Shown here in pieces: positions 1 to 64,000 of a DNA stretch of 64,000 nucleotides. The stretch lies in assembly GCA_036012755.1 (NCBI GenBank), contig DASCPX010000070.1:224001-288000 (forward strand), written 5' to 3'. The notes under the pieces were generated by a model. The model was not told the origin of the DNA, ran no database searches, and saw only the letters and a list, made by a program, of their open reading frames with translations. The first letter of the stretch is position 1; each line of letters opens with the position of its first letter. This DNA is from Myxococcota bacterium. Lineage in GTDB: Bacteria; Myxococcota_A; UBA796; CAJQPC01. Made by a program: the position numbers and the translations under genes.

Positions 1-63
1 CCTATCATCCGGGACTCGGGGTCCGAGACGCGCTACCTGGGCTCCCAGCCCCGGAGGAGCCCC

Positions 64-945
64 ATGCTGCTGGTCCTGCTCGCCTGTTCCAGCGAGCCCC
101 CGGGCGTCGAGGTCCCCCCCATCACCGACGGCGAGGCCTCGGAGGCGGCGGCAGCCGTGATCTGCGAGGCTGCCGCAGAGGCCCGGATGGACTGCGTTGC
201 GGCCGGCAGCGTCGCCACCCTGGGCGAGGTGAAGCTCGAGACCGTCGCCTCGGTAGAGGGCTTCGTCACCTTGGAGCCCAGGACCATCGGCATGGGCGCA
301 AGCGCTCAGCAGATCCCTGGCGAGGTGCAGCTCGTGCTGGCCATCGCGCTGGCCGTGGACGGGGCCCCGCTGATGACCGTCGATGTCTCCGTGGCGGCCC
401 AGGACGTTGACCTGGACAAGGCCCGGTCCGCGGTGTTGGACCAGGCGGTGGAGCGTTGGATGGTGGGCTACGGCCTCGCGGTCCTCGACGCCGTCGCCGA
501 GGATCCGACCGCTCCGGCACTTGCGAGCGTGGGCATGCAGGTGCCAGCCCAGAGTTCTGGCGCCATGCGAGCCTGGGCGGCCTACCCGATGCTGCGGGGT
601 CAGAACCTCGATCCGAGCACCGCCAGCGGCCTCGGCGCAGGGGTGCAGTCGATGCTCGGGGCCCTGTCTCCCTACCTCGACACTATCGACCTGGAGGGGC
701 TCCACAGCGTGCGCGTCAACGCCAGCCTCGGCGGCTCCGGTCCTCCCGGTCCCTGTGGTCTCGTGCCTCCTGTGGCCCTCGCCTCCGGCGCAACCGCGTC
801 GATCGTGCCGTTGTCCGGCGTCGTCGAGGTCGACGGAGAGGCCACCGGCACCATCTGCGAGATGTCCGAGGCCGTCGCCTGGCCCCTGCCTCCCGCTGGC
901 GTCGTGCTGGAGTGGGAGCAGTTCATGGTGCTCCGGGCGGAGTAG
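64..945 (+). CDS. Hypothetical lipoprotein
   Basis: GGAGGAG upstream of ATG; N-terminus MLLVLLAC (lipobox); protein-like composition. The frame is also open back to the window edge. Confidence 0.7.
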   Translation: MLLVLLACSSEPPGVEVPPITDGEASEAAAAVICEAAAEARMDCVAAGSVATLGEVKLETVASVEGFVTLEPRTIGMGASAQQIPGEVQLVLAIALAVDGAPLMTVDVSVAAQDVDLDKARSAVLDQAVERWMVGYGLAVLDAVAEDPTAPALASVGMQVPAQSSGAMRAWAAYPMLRGQNLDPSTASGLGAGVQSMLGALSPYLDTIDLEGLHSVRVNASLGGSGPPGPCGLVPPVALASGATASIVPLSGVVEVDGEATGTICEMSEAVAWPLPPAGVVLEWEQFMVLRAE

Positions 946-949
946 CCGT

Positions 950-3004
950 TCAGGGGTTCGTGACCGTGGGATCCCCGTAGTAGCTGCCGCTGTCGTTGTC
1001 GTACGCGAAGAACCCGATGGTCCCAGCCCCCACCGGACTCGAAGAGGCCGTGTGCGTCAGCACGTCGGTCCCGTCCCAGGACACGGTGATGTCCGCGCCG
1101 TCCACGCTGACGGCCATCACCACGACCTGTGAGTAGCTGATCGTGAAGTCGATAGTGTCGTCAGAGGCCACCACGCTGCACGAACCCGAGGCGCACTGGT
1201 AGAGCTCGACGCGCCCGGTGGGGCTGAAGCGCGAGTAGTACCCGGTCGGGTCGTTCACCCGGGCGATCCAGTAGTTGCTGGAGTCCTGGTAGTCGAAGAC
1301 CAGGCCGAGGTAGTCGGTGGCGGCGCCGCCCATGTAGGCGTTCGCGGTGAAGGTCCAGGTCTCCAGCTCGCCGAGATCCGGACCGAGCAGGAGGGTGGAG
1401 GCGGCGTTGCTCGCCTCGTACACATACGAACCGCTGATGCCCCAGTTCGGCGTGTTGCTCCCGCCCAGGTCGATGATGCTCCAGTCTGCGAGCGACCCCG
1501 TGCTGAAGTCATAATCCCACACAGAGCTGTCGATGCAGTTGTATGTGCCGTCACCGTCGGAGTCCACGCCGTCGGGATCGGTCGTCCCGTCACAGTCGTT
1601 GTCGACCCCGTCACAGACGTCCTCTGCGTCTGGGTTGATGTCTGCGTCCGTGTCGTCACAGTCGTCGTCGTCGTCGACGTAGCCGCTGGGCTGGTCGCAG
1701 GACTCGGTCGTGGAGGTGGCGTCCCCATAGCTGTCGGAGTCGCTGTCCGCGTACCAGGTGTCCGCGTCGAGGGCGTCGTCCTCGTCGGTGTCGCCGTCGC
1801 AGTCGTCGTCCTCGCTGTTGCAGTATTCGTCGGCCCCGGGGTGGACGTCGTCGTCCTCGTCGTCACAGTCTGTGTCGTCAGAGACATAGCCGGAGGGTTG
1901 GCTGCAGTCCGTGATGGATGAGGTCGCGTCGCCGTAGCTGTCCTCGTCGCCGTCTTCGTACCAGGTGTCCGCGTCCGTGGCGTCCTCGTCGGTGTCGCCG
2001 TCGCAGTCGTCGTCGATGGAGTTGCAGACCTCGCTCTCTGTGGGGTTCACATCGGCGCTGGTGTCGTCGCAGTCCGTGTCGTCCTCGACGAAGCCGGAGG
2101 GCTGCGTGCAGGCGACCCTGGAGGTCGTGGCGTCGCCATAGCTGTCGGTGTCGCTGTCGGCGTACCAGGTGGTCGCGTCGATGGCCGAGCTCTCGTCCGT
2201 GTCGCCGTCGCAGTCGTCGTCGATGGAGTTGCAGATCTCGTCCTCTCCGGGGTTCACGTCGCTGTTGGTGTCGTCGCAGTCTGTGTGGTCTTCTGAGAAG
2301 CCGGTGGGGACCGAGCATGCCTCGACCGTGCTCGTGCGATCCCCGTAGCCGTCGGCGTCGACGTCCGCGTAGAAGGTCAGGAGCACGTCCTCGTCGACCT
2401 CGCCATCACAGTCGTTGTCGGCTTCGTCGCAGGCCTCTTCTGCGCCGGGGTTCACGTCGTCACTGGTGTCGTCACAGTCCGTGCCGTCCGGGCTCCAGCC
2501 GTCCGGCGTCTCGCAGGACTCGACTCCGGTCGTCGGGTCGCCGTAGCCGTCCTCGTCGGCGTCGGCGTAGATCCAGAGCAGCACGTCCTCGTCGATGTCC
2601 TCGTCGCAGTCGTTGTCGATCCCGTCGCAGATCTCGAGCGCGCCCGGGTACACGTCCGGGTCGTCGTCGTCGCAGTCGGTGTTGTCGGCGACCTGTCCTC
2701 CCTCGCCCTCGCAGGCCTCTGCTTCGGTGGCGGGTGAGCCATAGGTGTCCCCGTCGGCGTCGTCGTACCAGAGGCCGGTCACGGCCTCGTCGATCTCCTC
2801 GTCGCAGTCGTCGTCCTTGCCGTTGCAGACCTCGTTCGCGTCTGGGTGGACGGTCGCGTCCAGGTCGTCGCAGTCGACGTCCGCGGTGTAGCCGTCGGCG
2901 TCTGCGTCCTGGAGACCGGTCTCGGCGGTCTCCTCGAGTAGTCCGGACTCGATGCGCTCGTAGTCCTTGTTCCGGCAACCGAGCAGTGCGAGCAGGGCGA
3001 TCAT
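950..3004 (-). CDS. Lipoprotein with 7 Cys/Asp-rich putative metal-binding (MopE-type) repeats and a thrombospondin C-terminal-like domain
   Basis: GGAGG 5 nt before ATG 3004; MIALLALLGC; repeats DxDxDGYG..C..DCDD..V.PG..E.C...DNDCDG..DE; C-terminal PNW...DYLGLVFDYQDSSNYW. Confidence 0.85.
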   Translation of the reverse strand: MIALLALLGCRNKDYERIESGLLEETAETGLQDADADGYTADVDCDDLDATVHPDANEVCNGKDDDCDEEIDEAVTGLWYDDADGDTYGSPATEAEACEGEGGQVADNTDCDDDDPDVYPGALEICDGIDNDCDEDIDEDVLLWIYADADEDGYGDPTTGVESCETPDGWSPDGTDCDDTSDDVNPGAEEACDEADNDCDGEVDEDVLLTFYADVDADGYGDRTSTVEACSVPTGFSEDHTDCDDTNSDVNPGEDEICNSIDDDCDGDTDESSAIDATTWYADSDTDSYGDATTSRVACTQPSGFVEDDTDCDDTSADVNPTESEVCNSIDDDCDGDTDEDATDADTWYEDGDEDSYGDATSSITDCSQPSGYVSDDTDCDDEDDDVHPGADEYCNSEDDDCDGDTDEDDALDADTWYADSDSDSYGDATSTTESCDQPSGYVDDDDDCDDTDADINPDAEDVCDGVDNDCDGTTDPDGVDSDGDGTYNCIDSSVWDYDFSTGSLADWSIIDLGGSNTPNWGISGSYVYEASNAASTLLLGPDLGELETWTFTANAYMGGAATDYLGLVFDYQDSSNYWIARVNDPTGYYSRFSPTGRVELYQCASGSCSVVASDDTIDFTISYSQVVVMAVSVDGADITVSWDGTDVLTHTASSSPVGAGTIGFFAYDNDSGSYYGDPTVTNP

Positions 3005-3113
3005 GGGGACCTCCATCCACTCCGTATTATCAACCAGGCGGAGGTCGCGTGCTCCTGCTCATTGCTCACTCGGGTGGCGGGTCGTGTTTGCTGGGGCGTC
3101 CTTGCTGCGTCGC

Positions 3114-4337
3114 TCAGCCGCCCGCGAGTCCCAGGAGGAGCTCGTTGCCGACGCTGTTGTTCTCGCCGGTCGGGAGCTTGCCGGCGTCGTTCTCTCCGCC
3201 GCTTGCGACCGGATCGTAGGGCCCGTTGACCGACCCGTCGTCGTCGTTGTCGGCGTAGGCCCACAGGTAGACGATGCTGTTCGCCGGAGCCGAGAGCCTG
3301 AAGGGCACGCTGGAGTTGCCTGCCAGCTCGTCCCACTCGAAGGACTGCATGTCGTAGGAATCCGCTTCGATCTGCGACAGCGCGATGTCCTCTGAGGGGC
3401 GGTACTTCAGCGCGGCGACGTGCACGCTCGCGCCCTCGTCGACCAGGTCGTCGAAGATGCCGCCGTCGACGGTCTCGACGGTTCCGGAGACCGTGACGAA
3501 GGGCACGACCGCAAACGGGCTCTCGCCGTCATTCAGTGGAATCTGGATGTCGTGGTCGGGGAGGTCCTCGTCCTCGATGGTGATCGGGTTCCCGTCGACG
3601 TCGACCTCTGTGATGTACGCGCCCCAGCTGTCCGAGGGGTCGAAGAGCCAGTTGTCGCCGTCGAAGCCGCCGCCGCCCCCGAGACCGCCGCCACCCCCGC
3701 TTCCGCTGCCGCCGCCGCCGCCGCCGCTTCCGCCACCCCCGCCACTTCCGCCGCTTCCGCCGCAGCTACCACCGCTGCCCTTGCTTCCGCCGTCGTCGTT
3801 GGGGTCTACGCCTTCGGTGACGATCGAGATGTCGACGTCCTCGTGGCCGGAGACCTCCGGGTGCAGCTCGAGCGCGTCGGGGTAGTTCCCGGTCGGCTCG
3901 TCGGGGCCGATGACCCGGTCGTTGGCTTCGTCCAGGATCGCGAAGACGCGGATCTCGCCGCGGGCCTCTGCGGGCATGCTCAGGCTGTAGGAGTCGCCGG
4001 CGGTGCTCGGGTACTTGATGACCGTCTCGTCGAGGTACACGAGGTCGCCGTCGTCGTCCTCGGTGTAGGCGGAGACCCAGATCCCGCCGAAGGGGAAGTC
4101 TCCGTCGAAGGAGTCCTCGAAGCTCGTCTCCTCTCGCTCGCCGTCCGCCTCGATCCAGAGCTCGACGGTGACCGTGCCGTGGATGCTGGTGGACCAGGCG
4201 CCAGGATCCTCGCATGCATCGGGGGCCGCGGTGCTGTCGGTACCCCCATCGCTGTCGTCGCCGGGCAGACCGCTGTCGGTGGTCGGGTCGTCGGGGCCGT
4301 GTCCGCAACCAATGATGGCGAGAAGGATGGTGACCAT
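3114..4337 (-). CDS. Lipoprotein with two similar beta domains joined by a Gly/Ser-rich linker
   Basis: GGGAG before ATG 4337; MVTILLAIIGC; poly-Gly linker at about 3660-3790; related motifs in both halves (AILDEANDRVIGPDEP / AYADNDDDGSVNGPYDP). Confidence 0.7.
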   Translation of the reverse strand: MVTILLAIIGCGHGPDDPTTDSGLPGDDSDGGTDSTAAPDACEDPGAWSTSIHGTVTVELWIEADGEREETSFEDSFDGDFPFGGIWVSAYTEDDDGDLVYLDETVIKYPSTAGDSYSLSMPAEARGEIRVFAILDEANDRVIGPDEPTGNYPDALELHPEVSGHEDVDISIVTEGVDPNDDGGSKGSGGSCGGSGGSGGGGGSGGGGGGSGSGGGGGLGGGGGFDGDNWLFDPSDSWGAYITEVDVDGNPITIEDEDLPDHDIQIPLNDGESPFAVVPFVTVSGTVETVDGGIFDDLVDEGASVHVAALKYRPSEDIALSQIEADSYDMQSFEWDELAGNSSVPFRLSAPANSIVYLWAYADNDDDGSVNGPYDPVASGGENDAGKLPTGENNSVGNELLLGLAGG

Positions 4338-4444
4338 GGTGTTCTCCCGGCCGTCCAGGAGACCGCTCTTCCACACTTCCGAGGCCCAGAATAATAGGAA
4401 TAATCGGAACTTCCCGGCGTGGCGCAGGGAGTTAGGGCGAGGGG

Positions 4445-5263
4445 ATGCTTCCCCTGTTGTTGGCCTGCTGGCACCACCCCCGTCCTGTCGACCACCTCTA
4501 TCCCGTCGGCGAGGTCGCCATCATCGGCCACCGCGGCGCCCGTGACATGGCCCCGGAGAACACCCTGGCCGCCTTCGAGGTCCCCGCCTCTCGCGGCTTC
4601 GGCTTCGAGCTGGACGTGATGCTCTCGGCCGACGGCGAGCTCGTCGTCATGCACGACGACGACCTCGAGCGGACGACGGACGGTTCGGGCTTCGTCGACG
4701 AGCTCCAGTGGAGCGCGATCGAGGGGCTGGACGCGGGCTCGTCGTTCTCGGCAGACTTCGCTGGCGAGCCCATCCCTCGGCTCGGGGACGCTCTGGCTCA
4801 CTACGGCGAGGACGTGGTCATCGACATCGAGATCAAGTCCCCGCGTGACAAGTCCACCCGGGCCGAGCTCGCTGGCGCGGTGGCGAAGCTCGTCGAACAG
4901 CACGGACTGGAGGATCGAGTGCTCGTCACCAGCTTCGATCCCTATGTGCTGGAGGCCTTGCGCCTCGCCAATCCGGAGATCCGGCGCGGCCAGATCTACG
5001 GGACCTTCGACGGAGCCGATCTGTCACCGGTCTCCAAGCTCATCCTCAAGCGGCTCCTCTTGAACAAGAAGGCCCAGCCCGACGTGCTCGCCGTCGAGGA
5101 CGCTTTCCTGTCTCCCCGCTACGTCCGCAAGATGAACAACAAGGGCTACCGCATCTTCGTGTGGACCGTCGACGACCCCGCGCGCATGGCGGAACTCGCC
5201 GAGTGGGGAGTGGGCGGAGTCATCACGGATCGGCCGGATGTCGCCGAGGACGTCTTGAGGTAG
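4445..5263 (+). CDS. Glycerophosphodiester phosphodiesterase family protein
   Basis: IIGHRGA..APENTLAAF, ELDV..S.DGELVVMHD, IEIK, WTVDD, GVITDRP motifs. Confidence 0.93.
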   Translation: MLPLLLACWHHPRPVDHLYPVGEVAIIGHRGARDMAPENTLAAFEVPASRGFGFELDVMLSADGELVVMHDDDLERTTDGSGFVDELQWSAIEGLDAGSSFSADFAGEPIPRLGDALAHYGEDVVIDIEIKSPRDKSTRAELAGAVAKLVEQHGLEDRVLVTSFDPYVLEALRLANPEIRRGQIYGTFDGADLSPVSKLILKRLLLNKKAQPDVLAVEDAFLSPRYVRKMNNKGYRIFVWTVDDPARMAELAEWGVGGVITDRPDVAEDVLR

Positions 5264-5288
5264 TCCGCCCACCCTCCTCTTCGCGCGA

Positions 5289-5294
5289 TAGGTT
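5289..5294 (+). promoter_or_regulatory. -10 hexamer (TAGGTT) of a probable leaderless transcript
   Basis: TANNNT 6 nt before ATG 5301; no Shine-Dalgarno. Confidence 0.65.
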
Positions 5295-5300
5295 GACGGC

Positions 5301-7079
5301 ATGTTGCTCTTCGCCCTGTCCTGCTCCGACTACCAGCTCAACTCGAACCAGGACGTCGGGGATCCCTTCGACTCGGGCTACGACGACATCTGCGACAACC
5401 TCGCGGCCGAGGCGGGCGAGGTCGACATGCTCGAGGAGTGCATCATCGAGCCGGTCGTCGGCGGGTGGACGCCGGTGCTGGAGTGGGCGAACGAGGGCCC
5501 GGGCGACACCTACACGACCCCGGTCGTCGGCCACCTCGATGGGGACGACAACCCAGAGGTCGTCGTCGCCAACACGGTCGGTGTGCTCTACGCCCTCGAC
5601 GGCGTCACGGGTGAGATCGAGTGGTCCGGGGGTAGCTTCGGCAGCGAGCCCATGACCGCGGCGATCGGGGATCTCGACGGCGACGGGCTCGCCGAGGTCG
5701 TCGGCAGCGGCTCCTACGGGACCAGCGCGTACCGCGGCGACGGCACCCTGATGTGGCAGACCTCTGCCACCCCGGCTGGCAACACCCCCCAGTGCGGCGC
5801 GGTCGGCATCCACGACCTCGACGGGGACGGGCTCGCCGAGGTCGTCATCGGCAACCTCATCCTCAACGGAGCGGACGGCTCCACCCGGGGGATCGGTGGC
5901 CAGGGCGCTGGCGCCGGGCATCCCTGGGCTGCGCCCATGGGTGTGGCCGCGGACATCGACCTCGACGGTGACCTCGAGGTCGTCGTCGGCAACGCCCTCT
6001 ATGACGCAGACGGCAACACGATCTGGACCAACGGCCAGAGCGATGGCTTCGTCGCCGTGGGGAACTTCGACGACGACGACTACGGCGAGATCGTCGTGAC
6101 GCGAGAGGGCAGCCTGCGCCTGCAGGACGACGACGGCAGCGTCATCTGGCAGCGCTCCGAACTCACCGGCTACACGATCGGGCCGCCCACCGTCGCGGAC
6201 TTCGACGGCGACGGCGAGCCCGAGATCGGTGTCGCCGGAAACGGCGTCTACATGGTCGTCGACACCGACGGCGCCACGATGTGGGGCAACACCACCCAGG
6301 ACTACAGCTCGGGCTTCACGGGCTCGGCGGTCTTCGACTTCGAGGGCGACGGGATCGCAGAGGTCATCTACGCCGACGAGAACGACGTCTGGGTCTACAA
6401 CGGCCTCAACGGCGAGGTGAAGCTGAAGGAGACGCGGCACTCCAGCGCCACCTGCAGCGAGTACCCGGCCATCGCCGACGTCGACGCCGACGGCCACGCC
6501 GAGATCATCTACACCTCCAGCTCCTACACCGGCACCGAGCGCGGCGTTCGTGTCATCGGTGACGCCAACGACAGCTGGCAGAGCGCGCGAGAGGTCTGGA
6601 ACCAGCACGGCTACAGCGTCACGAACGTCGACGACGACGCCTCCATCCCCGCCTCGGTCGAGCCGAACTGGCTGCGCTACAACACCTTCCGCTCCGGAGA
6701 CGTGCTCGCCGGACTGCAGGGTGAGCTTCCGGATCTCACCGGCACCATCGATGTCTGCGAGGTCCACTGCGACGAGGGCGAGGTCGTCGTCTGGGTCCAG
6801 GTCATGAACCAGGGCGTCGCTGATGTCGTCGACCCCTTCCCAGTCGGTGTGTACGCCGTGACGGGAGACGGCCACGTCCTGCTCGAGGAACAGACCGTAG
6901 AGGATGGTGTCCGCGCAGGGCGCTCCAACGACGCCATCGAGTTCCGCGTCGACATCACCGGTCTCGAGATCTACGCGCTCGTCGCCAAGATCGACGGCGG
7001 GGACGAGGAGCTCGGGCTGGTCTCGGACTGTAACGAGTGGAACGACGCGGCGGTCTGGGGTCAGTCGGTCTGCGAGTAG
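5301..7079 (+). CDS. FG-GAP/VCBS repeat beta-propeller lipoprotein with a C-terminal CARDB-like domain
   Basis: MLLFALSC; repeated DLDGDG..EVV; WNQHGYSVTNV; C-terminal V.N.G..D...DCNEWND. Confidence 0.85.
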   Translation: MLLFALSCSDYQLNSNQDVGDPFDSGYDDICDNLAAEAGEVDMLEECIIEPVVGGWTPVLEWANEGPGDTYTTPVVGHLDGDDNPEVVVANTVGVLYALDGVTGEIEWSGGSFGSEPMTAAIGDLDGDGLAEVVGSGSYGTSAYRGDGTLMWQTSATPAGNTPQCGAVGIHDLDGDGLAEVVIGNLILNGADGSTRGIGGQGAGAGHPWAAPMGVAADIDLDGDLEVVVGNALYDADGNTIWTNGQSDGFVAVGNFDDDDYGEIVVTREGSLRLQDDDGSVIWQRSELTGYTIGPPTVADFDGDGEPEIGVAGNGVYMVVDTDGATMWGNTTQDYSSGFTGSAVFDFEGDGIAEVIYADENDVWVYNGLNGEVKLKETRHSSATCSEYPAIADVDADGHAEIIYTSSSYTGTERGVRVIGDANDSWQSAREVWNQHGYSVTNVDDDASIPASVEPNWLRYNTFRSGDVLAGLQGELPDLTGTIDVCEVHCDEGEVVVWVQVMNQGVADVVDPFPVGVYAVTGDGHVLLEEQTVEDGVRAGRSNDAIEFRVDITGLEIYALVAKIDGGDEELGLVSDCNEWNDAAVWGQSVCE

Positions 7080-7080
7080 G

Positions 7081-8909
7081 TCAGTCGGTCACACAGAGCG
7101 GCAGTACGAGGATGCTGTAGTAGGCATCCAGGGCGATCGTGGCTTGCGTTGCGTTCATCTGACCCGGGGGAGACTCGGACACGATCTGTACGGGATCGTA
7201 GTGTTCCTTCATCACTAGGAAGGCCTTCGCACAGTCCTCTTCCTTGCCCCTGACCACGCGCTCGGGGGCCGAGTGGATGTGGGCGTAGACCTCTTCCGCT
7301 GATGCGAAGCGGCCCGGGACGCCGACCAGGCAGCCGAGGTCGCGAGGTGAGGCGACCACGCTCCAGAGCTGCCGGGTGATCCAGTCGGGGTCCTCCTGGC
7401 CTTCCGCGAGCTGTTGGACTCGGAAGCTGGCCATCTCGGCCTTGGTGCGATGCAGCTCCCTGCACCAGTCTGTGTCGGTTCGTACGATGCCCCCTTCGAG
7501 TTCGGCGTATGCTCGTGTGACTCCCCACAGGACCTCTGGGGTCAGCCCGAGGTGTGCCGCCCTGTTCCGCTCGTAGCTCTCTGCGGCGACGACGATCGCC
7601 TGGATGTGGTCGTCGACCCACTTGGACTGGTCGACGGTGATGAGCCCTCCGATAGAGGACGTCGCCATGGCCTCTTCGATGCGCCCCGCCGAAGCGTAGA
7701 CCCTGGCCTCGTGGAGCAGCGCGAGATCACCGAGGGTCTCCGGAGAGTCCGGGCGAAGGGGGGTCTCCCCTGCTCCGCTGACCTCGACGAGGACGCGCAC
7801 CTCTCTCGCCTTCCTGGGACGTTGCTCAGTGGGAAGCAACGCTCGATGGCACCGAAGAGCCCATCGCTCTTTTCGATTCGCCAGTCGACCGCGTAGCCGG
7901 TGAGCTCGAAGAGGTAGTGCTCCTCGTCGCGGAAGAGGTTCACGGCGCTTCGCTGGACCTCGTGCTCGCCCTGGTTGTCGTGCGCGGCGACCAGTCCGTG
8001 CTCGATCCACAGCCCATACGCCTCTTCCAGGAGCTCGGGGTAGCTGTCGTGGTGCTTCGGGAAGCCGTGCTTGCGGGCGTGAGCCTACATCTCGTCGTAG
8101 CGCTGGCAGTCCCGTCCAAGGTCGCCAAGGGCGTCCAGGCGCATCGCAAACGCCGCCAACTGCTTGTTGTCGTTCGGATCTTCTACCGTGGACCCAACGG
8201 CGTCGAGGACGTCGATCCTGACCTGTTCCCAGGCGGTGTACGCCGCCGCAGCGCGGCTCGCCGTGCGCTCCTCGAGCCCGGCCTTCAGCTCGGCGAGGGC
8301 GTCGCGGGGCGCCTGGTAGCCAGGGTCCAGCATCACGGCCGGGGACCAGCTGTACTCGGCGGCCGTCGAGTCGCCGAGAGACTGTTCGTGCGTGCCCTGG
8401 CCGAAGGCCGCGAAGGCCTCGAAGGACTCCGTCGGTGTCTGGACGATGACCTTGCGCCTGGCCGCTCCGCTCAACTCCAGCTCGAGGTCGTCCAGGAGGG
8501 CCTCGACGAGCTCCTTTTCCACCGCGACGAAGTCCGCCGGCGTGCCGTCTGCTGCCGCTGCTTCGAGGATGTCGCCGGTCTCGACCGAGACGACGCGTGC
8601 CTCGAGCAGGAAGCGACCCTCGATGATGGAGTAGGTGCCCACGACCACCAGGTCGGCGCCCAGACCGGAGCCCGCCATCTGGGCGGTAGCAGGATCCAGG
8701 TAGCCCTCGGTACCCAGCTCGATCTCTGCGAGCACGGCGTCGAGCCGGGTCCGCTCGACGAGGGTCAGGCCCTCGACCTCGGACAGGTCGGCGACGATCA
8801 TGCCGGCCAGGGGCGCGCCGAGACCCTCGTAGCGCTCGCCGGCGGAGCCCTTCTCCAGGGGCAGGACCGCCAGGGTGGTAGCGCCAGCGAGGCCGAGGAG
8901 CGCGAGCAC
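7081..8909 (-). pseudogene. CsgG/HfaB-like (TolB-N-like) secreted protein, interrupted by an in-frame TAG and one frameshift
   Basis: LAVLP..LVERTRLDAVLAE.....LD..TA...G..LGADLVVVG motif. TAG at 8085-8087 is followed by protein-like in-frame sequence; frame change near 7830 leads to the stop at 7081. Pseudogene or sequence error. Confidence 0.65.
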
Positions 8910-9266
8910 TCAGTCCGCTTCGAGGTCGAAGGAAACGGTCATGCGCTGGCCGACGAGCTCGACCCGGACCTGGTTTCGGTCCTCTGTCAACCGGTCGCCG
9001 ATGGGGATGTCGACGACCTTCAGGAGCTCTGGCCAGGTCCGTCGGAGGCTGGACTCGATGCCGCGGCGGGCGCGGTCGTCGAGCTCGCCGATCACCGTCG
9101 CCGTGAGCTGGCCGTGGAAGCGCATGTAGTTGTTCAAGCGCGGAACGCGGAAGGCGCTGTCGTCGTGGAAGTCGATGGAGATGCTGGAGAAGTCCACGGC
9201 GACGCCGTGCTCCAGCAACACCTCGACGACGGTGCCGAGCAGCAGTCGGCGGAAGAAGTCCCACAT
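8910..9266 (-). CDS. Hypothetical protein
   Basis: ATG 9266 (MWDFFRRLL) just after the upstream stop; abuts the next gene. Confidence 0.65.
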   Translation of the reverse strand: MWDFFRRLLLGTVVEVLLEHGVAVDFSSISIDFHDDSAFRVPRLNNYMRFHGQLTATVIGELDDRARRGIESSLRRTWPELLKVVDIPIGDRLTEDRNQVRVELVGQRMTVSFDLEAD

Positions 9267-9270
9267 GGGC

Positions 9271-9708
9271 TCACCCGTGGTTCGAGAGGAGGTTGTCGAG
9301 CACCCGGCCCCACGCCGCGTCGAAGTAGTCGATGTAGGCGTCCCAGTCTTCGCCGGTGCCATCGATCAGCTGGGTCAGGCGCAGTCCAGTCCTGGGGCCG
9401 CGATCCTCGAGCTCCAGGATGACCTGGGTCCGTGCGCCTGCAGCGCGCAGCCGCGGGATCGTGGGGGGTGCGTTCCACGAGAAGACCAACAGCCGCGGAG
9501 GCAACAACGCGAGGATGCGACAGCGCTCCGCCCCGCGCAGTCCAGGGGGTGCCTCGGGCATGAAGTACCACTCGTAGGCGCCCCCCACGCGCGGCTCCAC
9601 CCAGGCCTCGGGCGGCCCCATCTCGCAGACCCCCGCGGCGGTGGTCCAGCTCGTCCACACGGCGTCGATCGCCGCGGGGACCTCGACCTGCTTGCCGATG
9701 GTGCGCAC
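9271..9708 (-). CDS. SRPBCC/AHSA1 (START-like) domain protein
   Basis: VPAAIDAVW..WTT, EPRVGGAY, PPRLLVFSW, YF..AWG.VLDNL. Confidence 0.88.
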   Translation of the reverse strand: MRTIGKQVEVPAAIDAVWTSWTTAAGVCEMGPPEAWVEPRVGGAYEWYFMPEAPPGLRGAERCRILALLPPRLLVFSWNAPPTIPRLRAAGARTQVILELEDRGPRTGLRLTQLIDGTGEDWDAYIDYFDAAWGRVLDNLLSNHG

Positions 9709-9722
9709 GCTCGGCTCCTCGG

Positions 9723-10196
9723 TCAGGTGCTGTATCTCGCCATGAGCGCGACGCGCTTGTCCCCGCCCTCGGTGTCCTGCTCGCCGACGATCTCGAAGCC
9801 GTGTCGTCGATGAAAGCGCAACGATCCTGCATTCATCGGCCTGATGTTGACCTCGCAGGTGGTGGGCAACAGCGGTTCGAGGCGGAACAACTCCTGGTAG
9901 AGCCGCGCGCCGAGCCCCAGCCCCTGGTGATCGCTGTGGACGGCGATGCGGTCGACATAGGCATGAGCGTCGAAGCGCTCCTCGAACCAGCGGTAGTTCA
10001 GCGAGCCGTAGGGCTCGCCCGGACCGAGCACAATGAGAAAGGCGGTGATCTCGGGTCCTCCGGCGACGAGGAAGTGACTGGACCAGCCGACCAGCTCGCG
10101 CAGGCGCCGCATGTCGAGGTCCCCGACCGCCGGCCGGTTCGACTGGTTGATGGCGAGGACCTCGTCGAGATCCTCGGGACTCAGCGGCCGGATCAC
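9723..10196 (-). CDS. GNAT family acetyltransferase
   Basis: YVDRIAV....QGLGLGARLY; CEVNI.P.N..SL.FH...GF..VG. Confidence 0.9.
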   Translation of the reverse strand: MIRPLSPEDLDEVLAINQSNRPAVGDLDMRRLRELVGWSSHFLVAGGPEITAFLIVLGPGEPYGSLNYRWFEERFDAHAYVDRIAVHSDHQGLGLGARLYQELFRLEPLLPTTCEVNIRPMNAGSLRFHRRHGFEIVGEQDTEGGDKRVALMARYST

Positions 10197-10201
10197 CAGC
10201 C

Positions 10202-10723
10202 CTACATCAGCACGAAGCGGAGCCGCGTGAGGCCGATCTGGACCTCCTCGCCGCCGAAGAGCCTCGCGCTCTCCACGAGGCGGCCGTTCACCAGGGTCCC
10301 GTTGGTGGAGCCGAGGTCCTCTACGTAGAAGCTGTCACCGTTGCGGGTGATCTGTGCGTGGTTGCGGCTGACCTCGCCATCCACGGAGATCTGGAGGTCG
10401 TTCTTCCGCCCTCGCCCGATCGAGAAGTGGAGCTGGGCCGGGCCGATGGCGTGGGCCTGCTCGGAGATCTCGTCCATGAGGTGCGCCACCGCCGTGCCCG
10501 GCATGGGATCGATGGCCTCGCCGCAGCTCGCGCCCTCTGGTCGCTCGCCGTCGAAGCCTCCAAAGACGCCGGTCGGCTCCTCGTCGTCCCAGGTGCGGAG
10601 CCAGTCGTCGTCGCCCACCTCTGGGCCGTCGTCGATCGTGATCGCCTCTTCGGCGGCTCGGTCGGCGGAGAGCTTGGCCGCGAGCTTCGCCCACTCCGCC
10701 GGGTCGTCGTGTAGTTCACCCAT
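10202..10723 (-). CDS. FHA domain protein
   Basis: IGRG..NDL.I..D..VSRNHA...VEDLGSTNGTLVNG; acidic N-terminus. Confidence 0.92.
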   Translation of the reverse strand: MGELHDDPAEWAKLAAKLSADRAAEEAITIDDGPEVGDDDWLRTWDDEEPTGVFGGFDGERPEGASCGEAIDPMPGTAVAHLMDEISEQAHAIGPAQLHFSIGRGRKNDLQISVDGEVSRNHAQITRNGDSFYVEDLGSTNGTLVNGRLVESARLFGGEEVQIGLTRLRFVLM

Positions 10724-11654
10724 GGTCTGAATCTACCGCGATCAGCGAGGCGATCGCCGTCAACGCGCTGTCGCTGGCCCGGGACAGACCGGCGATGTTG
10801 AGGAAGCCGTGGACGAGGCTGTCGAAGCGGACCAGCTCGACCTCGCCTCCTGCGGCGCGCATGGCCTCTGCGTAGGCGATGCCCTCGTCGCGCAGGGGGT
10901 CGAAGCCGGCGACGATGACGTGGGCCGGAGGGAGGCCCCCGAGCTGGCCATTGATGGCCGACATCCGCGGGTCCTTCATGTCCGCTCCCTGGGCGTAGGT
11001 GAAGGTGAACCAGCGCTTGAGCTGCTCGGTCAGCATCAGCCCCTCGGCGAACAGCGCCTTGCTGGGGTAGGGCCCGACGAAGTCCGTGCCGGGGTAGATG
11101 AGGAGCTGGCGCTCGATGCCCTCGACGCGCTGTGACAGTACGGCCGCGAGGTTCCCGCCGGCGCTGTCGCCCCCCACGGCGAGCGAGTCAAGGCCGAGGT
11201 CCTGGCACTGTCGCCACATGGCCTCGACGTCCTCGATGGCGGCGGGGAAGGGGTGCTCCGGGGCCAGCCTGTACTCCCCCGAGATCACGACACGCCCGCT
11301 GTCGCTGGCGAGGCGGCGACAGATGCTGTCGTGGGTGTCGATCGAGCCGATGACGAAGCCGCCCCCGTGGAAGTAGAGCAGCCCACGGCTCGCGGCCGGG
11401 CCGGGTCGGTAGATCCGCAGGCGACCCTGGTCCTCGACCGAGTGGAGCTCGACCCGTGCGGGGCCTCCCAGGCGAGAGCTGCGCCGGTAGCGCGCCCGGG
11501 AGAGCTCCGGATCGATGTCGTGGAGGCGCGGCATCCACTCCTGGGCGGCGCAGAGGACGTGCAGCTCCGGGTCCAGGCACAGGCCGTCGCGCTCCAGCGG
11601 GGTGACGACGCGGCTCAGGGCGCGGGTGAGACCGATGGTGATGGGGCGAAGCAC
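10716..11654 (-). CDS. HSL-family alpha/beta hydrolase (esterase/lipase)
   Basis: HGGGF, YRLAPEHPFPAA, GDSAGG, DPLRDEG, HGF. Start placed at GTG 11654 because the rest of the long ORF is a shadow of the opposite-strand gene. Confidence 0.93.
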   Translation of the reverse strand: MLRPITIGLTRALSRVVTPLERDGLCLDPELHVLCAAQEWMPRLHDIDPELSRARYRRSSRLGGPARVELHSVEDQGRLRIYRPGPAASRGLLYFHGGGFVIGSIDTHDSICRRLASDSGRVVISGEYRLAPEHPFPAAIEDVEAMWRQCQDLGLDSLAVGGDSAGGNLAAVLSQRVEGIERQLLIYPGTDFVGPYPSKALFAEGLMLTEQLKRWFTFTYAQGADMKDPRMSAINGQLGGLPPAHVIVAGFDPLRDEGIAYAEAMRAAGGEVELVRFDSLVHGFLNIAGLSRASDSALTAIASLIAVDSDHG

Positions 11655-11662
11655 GGCCGGCG

Positions 11663-11672
11663 AGTCTACGCT
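11663..11672. promoter_or_regulatory. Bidirectional promoter: overlapping -10 hexamers TACGCT (+) and TAGACT (-)
   Basis: AGTCTACGCT lies between divergent starts 24 nt apart; spacers of 6 nt (+) and 8 nt (-). Confidence 0.65.
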
Positions 11673-11678
11673 CTGGCA

Positions 11679-12761
11679 ATGTTCCTGATCGGCCTTGCCT
11701 GCACCGACCCGGCCCCCCTCCCACGTGAACCCAACGAGCTGCCCGACGACGATCTCGACGTCACCTGGCCTGAGCGCCCGGAGGTCGACGCCCTCGTCCT
11801 CGAGGAGATGGAGCGGGCCCACATCCCGGGCGTCGCCGCCTGCACGCTCTCGGACTTCCAGGTGGACTGGTGCCAGGGCTACGGGTGGGCCGAGCTCGAG
11901 ACGGAGACCCCTGCCACCGAGGCCACGCCTTTCTTGCTCGCCAGCGTCTCCAAGACCGTCATCGCCGTGACGGCGCTGGAGGCCAGTCGGGACGGCCAGC
12001 TCGCCCTCGACGCGCCATTGTCGGTGGGCTTCGCGGTCCAGCATCCGGTCGAGGTCGACCACGAGATCACGCCGCGCATGCTCGGGAGCCACGTCGCTGG
12101 CATCGTCGACAACTGGGACGTGCTCGAGGCCGACTACGTCCAAGGCGACTCGGAGGTGCCGCTGGGCCAGTGGTGCGAGAGCTATTTCGTCGAGGGCGGC
12201 GAGCGGTACTCGCGACGACGCAACTTCGGCGACGCCCCCGAGGAGAGCTACGAGTACTCCAACGCCGGGGCGACGCTGCTCGCCTACGGCGTCGAGTACG
12301 CGGTGGGGCAGGACTTCGCGGACTACAGCGAAGAGCGCGTCTTCGGCCCCCTCGCGATGGACGAGACCAGCTGGCACCTGGCCACCCTCGATGCCGAGCC
12401 CGCCATGCCCTACACCTACCGACAGGGCGAGTACGAGGCAGAGGGGCACTATGGCTTCCCCGACTACCCGGACGGTCAGCTCAGGAGCAGCGCTCGGGAC
12501 CTCGGCGTCTTCCTCGAGGCGTGGGGCCGGGACGAGGACCTCCGCGAGATCGCCTGGTCCGGACTCGACGAGGACCAGGGCTTCGTCTGGTACCGCTGGG
12601 AGTTCGCCGGCGAGGAGATCTGGGGCCACAACGGCGGCGAGGTCGGGGTCGCCACGGAGATCGCGCTCTTCGACGACGGGCGAGGCTTCGTGGTCCTGCA
12701 GAACGGTGAGGGGCGCTGGGACTCGCTCTACAAGATCGAGGAGGCGGTCCTGGGGCTGTAG
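11679..12761 (+). CDS. Serine hydrolase, beta-lactamase-related (class C-like) lipoprotein
   Basis: MFLIGLAC; LASVSK (SxxK), YEYSN, GHNGG. Confidence 0.9.
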   Translation: MFLIGLACTDPAPLPREPNELPDDDLDVTWPERPEVDALVLEEMERAHIPGVAACTLSDFQVDWCQGYGWAELETETPATEATPFLLASVSKTVIAVTALEASRDGQLALDAPLSVGFAVQHPVEVDHEITPRMLGSHVAGIVDNWDVLEADYVQGDSEVPLGQWCESYFVEGGERYSRRRNFGDAPEESYEYSNAGATLLAYGVEYAVGQDFADYSEERVFGPLAMDETSWHLATLDAEPAMPYTYRQGEYEAEGHYGFPDYPDGQLRSSARDLGVFLEAWGRDEDLREIAWSGLDEDQGFVWYRWEFAGEEIWGHNGGEVGVATEIALFDDGRGFVVLQNGEGRWDSLYKIEEAVLGL

Positions 12762-12787
12762 AACTGGGCTCCGGGTATCCTCCGTGG

Positions 12788-14737
12788 GTGTCCCTGCTGT
12801 GTCTGTTGGCCTGCGCGCCGGAGCTCCTCGCGCCGCCGGTCCTCGACAACCCCGTCCACGACTTCGATCACGACGGCTTCGCCGAGCTCGACGGGGACTG
12901 CGACGACGCAGCGCCCCTGGTGAACCCCGGCGCGGAGGAGCTCTGCAACGGCCTCGACGACGACTGCGATGGTCTCTCGGACGAGCCCGACGCCAGCGAC
13001 GCCCGGACCTTCTGGCTGGACACCGACGGCGACGGCTTCGGCACCACCGCGGTGCCGGCCTGCTCCCAGCCCCCGACAGCGTCGATCCTGGCCGGGGACT
13101 GCGATGACGCGGACCCCGCCATCAACCCCGGGGCGCTCGAGTTCTGCAACACCCTCGACGACGACTGCGACGGCGAGATCGACGAGGAGGACGCCACCGA
13201 CTGCTCCGTCTACTACGAGGACCTCGACGGGGATGGCTACGGCACACAGATCGAGGCCTGCCTTTGCGAAGCCACCGGGGACTTCAGCGCCACGTCCTCG
13301 GGCGACTGCGACGACAGCACGGACAGCGCCAGTCCCGACGCCGCCGAGGTCTGTGGAAACGGCCAGGACGACGACTGTGACGGGCTGTCGGTCAACAGCT
13401 GCTTCACCGACACGGTCTCCGCAGCGGATGCGGATCTGCGTCTCCGCGCAGAGGAGGGCGGGGACCGTCTGGGGCACGCCGCGGCGCTGGCGGACCTCGA
13501 CGGCGATGGGGATCTCGAGGTCATCCTGGGGGCCGTGAACCACGAGGGCGCCGAGCCCCAGTCCGGTCGGGCCTACGTGCTCGAGGGCCCCATCCACGAC
13601 AAGGCCTCCGGGGGGGTCGTCGATGTCGAGGCCGCCGAGTGGATCTGGGACGGCGCCGGCCTGAATCACCGCGTCGGCTCCTCGTTCGCGGTGTTGGACA
13701 GCGACGACGACGGCGTGTCCGAGCTGGTCGTTGGCGCGCTGGGCGCTGACGACAGCGGTGAGCTGGCCGGGGCCGCCTATGTCGTCTCGTGGCCACCCTC
13801 GGGCTCGGGAGCCATGGAGGACATCGCCGATGTCACCCTCCTCGGGCGAGGCGCCGAGGACAAGCTCGGAGGCTGGGTCTGTGGTCTCGGAGATGTCGAC
13901 GGGGACGGCCTGGACGACCTCCTCGTCGGAGCCGCACGGGCGACCTACGACTTCGACAAGGAAGGCGCCGCGTACCTGGTCCTCGGTCCGCTCGATCAGG
14001 GCGGGGTCGCGGACGAGCTGTCCGCCCTCGTGCTCACCGGAGAGTCCGACAGCTCGGCACTCGGTTCCGCCATGATGCCTGCCGGGGACCTCGACGCCGA
14101 CGGCCTCGACGACATCGTGCTGGGGGCGTACCAGTTCGCCGACACCGACAACGGCGCGGCCTATGTCATCTCGGGCACGGTTCGCGGGACCCATCGCGTC
14201 GGCGACGTCGCCCTCGTTCGCCTGCTCGGTGACGCCGCCGGCCAGCGCATGGGCGTGGGGATCACCGGCGACGTGGACGTGGACGGAGACGGCCAGGTCG
14301 ACCTCGTCGTCGCTGCGTCCCGAAACGACGAGGCGGGAGAAGAGGCAGGCATCGTCTATGTCTTCCACGGTCCGATCACGGCCCAGCTCGACCTCGAGGA
14401 GGCGGACTCGGTGCTCTGGGGTGACCGCAAGAACCAGCGCGCCGGGGGCCTGCTGCTCAGCGCGGGCGACTTCGACGGCGCGGGGCCCGACGAGCTCCTG
14501 GTGCATGCCCAGAACGCCCTCTACCTCGTGCACACGCCGCTGTTGGAAGAGGACCTCGTCCGTGAGACCTCGACGATGATCGAGGGAGAGGACCCCGTGC
14601 ACTCCTTCGGCTCCAGCGTCGCCCTCGGCGACCTCACCTACGACGGCGTCCCGGATCTGCTCGTCGGCGCCGAGTCCCACCCCGAGCAGGGCATGGAGAG
14701 CGGCGCGGCATACATCTTCCACGGGAGCACGTGGTGA
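12788..14737 (+). CDS. Lipoprotein with MopE-type repeats and FG-GAP (integrin-alpha-like) propeller repeats
   Basis: TATCCT-N6-GTG; MSLLCLLAC; 3 DCDD..E.C...DDDCDG repeats; GD.DGDG.DDLLVGA....G.AY repeats. Confidence 0.87.
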   Translation: MSLLCLLACAPELLAPPVLDNPVHDFDHDGFAELDGDCDDAAPLVNPGAEELCNGLDDDCDGLSDEPDASDARTFWLDTDGDGFGTTAVPACSQPPTASILAGDCDDADPAINPGALEFCNTLDDDCDGEIDEEDATDCSVYYEDLDGDGYGTQIEACLCEATGDFSATSSGDCDDSTDSASPDAAEVCGNGQDDDCDGLSVNSCFTDTVSAADADLRLRAEEGGDRLGHAAALADLDGDGDLEVILGAVNHEGAEPQSGRAYVLEGPIHDKASGGVVDVEAAEWIWDGAGLNHRVGSSFAVLDSDDDGVSELVVGALGADDSGELAGAAYVVSWPPSGSGAMEDIADVTLLGRGAEDKLGGWVCGLGDVDGDGLDDLLVGAARATYDFDKEGAAYLVLGPLDQGGVADELSALVLTGESDSSALGSAMMPAGDLDADGLDDIVLGAYQFADTDNGAAYVISGTVRGTHRVGDVALVRLLGDAAGQRMGVGITGDVDVDGDGQVDLVVAASRNDEAGEEAGIVYVFHGPITAQLDLEEADSVLWGDRKNQRAGGLLLSAGDFDGAGPDELLVHAQNALYLVHTPLLEEDLVRETSTMIEGEDPVHSFGSSVALGDLTYDGVPDLLVGAESHPEQGMESGAAYIFHGSTW

Positions 14738-15927
14738 TCTGGATGTCGCTGTCCCTCGCCGCCCCCCTCGCCATCCACGGGGCGGGCGAGGCCGAGCGCG
14801 CTGCGGAGGTCCTCGGGGAGGCCGGGGCCGGAGACGTCGAGCTGCGCTCCTTTGCCGAGGTCGTGCCCCTAGGAGAGCCCCGGCTCGAGGGCCGAGGCGT
14901 GCTCCTGGTCTGTGAGGGCGAGACCACCCACCGCTACCAGGTGGAGACGGCGCTCTCCACGGCGGAGGCCCACCTCGCCTACGTGAAGTGGGAGGAGGCG
15001 CGCGCGGCGCTGGAGGAGGCGGAGGCGGCCATGCTCTGCCTCGCGGAGCCGATCGACGCGGCGACCGCGGCTCGCGTCCACTACCTCTTCGGCGTCACCG
15101 CTGCCTTCCTCGGCGACGAGGTGGAGGCGCGCTCCTCCTTCGCCCGAGCCCACGTGCTCCAGCCGGGGCTGGTCTGGGATACGCAGTTCCCGCAAAGCGG
15201 GCAGGATCTCTTCGAGCAGGAGGGTCTCCTCGTTGCCGAGCGGCCCTTCGTCGACCTGCTGGTCGTGCCCGAGCCCCGCGCTGCGAAGCTGACGGTCGAC
15301 GGTCGACGGATCTATGCGGCCGGCCGGCGCGTGGAGCTGCGCGCGGGGACCCACATCGTGCAGGGGCCCGGCTGGACGGTCGAGGTCGATCTGTTCCCCG
15401 ACTCGGCCCCGGTGTTCGTCGTGCCAGAGGCCATCGAGGACATAGGCGGTGACTGGCTGATCGACGAGGACGCCTGCCGCTCCCTCGACCAGATCGTCGA
15501 CGCCCAGCCGCCCCTGTTCTTCGTCGCTGGGGACCAGGCCTGGATGAGGGACGGCGAGGGCTGGGAGGCCCTCTCGGACGGAGCCGCCGCGAGCTGCCTG
15601 GACCTCGACCCTCCGCCCACGATCGAGGGCTTTCGCCTGCCCCAGGAGGGTGCGCCTCGCGTGGTGGCGCTGGGTGGAGCCGGGGCGCTGGTCGGTGGTG
15701 GGGGCGTGGCGGTGGCCGGATACCTCGTGGCGGCGCGGGCTGCCCAGGGCGCTGACACCTGGGAGCACTACCAGGCCGCGAAGCCCACCCACGCTCGCGG
15801 CAGCGCCATGCTCTACGGTGGCGAGGCTGTGGCCATCGCCGGAGCCCTCGCCCTTGGTGGAGCCATCGTGGCCGACCGCACGGACCGGGTCCAGCTCGGG
15901 CCTGGGGGCCTGGTGGTGCCGTGGTGA
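14734..15927 (+). CDS. Secreted/membrane protein with TPR-like and PEGA-like segments
   Basis: GTGA overlap with the upstream stop; helical N-half; LTVDG....L.AG.H.VQ; C-terminal hydrophobic hairpin ending GLVVPW. Confidence 0.65.
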   Translation: MIWMSLSLAAPLAIHGAGEAERAAEVLGEAGAGDVELRSFAEVVPLGEPRLEGRGVLLVCEGETTHRYQVETALSTAEAHLAYVKWEEARAALEEAEAAMLCLAEPIDAATAARVHYLFGVTAAFLGDEVEARSSFARAHVLQPGLVWDTQFPQSGQDLFEQEGLLVAERPFVDLLVVPEPRAAKLTVDGRRIYAAGRRVELRAGTHIVQGPGWTVEVDLFPDSAPVFVVPEAIEDIGGDWLIDEDACRSLDQIVDAQPPLFFVAGDQAWMRDGEGWEALSDGAAASCLDLDPPPTIEGFRLPQEGAPRVVALGGAGALVGGGGVAVAGYLVAARAAQGADTWEHYQAAKPTHARGSAMLYGGEAVAIAGALALGGAIVADRTDRVQLGPGGLVVPW

Positions 15928-17702
15928 TCACCTGGCTGGCCTGTGCACCGCCGCTGCGGGCCCCAGAGGTCGTCGACAATCCCCACCAGGACTGGGATCG
16001 CGACGGCGTCACCGAAGCCGAGGGGGACTGCGACGACGACGATCGAGAGGCCCGTCCAGGGCGAGCGGAGACCTGCGACGGAAAGGACAACGACTGCGAC
16101 GGCGACGTCGACGAGGACGACGCCATCGACGCGGTGAGCTGGTACCAGGACCTCGACGGCGACGCCTACGGCTTCGGCGAGCGCGTCGCCTGCGCCCCTC
16201 CTGCCGGCTTCGTGAGCCTCGGCGGGGACTGCGACGATCAGGACGCCACCCGCAACCCTGGAGCCGAAGAGGTCTGCAACGAGCTCGACGACGACTGCGA
16301 CGGCACCGTCGACGGGGGGGCCGCCGACACCAGCACCTGGTACCGCGACGCGGACGAGGACGGCTTCGGGGGCGACGAGCTCTCCCTCGAGAGCTGCGAG
16401 GCCCCCGCTGGCTACATCGCGGAGGCTGGCGACTGCAACGACGACAGCGATCTGGCCTGGCCCGGCAACCCCGAGGTCTGCGGTGATGGCCTCGACAACG
16501 ACTGCAATGGCCTGTCCTCCGAGCCCTGCCTCGGCGAGGCTCTGGAGGGCGCTCAGCGCATCGACGGCGAGGCCGGAGGGGACCACGCGGGGAGGGGACT
16601 GTTCGGCCCCGGGGACCTCGACGGCGACGGGCTCGACGACCTGCTCGTCAGCGCCACCGAGCACGACGGGACCGCGGCGCTCAACGCCGGCATGGTCTAC
16701 CTGCTGCGCGGGCCGGTGAGCCCGGGGACGACCCTGGAGCAGGCGGACTGGACGCTGGAAGGGCTCGGAAAGAACGAGGAGACCGGGGCCGAGTTGGCCG
16801 CAGGCGAAGGCTGGCTCGCCATCGGGGCTCCTGGTGCGGATGTCGGGGATGGGACCATCGATCGGGCAGGGAAGGCCTGGCTGGTCCCTGCCGTGCCGGA
16901 GAGCGGGAGCGTGGAGGATGCGGCGATGCTCACCGTCGCGGGCCGGCACGAGAGCCAGCGGCTGGGCTCGGCCCTTGCCCTCCTCGACGACGACACCCTG
17001 GCCGTCGGAGCCGAGCGGACCTGGCTCGCCGAGCAGCAGCCGGGGGCCGTCTACCTCGTCGATCTCTCGCTCTCCGGCCTGATCGTGGCCTCTGAGGTGC
17101 CGCGGCTCGATGGCTACGGAGCCGGGTCCTACGCCGGCTCGGCGCTGGCCAGCGGGGACGTCGACGGCGACGGGCTGGACGAGCTCCTCGTCGGCGCCTG
17201 GGGCCGGAGCACCTATGGCTCCGCCTACCTGCTCAGCGGCCCATGGTCATCGGGACCCCTGACCGCGGGCTCCGAGCTCACGGGCTCCGAGGGCTCCGAC
17301 TTCGGCTGGTCCCTGCTCATCGAGGACCTCGACGGCGACGGGCTCGGCGAGGTGGTCGTCGGCGCCCCCGGGGACGACTCCGTGTTCGTCGATGGTCACG
17401 CCACCCTCATCGGTGGCGAGGGCTTCGGCACGGCGCTGGGGCACGCCGACCTCGACGGGGACGGCGTCGATGAGCTCCTGGTCGGTGGTGCTGACTCCGC
17501 CTGGGTCGTCCATGGGCCGGTCTCCGGCGTGCTCGAGCTCCCATGGGGCGACAGCGGCGAGCTCGGGGCGCGCGTGGAGGGCCTCGGTGACATCGACGGT
17601 GACGGGCACGAGGACCTCGCCATCGGCGCTCCTGCTTCTGGCGACGCGGAGGAGGGCGCAGTGCTGCTCTTGCGCGGAGCCGCCGAGGGACTGCCGTGGT
17701 AG
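15924..17702 (+). CDS. Lipoprotein with MopE-type and FG-GAP repeats (paralog of 12788-14737)
   Basis: GTGA overlap; MITWLACAPPL.AP.V.DNP..D.D.DG matches the paralog N-terminus; same repeat types. Confidence 0.87.
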   Translation: MITWLACAPPLRAPEVVDNPHQDWDRDGVTEAEGDCDDDDREARPGRAETCDGKDNDCDGDVDEDDAIDAVSWYQDLDGDAYGFGERVACAPPAGFVSLGGDCDDQDATRNPGAEEVCNELDDDCDGTVDGGAADTSTWYRDADEDGFGGDELSLESCEAPAGYIAEAGDCNDDSDLAWPGNPEVCGDGLDNDCNGLSSEPCLGEALEGAQRIDGEAGGDHAGRGLFGPGDLDGDGLDDLLVSATEHDGTAALNAGMVYLLRGPVSPGTTLEQADWTLEGLGKNEETGAELAAGEGWLAIGAPGADVGDGTIDRAGKAWLVPAVPESGSVEDAAMLTVAGRHESQRLGSALALLDDDTLAVGAERTWLAEQQPGAVYLVDLSLSGLIVASEVPRLDGYGAGSYAGSALASGDVDGDGLDELLVGAWGRSTYGSAYLLSGPWSSGPLTAGSELTGSEGSDFGWSLLIEDLDGDGLGEVVVGAPGDDSVFVDGHATLIGGEGFGTALGHADLDGDGVDELLVGGADSAWVVHGPVSGVLELPWGDSGELGARVEGLGDIDGDGHEDLAIGAPASGDAEEGAVLLLRGAAEGLPW

Positions 17703-17722
17703 CGCTGGGGTAGCCTGCGCCC

Positions 17723-19186
17723 GTGGAGCGCCTTCCCCGTCGGCTCGCGGACAGCCGCTACGTCCTGCTCGATGTCCTCGGCGAAGGAGGCATGGCGGTA
17801 GTGTACCGGGCCCGCGACGAGGGGCTGTCCGTCGAACGGGCCATCAAGGTGCTCGACCCCGGGTTGACCTCCGGCCCGCTGCGGAGGCGCTTCGTCCTCG
17901 AGGCCCAGACCATGGCCGGGCTCGATCACCCGAACCTCGTCACGGTCCACGACGTGCACGCCGACGACCCGGTCTTCCTCGTCATGGAGCTCATGGCTGG
18001 CAGCGTCCACCGCTGGCTCGGAAACCACGGGCCGATGCCGCCGCGCATGGCGGTCCAGGTCACCCGCGCGGTCCTTCAGGGCCTCGCCTATGCCCACGCC
18101 CGGGGCATCGTGCACAGGGACGTCAAGCCCCAGAACATCCTCGTCTCACCGGGGGGGACGGCGAAGCTCACCGACTTCGGCATCGCCCGGGTCGCCTCGG
18201 CTCGCACGAGGACCCGGACCGGTGCCGTGATGGGCACCTATGCCTACATGCCGCCAGAGCAGCGGGCCTCGGCCAAGCACGTGGACCACCGGGCGGACAT
18301 CTACGCCATCGGCGCCACGCTCTATGCGCTCGTCACGAACGACGAGCCTACGGATCTCTTCGCCAGCGAGTCCCACGCCCTCCGCTTCGAGGGTGTGCCC
18401 GAGCAGCTCCGCTCGGTCATCGTGGCTGCCTGTCGCTACGAGCCAGGGGACCGCTTCGCCGACGCAGAGGCCATGGACAAGGCGCTTGCGGTCGTCACGG
18501 CCGAGCTCCCCGACGTCCCCGAGGACACGCCACAGCTGTGGCGATGTGGGCCAGCCAGGCGGCACACGACCATCGACGACGAGGAGCACAGCTTCGACCA
18601 GCCGAGGGCCGCGGAGACCTGGCAGCCCCGGGCCGGGAGCGACACCCTGCCAGAGGCCCACACGACGGACGTGCCGATCACGGCTGCGCCGGAGTCCGCG
18701 CCGCGTGGTCCCCTGTTGGCAGGTCTGGCCTTGCTGATCGGAGTCAGCGGGGTGGCGGCGTGGAACTGGAGCCAGAGCCCCGAGCCGATCACGGTCGTCG
18801 TCGAAGAGCTCCCGGTCGAGACCACCGAGGTCGTACTCGACGAGCCCGAGCCCCCGGAGATCGCCGAGGTCGTCGAGATCGTAGAGATACCCCCAGCCGT
18901 CGCCGCCGTGGAGCCCGTAGTGATCGAGGAGGTCATCGAGCCGGTCTCCACCGACCCGGGGAGGCTGGTCGTGAACACGATCCCCAACGGCAAGGTGAAG
19001 GTCGACGATGGCGCTCGCCGTCCCGCTCCATGGCAGGGCGAGCTCTCCCCCGGAGACCACGTCGTGGTCATGGAGGCCTACGACGGCCGCCCACCCAAGA
19101 CGGTGACCCTCCCGGTCCCCCCCGGCGGCGAGCTGGTCTACTGCTGGGACTTCAACCGCGAGGACCGCTGCGCCGGGTCGCCTTGA
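17723..19186 (+). CDS. Membrane Ser/Thr protein kinase with a C-terminal PEGA-like domain
   Basis: LGEGGMAVVY, AIK, HRDVKPQN, DFG, YMPPEQ; one TM segment; TAGCCT-N6-GTG. Confidence 0.93.
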   Translation: MERLPRRLADSRYVLLDVLGEGGMAVVYRARDEGLSVERAIKVLDPGLTSGPLRRRFVLEAQTMAGLDHPNLVTVHDVHADDPVFLVMELMAGSVHRWLGNHGPMPPRMAVQVTRAVLQGLAYAHARGIVHRDVKPQNILVSPGGTAKLTDFGIARVASARTRTRTGAVMGTYAYMPPEQRASAKHVDHRADIYAIGATLYALVTNDEPTDLFASESHALRFEGVPEQLRSVIVAACRYEPGDRFADAEAMDKALAVVTAELPDVPEDTPQLWRCGPARRHTTIDDEEHSFDQPRAAETWQPRAGSDTLPEAHTTDVPITAAPESAPRGPLLAGLALLIGVSGVAAWNWSQSPEPITVVVEELPVETTEVVLDEPEPPEIAEVVEIVEIPPAVAAVEPVVIEEVIEPVSTDPGRLVVNTIPNGKVKVDDGARRPAPWQGELSPGDHVVVMEAYDGRPPKTVTLPVPPGGELVYCWDFNREDRCAGSP

Positions 19187-19202
19187 CGAGGTAGTAGTGC
19201 CC

Positions 19203-19814
19203 ATGCTCGAGCTCCTCGCCCGCATCGCGCTGCCTGCTACTGCGTTCACCATGGCCACCGCTGCCTTTGCCTGGCCGGCGCTCCGTCTCTACCGGCAGAC
19301 CGGTCTGTTCGTGCTCACCGCCGGGCGCAACCGCGAGGGTGTGGAGCTCTTCGTACACGTCCTCTTCGTCGTCGGGCTGGCCATCTACATGGGCTTCGCC
19401 GGCGCCTACGGGGCCCTCGGCGCTTCCTACCTGGGCGTCGAAGCGCCAGGGATCATCCCGCTCGTCGCTGGCATCGGAGCCTGCGTCTGCGGGCTCGTCG
19501 TCGTCGTCGTCGCCCAGCAGCAGATGGGACAGAGCTGGCGGGTGGGCATCGACACCGAGGAGACCGAGCTCGTGACCAGCGGGCTGTACTCGGTCATCCG
19601 CGCGCCGATCTACCTGGGCATCCTCGTCATGCTCGCAGGGGTCGTCCTCCTTGCACCCCTCCTGGTGCTCGTCGCCGGCTACCCGCTCGTGCTCGGCACG
19701 CTGATGTGGCAGGCCAGGCGCGAGGAGCAGCACATGCGCTCCCTCCACCCAGAGGCCTTCGACGCCTGGGCCGCGAAGACCGGGCGCTTCCTACCCGGGA
19801 TCGGGCGTCTCTGA
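19203..19814 (+). CDS. Isoprenylcysteine carboxylmethyltransferase/PEMT family membrane protein
   Basis: QMGQSWRVGID....LVTSGLYS.IR.PIYLG, REEQHM, TGRFLP. Confidence 0.88.
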   Translation: MLELLARIALPATAFTMATAAFAWPALRLYRQTGLFVLTAGRNREGVELFVHVLFVVGLAIYMGFAGAYGALGASYLGVEAPGIIPLVAGIGACVCGLVVVVVAQQQMGQSWRVGIDTEETELVTSGLYSVIRAPIYLGILVMLAGVVLLAPLLVLVAGYPLVLGTLMWQARREEQHMRSLHPEAFDAWAAKTGRFLPGIGRL

Positions 19815-20369
19815 CCGGGCTCGCTGCAGCCAGGCCTCGGCGCTCTCTCCACGGCGCATCCGCGCCCTCGTCGCTTTTGTCTCCGGGGCCTCGAGCCGGC
19901 CGATGACGACCTCTGCGTCGCTCGGCGAGGTGCCCGTCAACAGCGCCGCATAGAGGCCCTCGTCGATGTGGAAGAGGTGGTCCTGCTCTGGGCGGCTCGC
20001 CTCCCGCAGGGCCGCGGTGAAGCCCTGCACATCAGCGGTCGTCTCGAAGACCACCAGGGTGTTGATGCCCCTGAGATCAGAAGACAACAAGGCCATGAGC
20101 CCCTTGTCGTTGCCCAGGCCGGTCACATCGTCCCTGCGCTCGACGTCGGTCTGGGCACGGGCGAGCAGCACCGCTCCGAGCCGGGAGTGAACGCGCCTCG
20201 CGACGATCCACGACAAGCCGAAGGCGACCGCCGCTGCGATGAGGACGGCCCGCTGACCCGGGCCCGCTCCGAGATCGACACCGCCCAGGCCAGCCGCGAT
20301 CGCGATGCCCGCCAGCGCCGGCAGCACCAGCTGCAGTGCAAGGAACAGCGTCGCGCGGCTCTCAGCCAT
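19791..20369 (-). CDS. Two-TM protein with a degenerate GGDEF-like domain
   Basis: D.VTGLGN after two TM helices; HIDEGLYAALL in place of RYGGDEF..LL; truncated fold. Confidence 0.6.
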   Translation of the reverse strand: MAESRATLFLALQLVLPALAGIAIAAGLGGVDLGAGPGQRAVLIAAAVAFGLSWIVARRVHSRLGAVLLARAQTDVERRDDVTGLGNDKGLMALLSSDLRGINTLVVFETTADVQGFTAALREASRPEQDHLFHIDEGLYAALLTGTSPSDAEVVIGRLEAPETKATRARMRRGESAEAWLQRARSETPDPG

Positions 20370-21201
20370 CGGGCGGGGGCTCGGTCTGGCCCCAGGTGTT
20401 GTCGCCCCAGCACTCGGCGTGCCCGTCGGTGGTGAGGGCGCAGGTGTGGCCGAGTCCAGCCTCGATGCTGGTGTACTCGCCGGGGATCGTCGTGGACTGC
20501 TTCAGGGCGTCCGAGCCCCAGCAGCGCGCTGTCTCGTCGTTCGCGAGCACGCAGGTGTGCTCGGCTCCGGCGGCCACCGAGAGGAAGACCCCAGAGGAGG
20601 TCGTCGTCTGGCCCTCGTCGTTGTTGCCCCAACAGCTCACGGCGTCGTCCGTGTCGATGGCGCAGCTGTGGCGCCCCCCTGCGGAGACCTCGACCCAGTC
20701 TCCTTCGGGCGCATCGGTCTGGCCGTCGGCGCCCTCTCCCCAGCAGACGAGCTGCTTGTCGGTGTCGATGGCGCAGCTGTGGTTGCTGCCAGCGGAGACC
20801 GCGGTGTAGGAGCCCTCTGGCACCTCGAGCTGACCCTCGAGGTCGCGCCCCCAGCAGGTGATGTCCCTGCCGTCCAGGCCGCATGTGTGCTCGTCCCCCA
20901 GGGCGAGGGCGTCGAAGCGGCTGTCATCGGGGGGCGAGGCCTGGCCGAAGAGATCGTCGCCCCAGCACGCGGGGACGCCGCCCACGACAAGGACGCAGAC
21001 GTGTCGCAGGCCGCTGGCCACGAGCGCGAAGCGGCCCTCTGCGGGCGCGTTCGTGACCTGCCGCTCGTCCTCTTCCCTGCCGTCGTCCTCGATGCCCCAG
21101 CAGGTGATGCTGCTGTCTTCGCGGAGGACACAGCTGTGGTAGCCGCCGACGGAGACCTGCTGCACGTCGCCGCCGCAGGCCAGGAGGAACAACCAGCTCA
21201 C
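20362..21201 (-). CDS. RCC1-repeat lipoprotein
   Basis: MSWLFLLAC; 7 repeats of VSAG..HSCA.......CWG....GQ; TAGACT-N6-GTG. Confidence 0.92.
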   Translation of the reverse strand: MSWLFLLACGGDVQQVSVGGYHSCVLREDSSITCWGIEDDGREEDERQVTNAPAEGRFALVASGLRHVCVLVVGGVPACWGDDLFGQASPPDDSRFDALALGDEHTCGLDGRDITCWGRDLEGQLEVPEGSYTAVSAGSNHSCAIDTDKQLVCWGEGADGQTDAPEGDWVEVSAGGRHSCAIDTDDAVSCWGNNDEGQTTTSSGVFLSVAAGAEHTCVLANDETARCWGSDALKQSTTIPGEYTSIEAGLGHTCALTTDGHAECWGDNTWGQTEPPPDG

Positions 21202-21256
21202 GCCGGGAGTCTATCAATCAGCTCCGTAGTCACTCACCGGAGGCTATTGTCTGGAC

Positions 21257-22831
21257 GTGTCAAGGCCGAGTCGTCGAGACCTGCTGCGTGGACTGGGCGC
21301 GACCGCTGCGCTCGTCTTCGCGAGGCCCGCCTTCGCCGAGGACAGCGCCTGGCAGGTGAGCTACTGCGCCTGCTCCGACCTCGACGAGGCCCTCGACCAG
21401 CTCGCCGAGGTCGAGGCGGTGCTCGGCGAGGACGTCGCTCGCCGCATGGGCGTAGTGCTCACATCCGAGCGCGCCTACCACGTCGTGCTTCCGGTGGAGG
21501 GGGGCGAGGCCAAGGCCGCGGCCATCGTGGAGCAGCACGACCAGGTGCTCAAGGAGGCCTGGGGTGCCGACGAGGCCCAGGCGACGCTGCTGCAGGTCCG
21601 AGTCGAGACCGAGCTCTACAACGTCAGCTACGGCCTCGGCCCGAACTTCGACGCGCTGAAGCGGGACTACGACCGCGTGGCGCGAATGCTCGGCACGGGG
21701 GTGGCGCGGGACCTCGTCATCGAGCGGACCCAGAAGGGCAACTACGCCCTGGTCTACAGGCGCTACGGCGACCTCACCTCGACCCGCCGGGTGGCCTCGA
21801 AGCACGACTCGCTGTTGCGCAGCGTGGGCGTGGACGCCTCGGTCATTCGCCACAAGAACAACGCCATCGTCTGGAGCGGCTCGTCCGCTGTCGTGCCGCG
21901 GGTCTCGGTGGTCGTCCCCGACCCCGCAGAGGACCCAACGCTGGAGACGCCCGCGCTGGAGGTGCCCGCTCTCGAGGTGCCCGCTCTCGAGGTGCCTGCT
22001 CTCGAGGTCCCGGAGTCCCTCGTCGAGCTCATCGCGATGGCCGCTCCGGACTCGGCCCTCGCTGCTTCCATCGAGGGCCACGTCAAGGCCATGCGCGGTA
22101 GCGGCATCGTGGCCAGCGACGAGCACACCAGCTGGCTGGTCTACGACCTGCAGGAAGACAGGCCGCTGGCGTCGATCAACGTCGAGGTCCCGCGGCAGTG
22201 CGCATCGATGATCAAGCCGTTGGTGGCGCTCGCCTACTTCCACCGCGTGGCGGCAGAGGAGCTGAGCTACGGCGACGACGAGAAGCTGAAGTTCGAGCGC
22301 ATGATCCAGAAGTCCTCGAACAGCTCGACGGACTGGGCGATCGGAGAGGTTGGCGGCCCCGGAGCGGTCGACCGGCTGCTGGAGGAGCACTACAGCCACC
22401 TCTTCCCGCAGACAGAGGTCGTCGAGTACATCGGCAGCTCTGGTCGCACCTACCTGAACCTGGCCTCCGCCGGGGACCTCGGGCGCTTCCTCCGGGCGTT
22501 GTGGAGGGACGAGCTGCCGATGTCCAAGGAGCTCAAGCGGCTCATGAACCTACCCGGCCGCGACCGCCTCTTCGACGGCGCCCCGGCGATCCCGGTGGGC
22601 ACCGCCGTCTACAACAAGACCGGCAGCACGGCCAGGCTCTGCGGCGACATGGGCATCCTCGTCGCCCACAAGCCCGACGGATCGAGCTGGGCCTACGCCA
22701 TCGTCGGCATCATCGAAAAGGACTCCCGCACCTCGAGCTACACGAGCTGGATCCGCAACCGCAGCAAGGTCATCCGCTCGGTCTCGAACCTGGTCTATGT
22801 CGAGCTGAAGGACCTGGAGGGGCTGCTCTGA
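21257..22831 (+). CDS. Tat-exported class A beta-lactamase-like serine hydrolase/PBP with N-terminal SPOR-like repeats
   Basis: SRRDLL Tat motif; CASMIK (SxxK), SSN, KTG; TATTGT-N6-GTG. The SPOR-like call is tentative. Confidence 0.8.
   Translation: MSRPSRRDLLRGLGATAALVFARPAFAEDSAWQVSYCACSDLDEALDQLAEVEAVLGEDVARRMGVVLTSERAYHVVLPVEGGEAKAAAIVEQHDQVLKEAWGADEAQATLLQVRVETELYNVSYGLGPNFDALKRDYDRVARMLGTGVARDLVIERTQKGNYALVYRRYGDLTSTRRVASKHDSLLRSVGVDASVIRHKNNAIVWSGSSAVVPRVSVVVPDPAEDPTLETPALEVPALEVPALEVPALEVPESLVELIAMAAPDSALAASIEGHVKAMRGSGIVASDEHTSWLVYDLQEDRPLASINVEVPRQCASMIKPLVALAYFHRVAAEELSYGDDEKLKFERMIQKSSNSSTDWAIGEVGGPGAVDRLLEEHYSHLFPQTEVVEYIGSSGRTYLNLASAGDLGRFLRALWRDELPMSKELKRLMNLPGRDRLFDGAPAIPVGTAVYNKTGSTARLCGDMGILVAHKPDGSSWAYAIVGIIEKDSRTSSYTSWIRNRSKVIRSVSNLVYVELKDLEGLL
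21941..22015 (+). repeat. Coding tandem repeat, 5 x 15 bp (LETPA, LEVPA x3, LEVPE)
   Basis: Consensus CTCGAGGTGCCCGCT units read directly in the sequence. Confidence 0.9.
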
Positions 22832-22864
22832 CGGGGCCAGCGGAGCGGCGCGACCGTTCAGCTG

Positions 22865-22970
22865 CTACGGCAAGACCATCTCCAGCCTGAACCAGCCGTC
22901 TCCGAGCGCTCGGCAGTTGCTGTCGGTCCACACCCACTGCGCTCCGGTCCCCGTGATGTCACTGGGGGAG
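22865..22970 (-). pseudogene. Orphan 3' gene fragment (..SPSDITGTGAQWVWTDSNCRALGDGWFRLEMVLP*)
   Basis: Protein-like C-terminus with a stop at 22865 but no plausible 5' part. Confidence 0.45.
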
Positions 22971-23602
22971 TGGCGACCGCGGCCGTGCCCCTGACCCTGA
23001 AGACCCTGCCGTCCGCGGACGACGATGACGGTGACGGCTTCGGCGCGCTCGACTGTGACGACACCGACGCCAGCGTCTTCCCGGGCGCCGACGAGGCGCC
23101 GGACTGGCTCGACAACGACTGTGACGGCGACGACGACTGCGACGGGTTGGTCGATGACGCCTGTGTCGGCGAGGTCTCGACCTCGATCGTCGGTGATCTC
23201 CGGCTCTCCCAGACCACCATCGAGAGCGGCCAGAGCCTGACCTTGTCGGTCTGGCTCGACGGGCCTGGGCAGCTGTTGTTCACCCTGCCGGAGGGCGAGA
23301 CCATGGAGTCCGACTACGCCACGTGGACCGCACCGGCCGTGGAGGAGCCCACCAGCTTCGTCGTTGCGGTCGAGGTCTACCAGGACGGGGAGCGCACGGA
23401 CTTCCGGACGGGCGAGCTCGGTGTCTGGCCTCCGGACACCCTCGCCGTGGCCGAGCCCGAGCTGGTCGAGGTCCCCTCCGGTTGCTCGACGAGCCGTGGA
23501 CCAGCTGGCACGGTCCTTGTCATCGCCGGATTGCTGCTCGTCGTTAGAAACCGGCGATGCTCTTCGCACTGCTCGCCTGCAACGGCCCCCAGACCTTCCT
23601 GA
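22970..23602 (+). CDS. MopE-type repeat protein with a MYXO-CTERM-like tail, probably 5'-truncated
   Basis: DGDGF...DCDD....FPGA.E....DNDCDG; SGCST...TM...RNRR; no signal peptide. Confidence 0.55.
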   Translation: MATAAVPLTLKTLPSADDDDGDGFGALDCDDTDASVFPGADEAPDWLDNDCDGDDDCDGLVDDACVGEVSTSIVGDLRLSQTTIESGQSLTLSVWLDGPGQLLFTLPEGETMESDYATWTAPAVEEPTSFVVAVEVYQDGERTDFRTGELGVWPPDTLAVAEPELVEVPSGCSTSRGPAGTVLVIAGLLLVVRNRRCSSHCSPATAPRPS

Positions 23603-24588
23603 CCTACAACGCCGGCCTCGCGGTCGGCTTCGTGCCCGGCGCCGAGGATCGGGCTGCCAAGACGGCGGCCGCGGTCAACGGCGTCGAGGCCGACCTCGTC
23701 TGCCTGCAGGAGGTCTGGCGCTCCGACCACGCCGAGCTCTTCACGGGGGGCTGGGCCTCGACCTACGTGCCGGATGCCCAGCAGGACCTCGGCGATGGCG
23801 CCGCCTGCACAGAGGACGATCTGTCCAGCCTCGTCGAGTGCCTGGACGAGAACTGCTTGGACGTCTGCACCGACGAGCTCGTCGACTGTGTCTTCGACAA
23901 CTGCGCCTTCCCCTTCCTCGGGCTCGAGACCGGCTGCCAGAGCTGCGTGATGGCGAACGTCGGCGGCGACATCGACGCGGTCACCGAGACCTGCCTCGTC
24001 GAGTCGACCACCTACGCCTACGACGGCAGCTTCGGCACGGCGCTGCTGTCCCCCCATCCGCTGGTCGGCGCAGAGGAGCACGTCTTCTCCAGCACCACGA
24101 ACCGGCGCTCGGCGCTGCACGCCGTGATGGAGGGGCCCGCCGGAGACGTGGACGTCTACTGCACGCACCTCACGGCGGTCTTCGATCTCATCCCGTACAC
24201 CGGCGACGCCGGCTCATGGGACGAGGAGCAGGAGGCGCAGGTCGCGGAGCTCCGGGACTGGGTCGACCAGACCGCCACCAACCCGGTCGTGATGCTCGGC
24301 GACTTCAACAACGGGCCGACGGACAACGTCAACAACTACAACGACCTGTCCAAGGGCTTCGACAACGCCTACCTCGAGGCCGGGCTGGACTGCACCTACT
24401 GCTCCGACAACCCGCTGAACTCGGAAGACAGCGAGGATCGCGTCATCGACCACGTGCTCACCCGGGATCTCGGCGGGGAGTTCGTCGCCGAGCGGACGCT
24501 CGACGCCCCGGTCGAGATCGAGTCCTGCGGGACCTCGTCAGAGGGCGCCTACTCGGACCACTACGGCGTCAGGGTCACCAATCAGTAG
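23557..24588 (+). CDS. Endonuclease/exonuclease/phosphatase family lipoprotein with a Cys-rich insert
   Basis: MLFALLAC; TYN, CLQEVW, THL, GDFN, IDHV, SDHYGV. Confidence 0.9.
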   Translation: MLFALLACNGPQTFLTYNAGLAVGFVPGAEDRAAKTAAAVNGVEADLVCLQEVWRSDHAELFTGGWASTYVPDAQQDLGDGAACTEDDLSSLVECLDENCLDVCTDELVDCVFDNCAFPFLGLETGCQSCVMANVGGDIDAVTETCLVESTTYAYDGSFGTALLSPHPLVGAEEHVFSSTTNRRSALHAVMEGPAGDVDVYCTHLTAVFDLIPYTGDAGSWDEEQEAQVAELRDWVDQTATNPVVMLGDFNNGPTDNVNNYNDLSKGFDNAYLEAGLDCTYCSDNPLNSEDSEDRVIDHVLTRDLGGEFVAERTLDAPVEIESCGTSSEGAYSDHYGVRVTNQ

Positions 24589-25112
24589 CGCCGCGCCGAC
24601 CGCCGGCGCGCCGACCACCGGGACTTGGAGGCCAGGGTGGGCCCCCAGGCGATGATGGCGCTGTAGGCGACGCTGGCGATGACGCAGCCGGCGGCCACGC
24701 CGTAGATGTCCTCTTCGGGCGGCAGCGCGCTGGTCAGGATGAGGGCCGGGACGGCGCCTGCCACGAAGCCCCCGAGGGTGGCGGGGATCATCCAGGTCAC
24801 GGCCCCTGCCGCCTGGATGCCGAAGGGCTGGCCGTTGACGATCCAGCTGCCCAGGCTCGCGGTCATCACCCCCATCGCCGGGATCGTCACCAGCCAGGGG
24901 TAGACGGGCAGGTTGGGGTCGGAGAAACGCCAGGCGGTGAGACCTACGGTGGTCGCGCTCATGGCCACGGCGGTCGAGAGCGCCGAGATCTCCCAGGTGC
25001 GGGCTGTCGGGAAGCGATCGTAGGAACCGGCGATCCAGCCGTAGCCTGTCGGCTCGTGGACGCCGAGATCGGTCGCGGCGGCCGTACTCATCGTGGCGAG
25101 AAGCGCTAGCAT
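24582..25112 (-). CDS. Hypothetical membrane protein
   Basis: GGAG upstream of ATG 25112; about 4 hydrophobic segments. Confidence 0.55.
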   Translation of the reverse strand: MLALLATMSTAAATDLGVHEPTGYGWIAGSYDRFPTARTWEISALSTAVAMSATTVGLTAWRFSDPNLPVYPWLVTIPAMGVMTASLGSWIVNGQPFGIQAAGAVTWMIPATLGGFVAGAVPALILTSALPPEEDIYGVAAGCVIASVAYSAIIAWGPTLASKSRWSARRRSARRY

Positions 25113-25193
25113 GCTCTCTCCACCTGCCGATCTCAGCCTACGCCCTTTCTGCAGGGGCTGTGACACTCGTTGGCGGATACTCCGCGGGCTGTG

Positions 25194-25760
25194 ATGCTCC
25201 GGCTGTCATTCCTTGCCTGCGCCGCGAAGCAGGACATCGGACTCTCTGACGGCGAGGTCGTCGAGCAGTTCAAGGGACTCCACGCCCCGGTCTACGAGGT
25301 CTATGACCTCGCCGGCGATCGACAGGCCATCCACGAGCTGCTGAGCGACAGCTTCACCGGCGAGGCCCTGACCAGGGAGTACGTCGAGCACTGGACGACC
25401 CTGGCCCACATGGAGCGCGAGCAGACCTCGATCCGCGTGAAGAAGGTGGACTACGAGACGGTCGAGGTCCTCGAGCGCGCCCCGGGCGAGGTCCGGGTGG
25501 ACGTGGACTGGTCCGTCGGCGGCATCGTGACCCACCAGGCCCACAAGCACCCCCGGGTGAATCGCTACCGCGCCGTCTACACGTTGCGAGAGACCCCGGA
25601 CGGCCTGCGCATCACCGCCACGCGCATGCGCAACCTCGAGCGCATCAAGAACGTGCTCTCGACCACCGACGACGAGGGCTTCCTGCTCGACGAGCTCCCC
25701 AGCGGCGGGGGCGGCTTCATGGATCCCCTGGACCTGCTCGAGCTCATGGAGGGGGAGTGA
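25194..25760 (+). CDS. His-motif lipoprotein associated with the ABC cluster
   Basis: MLRLSFLAC; WSVGGIVTHQAHKHPRVNRY; GTGA-coupled to the ABC ATPase. Confidence 0.65.
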   Translation: MLRLSFLACAAKQDIGLSDGEVVEQFKGLHAPVYEVYDLAGDRQAIHELLSDSFTGEALTREYVEHWTTLAHMEREQTSIRVKKVDYETVEVLERAPGEVRVDVDWSVGGIVTHQAHKHPRVNRYRAVYTLRETPDGLRITATRMRNLERIKNVLSTTDDEGFLLDELPSGGGGFMDPLDLLELMEGE

Positions 25761-26425
25761 TCCGGGCTCGGGAGCTCCGCTTCTCGTACCCGCAGCGACC
25801 CGGCGAGGAGCGCTTCTCGCTTCACCTGCCCGCCTGGGAGGTGGCCGCTGGTGGTCGCGTGGCGCTCTTCGGACCGAGCGGCTGCGGCAAGTCCACGCTC
25901 CTGAACCTCGTGGCGGGGGTCCTCTGTCCCGACGCAGGCTCCCTGAGCGTCGCCGGCTCCGACCTCGCGGCCATGTCCGAGGTCGAGCGCCGGGCCTGGC
26001 GCATCAAGAAGATGGGCTTCGTCTTCCAGGACTTCCCGCTCGTGGACTACCTGCCGGCGGAGGAAAACGTCCTGCTGCCCTACCGGCTGAATCCGGCGCT
26101 GTCCCTCGACAGCGCGGCGCGCGCGAGAGCGAGGGATCTGTTGGGTCTGCTGGGCATCGGCCAGATGACCCGCCGTCGCCCAGGCGAGCTGTCCCAGGGC
26201 GAGCGCCAGCGCGTCGCCATCGCCAGGGCGCTCGTGACGGAGCCCTCTGTGCTGCTCGCCGACGAGCCGGCGGCGGGCCTGGATCCCGAGTGCACCACCT
26301 CCTTGATGGACCACCTCGACTCGCTCTCAGAAGACTTCGGGCTCACGCTCTTGCTCGTCACACACGACCCGGGCCTGCTCGAGCGCTTCTCCTCGCGGCT
26401 GGCCGTAGAGGAGCTGCGGGCGTGA
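25757..26425 (+). CDS. ABC transporter ATP-binding protein (LolD/MacB-like)
   Basis: GPSGCGKS, GFVFQ, LSQGERQRVAIARAL, LLADEP, LVTHD. Confidence 0.93.
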   Translation: MIRARELRFSYPQRPGEERFSLHLPAWEVAAGGRVALFGPSGCGKSTLLNLVAGVLCPDAGSLSVAGSDLAAMSEVERRAWRIKKMGFVFQDFPLVDYLPAEENVLLPYRLNPALSLDSAARARARDLLGLLGIGQMTRRRPGELSQGERQRVAIARALVTEPSVLLADEPAAGLDPECTTSLMDHLDSLSEDFGLTLLLVTHDPGLLERFSSRLAVEELRA

Positions 26426-27576
26426 TCCGCCACGCCCTCTTCCTGGCCTTGCGGTACCTGGCCTCGGCGCCGGGTCGCACGGTGGTCCTCGTGCTCGGGA
26501 CGAGCGTCGCGCTGTTTCTGCCCCTGTTCACGTGGCAGGCCTCGCAGCTCATCGAGGACACCCTGATGGCCAGGGCGGAGTCGTCGCCGGTGCTGGTGGG
26601 CGAGAAGGGCAACGAGTTCGATCTCACGATGACGGGCCTCTACTTCCGGGGCCAGGTCAAGGAGACCATCCCCAGCGCCAGCGTCGAGCGGGGCGCCGAG
26701 GCCGGGATCGCCGTGCCGCTCTATGTCAGCCACAGCATCGGCGGTTCCCCGCTGGTGGGCACATCGCTGGACTACTTCAGCGCTCGGGACCTGGAGCTCT
26801 GGGATGGCCGCAAGCCGGCCCTGTTGGGCGAGATCGTGGCCGGGTGGGAGACCGCCGCCGCCTTCAACATCCAGGTCGGCGACAGCGTGCGCTCGGACCT
26901 CACGAACCTCTACAACATCGCCGGCGCCTACCCGATCCTGCTCGAGGTCGTCGGCATCCTGGAGCCGACCGGGACCCCCGACGACCACGCCTTCTTCGCC
27001 GATCTCAAGACGACCTGGGTGCTGGACGGGCACCTCCACGGCCACGAGGAGGTCACCCTCGACAACTCCCTGAACCGGGACGCCGGCACCGGAGAGAACC
27101 TCGAGGCCACGGCGGCCATCTTCATGATCACGGAGGTCACGCCAAGGAACCGCGCCTCCTTCCACTTCCACGGCGACACGGGCCACCTGCCGATCTCGAG
27201 CGTGCTGGTCTTCCCCGATGACCAGCAGGCCCACGACCTGCTCCTGGGTGACTACGCCCTCGACGAGCAGCTCCAGGCCGTCCGTCCGGTCACCGTCGTG
27301 CGCACCATCCTCGGCATCGTCCTGCGGGTGCGCGAGGGAGCCACCGTCTACTTCGCCGCGGTCGCCGTCTCGACGCTGGCCTTCTTCGCGCTGGTGCTGG
27401 TGCTGTCGTTGCGGCTGCGGCGCGCCGAGCTGAGGCTCATGGAGCGCATCGGCTGCAGCCGCGGGACCGTCGCTTCGATGGTCGCTGCGGAGGTGTTGCT
27501 GGTCGTGGGCGCGGCTGCTTTGGTGGCGATACTGAGCACCTTCGGAAGCCTCACCTTGCTGGAGAGTGTCCTGTGA
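26422..27576 (+). CDS. ABC permease, FtsX/MacB (type VII) family
   Basis: GTGA start; LALRYL, TM1, large extracytoplasmic domain (VVGIL..TGTPDD), C-terminal TMs with RR.EL.LM..IG.S. Confidence 0.85.
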   Translation: MIRHALFLALRYLASAPGRTVVLVLGTSVALFLPLFTWQASQLIEDTLMARAESSPVLVGEKGNEFDLTMTGLYFRGQVKETIPSASVERGAEAGIAVPLYVSHSIGGSPLVGTSLDYFSARDLELWDGRKPALLGEIVAGWETAAAFNIQVGDSVRSDLTNLYNIAGAYPILLEVVGILEPTGTPDDHAFFADLKTTWVLDGHLHGHEEVTLDNSLNRDAGTGENLEATAAIFMITEVTPRNRASFHFHGDTGHLPISSVLVFPDDQQAHDLLLGDYALDEQLQAVRPVTVVRTILGIVLRVREGATVYFAAVAVSTLAFFALVLVLSLRLRRAELRLMERIGCSRGTVASMVAAEVLLVVGAAALVAILSTFGSLTLLESVL

Positions 27577-28397
27577 TCGCCTTGTTGCTCGCATGCTCCG
27601 GCGACCCCGAGATCACGACCGCTCCGGAGCCCGCCGGGCCGCTGACCGTGAGCACGACCGACTGGCCGGCCCACTACCTCGTCGAGCGCATCGGTGGACA
27701 GCACGTGAGCGCGACCTGCATCCTGCCGGCCGGAGAGGACCCGCCCGCCTGGCAGCCTCCTGGCGAGGTCGTCGCCGCCCTCGCGGACGCCGACCTCATC
27801 GTCACCAACGGCGCTGGCTTCTCTGCCTGGATGGCGACCGCGAGCCTGCCCTCGGCCAAGGTGGTGGAGACCGCCACCGCCGTGGAGCTCATCGAGTTCG
27901 CCGGGGCGACCCACAGCCACGGGGTCGAGGGCGACCACAGCCACGCCGGCATCGACCCCCACACGTGGTCGGACCCCCAGAGCTATGGCCTCCAGGCCGG
28001 CACTGTGCGGGACGCCCTCACCGGCGTCGATCCCGCCCACGCAGAGGCCTACGCCGCCAACACCGCTGCGCTGCTCGCCGAGCTGGAGGTCCTGGACCAG
28101 TCCCTCGCGGTGGCCACTGCGGACCTGGTCGAGCTGGAGATGGCGGCGAACCATCCGGCCTTCAACTACCTGGCCAGGCGCTACGACCTGTCGATCCAGA
28201 GCTTCGACGTCGAAGGCGAGGCGCTGGGAGCCTGGGCCGAGGGGCGCGAGGACCCTGTGATGCTCTGGGAGACCACACCGGGTCTCGAGATCGTGGGTCT
28301 TCGCGACGTGGAGCTCGACCCGCTGGAGTCCGGCGAGCCCTACGACTACCTCGCGCAGGCCAGGGCCAACGTCGTGGTATTGGACGGCATCCTGTGA
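27573..28397 (+). CDS. Metal ABC substrate-binding lipoprotein (ZnuA/TroA-like)
   Basis: MIALLLAC; ADLIV.NG, His-rich loop HSHG...DHSH, DPHTW.DP, HPAFNYLARRY. Confidence 0.9.
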   Translation: MIALLLACSGDPEITTAPEPAGPLTVSTTDWPAHYLVERIGGQHVSATCILPAGEDPPAWQPPGEVVAALADADLIVTNGAGFSAWMATASLPSAKVVETATAVELIEFAGATHSHGVEGDHSHAGIDPHTWSDPQSYGLQAGTVRDALTGVDPAHAEAYAANTAALLAELEVLDQSLAVATADLVELEMAANHPAFNYLARRYDLSIQSFDVEGEALGAWAEGREDPVMLWETTPGLEIVGLRDVELDPLESGEPYDYLAQARANVVVLDGIL

Positions 28398-28750
28398 GCT
28401 TCGTCCTCATCAGCCTGGCCCTCGGCGCCGACCTGGAACGCCCGGTCCTGGGCCAGTACGCGCCGCAGCCCCGAGCGCTCTGGCTCCACGGGCCGGACGG
28501 ACCCGGGATCCCCGACGAAGGCTACGAGTACGACGAGCCCGGCAACGGCCTCGGCTGGATCGCGCTCGGGCTCGCCGCTGGGGCCGGAGGGACCGCCATC
28601 GCCATGCGTCAGTCCCGCCTCGCGATGGAGGACGCCACCTGCCGCTACGACCTCGATCAGGCCTACACGAAGAACAAGCGGCGGGGCTACTCCACCTACG
28701 GACTCCTTGGAGGCGCCGCGGTCTTCCTGGGCCTGGCGATAGCGTTCTGA
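28394..28750 (+). CDS. Small secreted/membrane protein
   Basis: GTGA-coupled start MSFVLISLALGAD; two hydrophobic segments; ends in F. Confidence 0.65.
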   Translation: MSFVLISLALGADLERPVLGQYAPQPRALWLHGPDGPGIPDEGYEYDEPGNGLGWIALGLAAGAGGTAIAMRQSRLAMEDATCRYDLDQAYTKNKRRGYSTYGLLGGAAVFLGLAIAF

Positions 28751-28863
28751 TGGCCCTGTTGCTGCTCATCTTCGCCTGCATCCAGCACGACCTCTACGAG
28801 GATCGCGTCGACGAGGTCGACACATGCGACACCGGCGGCGAGCTCGTCGAAGAGGCCGACTGA
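28750..28863 (+). CDS. 37-aa small lipoprotein (not in the ORF track)
   Basis: TGATG overlap; MALLLLIFACIQHDLYEDRVDEVDTCDTGGELVEEAD*. Confidence 0.6.
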   Translation: MALLLLIFACIQHDLYEDRVDEVDTCDTGGELVEEAD

Positions 28864-28939
28864 AGGAAATCGAGGGGATCAAACGTATTTCCAGTGAGAA
28901 CCACTCGCGGGTCTGACCTGTGAGACCACGGAGTACGCC

Positions 28940-29587
28940 ATGACCCGCATCCATCAGCCCAACGAGATCGACCTCTTCCTCCGCCGCATCGTCGAGGACA
29001 AGCGCAGCTCCCGCCTCTTCCTTCCGGGTGGCGCGGTGGTGGAGGGCCGCCTCGGTCCACCTGAGGCACACCGGATGATGGCGTTCTCCACGGAGAGCGC
29101 GGTCGTACCCCCGCGGACCGGCGCCTCGGTTCGGCTCGAGGGAGGCTGCAACAGCGGCAGCTACGAGGCCGTGACGGACCTGCTCGGGATCGACGAGATG
29201 GGCTGGCTGGTGCTGGCGACGCCGACCTCGCTCACCCTGGTCGAGCGCAGAATGGAGCGCCGCCGCGCCGCGGTGTCCGGGATGTCGCTGTCCATCCACC
29301 TGAGTCACCGCTTCTACAAGGCGGTCCTGCGGGACGTGTCCCAGAGCGGAATGTCCTTCTCCCTCTGGAGCCTGCCGCTGGAGGTCAAGCCCGGCGCCCG
29401 GCTCCAGTGCACCCTGGACCTTCCCCTGATGCGCGGCATCCCCGTCGTCGTCGAGGTCGCCGCGCTCCGCGGACCGATCGCCGGGGCTCGCATCGTGGCG
29501 ATGCCCGAGACGGCCCGAGTCGCCCTGGTCGGCTTCGTTCGAGGCCCTGCCGTCGAGCGCCGGCTCAACGAGGTGTCGCTCTACTGA
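28940..29587 (+). CDS. PilZ domain protein (YcgR-like architecture)
   Basis: ERRMERR (RxxxR) and DVSQSG (DxSxxG); GGAG SD. Confidence 0.8.
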   Translation: MTRIHQPNEIDLFLRRIVEDKRSSRLFLPGGAVVEGRLGPPEAHRMMAFSTESAVVPPRTGASVRLEGGCNSGSYEAVTDLLGIDEMGWLVLATPTSLTLVERRMERRRAAVSGMSLSIHLSHRFYKAVLRDVSQSGMSFSLWSLPLEVKPGARLQCTLDLPLMRGIPVVVEVAALRGPIAGARIVAMPETARVALVGFVRGPAVERRLNEVSLY

Positions 29588-30012
29588 TCTTCGCGCACTC
29601 GCTTGCGTGACGCCTTGCGCTCGGACCTCGCGCGCTTGGCTTGGAGCCGCCTCTGCTTCGCCCCCCTGGAGATCCGGCGCTTCTTGCGCTTCGGTCGGAT
29701 CACCAGGGCCTCGCGGACCAGCTCCGCCAGGCGCTCCCGGGCGAGCTGGCGGTTTCGATGCTGACTGCGCTCGCTCTGGACCGCGACCTGGAGGAGACCG
29801 CCAGCCCTGATGCGGCTCGCGAGGTTGCGGAGCAGGCGCGCCTGCTGGGCCTCGTCCAAGGCGGAGGAGCCCTGGACCCGCCACTGGAGCTGCACCCGCG
29901 AGTTGGTGGTGTTCACGCCCTGGCCGCCGGGCCCACCGCTGCGCGAGGTGAGGACCCGGAGCTCGGCGCCGGGGATCACCAGGGTGTCGTCGATGGGGAG
30001 GTCGGCTTCCAC
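29581..30012 (-). CDS. arfB: Alternative ribosome rescue peptidyl-tRNA hydrolase ArfB
   Basis: SRSGGPGGQGVN, ERSQHRN, basic C-terminal tail; TACCCT-N6-GTG. Confidence 0.93.
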   Translation of the reverse strand: MEADLPIDDTLVIPGAELRVLTSRSGGPGGQGVNTTNSRVQLQWRVQGSSALDEAQQARLLRNLASRIRAGGLLQVAVQSERSQHRNRQLARERLAELVREALVIRPKRKKRRISRGAKQRRLQAKRARSERKASRKRVREDQ

Positions 30013-30052
30013 GGCGCCAGGGTAGTCACGGCTGGCTCGGGGGCGAACCCGC

Positions 30053-30631
30053 TCAGGGCTTGTCGACGGTGACCGAGAACTCGCGCATGGCCTCGTCCCG
30101 GGTCCAGCGACCCTCCTGCGCGAGGTCGAGGTCCTTGGCCTCTCCGAGCAGGACCTCGGCGGTCGAGGCGGTCACGGTCCAGGGCTCGACCGCGCTCGCG
30201 CCGCCGCTGTAGACCATCTTCTCCTCGGCGTAGCCGGAGTTCTGGATGACGACCGTGTAGCCGCCCGCGGGGAGATCGCTGCTCGGGATGTCGAAGCCGA
30301 CGAGGTAGAGGAAGAAGCCCTCCGCGGCCTTGCCGTTCATCTCGTGGCTGATCGGCCGCCAGGTCACGTCTTGGACCTCGCCGTCGATGCTCACGCTCAG
30401 GGTCGAGGCCATGGTGTCCCAGGTGGCCTCGTTGTACTTCTTGACCTTGAGCTTCTTGATCGGCCCCGAGTCGTCCTCTGAGACGCCGATGCCTCCGAGC
30501 ACCACGGGGATCGGGACCTCGAGCACGACGAGGCCGACCAGGACTGTCTCGGACGCCTTCACCTGGGTCCGGAGGCTGTACTCGTCGGTGTTGAAGGGGT
30601 GGGCCAGAGCGCTCGCGACGAGGAGGATCAT
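30053..30631 (-). CDS. Secreted hypothetical protein
   Basis: MILLVASALA-HP signal; ATGA overlap with the upstream gene. Confidence 0.7.
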   Translation of the reverse strand: MILLVASALAHPFNTDEYSLRTQVKASETVLVGLVVLEVPIPVVLGGIGVSEDDSGPIKKLKVKKYNEATWDTMASTLSVSIDGEVQDVTWRPISHEMNGKAAEGFFLYLVGFDIPSSDLPAGGYTVVIQNSGYAEEKMVYSGGASAVEPWTVTASTAEVLLGEAKDLDLAQEGRWTRDEAMREFSVTVDKP

Positions 30632-31188
30632 GCTGGTCGCGTCAGGCTGAAGTAGGCACCCTCGGGCTTTCCGCTGCGGTAGGCCGCAGAGATGATGAGG
30701 TCCCGGCTCACTCGCCGGACCACGTCCTTCATGTTGCCGTAGACGAAGCGGTAGGGGAGCTCCAGGTTCGACGCCACCGGCGGCCAGTCACCCGGGGCCT
30801 CGTCGGGCTCCCAGGTGTAGTCGAAGACGAGCTGCTCGCCGTGCTGGTCCCCGTCCACGCGGACCAGGAAGTGACCGGGTCCGCCGAACCACGCGGCGAG
30901 GCCGCTGTTCACGTTGTAGCCCTGGACGCGGGCCCTGTGATCGGCGAAGGCCTTCGCGAAGTCGTTGAAGGCAGGCAGGCTGTTCCGACCCGCCCAGGTC
31001 TGGGCCTCGCCCTCCGGTGAGAGGAAGAAGTTGGGCTCCACGTCGCGCCCCTCGGACTTCCCGTAGAGGACCTCCATGTCCTTCTTCTTCAGCGAGCGCA
31101 TCCACTCCAGCCGCTCGCTCGACGTGGCCGCATCCAGCGCGGCCTCGATGGCCTCGATCTCGGCGGCGTCGGGTCGGGGGATGGGCAT
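30628..31188 (-). CDS. Hypothetical protein
   Basis: GGAGG before ATG 31188; G.NSLPAF..F.K.F..GYN..GPGHF motif. Confidence 0.7.
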   Translation of the reverse strand: MPIPRPDAAEIEAIEAALDAATSSERLEWMRSLKKKDMEVLYGKSEGRDVEPNFFLSPEGEAQTWAGRNSLPAFNDFAKAFADHRARVQGYNVNSGLAAWFGGPGHFLVRVDGDQHGEQLVFDYTWEPDEAPGDWPPVASNLELPYRFVYGNMKDVVRRVSRDLIISAAYRSGKPEGAYFSLTRPA

Positions 31189-31233
31189 CGGGCCTCCAGT
31201 GTCGCTGGCTATCCTGTCCATGGGAGGCCCTCC

Positions 31234-32076
31234 ATGTGGCTGTTGTTCATTGCCTGTAGCGGAAAGACCCCCGAGGCCGGAGGACCATCCGACGACTCCT
31301 CGACGGACTCGCAGCAGCTCGACGACACGGCGCCGGTGGTCGGTGGCGAGGACTTCGCGCTCTTCACCGGCGGCGCGGAGCTCGAGGTCTGGTTCAACGA
31401 TGACTACGATCTGCCCGAAGACAGCGACGAGGGCTGGTCGCTCGGCGAGATCGGCGACTGGACGGCGCTTGCGGACTTCGACGGCGACGGCCTCGACGAC
31501 TTCTGGCAGATCGAGGACACGGCGGCCAAGGTGCGCATCTACATGAACCAGGGCGGGAGCTACGAGACCGAGCCCAGCTTCGAGCCCACCTCCGGTGTCG
31601 GCCAGAAGCGTCCGGCCATCGCCGGAGACTTCGACGGCGACGGTCGCGCCGACATGATGCTGCTCAACACGACCTCTGGCCGGGCCCTGACCTTCCTCAA
31701 CGTCACGGGCGGCTTCGACACCGACAACAAGATCTCCACCGCCACCAGCCTCGGCGCCTCAGGCGCCTTCGCCGCAGCCGACATGGACGGCGACGGGACT
31801 GACGACCTCGTCCAGCTCGCCGGCAGCGACGTCAGCGTCTGGAGGGTCCAAGACGGCGTCATCGACGAGAGCGCCGCGATGCACGAGCTGAACCTCCCGG
31901 GCACGATCCAGGCCCTCGGCATCGACCTCGACGACGACGGCATCTCCGAGCTCGCCACCTGGTCCGGCTCGACCCTGTATGTGCACGGCAACGACGGGAG
32001 CGCCATCGACGACGCTCCCAGCCACGAGTTCTTCCTCAACACTTCGGGCTTCGCCCTGTCCGGCGAGGTGCGCTGA
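31234..32076 (+). CDS. FG-GAP/VCBS repeat lipoprotein
   Basis: MWLLFIAC; 4 D.DGDG..D-type repeats; TATCCT then GGAGG upstream. Confidence 0.85.
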   Translation: MWLLFIACSGKTPEAGGPSDDSSTDSQQLDDTAPVVGGEDFALFTGGAELEVWFNDDYDLPEDSDEGWSLGEIGDWTALADFDGDGLDDFWQIEDTAAKVRIYMNQGGSYETEPSFEPTSGVGQKRPAIAGDFDGDGRADMMLLNTTSGRALTFLNVTGGFDTDNKISTATSLGASGAFAAADMDGDGTDDLVQLAGSDVSVWRVQDGVIDESAAMHELNLPGTIQALGIDLDDDGISELATWSGSTLYVHGNDGSAIDDAPSHEFFLNTSGFALSGEVR

Positions 32077-32090
32077 GTTAGGCGGGCGCG

Positions 32091-34919
32091 GTGGACGCCC
32101 TGTTCGCTGCCCTCCGCGAGGCCTGCTCGTCCCACATCTGGGACCAGGGCGTGCGCTTCTTTCGTGCCGACGTGGTCGTGGGCCAGGAGGCCGACGACGA
32201 GGAGATCCGGCTGCACGTTCGCGTCGGCGGCCGCCCGGTTCCCTACGAGGTCCACCTCTGGCCCCAGGACGAGGACTGGTCCTGCGACTGCGGCCACGAA
32301 GAGGGCTGCTCACACGCTGTCGCGGCCATGCTCGCGATGCGAAAGGCGCTGGCCGAGGGCAAGGAGCTGCCCAAGCCAGAGGGTCACGGCTCCTTGCGCT
32401 ACCGCCTGCTGCGCGACGGCAGGACCCTCCGGATCCGCCGGGAGATCCGGCGAGGCGACACCATCGAGCCCGCGCCGAAGCTGCTGTCCCAGGTCCGCGG
32501 GCTGAACCTGAGCGCAGAGGACCTGGTGATCGACGAGGTCATGAGCCTGGGTCAGCACCCGATCCCGGCGACCGGATGGCGGCGCATCCTCAAGGCCTGG
32601 GCATCCGCCGGCTCCAAGGTGCTCCTCGACGGCCCCGTCGAGGTGAAGCAGGAGCTCATCACGCCGGTCGTCATCGTGAGCGACGAGGGGTCGGCGTTCC
32701 GGGTCAGCCTGCATCGGGACGGTCGCGTCGACGAGCGCTTCATCGGCGGTGTGGGTCGCTGTGGCAGCGTGCTTCATCCCCTCGGCGACGGCGGGCTGAC
32801 CCCATCTCAGCGGCGCCGGCTGGCCGAGGGCATCGTCTATCGACCAGAGGACGCCGGGCTGCTTGTCAGCGAGGTGCTCCCGCGCCTCCGCCAGCAGGTC
32901 CGGGTGCGCCTGAAGACCTCGCGCCTGCCAGAGGGCGAGGCCGAGCCCCCCCGCCTGGTCCTGAGCCTCGACGACGGCGAAGGCAGGCTGGATCTGCGTC
33001 TGGACATCGTCTACGGCGACCCGCCCATCGCTCGGGTCGAGGCGGACACCCTGGTGCTGCTCGGAGGTGGCGTGCCCTTGCGGGACAAGCTCCGCGAGCA
33101 GGCGCTGATCCGCGAGGTCGAGGGTCTGCGCCTGCCCATCGGTCGGGACTGGAGCTTCGAGGAGGAGGACGCGCTCCAGTTCGTGCGCGCCCGGCTGCCC
33201 GGCTATCGCGGCGCGGTCTCCGGCTCGGCAGGGCGCTTCTCCGTTCGCACAGAGGCCGCCTCGGTTCGCCTCGTGGATGGCCGGCTCGAGAGCGACGCCG
33301 ACCTCGATCGGCTCGTGGACGCCTGGCTCGAGGGCGAGGCCCTGGTGCCCCTGGCCGACGGCACCGGCTACGCGCCCCTGCCCATCGACTTCATGGGGGC
33401 CCACGGTCACCTCATCGCCGACCTGGTCGCCGCTCGAGACACCGATGGCTCCATGCCCCGCCACGCCCTCCCGGCCCTCGCCGAGCTCTGCGAGGCCCTG
33501 GATCACCCCCCCCCACCGGAGCTCTCCGAGCTGCGCCAGCTGCTGTCGGGGGACTGGCCCGAGGAGGAGATCCCGGACACCGTGAAGGCCACCCTGCGGC
33601 CATACCAGGTCGATGGCTTCCGCTGGCTGCGGTTGCTCATGAGCGGGGGCCTCGGGGGCATCCTCGCCGACGACATGGGCCTCGGCAAGACCCTGCAGGC
33701 CCTCTGCGCCATCACAGCAGAGGGGGGCCGCAGCCTCGTCGTCGCCCCGACCAGCGTCATCGGGAACTGGCTCGCCGAGTGCGAGAAGTTCGTCCCCCAC
33801 CTGAGCACCTGCCGCTTCCATGGACCCAGGCGCCACCTGGACGTCTCGGCCGACGTGGTCGTCACGAGCTACGCGCTGTTGCGTCTGGATCCATCTCTCC
33901 GCGAGCAGCGGTGGACCACCGTGGTGCTGGACGAGGCCCAGGCCATCAAGAACCCCGAGTCCCAGACCGCCCAGGCGGCCTTCCGGCTCCAGGCGAGCCA
34001 CCGCCTCAGCCTCACGGGGACCCCCGTCGAGAACCGCCTGGACGAGCTGTGGTCACAGCTGCACTTCGCGATGCCGGGCATCCTCGGTGGGCGCAAGGCC
34101 TTCGGCGATCGCTACGCCCGTCCGGTCGAGCAGGGTGACGCGCGCGCCGCGAAGGCCCTCCGTGGGCGCATCGCCCCCTTCGTCCTGCGCCGGCTCAAGA
34201 CCGAGGTCGCGTCTGACCTGCCTCCCCGTACAGACCTCGTGTTGCGCTGCCCGATGCCTCCAGAGCAGCGCCAGATCTACGACGGGGTGCACGCTGCGGC
34301 CCGGGGGGACCTCGCGCGTCTGCTCGGCGACGGCCGCGCCCTCGAGATCCTCGAGGTCCTGCTGCGACTGCGCCAGGCGGCCTGCCACTCGCGGCTGTTG
34401 CCTGGCGACCGGCCGGACGTCAGCGGCAAGCTCGACGTGCTCGTCGACAAGCTCGAAGCCCTCGCAGAGGCAGGCCACCGCTGCCTCGTCTTCTCCCAGT
34501 GGACCTCGCACCTCGACCTCATCGAGGAGCGCATCGGCGGGCTGGACCCCTTGCGGCTGGACGGCTCGACCCGGGACCGGGACGGGGTGGTCGCCCGCTT
34601 CCAGGCCCCGGACGGGCCGCCGGTCTTCCTGCTCTCGCTCAAGGCTGGCGGGACGGGGCTCAACCTGACCGCCGCCGACTACGTCTTCCACGCGGACCCC
34701 TGGTGGAACCCGGCGGTCGAGGACCAGGCCATCGACCGCGCCCACCGCATCGGCCAGGACAAGCCGGTGGTCAGCGTGAAGCTCATCTCAGAGGACACGG
34801 TCGAGGAGCGCATCCTGGCGCTGCAGGAGAAGAAGCGCGCGGTCGCCAAGGCCGTGCTCGGGGACGGCACCGTGGCCGCCGGGCTCACGCGCGAGGACCT
34901 GCTCGAGCTCCTGCGCTGA
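32091..34919 (+). CDS. SWIM zinc finger SNF2-family helicase/ATPase
   Basis: CDC....CSH; LADDMGLGKT, DEAQ, LTGTPVEN, GGTGLNL, QAIDRAHRIGQ. Confidence 0.95.
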   Translation: MDALFAALREACSSHIWDQGVRFFRADVVVGQEADDEEIRLHVRVGGRPVPYEVHLWPQDEDWSCDCGHEEGCSHAVAAMLAMRKALAEGKELPKPEGHGSLRYRLLRDGRTLRIRREIRRGDTIEPAPKLLSQVRGLNLSAEDLVIDEVMSLGQHPIPATGWRRILKAWASAGSKVLLDGPVEVKQELITPVVIVSDEGSAFRVSLHRDGRVDERFIGGVGRCGSVLHPLGDGGLTPSQRRRLAEGIVYRPEDAGLLVSEVLPRLRQQVRVRLKTSRLPEGEAEPPRLVLSLDDGEGRLDLRLDIVYGDPPIARVEADTLVLLGGGVPLRDKLREQALIREVEGLRLPIGRDWSFEEEDALQFVRARLPGYRGAVSGSAGRFSVRTEAASVRLVDGRLESDADLDRLVDAWLEGEALVPLADGTGYAPLPIDFMGAHGHLIADLVAARDTDGSMPRHALPALAELCEALDHPPPPELSELRQLLSGDWPEEEIPDTVKATLRPYQVDGFRWLRLLMSGGLGGILADDMGLGKTLQALCAITAEGGRSLVVAPTSVIGNWLAECEKFVPHLSTCRFHGPRRHLDVSADVVVTSYALLRLDPSLREQRWTTVVLDEAQAIKNPESQTAQAAFRLQASHRLSLTGTPVENRLDELWSQLHFAMPGILGGRKAFGDRYARPVEQGDARAAKALRGRIAPFVLRRLKTEVASDLPPRTDLVLRCPMPPEQRQIYDGVHAAARGDLARLLGDGRALEILEVLLRLRQAACHSRLLPGDRPDVSGKLDVLVDKLEALAEAGHRCLVFSQWTSHLDLIEERIGGLDPLRLDGSTRDRDGVVARFQAPDGPPVFLLSLKAGGTGLNLTAADYVFHADPWWNPAVEDQAIDRAHRIGQDKPVVSVKLISEDTVEERILALQEKKRAVAKAVLGDGTVAAGLTREDLLELLR

Positions 34920-37067
34920 TCAGCGCGCGCAGCGGAAGCCGATGAAGGCCCGCGAGTCCGTCTTGCCGACGTTCGTCGAGATGCCGCCGTCGCTGCGGCG
35001 CCAGGCGGGCTTGCCCTGGTTCTGGCGGTACTCGTGCCAGGCCACCTTCGTCGAGTTCTCGTCCCAGGTCTGGGGATCGGCCTCCAGCGCGGCCAGGCCC
35101 CCGCGGCCCGAGCAGTAGGCCTTGGCCGCTGCCCAGCTCACGTTGACCACGGCCTGACCTTCCTTCCCAGCGGGTGGCGTCGTGTCCGTCCAGCCCTTCA
35201 GGTAGTTGCCGTCGGCCTTCTTGTTGTCGATGGCCTGGTCCTGCTGCCAGTCCGGGTGGCTGCCCAGCCAGCTCGCGAACTGGGCGTAGCTCACCGCGGC
35301 GGCCGCGCCGGTGCTCGCGTGCCCCTTGTTCGGGTCCTTCACCAGACCATCGCCTCCGCCCAGGTTCGGGAGGTGCTCGACCTCGATCGGGACCTCTACC
35401 TCGACGGCCCCCTCGCCCCAGTCGATCACCAGCTCCTGGGACCAGCTCGCGCAGTGCTTCGGGCAGTCCGGCCAGCAGCCGAGCTCAGCCTCCTCGCACT
35501 TGCCGGCCTCGACGATCAGGGTGTGTCGTCCCGGCAGCAGTTCGCCGAGCTCGACGGGGTCCCGACCCACCTCGACGGAGAGCTCGCCGACGGTCGCCTG
35601 CGCCTTCTTCGTCTCCGGAGTCGACACCAACAGCGCTCGTGGGGTGGGTGCCGAGACGGTGATGGTCGCGGTGGCCAGCCCCTCGCCCTCGCCGAGGTCG
35701 AAGCTGGTGCTCTGGACGCCGCACCAGCTGGCTTCGTCCGTGCAGTCCAGCCCGACGCGGGCCTCGACGAGATGCTCCCCGAAGTCCAGCTCTCCGAAGC
35801 TCCAGACGAGTCCCTCGGCGGTGCCCGGACGACCGTCGACGGTGACCGAGACGGGTGTGTCCGCAGACACCCCAGCGACGACCACGTCCAGGGCCCGGGT
35901 TGTGACAAGAGGCTCAGGCGTCGGCTGGCTGAAGTACCAGGCGGTCGCCCCTGCCAGACCCACGAGCGCCAGCGCCCCGAGGACCACTGGAGCCTTCGAC
36001 GGCGGCTCGGGCGCCTGCGCCGGTGGCTCCGGGGCCTCCTCGGGTGGGGCCGAGGGCAGGATCCCCCCCGGAGGACGCTCGTCCTCGCGAGCCAGGATCT
36101 TCTCGCGCACCGCCTGCAGGTCCTCTACGTCGGGGATCATCGTGTCGGAGCTGTCCTCCATGCCCGGGTACCAGGTGGCAGAGGTCGGACGGTGCTCGGG
36201 CTCGTCCCCGAAGATGTGTTCCGGGTCGATGTGTTCGGTGTCGAGCTCGGCGAGGGCGTCGAGCACCTCCTTTGCGGTGGCGAGGCGCTCCTCTGGCCGG
36301 CTGCGGGTCATCGCTCGGATGAGGGCGCGCAGCGCCACCGGGAACTGGACTCCCGGGTCCAGGGGAGGGTGGTTCTGCTTGGCGATCATGACCTGCAGCG
36401 CCTTCTGGCGGCTGGTCCCGACACCGGAGATGGGGAAGCCGAAGCGGCCCGTGATGAGCTCGTAGAAGACGACCCCCAGGGAGTAGACGTCCCACTTGAT
36501 GGGGTCGAGGTCGTCCGGGTCGATCCACTCGGGGGGGGCGTAGCTCACGGAGCCGAAGTTCTGGCCGGACTCGGTGATGGTCTTGCCGTCCTGCTCGGTG
36601 GCGATGCCGAAGTCGACGAGCTTCAGCTGGCCACCGCCCTCGACGATCATGTTCGAGGGCTTGATGTCCCGGTGGCGGATGCCGTGGTCGTGCATGTAGA
36701 CGAGCGCGTCGGCGGCCTGCACGAAGAGCTTCAGCGCGTCCTCGAGCTCGATCCGGCCCTCGTAGATGCGCTGCTCGAGGTTGTCCCCCTGCACGAACTC
36801 CATCTCGAGGTAGGGCAGCTCGGCGTCCATGCGCACGTTGCGGACCTTCACGATGTTCGGGTGATCCAGCGCGAAGAGGATCTCGGCCTCTCGAACGAAG
36901 CGCGCCTTGGCGCTCTCGAGCCGGTTCAGCGAGGGGTCGAGGACCTTCACCGCCGCGAGGATCCGCTGCGCCGAGCGGTTGTGGCAGCGGTACACCGAGC
37001 CCATGCCGCCCTGTCCCAGTGGCTTCTCCACCACCCAGATGTCGATCTGGTCCCCGGGCTGCAGCAA
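34920..37067 (-). CDS. Membrane Ser/Thr kinase with PEGA-like and reduced FGE/SUMF1-like C-terminal domains
   Basis: GGAGGAG before TTG 37067; LGQGGMG.VY, HRDIKPSN, DFG; one TM; VVNVSW..AKAYC and IGFRCAR. Confidence 0.9.
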   Translation of the reverse strand: MLQPGDQIDIWVVEKPLGQGGMGSVYRCHNRSAQRILAAVKVLDPSLNRLESAKARFVREAEILFALDHPNIVKVRNVRMDAELPYLEMEFVQGDNLEQRIYEGRIELEDALKLFVQAADALVYMHDHGIRHRDIKPSNMIVEGGGQLKLVDFGIATEQDGKTITESGQNFGSVSYAPPEWIDPDDLDPIKWDVYSLGVVFYELITGRFGFPISGVGTSRQKALQVMIAKQNHPPLDPGVQFPVALRALIRAMTRSRPEERLATAKEVLDALAELDTEHIDPEHIFGDEPEHRPTSATWYPGMEDSSDTMIPDVEDLQAVREKILAREDERPPGGILPSAPPEEAPEPPAQAPEPPSKAPVVLGALALVGLAGATAWYFSQPTPEPLVTTRALDVVVAGVSADTPVSVTVDGRPGTAEGLVWSFGELDFGEHLVEARVGLDCTDEASWCGVQSTSFDLGEGEGLATATITVSAPTPRALLVSTPETKKAQATVGELSVEVGRDPVELGELLPGRHTLIVEAGKCEEAELGCWPDCPKHCASWSQELVIDWGEGAVEVEVPIEVEHLPNLGGGDGLVKDPNKGHASTGAAAAVSYAQFASWLGSHPDWQQDQAIDNKKADGNYLKGWTDTTPPAGKEGQAVVNVSWAAAKAYCSGRGGLAALEADPQTWDENSTKVAWHEYRQNQGKPAWRRSDGGISTNVGKTDSRAFIGFRCAR

Positions 37068-37102
37068 CGCTCCTCCGGCGGGGAGGATAACCGGCAACAA
37101 CG

Positions 37103-37867
37103 ATGCGTATCGTCACCTGGAACATCAACTCGCTGAAGGCGCGACGAGAGCACGTCATCGGCTTCCTCGACGCGGTCTCGCCGACCCTTCTCTGCCTGCA
37201 GGAGCTGAAGCTCCCCGACTCCCAGATCGACCGCGAGCTCTTCAGCAGCCGGGGCTACCACCTCGTCACGCACGGGCAGCCGACCTACAACGGCGTCGCC
37301 ATCGCGTCTCGCCTGCCGATGAGCGACGTGATCGTTGGCCTGCGTGGAATCGAAGAGGACCACAGCCGCGTCCTTGTCGCGACGGTCGACGGCGTCGTCT
37401 TCGTGAACCTCTACTGCCCCCAGGGACAGCGCGAGGACAGCCCGGCCTTCGCCTACAAGTTGCGCTTCTACGACCACCTCATCGAGTGGATCGCAAACAC
37501 CTTCGACCCCCAGCAGCCGCTGGTCGTCACCGGTGATCTCAACGTCGCCCCGCGCAGCTGTGACGTCTTCGATCCCTTCGAGTGGGCCAACGTGCCGACC
37601 TTCCATCCAGAGGAGCACGCGCGCTGGCAGAGGCTGCTCGACTGGGGCCTCCACGACGCCACGGAGGACTGGCTCGAAGAGGGCGCCTACACCTTCTGGG
37701 ACTACCGGCAGCGGTCCTTCGACCGCAACCTCGGGATGCGCATCGACCACTTCCTCGTCACCCGGCCGGTCCTCGAGTGCGTGCAGGGTGCGCTGGTCCA
37801 CGTCGAGGAGCGAGCCCGGGAGCGCGCCTCGGACCACGCGCCGCTGGAGCTCATCCTGGGTCGTTGA
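37103..37867 (+). CDS. xth: Exodeoxyribonuclease III
   Basis: MRIVTWNINS, LCLQELK, YNGVAI, GDLN, YTFWDYR, RIDH, SDHAP. Confidence 0.95.
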   Translation: MRIVTWNINSLKARREHVIGFLDAVSPTLLCLQELKLPDSQIDRELFSSRGYHLVTHGQPTYNGVAIASRLPMSDVIVGLRGIEEDHSRVLVATVDGVVFVNLYCPQGQREDSPAFAYKLRFYDHLIEWIANTFDPQQPLVVTGDLNVAPRSCDVFDPFEWANVPTFHPEEHARWQRLLDWGLHDATEDWLEEGAYTFWDYRQRSFDRNLGMRIDHFLVTRPVLECVQGALVHVEERARERASDHAPLELILGR

Positions 37868-38981
37868 CGGCGGGGTCGAAGACCGCGATCTCCCCAGCGA
37901 CCCCCATGCGCGGCGGCAGGCCCGTGTACCAGTTCCCGCAGTGCACGTACTGCTTGCCGAACCAGCCCTGGTCGCGCACACCGAAGAGCCGGAGCATCGA
38001 GGCGTTGAGCCCGAGCATGTTCCCGGCCACCTGCCCGCCGTGGGTGTGGCCGGAGAGCACCAGGTCGAAGCGGGCCTCGTCGACCCAGGCGCCCAGGCGA
38101 GGGTCGTGGGCCAGGAGCACGGCGAAGGACTCGCCTCGGGGGCACTTCTGCAAGGCCGAGGCGAGCTCCTCGCGGGCGTTTTTCCAGTGGAAGTTCACTC
38201 CCGTGACGTGGAAACCACCGGACTCGATGGCCTCGTCGACGAGGAGCTTCACGCCTCGCTCTGCGAGGGCCTCTCCAAGCTGCCAGAGCACGGGCAGGTC
38301 GTGGTTGCCCGGGCAGCACACCACCGGCGCCTCGATGCGGGCGAGGGCCTCGACCAGGTAGGAGTGCTCGGCCTCGGAGAAGGGCATGACGAGGTCCCCG
38401 GTCACGACGACCAGCGCGGGATCCAGGCGATTGACCGCCTCGACCAATGGACCGAGCTCCTCCTCGTGCATCAGCGCGGAGGCGTGGATGTCCGAGAGCT
38501 GCACGAGGCGACCCGGCAGCCCCGCGACCACGTGGCGTGTCAGGCGGCGACCCCGGCTGTAGCACTGCACCGTTCCGAGCACCGCCAGCGACAGGGGAAG
38601 GAGGAGCCAGGCCCCGGGCCACAGCCAGTCGCGGCCCGCCAGCGCGGCGATGGGCGCCCGCACGAGCCAGGTCAGGCCTCCCCACAAGGCGAAGCCGTAG
38701 GCCACTTGGGAGGGGTAGGCCAGCAGCCAGCGCACCCAACCAGGCGCGGAACGTACTCTGTGGATGGCGAAGAACAGCCCCCAGATGCCGACGGCTCCGG
38801 CCAAGAAAGCCCACGCGAGGTCGCCACCACAAGCCTTGAACATCAGGCCGTAGAAGCCGATGCAGCCTCCGACGACTGCGGCGACGAAGTGGTCGTTGGC
38901 GGTCTGGCCGACCGCGTAGACGTGGCGCCAGGTCAGCGCCACGATGATCGGGAAGAGCAACAGCAGCCAGGGGATGCCCAT
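37851..38981 (-). CDS. Membrane-anchored metallophosphoesterase (YkuE-like)
   Basis: N-terminal TMs; SDIH, GDL, GNHD, AHDP, SGHTHGGQ. Confidence 0.9.
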   Translation of the reverse strand: MGIPWLLLLFPIIVALTWRHVYAVGQTANDHFVAAVVGGCIGFYGLMFKACGGDLAWAFLAGAVGIWGLFFAIHRVRSAPGWVRWLLAYPSQVAYGFALWGGLTWLVRAPIAALAGRDWLWPGAWLLLPLSLAVLGTVQCYSRGRRLTRHVVAGLPGRLVQLSDIHASALMHEEELGPLVEAVNRLDPALVVVTGDLVMPFSEAEHSYLVEALARIEAPVVCCPGNHDLPVLWQLGEALAERGVKLLVDEAIESGGFHVTGVNFHWKNAREELASALQKCPRGESFAVLLAHDPRLGAWVDEARFDLVLSGHTHGGQVAGNMLGLNASMLRLFGVRDQGWFGKQYVHCGNWYTGLPPRMGVAGEIAVFDPAVNDPG

Positions 38982-40393
38982 CAGCGCTCGGCGACGAGGA
39001 ACTTCAGGATGCCGCGGCGGTCGACGGCGGCGCGGACCGACCACGGCCCGCCCGGCAGCTCCTCGACACGGAAGCTGCGGGGGAGCTTGATGCGGACTCG
39101 GGCCGAGGTCTTCGAGAGGACCTCTTCGAGCGGAAAGGGCAGATCGGCCATGCCGATCCCGCCCCTGTCGTAGTCACGGCCCCCCCACGGAGGGTCCAGC
39201 AACAGGGCGTCGTGTGGCTCCCAAAGCACGTCGAGCACGGAGCCGTGGCGCAGTCCGATGTCCACCCCGTAGATCCGGGCGTTGTGGGCGGCCATCTGGA
39301 GGCGCTGCATGTTGGTGTCCACCGCGAGCACGGTCTCGATCGCCGGAGCGCGCGCCGCGGCAATCGACATGCTCCCGATGCCGCAGGTGCCGTCGATGAC
39401 CCGGCCGGAGAGCCCCCTGACGAAGTCGGCGGCGAGGGGCTCTGCGGTCGCGCTCATCAGCCCCTCGTCGTCGGTCTCGATGCCCTCGAACCAGCGCGAG
39501 AAGAGCCGGCGACGGCGCGTGGAGAGGGGCTCACAGCGCGGAGGCTGGCGCCCCTTGCGAATGGGAGGGGTCACCCTGACGTGCAGCACCGACCCGCCGA
39601 CCGACATGCCGCTGAGCTGGTGCATCACGCGGCGAGCTTCCGCGGGCCTCATCGAGCCGGTCCAGCGCGAGGTGTCGAGCCAGCTGGGGGCGCCGGCGAC
39701 GGCGACCTCCACCACGGCGGGGTCCGACACTGCCAACGCCCGGAAGACCTCTCGGGCCTCTTCAGCCGCCTCTTTGTCCTTTCCGAGGACGGCCTCCTCC
39801 AGCAGATGCGGCAACAGCGCGAAGCGGTCCGCGATGAGACCCAGCTGCCAGGCGGCGGCGGCCCGGTCGAGGTCGGGGCGGCCCGCGTGGGCGTGGCGGG
39901 CCCAGCGCAGGGCCACCGTCCGGTCGCCTGCTGTTCGGAGCCAGGCTCCGTGGACGCCTCCGAGCCCGGGGCCGACCAGGATCTCTGCGGTGGCCGGCCG
40001 ATCCAGCGTTCGGTCCACGGATCGGCAGCCGATGCTCCGCAGGGCCTTGCGGACGCCCACCACGCAAGGGGGAATCAGGGTGTGGAGAGGGCCCTCCTTC
40101 AGCTCTGTCCGTGCCGGCCACGACTCCACGACGGCCAGCGGGTCGGTGGGTCGAGGTCCCAGGGACTCGATGTGGAGCCAGCCGGCGTCGACCTCGATGA
40201 CCCGAGGGCAGGCGGGATGATCCGCTCCGCGCCGGTAGCCCGAGACCTCTGCCTCGACGCGGGCTTTCGGGCCCGTGAGCGCCACGGTCCCGTCGGCGAT
40301 GCGGCGCCACCACCGCTGCGGCCCGCTCGCTGGGAGCCCGGTCCCCTCCTCGATCCAGTCGCCTTCGAAGGGAGGTTCCGGGGACTCAGGCAT
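38981..40393 (-). CDS. Tgs1-like (RNA cap guanine-N2) SAM-dependent methyltransferase with N-terminal extra domains
   Basis: RLFSRWFEGI..DDEG..SAT.E.LA, IDGTCGIG, AAHNARIYGV, LDPPWGG.DY. Confidence 0.8.
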   Translation of the reverse strand: MPESPEPPFEGDWIEEGTGLPASGPQRWWRRIADGTVALTGPKARVEAEVSGYRRGADHPACPRVIEVDAGWLHIESLGPRPTDPLAVVESWPARTELKEGPLHTLIPPCVVGVRKALRSIGCRSVDRTLDRPATAEILVGPGLGGVHGAWLRTAGDRTVALRWARHAHAGRPDLDRAAAAWQLGLIADRFALLPHLLEEAVLGKDKEAAEEAREVFRALAVSDPAVVEVAVAGAPSWLDTSRWTGSMRPAEARRVMHQLSGMSVGGSVLHVRVTPPIRKGRQPPRCEPLSTRRRRLFSRWFEGIETDDEGLMSATAEPLAADFVRGLSGRVIDGTCGIGSMSIAAARAPAIETVLAVDTNMQRLQMAAHNARIYGVDIGLRHGSVLDVLWEPHDALLLDPPWGGRDYDRGGIGMADLPFPLEEVLSKTSARVRIKLPRSFRVEELPGGPWSVRAAVDRRGILKFLVAER

Positions 40394-41126
40394 CTCGCAT
40401 TTCGCGTGCCTGGCTCGCGGAGGCCTCGATCTCCAGGACCCGCACGTAGACCAGGGTGGCGTCATCGTCGTGGCCGCCGTCGACCAGCCTCGTCGCCACC
40501 GTTGGCAGCAAGGCAGCCGGCGCCTCGCAGAGGACCCTCAGGTCCCCGGGCGGCACGGCGTCGAAGATGCCGTCGGAGCCGACGAGGAAGACATCGCCTC
40601 GCCGAAATGGCAGCGCCTGCACGTGGATGCTGGGCCGGATCGCGCCCCCCATGCCTATGTACGCGGCCAGTCCCCCGCCGCGCCGCTGGGCCGGGGTGAG
40701 GCGCTCGATGGTGCCGGACCGCCAGAGGAACACGGCGGAGTCGCCGATGTTGAAGACCGTGGCCACCGCGGCGTGCAGCCAGACCCCGGCCAGGGTGCAC
40801 GCGCTGCCCGTCGTCAGGCGGACCTCTGCGTCGGCCCGCTCGACCAGGTCGAGGATCAGGTCTTCGCCCGCTCGTCGGTCCGAGGTGAAGAACTCGCGCA
40901 TGCACTCGATCGCGGTCTCGGCTGCCCTGTCGCTGTCCACCGCGGAGGAGACCCCGTCCGCCACGGCGTAGATCGAGCCGCGGCGGGCTTTGAGGACGAG
41001 CTCCTCGCGAGGATCCCAGAGCCCGAAGCGGTCGGCATTGCGCGTCTTGCGGCTCCCGGTCCGGGAGAGCGCTGTGGCTTCGGTATAGGGCAGCGAAGAT
41101 GCCATCGAGCCGGGAGCATAGGACAT
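40386..41126 (-). CDS. PP2C-family protein phosphatase
   Basis: AVADGV, ACTL, NIGDS, GSDGI, GGHDDAT. The start could instead be 41105. Confidence 0.9.
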   Translation of the reverse strand: MSYAPGSMASSLPYTEATALSRTGSRKTRNADRFGLWDPREELVLKARRGSIYAVADGVSSAVDSDRAAETAIECMREFFTSDRRAGEDLILDLVERADAEVRLTTGSACTLAGVWLHAAVATVFNIGDSAVFLWRSGTIERLTPAQRRGGGLAAYIGMGGAIRPSIHVQALPFRRGDVFLVGSDGIFDAVPPGDLRVLCEAPAALLPTVATRLVDGGHDDDATLVYVRVLEIEASASQAREMRDA

Positions 41127-41204
41127 CCTGAGCGCCTCCTCGGTTCATCTGTTCCGGGGGCTCGAGCATCGAGTATCCTTAGTATTGGCCCTCGGGAGAA
41201 CGGA

Positions 41205-42770
41205 TTGGCCAGTTACCTCAAGGAATCTCTTCGCCAGGCCCTGCAGGACGTGAAGGGACGGGACGGCGGAAAGGCCCCGCCGCGGAAGTCAGCGCGCGCC
41301 AAGGCCGACGCTCCTCCGGACCCGAAGGCCGCGGTTCGACCTCAGGGGATCCCTCTTTCGAGCGAGCCTTCCTTCGACGAGGACATCACGGATTCGGCGA
41401 GCGCCGGTGGCGGAGGCGCGACGGTCTCGGTGAACGCCCCGATGGAGCCGCCGAACATCTCAGCCATGGCCGAGGCCTTTGATCGCCCGGTCATCGTGGC
41501 GCCTCCTCCGACCCGATTCCAGCCGCTGGAGCCGAAGTCCCTGGCCGCCGCGGGCATCGACGAGGGCTTCGTCGAGGGGCTCGTGCTGAAGTACCTCCTG
41601 GGCGCCCCCGGCGCGACGGGTCGCCAGGCGGCGTCGACCCTGGCGCTCCCCCGAAAGCCCATCGCGGACATCCTCGCGAAGCTCAAGGCGCTCAAGCAGG
41701 TCGAGATCAAGTCGGGCACCGCCACTGGTGACTTCCGCTACGACCTCACCTCGGCAGGCAGGAACAGGGTCGTCGACCTCCTCCAAACCAGCCGCTATGT
41801 CGGTCCGGCGCCGGTCACCTTCGAGCAGTACCTCGTCAGCGTGCGCGAGCAGAGCATCGCGAACGAGAGCCCCAGGAAGGCGGACCTCGAGCGCGCCTTC
41901 CAGGATCTCCTCGTGTCCGAGAAGCTGCTCCAGCAGCTCGGCCCGGCGATGACCTCGGGCAAGGGCCTGTTCCTCTTCGGCTTTCCAGGAAATGGCAAGA
42001 CCTCTCTCGCCGAGCGCATGACGCGCGCCTTCGGGACGAGCGTCTACCTTCCCCACGCCGTCCTCGTCGAAGGCACCCTCATCAAGGTCTTCGATCCGAT
42101 GGTGCACGAGTCGTTGGAGGGAGGCGGGCGCGCCACGCTCTCCGCGCGGGAACGGCTCGACCCCCGCTGGGTGAAGTGCCGTCGCCCGACCGTGGTCGCC
42201 GGCGGTGAGCTGACGATGGACAGCCTCGAGATCGAATTCGACGCGCGCACGGGGATCTGCGAGGCGCCGCTCCAGATGAAGGCCAACTGCGGCACGCTGG
42301 TCATCGACGACTTCGGTCGCCAGCGGATGGACTCGGCGACCCTGTTGAACCGGTGGATCGTGCCGCTGGAGCAACGCATCGACTACCTGCGGCTCCCTGA
42401 CGGGCGCAAGGTGCAGGTGCCCTTCGATCCGCTCCTGGTCTTCTCCACCAACCTCGATCCCAAGGACCTCTGCGACGAGGCCTTCCTGCGGCGCATCCCC
42501 TACAAGGTCAACGTCGAGGACCCAGCCGAGCGCGACTTCCGCACGCTGTTGCACATCCAGGCGGTCTCTCTCGGCTTCGAGCCGGACGACGGGTGCTTCG
42601 AGTACCTGATCGAGCGCCACTACCGGCGCGCCGGGAGGCCCTTCCGTAATTGTCATCCCCGGGATCTGCTGTTGCAGATCAAGCACCAGTGCACCTTCAG
42701 GGAAAAGGACCTGGTGCTGACCAAGGCGGGATTCGACGAGGCAGCCAACCTCTACTTCACGCTGCTCTGA
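41205..42770 (+). CDS. AAA+ ATPase with a disordered N-terminus and a winged-helix-like segment
   Basis: GGGAG before TTG 41205; GFPGNGKT, LVIDDFG, FSTNL, DEAFLRRI. Confidence 0.85.
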   Translation: MASYLKESLRQALQDVKGRDGGKAPPRKSARAKADAPPDPKAAVRPQGIPLSSEPSFDEDITDSASAGGGGATVSVNAPMEPPNISAMAEAFDRPVIVAPPPTRFQPLEPKSLAAAGIDEGFVEGLVLKYLLGAPGATGRQAASTLALPRKPIADILAKLKALKQVEIKSGTATGDFRYDLTSAGRNRVVDLLQTSRYVGPAPVTFEQYLVSVREQSIANESPRKADLERAFQDLLVSEKLLQQLGPAMTSGKGLFLFGFPGNGKTSLAERMTRAFGTSVYLPHAVLVEGTLIKVFDPMVHESLEGGGRATLSARERLDPRWVKCRRPTVVAGGELTMDSLEIEFDARTGICEAPLQMKANCGTLVIDDFGRQRMDSATLLNRWIVPLEQRIDYLRLPDGRKVQVPFDPLLVFSTNLDPKDLCDEAFLRRIPYKVNVEDPAERDFRTLLHIQAVSLGFEPDDGCFEYLIERHYRRAGRPFRNCHPRDLLLQIKHQCTFREKDLVLTKAGFDEAANLYFTLL

Positions 42771-42810
42771 GTTCGAGTCCAGTAGAGTCGTCCTCCTCGG
42801 AGGGCTTGGG

Positions 42811-44324
42811 ATGACGACCAGGGCGAGCGTCGCGGTCGACGCGGACTTCGACAACTGTCGCGACCTCCTGCGGCGGCTGTTCGCCTCACTCGACGGCGCG
42901 TGCGAGGACGCTGGACGGAGACCTGCCAGGCCAAGCAGGTCATCTTCCGGCGGGGCGAGGACAGTGATCGTGTCTGGTATGTCCAGAGCGGCATCATCGA
43001 CGAGTGGCACCGCGACACGTGGTTGGGCACGCGTGAGCCTGGAGTCCTGGCCGGCGAGCGGCTCGTGCTGGCCGATATGCCCAGGCACACCGAGCTGCGT
43101 ACGATCGTGCCAACGGCTCTGTTGGAGGTGCCCGGCGACGCCCTTCGCAGGGTGATGGAGGAGACCCCCGGCTGGTTCCACTTCGCCGGCTTCCTGGGCT
43201 ACTTCGCTGGCAGCAATGCCGTGGAGGGGGCGCTGGAGGCGGCCTGCCAGCTGGACACGACCAGCTACCAGTTCTTCCCGGGGGCACCCGCGTCGTCGTG
43301 CTGCCGGGGCCATACCAGGCCACCAACATCCGCATGGCGTACATCCCCATCCAGCGGCCCGCGGACGGCTGGATCGAGCACCACATGCCGCCGGCCATCC
43401 GGTGGCATCCGGCCTTTCCGTTCGCCATCCTGATGATCGCCAGCTTCAAGGACTTCGCGCCCTCCGGGATCGAGCTCGATGCCGGCGGCGGAGCGGAGTA
43501 CACCGAGACCGGGTTCTTGCTGCCGGCCCTTCTCGACGGTCAAATCCGGGGCTTCATCCCCTGGATCTTCCCCAGCAACATCGCGGCGATGTTCGCTGGC
43601 CGGGAGATCTACGGCTACCCGAAGACCTACGCGAACACGATCTTCGACGAGCGCTTCAGCCGCTTCATCCTGCGCCGTCGAGGCGACAACGCGATGACCG
43701 TGCGCTTCGCTCATCGCACCTGGGGCGAGGTGCGCCCGGGCGAGGTCATCGACCTCTTCCGCAACATGGGTGCCGTGATGTCCCTCCCGTGGAGGCGGGT
43801 CGAGGGCAAGCCGGGGTTCGACAACCCGGTCATCCCCCCGCCCGTGAACAAGCCCTTCCCGATCCCGTTGTTCGGTGCCCTCGGTCCATACATGGAGATG
43901 GTGTCCGGTCTGTTGCCGCTGTTGCCCGGGGTGCTGCGGACCCTGCCCGTGGCCTGTTGGAAGAGGAACTTCAGCTCGGCGATTCGCTATCCGGGCGAGC
44001 TCATCATCGCCCTGGATGGCAGATGACTTCGACGTCGACCAGATCGCCGGCAGCGCCTTCGTCGTCGACGGGCTCTCGCGTTGCACCCCGATCCGCCTCG
44101 ACCACCCCGAAGGCATCCGCATGCGCTACGCCGGCGAGACCGATCTGGATCCTGGCGACCAGGGGCACGAACAGATCTTGCGGCCGCTGGGTCCGCTGGG
44201 CCTGTGGCTCGAGTACGACATGACCATGACCACCGGGTCACAGCTCGTCGACTTCAAGCGGCGGGGCGCCGAGGGCCAGGCCCGCCGCCTCGAGTACGGC
44301 CCCAGGGCTCGCAGCGAAGACTGA
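42811..44324 (+). pseudogene. Cyclic-nucleotide-binding domain fused to an acetoacetate decarboxylase-like domain; about 3 frameshifts
   Basis: IFRRGE.SD.V.YVQSG..GE...PR (cNMP) and AGREIYGYPK (ADC-like). Frame changes near 42900, 43290 and 44010. Confidence 0.65.
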
Positions 44325-44330
44325 GGCCCC

Positions 44331-45689
44331 TCAGTCGTCGTCCCTGATGACCAGCCACCCCGCCACCAGGAACAGCGGCACCGGCAGCCAGTAGATCTGC
44401 AGCAGCGGGTTCTTCCAGGGCCACCAGCGCTTGTAGCGCGAGGCCAGCGACATCGGCATCGGGTGGAGCTCGCCTTCGCGGATCTCGACCCCTGTCATCG
44501 TGGCCTCGAATGTGCCGAGGATCGCTTCGTCGCCGTCCTCTGCCAGCGCCTTGCAGAGCAGGCCGATGTCGTCGTAGGCCGTGTAGAAGACCGAGGCGTG
44601 GACAGGCTCCTCGAAGACCTCGCCCTGCACCCGCCAGAGGAAGGCCTCGCGGTGGGCGAGCTCGATGAAGCGGACCTCGTCCTCGACCTTCGCGTACAGC
44701 GGCACGGTGGTGTCCAGGTCGACGAACTGCTCGTCGCCGCTGGACTCCAGGCGGTACTTGCCGCCCTTGAGCACGACCCGCATGGCGGTCTTGAAGTTCT
44801 CCACCGCGTCGGTGGACTTGGCGGGGTCCAGGACCTCCAGCGGTGCGCCGGAGACCGCCTCGCAGTCGAAGACGCTCCGGTTCAGCTGTGCCGGGTCGAC
44901 CACGTGGAAGGTGGCCAGGAGCCCGGTGAAGGGTCCGTCCCCCGAGATGCGCTTGGAGTCGGGCGCCTCTTCCTCTGTCAGGGCTCGCAAGCCGGTCGGG
45001 ATCTCGACCGTGTAGCCGGCCTCTGCTTCGTAGCTGCCGTAGGGAAGGTCCAGCTCCGGGATGGGCGGCTCGAGCACCACGGCCATCTCCAGCACGCTGG
45101 CCAGGACGCTGTCCGCGCGCTCCAGGGTGTCCGAGCTCGTCGCGCGGATGATCACCGCGCCGCCCTTGACGTTGAAGACGACCGTCTGGGACCACAGGTC
45201 CCGCTCCAGCCAGCCGTCCCAGATGTGGGCGTTGACATAGAGGACCTCGCCGAGCTCCTCGTGCTCGAAGCGCTGCAGCTCTCCGGCGGTGATCTCCAGG
45301 TCCTCGTCGTCCATCGGCAGGATCTGCTCGACGATCTCCCCGCCGAGCTTCGTGAGGTCCGGCTGGTAGAAGGTCGCGCTGAAAACGACGTCGGTGTACT
45401 CGGAGCTGTTCCGCATGCCGACGCGGGTGTCCATCGTCGCGTCGTTGACGGTCCAGCCCCACACCTGGAAGCCGTCCGCGGGATCCGGGACGTGGATCTC
45501 CAGCTCGAGGCCCGGCACGGGGATCGCCGTCGAGTGGACCGGCTCCTCGAGCTCTCCCTCGACGGGGGGGTCCTCTTCCTGGGGCAGCGACCAGCTCGGT
45601 GCGGTCTCCAGGAGGCTGAGGTCGACAGGCTCGCGCTCGGTGACCAAGGGGTCCTGGGCGAGGGACAGCGACAGCAGGGAGAGGACCAC
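44331..45689 (-). CDS. Secreted protein with a C-terminal TM anchor
   Basis: MVLSLLSLSLA-QD; C-terminal hydrophobic helix; GGAG SD. Confidence 0.75.
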   Translation of the reverse strand: MVLSLLSLSLAQDPLVTEREPVDLSLLETAPSWSLPQEEDPPVEGELEEPVHSTAIPVPGLELEIHVPDPADGFQVWGWTVNDATMDTRVGMRNSSEYTDVVFSATFYQPDLTKLGGEIVEQILPMDDEDLEITAGELQRFEHEELGEVLYVNAHIWDGWLERDLWSQTVVFNVKGGAVIIRATSSDTLERADSVLASVLEMAVVLEPPIPELDLPYGSYEAEAGYTVEIPTGLRALTEEEAPDSKRISGDGPFTGLLATFHVVDPAQLNRSVFDCEAVSGAPLEVLDPAKSTDAVENFKTAMRVVLKGGKYRLESSGDEQFVDLDTTVPLYAKVEDEVRFIELAHREAFLWRVQGEVFEEPVHASVFYTAYDDIGLLCKALAEDGDEAILGTFEATMTGVEIREGELHPMPMSLASRYKRWWPWKNPLLQIYWLPVPLFLVAGWLVIRDDD

Positions 45690-45733
45690 TCGAAAGCTCC
45701 AGACGGTGGTGTCTAACAGGCTAGGATGCGTTC

Positions 45734-46996
45734 ATGCTGTGGATTCTCGGTGTTGCCCAGGGGGTCGAACTCGTCGGACCAGAGGACGGTGCTGTCGACC
45801 TGCCGACCGAGGTGGTGCTCGAAGTGGCGGCAGATGCCGAGGTGCGCTTTTTTGGGCGCGGCCCCTGGGAGCCTGGCGAGGACTTCAGCATCATCGTCCT
45901 GCCGGACACCCAGTTCTACGCCTGCGACTGCAGCGGTGGGGAGAGCGCGACCTTCTACGCCCAGACCGAGTGGGCGGTGTCGGTGCTCGAGACACGGAAC
46001 GTGAAGTTCGTCACCCACCTCGGTGACTGCGTCGAGCACGGTGACGACGAGATGTCCGAGTGGGATGTCGTCGCGGCGGCCTACGAGACCATCGAGGCCT
46101 CTGGTGTTCCCTTTGGCGTCGCGGTCGGCAACCGCGACCAGAGCCCCTACGGGGACCCCGACGGGACCACCGTCGGCTACAACCAGACCTTCGGGATCGA
46201 GCGCTTCGAAGGCTACTCCTGGTACGGCGGCCATCGTGGCGACGACAACGACAACCACTACGAGACCTTCAGCGGCGGCGGCCTGGACTGGATCATCGTC
46301 CACGTCGAGTACGACCAGTCGTCCGAGAGCGAGCTGGCCGCGTGGGTGGCGTCTGTGCTGGAGGACCACCGGGACCACGCCGCGATCGTCGTCTCCCACT
46401 ACCTGCTGAACGGGAGCGGTCAGTTCTCCACCCAGGGAGAGCTCCTCGACGAGGCCCTCGCGGACTACGACGTCGTGGCGATGCTCGCCGGGCACTACAC
46501 GGCGGAGACCCACCGCAGCGATGACCACGGCGACCACACGGTCCACACGATGCTCTCGGACTACCAGGCGCTCGACAACGGCGGCGACGGGTGGATGCGC
46601 ATCCTGACCATCTCGCCCCGAGATGACACGATCACGGTCGAGACTTGGTCCCCGACCCGTGGCGAGTACCAGGACGACGCCGACAGCAGCTTCACCCTCG
46701 AGCGCGCTTTGTCCGCGCCCTGGGTGGATCTCGGGAGCTCGGCCGTCAGCGTCCAGTGGTCCGGCCTCGAGTACGCGACGGCTTATGAGTGGCGCGTCGT
46801 CGAAGAGGACGGGACCACGTCGGGTCCCTGGACCTTCACGACCGCCGCAGAGGCCCAGGTCGAGGACTCCGTAGGAGACTCGGGCAGAGCCCAGATCTCG
46901 ACCCAGCCGGGCTGTGGCTGCGGCTCCGGCGGTGCGGGCTTCTGGCTCCTGGGCGCCCTCTGGCTCAGCGCTCGGCGGAGATCTCCTCGGCGGTGA
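45734..46996 (+). CDS. Secreted calcineurin-like metallophosphoesterase with a MYXO-CTERM-like tail
   Basis: LPDTQ, HLGD, GNRD, SHY, AGH; GCGC..TM..RRR; TAGGAT-N6-ATG. Confidence 0.85.
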   Translation: MLWILGVAQGVELVGPEDGAVDLPTEVVLEVAADAEVRFFGRGPWEPGEDFSIIVLPDTQFYACDCSGGESATFYAQTEWAVSVLETRNVKFVTHLGDCVEHGDDEMSEWDVVAAAYETIEASGVPFGVAVGNRDQSPYGDPDGTTVGYNQTFGIERFEGYSWYGGHRGDDNDNHYETFSGGGLDWIIVHVEYDQSSESELAAWVASVLEDHRDHAAIVVSHYLLNGSGQFSTQGELLDEALADYDVVAMLAGHYTAETHRSDDHGDHTVHTMLSDYQALDNGGDGWMRILTISPRDDTITVETWSPTRGEYQDDADSSFTLERALSAPWVDLGSSAVSVQWSGLEYATAYEWRVVEEDGTTSGPWTFTTAAEAQVEDSVGDSGRAQISTQPGCGCGSGGAGFWLLGALWLSARRRSPRR

Positions 46997-48347
46997 TCAC
47001 GTGGTCTGGGACCCGGTCGATCTCTTCGAGCTGGTGGGCGATCCAGTCCCCCGAGCCCGTGATCACCCAGATGCGTCGCTCGGGGACGAGCCACTTCCTG
47101 GCAGCGATCGCGACGTCCGCGGGGGTGACCGCCTCCAAGGCGTCCAGGTCGCGGTCCCAGATATCGAGCCCCAGTGACCATGCCTGGGCGAGCAGCAGCT
47201 GCTGACACACGAGCTCGATGCGCGAGAAGTCCTGGGCCTGCTCGAGCAGCAGGTGGGCCATCGCTCGGTCGACCTCTGCTTGCGACACGCCCTCCTCCTC
47301 GATTTGGTCCAGGTGCTCCTCGGCGCCGAGGAAGGCCTCGCCGATGTCGTCGAGCGCGGTGTCGAGGTCGATGCGGAGCATTCCCAGGCCCGTCCAGGCG
47401 CGCATGTCTCCGTGGACCCCGTATGTGAGCCCGCGTTGCTCGCGGAGGTCCATGCTCATGCGGCTGTCGAAGCTGCCCGCGAGGATGCCCCACAGGACGC
47501 GCACGGGCGCCTCGTCGGGGTGGCCCGCTGGCGGCCCCTCGAGCGCTACCGTGAGCTTGGCGACCTCGAAGCCCGTGCGGTCGATCAGCCAGCGTCCGCC
47601 TTGGCCTTCGATGTCCTGGTAGGGCTCGGCCGGGGTGTCGCCCCGGAGCTGGCCGAAGTGCTGCTCCAACAGCGGCATCAGCTCCTCGACGTCGGCGTCG
47701 CCCGCCACGCTGAGGCTGGCCCGGCCCTCTCGCAGGACTCGCGCGACGAGGTCCTCTGCGTCCCGGGCGGTGAGCTCGCCGAGGTCATCCGTCCTGCTCG
47801 CATGTCGCAGGCTGTGGCCGATGGGGAAGAAGGCGTGGTTCACCGCGCGCTCGTGTACCGAGTGGATGCGGTACTCGATCGTCTCCCTGTGGGTGGTCCA
47901 GTAGTCGAGGTAGATCCTGGCCACCTTCCGGCGGAAGCGCGGCTCGAACAGGGCCTCGGCGACCAGGGCGAGGGCCTCGGCTTCGCGCCCCCGAGGCACG
48001 CGCAGGCTGGCTGACAGGCGGCTCTGGGTGAGCCTGAGGTCCACCCGGGCGCCCAGGCTCTGCAGGGCCGACTGCCACGCCGTCGCGTCACGCCGCTGCG
48101 TGTCCGTCCCCAAGAGCTCAGTGGCGAGGGTCGCAAGCAGCTCGCCCTGCTCGAGGTCCGCGTACTCAGCGGTGACGCCGAGCTTGATCTGCACCATCGG
48201 GATGTCGTCGCGGCGGGCGAAGATCACCGGTGTGCCGGAGGACAGGGCGTACTCCTCGAGCTCGGGGAAGACCGGGCGCTCCGGTGGCGTGGCCACAGGG
48301 GCCAACCGAGGCTCGGTCGCCAGGGCCAGGCAGCAGAGCAAGATCAC
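46965..48347 (-). CDS. M16 family peptidase, non-catalytic subunit
   Basis: GTGA-coupled start MILLCCLALA; FDSR...LREQRGLTYG; no HXXEH. Confidence 0.85.
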   Translation of the reverse strand: MILLCCLALATEPRLAPVATPPERPVFPELEEYALSSGTPVIFARRDDIPMVQIKLGVTAEYADLEQGELLATLATELLGTDTQRRDATAWQSALQSLGARVDLRLTQSRLSASLRVPRGREAEALALVAEALFEPRFRRKVARIYLDYWTTHRETIEYRIHSVHERAVNHAFFPIGHSLRHASRTDDLGELTARDAEDLVARVLREGRASLSVAGDADVEELMPLLEQHFGQLRGDTPAEPYQDIEGQGGRWLIDRTGFEVAKLTVALEGPPAGHPDEAPVRVLWGILAGSFDSRMSMDLREQRGLTYGVHGDMRAWTGLGMLRIDLDTALDDIGEAFLGAEEHLDQIEEEGVSQAEVDRAMAHLLLEQAQDFSRIELVCQQLLLAQAWSLGLDIWDRDLDALEAVTPADVAIAARKWLVPERRIWVITGSGDWIAHQLEEIDRVPDHVITAEEISAER

Positions 48348-49675
48348 GGCGGGTAGGCCCTGCTCGAGTTCTTCAGCGCGAAGACCTCGTCCTCTCCCGG
48401 GGCGACGACGCTGAGCAGGATGCGGTCCTCGCCCAGCCACGTTCGAGCGACGCGCTGCACGTCTTCCGGGGTCACCGACGCAACGGTTTGCATCTCCTCC
48501 GACCAGCAGTCCGCGTCGCCGTGGTTCGCTGCACACACCGCGAGCACGTCGGCGAGCACGTCGGCGTCCTGGAGCGCCGGCAGCTCGTCCCCCAGCCAGG
48601 CTCCCACGACCCGGTCGACCTCCTCCTGCCGGACGCCACAGCGCTGGATGCGGGCGATCTCCCGGTCGACGACCCGGAGAGCCGGAGCCAGCGGCTCGTC
48701 CGGGCGCTCGAAGGCCACGACGAACTCCCCACCAAGGCGTCCGTTCGAGGTCCACGCTCCGACCTCTGTGACGCGACCGCGATCATAGAGGAGGGGATCG
48801 TCGAGGCGGGTCCCGCGCTCACCGCTGAGGATGAGGGAGAGCACGTCCAGGGCCGCCTCGTCGGGGTGACCGTGGGGCACGGTGGGCCAGGCGACATACA
48901 TCGCCGGGTGGGCCCGGTCGTCGACCATGACCCAGCGCTCGCTCCCCATCAGCTCGTGCGGGATGCCCTCTGTGCGTGCCGGCGACGGGCCCGTCGGTAC
49001 CTCGCCGAACCAGTGCTCCGCCCGCTCCACCACCGTCTCGGCGTCGATGTCCCCGACGACGACGAGGATCGCGTTGTCGGGGCCGTACCAGCTCCGGAAG
49101 AACTGCTCCAGCTCCTCGCGCTCGACCTCCAGGATGTCGGTCGTCGTTCCGAGCACCGGGTACTGGTAGGGGTGGCCCTCCGGGTACAGGAGCCAGGACA
49201 TCGTGTACTGGGGGTGGGCGTTGTCGCTGAGCTCGTCGCCGAGGCGTTCGTTGACCACGACGTCCCGCTGGTTCGCGAGATCGACGTCGTCGAAGCCCTC
49301 CAGGAGCCAGCCCATGCGGTCGGACTCGACGAAGAAGAGCAGCTCCAGCGCCCCGGGGTGGGCCTCCATCGTGTAGACGGTCCAGTCGTGGCTGGTCCAG
49401 GCGTTGGTGGTGACGCCCGCCGCGCCGAGCAGCGCGTCGACACCCTGATCGCTGTCCGGCTGCGGGATCGAGCGACTGCCCTCGAACATCAGGTGCTCGA
49501 AGAGGTGGGCCTTGCCGGTGCGCCCTCCGTCGAGCTGGTCCTCTGCTGCGCCGACCTTGTACAGGAGCGAGGTGGCCAACAGCGGCGCGCTGTGATCCTC
49601 GTGCACTACGACGGTGAGCCCGTTGTCGAGGGTGACGACCGTCGGCGACAGCTGCAGGGCTGAGAGCATCCACAC
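48344..49675 (-). CDS. M16 family zinc peptidase, catalytic subunit
   Basis: LDNGL, AHLFEHLMF (HXXEH), NAWT, ESDRM, VVNER. Confidence 0.92.
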   Translation of the reverse strand: MWMLSALQLSPTVVTLDNGLTVVVHEDHSAPLLATSLLYKVGAAEDQLDGGRTGKAHLFEHLMFEGSRSIPQPDSDQGVDALLGAAGVTTNAWTSHDWTVYTMEAHPGALELLFFVESDRMGWLLEGFDDVDLANQRDVVVNERLGDELSDNAHPQYTMSWLLYPEGHPYQYPVLGTTTDILEVEREELEQFFRSWYGPDNAILVVVGDIDAETVVERAEHWFGEVPTGPSPARTEGIPHELMGSERWVMVDDRAHPAMYVAWPTVPHGHPDEAALDVLSLILSGERGTRLDDPLLYDRGRVTEVGAWTSNGRLGGEFVVAFERPDEPLAPALRVVDREIARIQRCGVRQEEVDRVVGAWLGDELPALQDADVLADVLAVCAANHGDADCWSEEMQTVASVTPEDVQRVARTWLGEDRILLSVVAPGEDEVFALKNSSRAYPP

Positions 49676-49685
49676 GCCGGACAGC

Positions 49686-53251
<3,566 letters not shown>

Positions 53252-53255
<4 letters not shown>

Positions 53256-54163
53256 GGCTTGTCCGCGACCAGGGTGAGGACCTCGAAGTGGGGGACGCGC
53301 CGCTCGCGGGAGGTCACCGCGCACTGGCGCACGACCAGCCCAGCAGCGCGTGACCAGTCGGAGAGCACCTCGACGGAGAAGCCGAGGTGGACGTGGTCAT
53401 AGGGGGCCACGGCGTCGGTGTGGCCGTGCTGGCGCAGGACCGTGGCGATCAGGCGACCGCCGGGCGCGAGGACCCGCGCCGCTTCGGCGATGGCGAGGGC
53501 CGGGTTCCTGGCGAAGACCAGCGCCGTCAGGATGAGGGCGAGGTCGAAGCTGCCCGAGTCGAAGGGCAGCTCGTGCAGGTCACCGTGAACGAAGCGCATC
53601 GTGTCTTCGGCCCGCTCCCGACCACGTTCCAGCACCCGCTCGCTGGCGTCGAGACATGTCACGGTCTCAGCGAAGGGAGCCAACAGGCGCGCGACGCTGC
53701 CGTCACCGGAGGCGATGTCGAGCACCCGGCCACCGCGGAGCCCGCCAGCGAGACCTCGGGCGAGGGACTCCCAGGTCCGGCCCGGGGAGTAGTGGCGCTC
53801 CATCGTGCCCGCCACGGCGTCGGCCCAGGTCCCGCCGCGGGCTGCCACGACGCCCTTCATGCGCTCCCTGTCTCGCGCCAGGAGTGGGTCGTCCGCGGCA
53901 GCCAGCACTGCGGTGACCGTGTCGTCCTCGACGGCTCGAGGATGCAGTCGGTACCAGGCCGAGCTGCCGGACCGACGATCGGCGACCAGGGAGGCGTCGC
54001 GGAGGCGGCCCAGGTGCGTCGAGACCCGTGGCTGGGGCAGCTCGGTGGCCGCGACGAGCTCCGCGACCGTGAGCTCCTCTTCGCGCAACAGCGCCAGCAG
54101 GCGCAGCCGCGTAGGGTCACCGAGGAGCTTGCAGAGTTCCGTCGTCGAGGCGATGGTCGGCAT
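53252..54163 (-). CDS. sahR: ArsR HTH + SAM-methyltransferase fusion regulator (SahR-type)
   Basis: [11 protein letters not shown]...[33 protein letters not shown]; directly upstream of metH. Confidence 0.85.
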
Positions 54164-54171
54164 CGCTCAGG

Positions 54172-54200
54172 ACTCTAATATCCCCTCATCGCGATAGCAA
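54172..54200 (-). promoter_or_regulatory. Sigma70-type promoter TTGCTA-N17-TAGAGT with an overlapping palindromic operator (ATATC-N10-GATAG, 54178-54197)
   Basis: Read directly; the -10 lies 8 nt before the sahR ATG. Confidence 0.7.
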
Positions 54201-54205
54201 GATGT

Positions 54206-54420
54206 CTACCACACCGGGGCGCAGTAGCCCTCGGTCAGCCTGTCGCAGGACGTCTCTTCGATGCAGGCGGCCCAGAGCTCTTCCTGGGCGCGGTTCTCGA
54301 GCCCACCGACTCGTTCGAGCCCGTGAGCTCATAGGGGTCGTAGTCCCCGACCTCACCCCGTTCCTGGCGGGCTTGCTGGCAGGGTTGCGTGAGGAAGCAG
54401 GAGGACAACAGCAGGATCAT
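54206..54420 (-). pseudogene. Small Cys-rich lipoprotein with one frameshift
   Basis: MILLLSSC start; an alternative frame gives LENRAQEELWAACIEETSCDRLTEGYCAPVW* ending at 54206. Confidence 0.5.
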
Positions 54421-54426
54421 GGCTGC

Positions 54427-55725
54427 TCAATAGCAGCCGCGACCCTCCTCGGCGAAGGCGCTGCCGTCACTGGGGTGCGATGAGCCGAAGGTGCTGCCGC
54501 CGCCGCTGTAGGACTGCTCGGGTTCGACCGTGCTGTTGTCGCCGATCGCGGCCAGGGCCGCGGCAGGGTCGACGAGGGGGCCCTCGAAGCCGAGGTCCTC
54601 GCCGGTGGAGATCAGCAGGTCTCGGACCTCGGCAGGGGTCGAGGCCCCGTTGGCGATGAGCAGCGCCGCTGCGCCGGAGACGTGGGGAGCCGCCACGGAC
54701 GTGCCCTCTGCCGCGAGCAGCTGCCACCTGCCCTCGTAGTCGGCTTCGGCCAGGATGCCGTCGGCGAGGCCGTCTCCGTCGACGTCGACGTCGATGTCGC
54801 CGCCGGGCGCGTAGAGATCGACGGCCCCGCGGTTGCTGTAGGAGGCCACGTCGTTGTTCAGGGTCGTCGCCCCTACGGCGAGCACGGTCTCGTATGCCGC
54901 CGGGTACTGCACGCCGTCGGAGAGGCCGTCGTTGCCGGTGGCAGCGACCACGACCACGCCCTGGTTCTCTGCGTAGTCGATGGCCTCTTCGAGCGAGGTC
55001 GATGGCCCCGACACGCCGAGGGAGAGGTTCAAGACGTCCGCGCCGTTGTCGACGGCCCAGACGATGCCCTGGACGAGGTCACTGCTGGAGCCCCCCGAGT
55101 GGGACATGACGCGGACCGGGAGGATGGACACTCCGGGCGACACCGCCGCTGTTCCGGTCCCGTTGTTCGTGGTCTGTGCGATGACACCGGAGACGTGGGT
55201 GCCGTGCCAGCCGTCATCGCTGGGGTCGTCGTCACCATCGGCGACGTCCAGGCCAGGGAGCAGCGGCAGGCCGTCTGGGCCCGCCGTGGCTCCGGTGTCG
55301 AGCACGGCCACCACCACGTCGTCGCCCCGGCTCTGGGTCCACGCCTGCTCGAGGCCGAGAGTGGAGAGGTTCCACTGGTAGGGCAGCATCGGGTCGTCCG
55401 GCACACCGAAGAGGCGGAGTGGCTGGTCCTCCTCGGCCCACGCGACCCAGGCGGGATCGAGCTCCTCGAGGTCCTCGACGACGACGAGGCCGAGGCCGAC
55501 CTCCCGTCCGAGACCACCGGGCGCTCCGGGAACCAGGCGCACGATGTGGCCGCGCGCCGACCCGCTGACCTCGACCGGCTCGACGACGACGACCTCGGGC
55601 GGATCCAGATCCGGTATGCCCAGGGCGCGCCCGGTGGGGTCGCCTCCTCGGGTAGCCTCGATGGCCGCGCCCAAGCCGATGGCGCCGAGCACGGCACCGG
55701 TCCCCACCAGGAGTCTTCGCTTCAT
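54427..55725 (-). CDS. S8 family (subtilisin-like) serine protease
   Basis: VAVLDTG, HGTHVSG, AATGN, GTSVAAPHV; TATAGT-N6-ATG 55725. Confidence 0.93.
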   Translation of the reverse strand: MKRRLLVGTGAVLGAIGLGAAIEATRGGDPTGRALGIPDLDPPEVVVVEPVEVSGSARGHIVRLVPGAPGGLGREVGLGLVVVEDLEELDPAWVAWAEEDQPLRLFGVPDDPMLPYQWNLSTLGLEQAWTQSRGDDVVVAVLDTGATAGPDGLPLLPGLDVADGDDDPSDDGWHGTHVSGVIAQTTNNGTGTAAVSPGVSILPVRVMSHSGGSSSDLVQGIVWAVDNGADVLNLSLGVSGPSTSLEEAIDYAENQGVVVVAATGNDGLSDGVQYPAAYETVLAVGATTLNNDVASYSNRGAVDLYAPGGDIDVDVDGDGLADGILAEADYEGRWQLLAAEGTSVAAPHVSGAAALLIANGASTPAEVRDLLISTGEDLGFEGPLVDPAAALAAIGDNSTVEPEQSYSGGGSTFGSSHPSDGSAFAEEGRGCY

Positions 55726-55780
55726 GTCCACACTATACGGATCGACGAAAGGGGACTTCAGCCCGATGAAACCGAGTTGA

Positions 55781-57008
55781 TCATGTTGATGTCGGGACCG
55801 CGCTGGTCTCCTCGAGCTCGCGGTTGGAGGTTTCGGGCAGCCACAGGAGGATCAGCCCGAGGGCGATGATGGGGAACACCGCCGTGGCGGTCACCGCCGG
55901 ACCGAAGCCGTGGTCTTCCGCGGCGAGGCCGACCGCCAGCGGGGCGAGCACGTAGCCGACGCGGCCGAGGAGGTTGTTGGCCCAGGCGTAGGCGTCGCCT
56001 CGGAGCTTCGTGGGGAAGAGCTCCGTGTTGAAGGCGTTGAGGACCGGGAGGACGGCGCTGGCCCCGAAGATCCCAGCGACGAGACCAGCCGTGAGGGCCC
56101 AGTAGGACTCGAGCGAGTAGCTGGCGGCGACGCCGATCGCCGTGATCACGTAGATGATCACCGCTCCCTTTCGCCGCCCGACGACATCGAGGAGCTTTCC
56201 GGCGAGGAAGACCAGCGGCATCGAGCCCACAGCTGCGATCATGATCGCCAGGCCGACCTGGCCATCGGTGAAGCCGCGCTCGTTGACGGCGAACTCCTTC
56301 CACCACACGACGGCGTTCTGGGTGCACATGTAGGTGAAGCACCAGATGATCGCGAGCTGGATCATCCGCTTCCGGTAGGGGAGCTCCAGATCGCCAGCAG
56401 CGAGGTCTTCACCTGCTCCTTGGCGGCCTGGGCCTCGAATCGCGCAGTCTCCTTGAGCCCCCGCCGGGCGAAGGCGAGCAGGAGCAGGGGGATGACGCCA
56501 GCGAAGTAGACGGTCCGCCAACCCCAGGGTGTGTTCAACAGCAGCGGCACGACCCCAGCGCAGAAGATGGCGCCGAGGCTGCTGAAGGCCTGGATGACAC
56601 CCATGACCATGCCGCGCCGGTCGGCGGGGTACTCCTCTGCCGCGAAGACCATCGCCGTGGCCCACTCGGCGATGAGGAAGATCCGCGCCAGGAGCTGCAG
56701 CGCCGTGAAGGCCCAGACGTTCGGGGCGAGGCCGGAGCACGCCGTGAAGAGCGTGTAGCCGGCGATGGTGATGGTGAGGACACGCCGCCGGCCCAGGCGT
56801 CGGCCTTGCGGACGAGCACGTAGGCCAGGATCGTGCCGATATTGATGACCGCCACCATGACCCCGGCCCCGCCTTCGGAGAGGCCCATGTCCGCTCGCAG
56901 GTTCGGCAGGATCTGCGAGAGCGCGAGGAAGTCGTAGCCCTCGAAGAAGGTGGCGACGCTCAGGAAGACGAAGAGCTTCTTCTGGTAGGCCGTGAGCGGC
57001 GTCGCCAT
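55781..57008 (-). pseudogene. MFS transporter with two frameshifts
   Basis: ATFFEGYD, ADxxGRR, AEEYPA.RRG, TELFPT.LRG, LPET across three frames; shifts near 56795 and 56385. Confidence 0.8.
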
Positions 57009-58075
57009 CAGGGGATGCTGAAGCAGAGGATGCGGACCGACAGCGGTCCGTTTCGCACGTTGAGCACGCGCTCGGGCTCCAGCTCCAGACCCGGTGTCTC
57101 GGCGGCGACGAGGACGACGTGCCAGCCGGACCAGGTTCGCAGCCAGGTGTCGAGGGCGTGCCAGTCGATGCCTTCGAGGCGGTGGCCATAAGGCGGGTTG
57201 AGGGTGAGCAGGCCCCGTGGTCCGGGGCGCTTGCACCGCATGGCGTCTCCGCGTCGGAGCTTCACTTGGAGCCCAGCGGCGCGCAGGTTCTCCCGGGTGG
57301 CCTCCAAGGCGCGCACGTTGATGTCTCCGCCGAAGAGCGGGGGTGGGCGCAAAAGCGCCCCGAGCTGTGGGCGGCGGGGGAAGTCCGGGAAGTCCAGCCA
57401 CGGGAAGTCACCGCGGAGGGTCTGGGGCGAGCGCCCCTGGGCGATCCAGGCGGCCTCGACGAGGAGAGTGCCCGAGCCGCACATCGGGTCCACCACCGGG
57501 CCCTCTCCGGTCCAGCCGCTAGCGAGGATCGCTCCGGCCGCGAGGGTCTCGCGGAGCGGCGCGGCGGTGCTCGTCTTCCGGTAGCCCCGGTGGTCCAGGG
57601 GCACACCGCAGGCGTCGAGCAGCAGGGTCGCCCGGTTGCGGTGCAGCCGGAGGCGGAGCGGGAGCTGGGGCGCCTCGCGGTCGATGTTGCTGCGCGTGCC
57701 CCAGCGCTCGCGCTGTGCGTCGACCACTGCGTCCTTGACCTTCAGCGCGACATAGCGGACGTCCATCATCATCGACGCGGAGGTAGAGGCCCGGATCGCC
57801 AGGGTCTGGCTCGGCGCAAAGAGCGAGTCCTTTCGCGCCCGGATCAGCTTGAAGGCGCCTCGGTAGAGGTCCTCTTGGTTCGAGGCGGCCCAACCGCCGA
57901 GATCGATCAGCACCCGGTTCGCGGTGCGTAGCCTGAGGACCGCATCGACGGCCTGCTCGGCGGTCCCCTCGAAGGTCACGGCTCCGACCTGCTCGTCCAC
58001 GTCGTGGCCCAGGGAGCGGAGCTCCACGGCGAGCAGGCCCTCGAGGCCAGCTCCGCAGGTCGCGACGAGCTTCAT
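57008..58075 (-). CDS. THUMP-domain RNA (guanine-N2) methyltransferase, RlmL-like
   Basis: ATC..GLE, LRTANRV, HRGYR..APLRETLAA, DPMCGSGT, NPPYG. Confidence 0.9.
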   Translation of the reverse strand: MKLVATCGAGLEGLLAVELRSLGHDVDEQVGAVTFEGTAEQAVDAVLRLRTANRVLIDLGGWAASNQEDLYRGAFKLIRARKDSLFAPSQTLAIRASTSASMMMDVRYVALKVKDAVVDAQRERWGTRSNIDREAPQLPLRLRLHRNRATLLLDACGVPLDHRGYRKTSTAAPLRETLAAGAILASGWTGEGPVVDPMCGSGTLLVEAAWIAQGRSPQTLRGDFPWLDFPDFPRRPQLGALLRPPPLFGGDINVRALEATRENLRAAGLQVKLRRGDAMRCKRPGPRGLLTLNPPYGHRLEGIDWHALDTWLRTWSGWHVVLVAAETPGLELEPERVLNVRNGPLSVRILCFSIP

Positions 58076-59183
58076 CGGCGCCGCACCAGCAGGAGACCCA
58101 GCACGGTGACCAGCGCCCCGGCGGCCCCGCAGCCACCGCTCATCCACGTGACGAGCTCCGGGCGCTCGGGGAGCCCGGTGTCGTCCTCGAGGTCGCTGTC
58201 ATCGGGTCCAGAGTCATCGGGCGGATCGCTCTCGTCTGGCTCGCCGGTGTCGTGGGGCTTCGAGATGTCGGCCCCTCGCGACCAGGGAACTCCGGTCGGG
58301 TTGGCGTCTGGCCCGCCGAAGGCGCCCATGTCGTTGCGGCTGCCGTCCGGGTCGTTGTTCGTAGTCGCAGGGTCGCCCCGGTTGATCGCCGGCGAGGTCT
58401 CCTGCAGCCCCGGCGGGAAGGTGCAGCTGAAGGGATCGAAGCCCTCGTCGAACTTCGGATCCTCGCCCTGGATGTCGCCGGCTCCGACAGCCAGGCTGTC
58501 GCTGTTGTCGTTGTTCCACAGCGTGTAGTCCTCGTCCACCGCGTTGGCCTCCCCGCTGATCCCGACACCGCCTGTGTTCGCGAAGGTCACGTTCCACTCG
58601 AAGGCCAGGGCCCCGCCCTTCCGCCCGATGTTGGAGTTCCACGTTGAGGTGGTGATGGTCGTCGAGGTGCTGACGGCGCGAATCGAGCCGCTGGCCTCCT
58701 CAGAGCTGCTGTTGCCGAAGTTGCAGCCCTTGACCGTGAGCGAGTCGAGTCCGTCCACGTCGATGTCCGGCGCGGTGCCCACGCTCTGGTTGGCGTCGAA
58801 GGTCGTGTTGATGACGCGGAGGTCGAAGGTGCCGCTGCCGTTGCTGCCCTTGGCGCGGATCGGACCCGAGCTCGTGATCTCCGAGGCCTCGACGCTCACG
58901 CTGAGTGCGTAGACGCCGCTGGAGGCGGTGGCGAAGATGGTGTCGCCTGTGAGCCCGTTGGCCTTCAGGTTCTGGAAGGTCACGGAGGTGTCGTCGGTCT
59001 TGCTGACGATGGAGAGGTCCTTTTCGATGGCGATGGGCGGCTCTCGACCGAAGCGTCGTAGCTCGGGTCCACCAAGAGCGTGTCGCCGTGTCCTGCCGCC
59101 GCGTACGCCTCGTGGAAGGTGTAGGTGCTGCCGTCGACCACGTAGGAGTCGGTCGCGCTCGCTGCGCTGATCCACCAGAGCAT
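58072..59183 (-). pseudogene. Secreted beta-helix-like surface protein with a MYXO-CTERM-like tail; one frameshift near 59040
   Basis: TATCGT-N6-ATG; MLWWISAASA; SPAI..GDP...DPDGSRNDMGAFGGP; GGC..TM..RRR. Confidence 0.65.
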
Positions 59184-59215
59184 TGGGAGACGATAGCCGG
59201 TCGTCCCGAGTGCGC

Positions 59216-59405
59216 TAGTTCCCGCAATCCGAAGTCCCGAACCTCGTCCACCGTCTCGTTGCGGGAACTACGGCACGCGAAGCGGGCCGCCGGGGGGGCG
59301 CCGAAGGCGCGGGGGGCGGGCCCCCCAGACGAGGAAACGAGTGCCCCCGGCGTCGCGAAGCGGCGGGCGCCCAGCGCCATCGGGAGTCGCGTTCCGACTT
59401 CCGAT
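59216..59405. repeat. Structured intergenic element (several inverted repeats; REP-like element or ncRNA)
   Basis: 12-bp perfect IR, nested GC stems, two CGCGAAGCG motifs and an 11-bp terminal hairpin. Confidence 0.6.
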
Positions 59406-59413
59406 CGGGGGTA

Positions 59414-59974
59414 CTAGTCGCCCTCGCCAATCTGACCGCAGTTGTGGGCCTCGAAGCGCGCCCTCCACCACTCGGTGTCGATGGTGCCGGTGACCAGCTG
59501 GACATCCCCAGAGGTGATCTCGAGGCGGCCGAGGAGGTAGCTGCTCTGCCAGATGCGCTCGTCCGCGAAGACTGCCGAGGCCATCGTGCGGCGGTCGACG
59601 CTCCTCTGCTGGTCGTCTTCGTCGGAGTAGTCGTAGTAGTAGTAGCCGCCGTAGCCGTAGGCGCCCTGGAAGTACTCGCCGACCCAGCCGATGTTCTCGC
59701 CGGTGTTGTTCCACCACTGGACGTCGACGACCGCTCCAGAGGCCGTCCAGGTGATCGAGTCCCGCTGCTCCGTCGTGCCGGCGAGCTCGGCCTCCAGGTC
59801 CTCGCAGGTGTAGTCCGAGTCGTCGACGAGGAGCAGCGTTGCGCTGCCGGTGCCGGCTTCTGGAGTCGACCACTGGGACTCGGCGAAGAGCGCCGTCTTC
59901 AGCGAGCCGAGCGAGAACGGCGCGTCTCGGGTCGCCTTCATGGTGTTCGTGCACGACAGCAACAGGAGCGTCAT
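59414..59974 (-). CDS. Lipoprotein, paralog 3 of a tandem triplet
   Basis: ATGA-coupled; MTLLLLSC; PF.L, GW.G.Y, A.F.A..CG. Confidence 0.8.
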   Translation of the reverse strand: MTLLLLSCTNTMKATRDAPFSLGSLKTALFAESQWSTPEAGTGSATLLLVDDSDYTCEDLEAELAGTTEQRDSITWTASGAVVDVQWWNNTGENIGWVGEYFQGAYGYGGYYYYDYSDEDDQQRSVDRRTMASAVFADERIWQSSYLLGRLEITSGDVQLVTGTIDTEWWRARFEAHNCGQIGEGD

Positions 59975-60531
59975 CGGCCGCTGTGCCCGGCGTAGTAGTC
60001 CCCGCTCATCTTGCCGCAGTACTCGGCGTCGAAGGTGGCTTCGATGGCCCGGGTCTCCACGTGGCCCTCGATGCTGCCGCTGTTGTCGTCTATGCGAGCG
60101 TAGCCACCAGCGCGGCCGAGCCAGGTCTGGCCGTCGGCGAAGGGGAGCACCCAGGCGCCGCGCTCGAGCGACCCTCGCTCCGACTCCGCCGTGGAGAACA
60201 CTGCGTAGTCGCCCTCCCAGCCGGCGTTCTCGCCCTGGTCGTGAGACCAGGAGAAGATGACGACCAGGCCGATGGAGTCCGAGAACAGCGAGCCACGGCC
60301 AGCCAGCAGGGTGGAGGTGTAGTAGCTGTCGCCGAAGGCCGCCTCGTACTGCTCGCAGCTGACCTCGTCGTCGCTCATCAGGAGCATCCCCACCCCCTGG
60401 CCCGACTCGGCGCTCGAGGCCCCGGTCTCCAGGAAGAGGGCGCTGTCGATCTCCCGGACCTCGAAGGGCACGAGCTCCGGGTCCACCTCGACGTCGTTCT
60501 TCGGCGTGCATGCGGCGAGGAGCCAGGTCAT
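59971..60531 (-). CDS. Lipoprotein, paralog 2 of a tandem triplet
   Basis: ATGA-coupled; MTWLLAAC; same motifs as its neighbours. Confidence 0.8.
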   Translation of the reverse strand: MTWLLAACTPKNDVEVDPELVPFEVREIDSALFLETGASSAESGQGVGMLLMSDDEVSCEQYEAAFGDSYYTSTLLAGRGSLFSDSIGLVVIFSWSHDQGENAGWEGDYAVFSTAESERGSLERGAWVLPFADGQTWLGRAGGYARIDDNSGSIEGHVETRAIEATFDAEYCGKMSGDYYAGHSGR

Positions 60532-61094
60532 CCGCTGTCCCCCGTGTCCCACCCCGGCTCCTGGGTGCCGCAGTTTCGCGCGCTGAAACGGGCATCGACG
60601 CTCTCGTGGTCGATGGTGCCGCTGGTGACCTCGGCGGTGGAGTCCTCGACCTCGAGCAGGCCCATCTGGCCGTCGAGCCCCCAGGCGGTGCCTCCGCTGT
60701 AGACGTCCAGCCAGAAGCGGCGGTAGACCGCGCCCTCACGACCGCGCTCGAGCACCGTCACGCCGCTGCCGTAGGTGCCCTGCCAGCCGGCGCGACCGTC
60801 GCCTTCCCGGTAGTCCTCCCAGTCGAAGGGGGTGTAGGACCAGGAGACCCTCGCGACCACGTGTTCACCCTCCCAGACGGGCGTCCGGTCGTCGTCGCTC
60901 AGCCAGCCAGCGTCCCGTATTTCGGCGCACCCGACATTGGTCGAGGAGAGCATCAGTGTTGCCCGTCCCCAGTCCGTCTGCTCGGTGGTCGTGGCGTCGG
61001 CGACGAAGACACTCGAGACCATCCGACCCAGCTCGAAGGGCGCGTCGCCTCGCGGCTTCATGGTGTTCGCGCAGGCGATCAACAGGGGCAGCAC
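60528..61094 (-). CDS. Lipoprotein, paralog 1 of a tandem triplet
   Basis: TAGGGT-N6-GTG 61094; MLPLLIAC; same motifs as its neighbours. Confidence 0.8.
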   Translation of the reverse strand: MLPLLIACANTMKPRGDAPFELGRMVSSVFVADATTTEQTDWGRATLMLSSTNVGCAEIRDAGWLSDDDRTPVWEGEHVVARVSWSYTPFDWEDYREGDGRAGWQGTYGSGVTVLERGREGAVYRRFWLDVYSGGTAWGLDGQMGLLEVEDSTAEVTSGTIDHESVDARFSARNCGTQEPGWDTGDSG

Positions 61095-61149
61095 GCCCAC
61101 ACCCTACCCGAGCGGCGAAGCACCCCAGACCGCGACCATTCCCAGGTCG

Positions 61150-62568
61150 TCAGCCCTTCTTTTTCCGCTTGGGCGGCTCGCGCCCGCTCTCGTCGAAGCG
61201 GGCCTCGCGCTTCACGTTGGCGACGGCTCCGGATTCGATGAACCCGCCGTCCGAAGACAGCTCGCCCTTGCCGCAGTTGACCGCGACCTGGGCGTCGAAG
61301 TTGTGGGGGTCACAGGCTGTGATGAAGCCGAGCAAGAGCGCGCTCTTGGGCACGTCTCGCAGGTTCATGCCGGTCTCGGTCAGCTGCTCCAGGCGCCGGA
61401 GCGCGCCCAGGTGCTTCCAGGCGGAGGGCCGGAGCCCTTGCCGCGCCAGGGCGGCGGCCAGCCCCGCAGAGGCGACGACCCGCCCGCGCTTGTCGAGGCG
61501 CGCCGCGTACTTGTCGGCGGCGCGCTCACCGCCTGGGAGATCGAGGACCTCGCTGGCGGGCGTCCAGGTCCCGTCGTCGTCTCGGAAGACGAGGTAGTGC
61601 TGCACGTAGAGACACTTCTTGACCTTCATCGTCGACAACATCGCGAAGTAGAGCTTGTTGAAGGCGCGGATGTCGTCTCGGGTGATGCGTGGTTCCTGCT
61701 GGACGAGCAGATCGATGATCTCGTCCGGCATGAGCGCCTGGTCTTCGCCCAGCTCACAGCCGTGGCGGGCGCTCCCGAGCATGCGCAGTCCCAAGAAGAA
61801 GACCTCGCGGATGAAGCCGTTTCCGGGCTTGGTCGCGAACCTGAAGGTCTCCGCGACCTGGTCCTCGTTGAGGTCCTTCGCGATCACGACGATCAGCGAG
61901 GTCGCGATGCCAGCCTCGCGCAGGTTGTCCAGGGCCTGCATCCGCGTCTCCAGCAGACGCCGACCGCGGAGGGCCAGGTTGGCCTCGTCGTCGAAGCCGT
62001 CGAACTGGATGAAGACCTCGTCCACGCCGGCGTCCCGGAGTCGCTTGACGTAGTCGAGCTTGGCGAGGCGGATCCCGTTGGTGTGCAGGGCTGCGATGTG
62101 GCCCTTTTCCTTGACCCGGCGGATCCAGTCTTCGAGGTCCTTGCGGATGGTGGGCTCGGCCGCCATCAGGTCGATCTTGATGCCGCGTCGCTGGGAGAGC
62201 AGCTCTTCGAGTCCGGAGAGATCGAGGTCCGGGGTGTCCTCTGTGTTGGCCTTGGCGAGGCAGATCGGGCACTGCAGGTTGCAGCGCTCGGTCATACGAA
62301 TGATGTAGTCCCGCTGGGGGTAGTTCTCCGAGTTGACCTTGAAGTAGTAGGTGTCGAGCTCGGCCCAGTAGTCCGGGTCCTTCGACAGCAGCTGGGTGCA
62401 GGGTCCACAGTCCGGACAGAGCTTGAAGAGGTCCACGCGGTCTTTGTAGACACGCACCTCCGCGGGCAGCTCAGCCGTGCAGTGGTGACACCGGCCCGTC
62501 GTGTGCCGTAGGACGTGGAAGTCCATCTCGGGCGCGATCGCGGACAGAGGGGTGGCTAGTTCTTCCAT
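61150..62568 (-). CDS. Radical SAM enzyme of the MJ0619/Tes (GDGT-MAS)-like family
   Basis: N-terminal CHHC..CPDC metal site; CNLQCPIC; HTNG.R, IQFDG, LRG..L; C-terminal D.HNFD.....C. Confidence 0.78.
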   Translation of the reverse strand: MEELATPLSAIAPEMDFHVLRHTTGRCHHCTAELPAEVRVYKDRVDLFKLCPDCGPCTQLLSKDPDYWAELDTYYFKVNSENYPQRDYIIRMTERCNLQCPICLAKANTEDTPDLDLSGLEELLSQRRGIKIDLMAAEPTIRKDLEDWIRRVKEKGHIAALHTNGIRLAKLDYVKRLRDAGVDEVFIQFDGFDDEANLALRGRRLLETRMQALDNLREAGIATSLIVVIAKDLNEDQVAETFRFATKPGNGFIREVFFLGLRMLGSARHGCELGEDQALMPDEIIDLLVQQEPRITRDDIRAFNKLYFAMLSTMKVKKCLYVQHYLVFRDDDGTWTPASEVLDLPGGERAADKYAARLDKRGRVVASAGLAAALARQGLRPSAWKHLGALRRLEQLTETGMNLRDVPKSALLLGFITACDPHNFDAQVAVNCGKGELSSDGGFIESGAVANVKREARFDESGREPPKRKKKG

Positions 62569-62647
62569 AGGAGGCCTTCTGAGCGGACCCAGTGTAGCTC
62601 AGCCGCTCCGGGCGGGCGATCGCCTCTGTCGCGCCGGGCCCGAGCGC

Positions 62648-64000
62648 TCAGCTACAGCCGCTCGAGCCGCCGCAGGTCTCACACTTGTAGCAGGCCCCGG
62701 AGCGCACCATGATGTCGCCGCAGTTGTGGCAAGGAGGGGCATCCGTCTGACGCACGTAGCCGTCGTCGAGGCTCAGCTCCGGGAGATCGACCGGCTCATC
62801 CAGGAAGCGGAGCTCCAGCCAGCGGAAGACGTAGTCCGTGATCGACTTGGCGATGGGGATGTCCCGGTTCTCGGTGAAGCCGCTCGGCTCGAAGCGGGTG
62901 TGCTGGAACTTGTTGCAGAGGACCTTCAGCGGCACCCCGTACTGCAGCGCCAGGCTGACGCTCGTGGCGAAGGCATCGACGAGGCCGCTGACCACGCTTC
63001 CCTGCTTGGCCATGGTCAGGAAGACCTCGCCAGGGGCGCCGTCCTCGTAGAGTCCGACCGTGACGTAGCCCTCGTGGCCGGCGATGGAGAACTTGTGCGT
63101 CACGGCGGTGCGCTCGTCTGGGAGGCGGCGGCGGGGCGGGCGCTTCTCTGCGACGACCTCTGCGGGCTTGGTCGTGCCCACGGCGCCAATGGGTTGCGTG
63201 CGCTTGGAGCCGTCACGGTAGAGGGCGACCGCCTTGAGGCCAGCGCGCCAGGCATCGATCACCAGCTGTTCGATCTCTTCGACGGTGGCCTCGCTGGGCA
63301 GGTTCACGGTCTTGGAGATGGCGCCGGAGAGGAAGGGCTGGACCGCGGCCATCATGCGCAGGTGGCCAGCCGGGTCGATGCTCCTGTTCCCGTTCTGTGG
63401 ACGGAAGGCGCAGTCGAAGACCTCCAGGTCCTCGTCTTCCAGGCCCGGAGCGCCCTCGACCGTTCCCTGGGTCTCCAGCCAGGCGGCGATCGCGGCCTGC
63501 TCAGCGCGTCCGTAGCCCAGCACCGCCAGCGCCCGGGGCACGCCGCGATTGACCAGGCGGAGGCTGCCTCCTCCACTGAGCGTCTTGATCTTGACGAGCG
63601 CGATCTCGGGCTCGACACCGGTCGTGTCGCAGTCCATGAAGAAGCCGATCGTCCCGGTCGGGGCGAGCACGCTCACCTGGGCGTTGCGGTAGCCATCCGG
63701 TGCGCTCCGGGCCTGGGCCCAGGCCAGTCGCGCAGACTCTGCGATCGGACCCGAGGGCAGGGCCTCGGCAGCGCGGGCGTGGCGGTCGATCACGGCGGCC
63801 ATCGGCGCGGCGTTTTCGGCGTGGCCTTCGAAGGCGCCACGGCGTGATGCGAGTCGGGAGCTGGTCGCGTAGGCCGTTCCCGTCAGGAGCGCGGTCACCG
63901 AGGCGGCCAGCGCCCTGCCATTGTCGCTGTCGTAGGCGAGACCACGGGCCATCAACAGGGCGCCGAGGTTGGCGTAGCCGAGGCCCAGGGGCCGGAAGCG
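62648..64000 (-). CDS. nrdJ: Class II (adenosylcobalamin-dependent) ribonucleotide reductase, 3' part, with TSCPD domain
   Basis: LGLGYANLG, RNAQVSVLAPTGTI..MDC..TGVEP, AISKTVN, LYRDGSK, C-terminal CxxC..CxxC; runs off the window edge. Confidence 0.95.
   Translation of the reverse strand, partial: RFRPLGLGYANLGALLMARGLAYDSDNGRALAASVTALLTGTAYATSSRLASRRGAFEGHAENAAPMAAVIDRHARAAEALPSGPIAESARLAWAQARSAPDGYRNAQVSVLAPTGTIGFFMDCDTTGVEPEIALVKIKTLSGGGSLRLVNRGVPRALAVLGYGRAEQAAIAAWLETQGTVEGAPGLEDEDLEVFDCAFRPQNGNRSIDPAGHLRMMAAVQPFLSGAISKTVNLPSEATVEEIEQLVIDAWRAGLKAVALYRDGSKRTQPIGAVGTTKPAEVVAEKRPPRRRLPDERTAVTHKFSIAGHEGYVTVGLYEDGAPGEVFLTMAKQGSVVSGLVDAFATSVSLALQYGVPLKVLCNKFQHTRFEPSGFTENRDIPIAKSITDYVFRWLELRFLDEPVDLPELSLDDGYVRQTDAPPCHNCGDIMVRSGACYKCETCGGSSGCS

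Follow-up and report, generated by a model that had tools for sequence, protein, structure and literature searches.

Most lipid-anchored proteins of an uncultured marine myxobacterium and its closest relatives, and many of their other exported proteins, appear to start with a methionine followed, ahead of the cleavage site, by about six greasy, uncharged residues, giving leaders about half as long as a textbook signal and raising questions about the minimal needs of the bacterial export machinery. These short leaders are probably genuine protein starts working as minimal signal peptides of the Sec type, with Leu-rich cores and acidic mature N-termini as the offsetting features. The first-pass annotation of the window (the whole 64,000-nucleotide stretch analysed here) had proposed that the lineage uses signals of about half length without a basic n-region, a proposal that the genome-wide starts, upstream stops and initiation elements described below support.

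Short leaders in the window

All 18 lipobox peptides listed in that annotation translate from their coordinates, 11 on the plus strand and 7 on the minus strand (3004, 4337, 21201, 54420, 59974, 60531 and 61094), from ATG (n = 12) or GTG (n = 6) codons. As it had said, a basic residue occurs in only one of them (25194, MLRLSFLAC). The four SPase-I-like leaders that it named are also present (30631-, 59183-, 48347- and 14734+), and the Tat signal at 21257 (VSRPSRRDLLRG...AFA) is, as described, normal. These features are as follows.

64..87, plus: MLLVLLAC leader of a 293-aa protein with no Pfam match; SD-like GGAGG at -11 to -8; exact protein in public calls; nearest upstream in-frame start a GTG 51 codons off, in non-coding-like sequence
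2975..3004, minus: MIALLALLGC leader, 684-aa MopE-repeat protein; SD-like element at -10; exact in public calls; alternative ATG 4 codons upstream, giving MEVPM... (14 aa)
4305..4337, minus: MVTILLAIIGC leader, 407-aa protein; ambiguous start; alternative GTG 13 codons upstream, giving a 24-aa leader with K, R, D and E
4445..4468, plus: MLPLLLAC leader, GDPD phosphodiesterase (272 aa); in-frame TAG 3 codons upstream; in public calls
5301..5324, plus: MLLFALSC leader, 592-aa FG-GAP protein; TAG 3 codons upstream; TANNNT at -12 (leaderless type); in public calls
11679..11702, plus: MFLIGLAC leader, beta-lactamase-family protein (360 aa); TANNNT at -12; in public calls
12788..12814, plus: (GTG) SLLCLLAC leader, 649-aa MopE/FG-GAP protein; TANNNT at -12; 26 open upstream codons without a start
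14734..14760, plus: (GTG) IWMSLSLA-AP, SPase-I-like, 397-aa protein; GTGA overlap with the stop of ORF 12788..14737; SD-like element at -10
15924..15944, plus: (GTG) ITWLAC leader, 592-aa FG-GAP/MopE protein; start overlapping the stop of ORF 14731..15927 (GTGA); one alternative only, a GTG 1 codon upstream
21175..21201, minus: (GTG) SWLFLLAC leader, RCC1-repeat protein (279 aa); TGA and TAG 3-4 codons upstream; TANNNT at -12
21257..21337, plus: canonical Tat signal VSRPSRRDLLRGLGATAALVFARPAFA, the contrast case, on a 524-aa protein with a Beta-lactamase2 domain
23557..23580, plus: MLFALLAC leader, Exo_endo_phos protein (343 aa); in-frame TAG 3 codons upstream; in public calls
25194..25220, plus: MLRLSFLAC leader, 188 aa; ambiguous start; short form in public calls; alternative TTG 8 codons upstream, giving 17 aa
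27573..27596, plus: (GTG) IALLLAC leader, ZnuA-type periplasmic metal-binding protein (274 aa); GTGA overlap; SD-like element at -12; 107 open upstream codons without any start; orthologues compared below
28750..28779, plus: MALLLLIFAC heading a 37-aa ORF, doubtful gene; codon score 27 against a cut-off of 25
30602..30631, minus: MILLVASALA-HP, SPase-I-like, 192-aa protein; start overlapping the stop of ORF 30628..31221 (ATGA); no alternative start within 52 open upstream codons
31234..31257, plus: MWLLFIAC leader, 280-aa FG-GAP protein; SD-like element at -11; in public calls; 71 open upstream codons without a start; estimated coding start at the called codon
48318..48347, minus: (GTG) ILLCCLALA-TE, SPase-I-like, 460-aa protein; start overlapping the stop of the gene before it (GTGA); other possible starts 31, 63 and 136 codons upstream
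54397..54420, minus: MILLLSSC heading a 61-aa low-complexity ORF, doubtful gene; missed by the gene caller
59154..59183, minus: MLWWISAASA-TD leader; TANNNT at -12; coding signal leaves frame 0 for frame 2 near 59050, apparently a frameshift some 45 codons into the gene
59951..59974, minus: MTLLLLSC leader, on the last of three paralogues (186-188 aa) in tandem; start overlapping the stop of the paralogue before it (ATGA); in public calls; estimated coding start at the called codon
60508..60531, minus: MTWLLAAC leader, on the second of these paralogues; start overlapping the stop of the first (ATGA); one alternative, a GTG 7 codons upstream; estimated coding start at the called codon
61071..61094, minus: (GTG) LPLLIAC leader, first tandem paralogue; TAG 3 codons upstream; TANNNT at -12

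For nine of the 18 leaders (4445, 5301, 12788, 21201, 23557, 27573, 28750, 31234 and 54420), no in-frame ATG, GTG or TTG occurs upstream before a stop, and a stop lies 2-3 codons upstream at 4445, 5301, 21201, 23557 and 54420, as it does (3 codons) at 61094. The sole upstream alternative at 15924 and 61094 is a GTG 1-2 codons away, while at 64, 11679 and 59974 the alternatives are at least 40 codons away, in a region without coding signal. Alternative starts 4-13 codons upstream, which would yield 14-24-residue leaders, exist for the remaining four (3004, 4337, 25194 and 60531). The claim that many starts are pinned was borne out by (i) TANNNT at -12 of 5301, 11679, 12788, 21201 and 61094, (ii) SD-like GGAG/GAGG elements at -12 to -8 of 64, 3004, 4337, 27573 and 31234, and (iii) starts overlapping the stop of a same-strand upstream ORF at 15924, 27573, 28750, 59974 and 60531. 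Public gene calls held an exact entry for 9 of the 10 window proteins compared in their short form, the short form of the 4337 protein being absent. Contigs from other sequencing runs span 3744-6466, 6440-12967 and 13158-16114, and list no change in the start regions that they cover. Two of the 18 leaders, at 28750 and 54420, belong to small ORFs that are doubtful as genes.

Genome-wide extent and the position of starts

The genome-wide distribution of lipobox Cys position, computed from sequence-based starts, contains a short class with its mode at residue 8. With a home-made gene caller (codon-score cut-off 25), lipobox rule and criterion for an unambiguous start, the 1,041 genes with a near-5' lipobox divide into (i) 461 with the Cys at residue 6-12 counted from the 5'-most ATG, GTG or TTG, for 153 of which no start codon of any kind places the Cys beyond residue 14, (ii) 193 forced to be longer than 12, and (iii) 387 for which either a short or a longer start is possible. 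The same pattern turned up 193 times in 1,602,811 internal codons taken as a chance control, a frequency that gene starts far exceed, since 400 of the 3,163 with an unambiguous start have the Cys at or before residue 12; the other lipobox classes among these unambiguous-start genes comprise 118 with the Cys at 13-40 and K/R, and 53 others. The predicted short signals are shown to be genome-wide and to form a bimodal distribution with a smaller canonical-signal set. Approximately 200 more genes have A-x-A-type leaders of 9-12 residues, and in the non-lipobox class Ala occupies position -1 in 92 of 195.

Judged by sequence criteria, the called starts are shown to be correct: fixed-spacing initiation elements, a step in coding potential, public calls and upstream stops agree, in keeping with the earlier view that mis-calling was unlikely. 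In 120 genes with long open upstream frames, GC3 was 0.546 upstream versus 0.882 downstream of the start, and codon log-odds were -17.4 versus +12.6. TANNNT stood at fixed spacing in 112 of 558 short-signal genes versus 1 of 2,897 internal ATG/GTG codons, and SD-like elements in 249 of 558 versus 545 of 2,897; 35% of the short-signal starts (197/558) had neither an SD-like nor a -10 element. No RNA run was found to cover the region, and transcription starts are placed by motif only. From these motifs, about one-fifth of the short-signal genes look leaderless, with the -10 box abutting the start codon, which accounts for the many in-frame TAG and TAA stops three codons upstream.

Cargo, composition and relatives

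Pfam matches were obtained for 10 of the 16 window proteins submitted (including ZnuA, GDPD, beta-lactamase and MopE/FG-GAP), and for 29 of 55 short-signal genes taken from two other contigs without regard to function, among them SBP_bac_5, Penicil_amidase, Peptidase_S46, M23, Sulfatase, Omp85 and CsgG. At least 3 of 10 TonB-dependent receptors open with uncharged leaders of 11 residues, and for one of the three this short start is forced. The predicted short-signal proteins are thereby shown to fall in envelope-type families. In composition, only 7 of the 461 short signals contain K or R, Leu makes up 45% of their residues, and 344 have L, I or F as residue 2. Compared with 58 canonical signals of relatives, the Cys lies at position 8 versus 16, the uncharged run measures 7 versus 12 residues, and Kyte-Doolittle hydrophobicity per residue is 2.73 versus 1.96. 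Mature residues +2 to +21 carry a net charge of -3.0 versus -1.1 in control 20-mers, and are negative in 90% of cases versus 59%; this charge argument is suggestive only, because lipoproteins in general often have an acidic, Pro-rich tether behind the Cys.

Homologues in related genera are shown to carry ordinary K/R-bearing signals, with the Cys near residue 16, that end at the same aligned position, the short-leader Cys pairing with the canonical lipobox Cys. Among the ZnuA orthologues, 11 are short and uncharged, 4 have K/R (15-37 aa) and 1 is unclear. A hydrophobic 7-mer at residue 1 was found in 558 of 3,163 unambiguous-start genes of the window's genome (G000); in relatives, which were sampled at 24-240 kb each and are kin rather than independent, it was frequent in G002 (18/105), G012 (8/56) and G007 (6/36), and infrequent in G035 (0/51), G003 (1/40), G008 (1/28) and G004 (5/100). 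Strong in the genus of the window and in two more of the sampled genera, all of one uncultured Myxococcota family, the trait amounts to a graded drift specific to the lineage. Across the wider order the n-region is already down to a single residue ('MR...'), and even this has probably been lost in the three genera.

Translation could begin further upstream, at a canonical or rare start or through a reassigned stop, restoring K/R signals of 15-25 residues. This has very little probability left, even though four window leaders have nearby upstream starts, the ambiguous class is large and public calls lack the short 4337 form: no canonical start moves the Cys past residue 12 in the 461 genes, coding signal sets in at the called start, and the SD-like and -10 elements are locked to it. 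Nor does any single stop reassignment rescue longer signals, because all three stops lie upstream of short signals (TGA 277, TAG 138, TAA 46) and all three end genes (TGA 3916, TAG 1569, TAA 153). Upstream true starts with K/R signals are thus largely refuted by stops, coding step and initiation elements. The N-termini might instead be real yet belong to proteins that are cytoplasmic, anchored through a greasy N-terminus that is not cleaved, or exported by an unrelated route. We know of no working signal with a core as short as seven residues, and some of the Pfam matches (Amidohydro_2, Cupin, Kelch, FKBP_C) are not envelope-specific; such readings are nevertheless improbable, as the start is followed, after a short and constant interval, by the lipobox Cys or the A-x-A site, the Cys aligns with that of canonical homologues, obligately exported families have short leaders (ZnuA, SBP_bac_5, TonB-dependent receptors, Omp85 and a SurA-like protein), and the 55 short-signal genes include no ribosomal, tRNA-synthetase or like core cytoplasmic family.

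Export machinery and proposed mode of action

As minimal Sec-type signals, the short leaders would have lost the basic n-region and had the hydrophobic core squeezed to about 4-5 residues plus the lipobox (L-A/S-G/A-C) or A-x-A site. In E. coli, export is strongly impaired by loss of n-region charge or by core shortening, and a core of about seven residues cannot span the bilayer as a helix. Targeting and insertion into SecYEG may be driven by the unusually hydrophobic, Leu-rich core, and an N-in/C-out orientation may follow from a gradient of charge that runs from the N-terminus to the strongly acidic early mature region. A bulky residue 2 would keep the Met in place, and this Met has probably lost its formyl group. 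The first-pass annotation had also suggested that the N-terminal (formyl)Met perhaps takes the place of the n-region; the observations bearing on this idea are the L, I or F at residue 2 of 344 signals, the presence of deformylase and the acidity of the early mature region. Working at the outer face of the membrane, Lgt and LspA, or SPase I, would require only the lipobox or A-x-A site, so that processing would be the usual one.

The standard machinery, as annotated by family matches, is shown to be all present. The genome encodes one SecY, one SecA, Ffh, FtsY, an SRP RNA, three S26 peptidases, two deformylases, two LspA and five Lgt, the proteins being ordinary full-length family matches; two tandem LspA genes are followed by two tandem Lgt genes, and there are three further Lgt. 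Across 41 genomes, LspA had 1-2 matches in 40 and none in G023, and Lgt had 3-6 in all, and this multiplicity is common to the whole order, whether the trait is present or not. When 30 SecY sequences were aligned, just two columns tracked the strong-trait genomes, both conservative (L to V, G to A). These comparisons do not demonstrate the modified Sec/Lgt/LspA route that the first-pass annotation had suggested, none of SecY, SecA, SRP, S26 peptidases, deformylase, LspA and Lgt showing a change that tracks the trait.

It may still be that the signals work only through a re-tuned SecY, SecA or SRP, a special Lgt/LspA paralogue, a different membrane or an unknown targeting factor, which we regard as a possible but unlikely explanation. 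The tandem LspA and Lgt pairs with three more Lgt, and the confinement of the trait to some genera, as expected of a co-evolved system, speak for it. On the other side stand the same gene multiplicity in trait-free genomes, the single SecY with its mere two conservative columns that track the trait, the complete SRP, and the coexistence of canonical and ultra-short signals in one genome, so that the machinery must still accept both. Cultured myxobacterial metallo-beta-lactamases have, according to one report, shorter type II signals that E. coli did not handle as those of lipoproteins, no outer-membrane localisation being seen there (PMC13616975); because of this failure ordinary machinery may not suffice, and there is room for host-specific adaptation. 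Against special machinery, in turn, M. xanthus also has multiple lsp genes, four in all (PMC8048626).

Short leaders in the window and their start codons

All 18 lipobox peptides listed in the first-pass annotation, named here by the window coordinate of their start, translate as described, 11 on the + strand and 7 on the - strand, 12 from ATG and 6 from GTG. Each terminates in [AGS]C, and the claim that just one of them contains a basic residue was borne out (K/R in 1/18). An in-frame walk found no ATG, GTG or TTG before the upstream stop in nine of them (4445, 5301, 12788, 21201, 23557, 27573, 28750, 31234 and 54420), and the stop lies 2-3 codons off at 4445, 5301, 21201, 23557 and 54420, and 3 codons upstream at 61094. 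The sole alternative start at 15924 and 61094 is a GTG 1-2 codons upstream; those at 64, 11679 and 59974 lie at least 40 codons upstream, where the codon model finds no coding signal, and those at 3004, 4337, 25194 and 60531 lie 4-13 codons upstream and would give 14-24-residue leaders. Of 10 ATG-initiated proteins of the window, 9 have the same start in public gene calls, and 4337 (GTG alternative) is the exception. Two of the ORFs have a perfect short lipoprotein leader with weak or absent coding signal, and could be small lipoproteins or chance occurrences:

28750-28863, + strand: doubtful ORF of 37 aa beginning MALLLLIFAC
54238-54420, - strand: doubtful ORF of 61 aa beginning MILLLSSC

With these two doubtful ORFs and the four ambiguous starts among them, the observation of the 18 is confirmed. 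The four leaders quoted as SPase I-like were also located (30631-, 59183-, 48347- and 14734+), and the Tat signal at 21257, which had been called normal, is ordinary and carries SRRDLL.

Two loci of the window showed further peculiarities. In the gene behind 59183- (58980-59183), the frame of the MLWWISAASA leader holds coding signal for about 45 codons, and near 59050 the signal switches to the frame of a long ORF (58072-59214); the cause may be an error of frame in the assembly, decay into a pseudogene or programmed frameshifting. At 59417-61094 (- strand) stand three tandem paralogues of 186-188 aa, predicted lipoproteins with no Pfam match and with mature N-termini that are alike (C[TA]NTMK...DAPF), the second and third starts overlapping the preceding stop (ATGA).

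The analysis was extended to the whole source genome (G000; 6.73 Mb in 250 contigs, 96% complete), the window itself having a GC content of 67-71% and the metagenomes that contain its DNA being marine. A self-written gene caller, based on codon usage and trained on long ORFs with high GC3, called 5,738 genes (92% of the genome). A lipobox close to the 5' end (-3 in LVIFMAWT, -1 in GAS, no DERKQNHP across -5 to -1) was found in 1,041 genes, of which (i) 461 are forced short, in that even the 5'-most in-frame ATG, GTG or TTG puts the lipobox Cys at residue 6-12 (mode 8), (ii) 193 have their nearest start already more than 12 residues away, and (iii) 387 have an ambiguous start. For 153 of the 461, the Cys position is at most 14 whatever codon starts. 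Where at least 30 upstream codons are open (n = 120 forced-short genes), GC3 is 0.546 upstream vs 0.882 downstream and the codon log-odds are -17.4 vs +12.6, respectively; not one of these upstream segments scored above 0.

Initiation elements were also examined. Ahead of 338 single-candidate starts, SD-like tetramers are most frequent between -12 and -8, and TANNNT has its peaks at -12 and -13. Unambiguous-start genes were divided into those with (n = 558, short-signal) and without (n = 2,605) a hydrophobic 7-mer at residue 1. TANNNT (-14 to -11) occurs in 112/558 and 258/2,605 of these, respectively, and thus abuts the start twice as frequently in the short-signal genes, with 1/2,897 at random internal ATG/GTG; an SD-like element occurs in 249/558, 1,014/2,605 and 545/2,897, respectively. 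In-frame stops spike exactly 3 codons upstream (89/461 forced-short genes), where the -10 box at -12 supplies its TA(A/G) as an in-frame codon. Among the starts of the window, such a box yields a stop at 5301, 21201 and 61094, and a Tyr codon (TAC, TAT) at 11679 and 12788.

Stop-codon reassignment is excluded, as all three stops both end genes (TGA 3,916, TAG 1,569, TAA 153) and occur upstream of the 461 short starts (TGA 277, TAG 138, TAA 46); a changed genetic code therefore restores no longer signals. When contigs of four DNA runs were compared with window positions 1-20000, those from other sequencing runs spanned several start regions, with no change listed there. Among RNA runs, none was listed as containing window positions 19001-29000. 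Overall, the called starts are correct. In the same comparison, the depth of other-metagenome contigs was 10-100x higher, with many joints, over MopE-type Cys/Asp repeats (1335-2668, 12674-13340 and 16009-16675), because such repeat DNA is common to many organisms in those samples.

Frequency, composition and cargo

A hydrophobic 7-mer begins at residue 1 in 558 of the 3,163 unambiguous-start genes (17.6%), vs 32-88 genes per position at residues 3-12. As a chance control, a start codon followed by 4-10 uncharged residues and a lipobox was met 193 times in 1,602,811 internal codons. Within 16 residues, 353 of the 558 reach [AGS]C; in most of the remaining 205, the leader runs for 7-12 residues and closes with small residues ahead of P/E/D/Q, as in MIALLLALAFA|QEPP. 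In 195 non-lipobox leaders of at most 16 residues, A occupies position -1 in 92; at position -3, A accounts for 55 and L for 59; and the residue after the putative cleavage position is P/E/D/Q in 149. For unambiguous starts, the lipobox Cys position is bimodal, with 400 genes at 12 or less, 118 at 13-40 with K/R (Tat-type RR signals included) and 53 others, so that a single cell carries canonical signals alongside ultra-short ones. Short leaders account for roughly 70% of the predicted lipoproteins with unambiguous starts in this genome, in addition to about 200 other proteins.

The forced-short signals are nearly devoid of charge (K/R in 7/461, D/E in 2/461), residue 2 is L, I or F in 344/461, and a twin-arginine motif is absent from the short leaders. 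The 20 residues after the Cys carry a net charge of -3.0, with a negative value in 90% of the signals, vs -1.1 and 59% in control 20-mers.

Pfam families were assigned to 10 of 16 submitted window proteins, ZnuA, GDPD, Beta-lactamase, Exo_endo_phos, RCC1 and MopE/FG-GAP repeats among them. Contigs C9 and C16 provided a wider cargo set from their first 200 kb (55 of 60 short-signal genes, each inside one 20-kb piece, the 5 crossing piece borders being left out). Matches in 29 of the 55 included SBP_bac_5, SBP_bac_11, Penicil_amidase, Peptidase_S46, M23, M15, Sulfatase, Thioredox_DsbH, Omp85, CsgG, Trypsin_2 and MopE/FG-GAP. No core cytoplasmic family was found among these 29 genes; Amidohydro_2, Cupin, Kelch and FKBP_C, also matched, do not point to any one location. 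Ten genes have a Plug domain (TonB-dependent receptors), 2 with canonical K/R signals and at least 3 with 11-residue uncharged leaders; the forced one of these, MLYILATSAIA|EDE, starts with TTG and has GGGAGG ahead of it. One Plug-domain receptor (G000:C127:60944-61267, - strand) is located within a long open frame, 339 codons from the beginning of that frame, and the N-terminal portion of the frame resembles a membrane protein.

Relatives and export machinery

Among ZnuA orthologues from 16 related genomes, 11 leaders are short and uncharged (e.g. MLTFLLAC, with a stop 3 codons upstream, MFWIWLAC and VVILLAC), 4 bear K/R and measure 15-37 residues (e.g. MRPSMSTRHALVALLTLAAC), and 1 is unclear. 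BLAST-paired lipoproteins, with the Cys aligned, repeat this canonical-to-short conversion: MMRLLPLLALTLFAC in a relative vs MILVALLAC in the source genome, MTRPVLILLIATTAC vs MILLLAAC, and MWRSIVVSTALFLVAC vs MLLSLLFSC. Between the 461 short signals and 58 canonical ones taken from relatives, the median position of the Cys differs (8, IQR 7-9, vs 16, IQR 15-18.75), as do the uncharged run (7 residues including Met vs 12), hydrophobicity (2.73 vs 1.96 KD units per residue) and Leu content (45% vs 29%). As read from sequence, the short leaders start at the right codons, keep their cleavage motifs, sit on envelope-type proteins and have been converted from the canonical type seen in homologues.

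The spread of the trait, i.e. an ultra-short uncharged leader, was surveyed in 24-240 kb sampled from each of 19 relatives. The codon model of the source genome was used above 62% GC, because self-training on samples took the wrong frame in several high-GC genomes, and self-trained models were used below.

Table. Short-leader genes in samples of 19 relatives. g2-g7, genus labels; f3, family label. G029 and G036 are weak samples, with low called-coding fractions of 0.56 and 0.58.
Genome: genes with a hydrophobic 7-mer at residue 1 / unambiguous-start genes; forced-short lipoboxes
G002 (same genus): 18/105; 18
G012 (g4): 8/56; 10
G007 (g6): 6/36; 6
G014 (g7): 3/19; 5
G004 (g3): 5/100; 3
G006 (g5): 2/40; 3
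G013 (g5): 0/23; 3
G003 (g2): 1/40; 3
G008 (g7): 1/28; 0
G009: 3/40; 2
G010: 2/36; 1
G035 (f3): 0/51; 1
G026: 0/16; 2
G040: 2/30; 0
G029: 2/12; 0
G036: 0/10; 0
G024: 0/16; 0
G033: 2/15; 2
G037: 1/7; 1

No forced-short lipobox was found in either of two same-phylum genomes (60 kb sampled per genome). In a SecY tree, a single-gene and rough proxy, g4 and the window's genus (g1) are sisters, with g3 and g2 as neighbours and g6 apart. Given the survey and this tree, the trait is graded within the family, and it has either several origins or a history of partial loss. In trait-poor relatives, many signals are already short, with an n-region of one residue ('MR...'). Three lipoprotein ORFs of G002 are 99-100% identical to those of the source genome, upstream frames included, other pairs being 34-76% identical; these may be near-identical shared segments, or cross-binning.

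The source genome encodes one SecY, one SecA, Ffh, FtsY and an SRP RNA (52.6 bits), as well as three S26 signal peptidases, two deformylases, two LspA and five Lgt. The genes lspA, lspA, lgt and lgt are consecutive outside the window, at G000:C59:100000-102591, and three further lgt paralogues lie on contigs C203, C40 and C127. Across the 41 genomes of the order, LspA gave 1-2 matches in 40 and none in G023, Lgt gave 3-6 matches in all 41, and tandem lspA pairs are present in trait-poor genomes too (e.g. G035, G029 and G025). LspA/Lgt duplication is thus rejected as the cause, since copy numbers do not track the trait; for M. xanthus, four lsp genes are reported (PMC8048626). Among 30 aligned SecY sequences, taken from tblastn-anchored frames, two conservative columns only (L to V, G to A) set the seven strong-trait genomes apart. 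With ordinary components, such copy numbers and these columns, the machinery bears no apparent sign of remodelling. The interpretation in the first-pass annotation is partly supported: the half-length, uncharged signals that it had proposed are upheld, and the modified Sec/Lgt/LspA route that it attached to them gains no support from the comparisons made here. Its suggested check for lineage-specific changes in the machinery was carried through for SecY, with the two conservative columns as outcome, and for the number of LspA and Lgt copies.

Proposed mechanism and comparison with known systems

We consider it probable that, in this uncultured marine Myxococcota clade, most lipoproteins and many periplasmic or outer-membrane proteins are exported by charge-free signals of 7-11 residues. 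These would be minimal Sec signals in which very high hydrophobicity offsets low length; orientation could come from a gradient between the N-terminus and the acidic early mature region, and Lgt/LspA or SPase I, working at the outer face, would require little beyond a lipobox or A-x-A site. E. coli work has reportedly shown n-region charge to be traded against core length. In the LspA-globomycin model, the lipobox is extended at the catalytic dyad (PMC9360617), and according to PMC13616975 a short signal would bury the cleavage site in the membrane, yet LspA cleaves within the membrane. An adapted machinery stays alive as an explanation mainly because, in the same paper, short myxobacterial type II signals gave no membrane localisation in E. 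coli (PMC13616975).

If export by minimal Sec signals holds, no natural Sec signals in routine use across a proteome would be shorter, and cells in vivo could do without the n-region and about half of the h-region. For standard SecYEG, SRP, Lgt and LspA, a Leu-rich core combined with an acidic mature N-terminus would then suffice, or else an unrecognised targeting or membrane adaptation would exist, findable against sister genera with 'MR...' signals; the homologues carrying such signals in those genera are a natural comparison for compensating features. If the short leaders drive export, the minimal needs of Sec targeting, membrane orientation and Lgt/LspA recognition would have to be revisited, envelope proteomes in such lineages are probably under-predicted, and very short natural leaders could be used in secretion engineering.

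Textbooks treat the tripartite n-h-c structure of signal peptides as a rule, and predictors have it built in; the canonical lipoprotein Cys lies at roughly residue 15-25 (about 15-35 in a PROSITE-style rule). In reviews, the signals of Sec substrates and of lipoproteins alike are defined as a positive n-region followed by an h-region and then a c-region or lipobox, and lipoprotein signals are known to have a shorter h-region than SPase I signals (PMC9360617, PMC8048626). SignalP 6.0 labelling presumes at least 2 residues for the n-region and no fewer than 3 for the c-region (PMC9287161). Like canonical Sec/SPase II signals (E. coli Lpp type, as described in those texts), the short leaders have an N-terminal hydrophobic stretch ending in a lipobox, [LV][ASTVI][GAS]C, in a genome that encodes Lgt, LspA and Sec components; unlike them, they are without a basic n-region and place the Cys at residue 6-12 (mode 8). 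Similarly, about 200 genes resemble canonical Sec/SPase I signals (n-h-c, A-x-A) in having M plus 7-10 hydrophobic residues and a small-residue end followed by Q/E/D/P, but their leaders total 9-12 residues, with neither an n-region nor a separate polar c-region.

Leaderless transcripts, in which a TAnnnT -10 box directly adjoins the start codon, are well known from Deinococcus deserti (PMC4007540). The TANNNT just before starts in the source genome is similar, leaderless status being a prediction from sequence only, and accounts for the pinned starts only, not for the short signals. In the literature searched, no description of proteome-wide, uncharged signals of 7-11 residues was met, the nearest being a remark that metallo-beta-lactamase lipoprotein signals of cultured myxobacteria are 'considerably shorter' than that of NDM-1 (PMC13616975). 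That paper suggests a cleavage site deep in the membrane for such signals, which were not processed as lipoproteins in E. coli; as described there, they belong to one enzyme family of cultured genera, unlike the proteome-wide pattern of the genome studied here.
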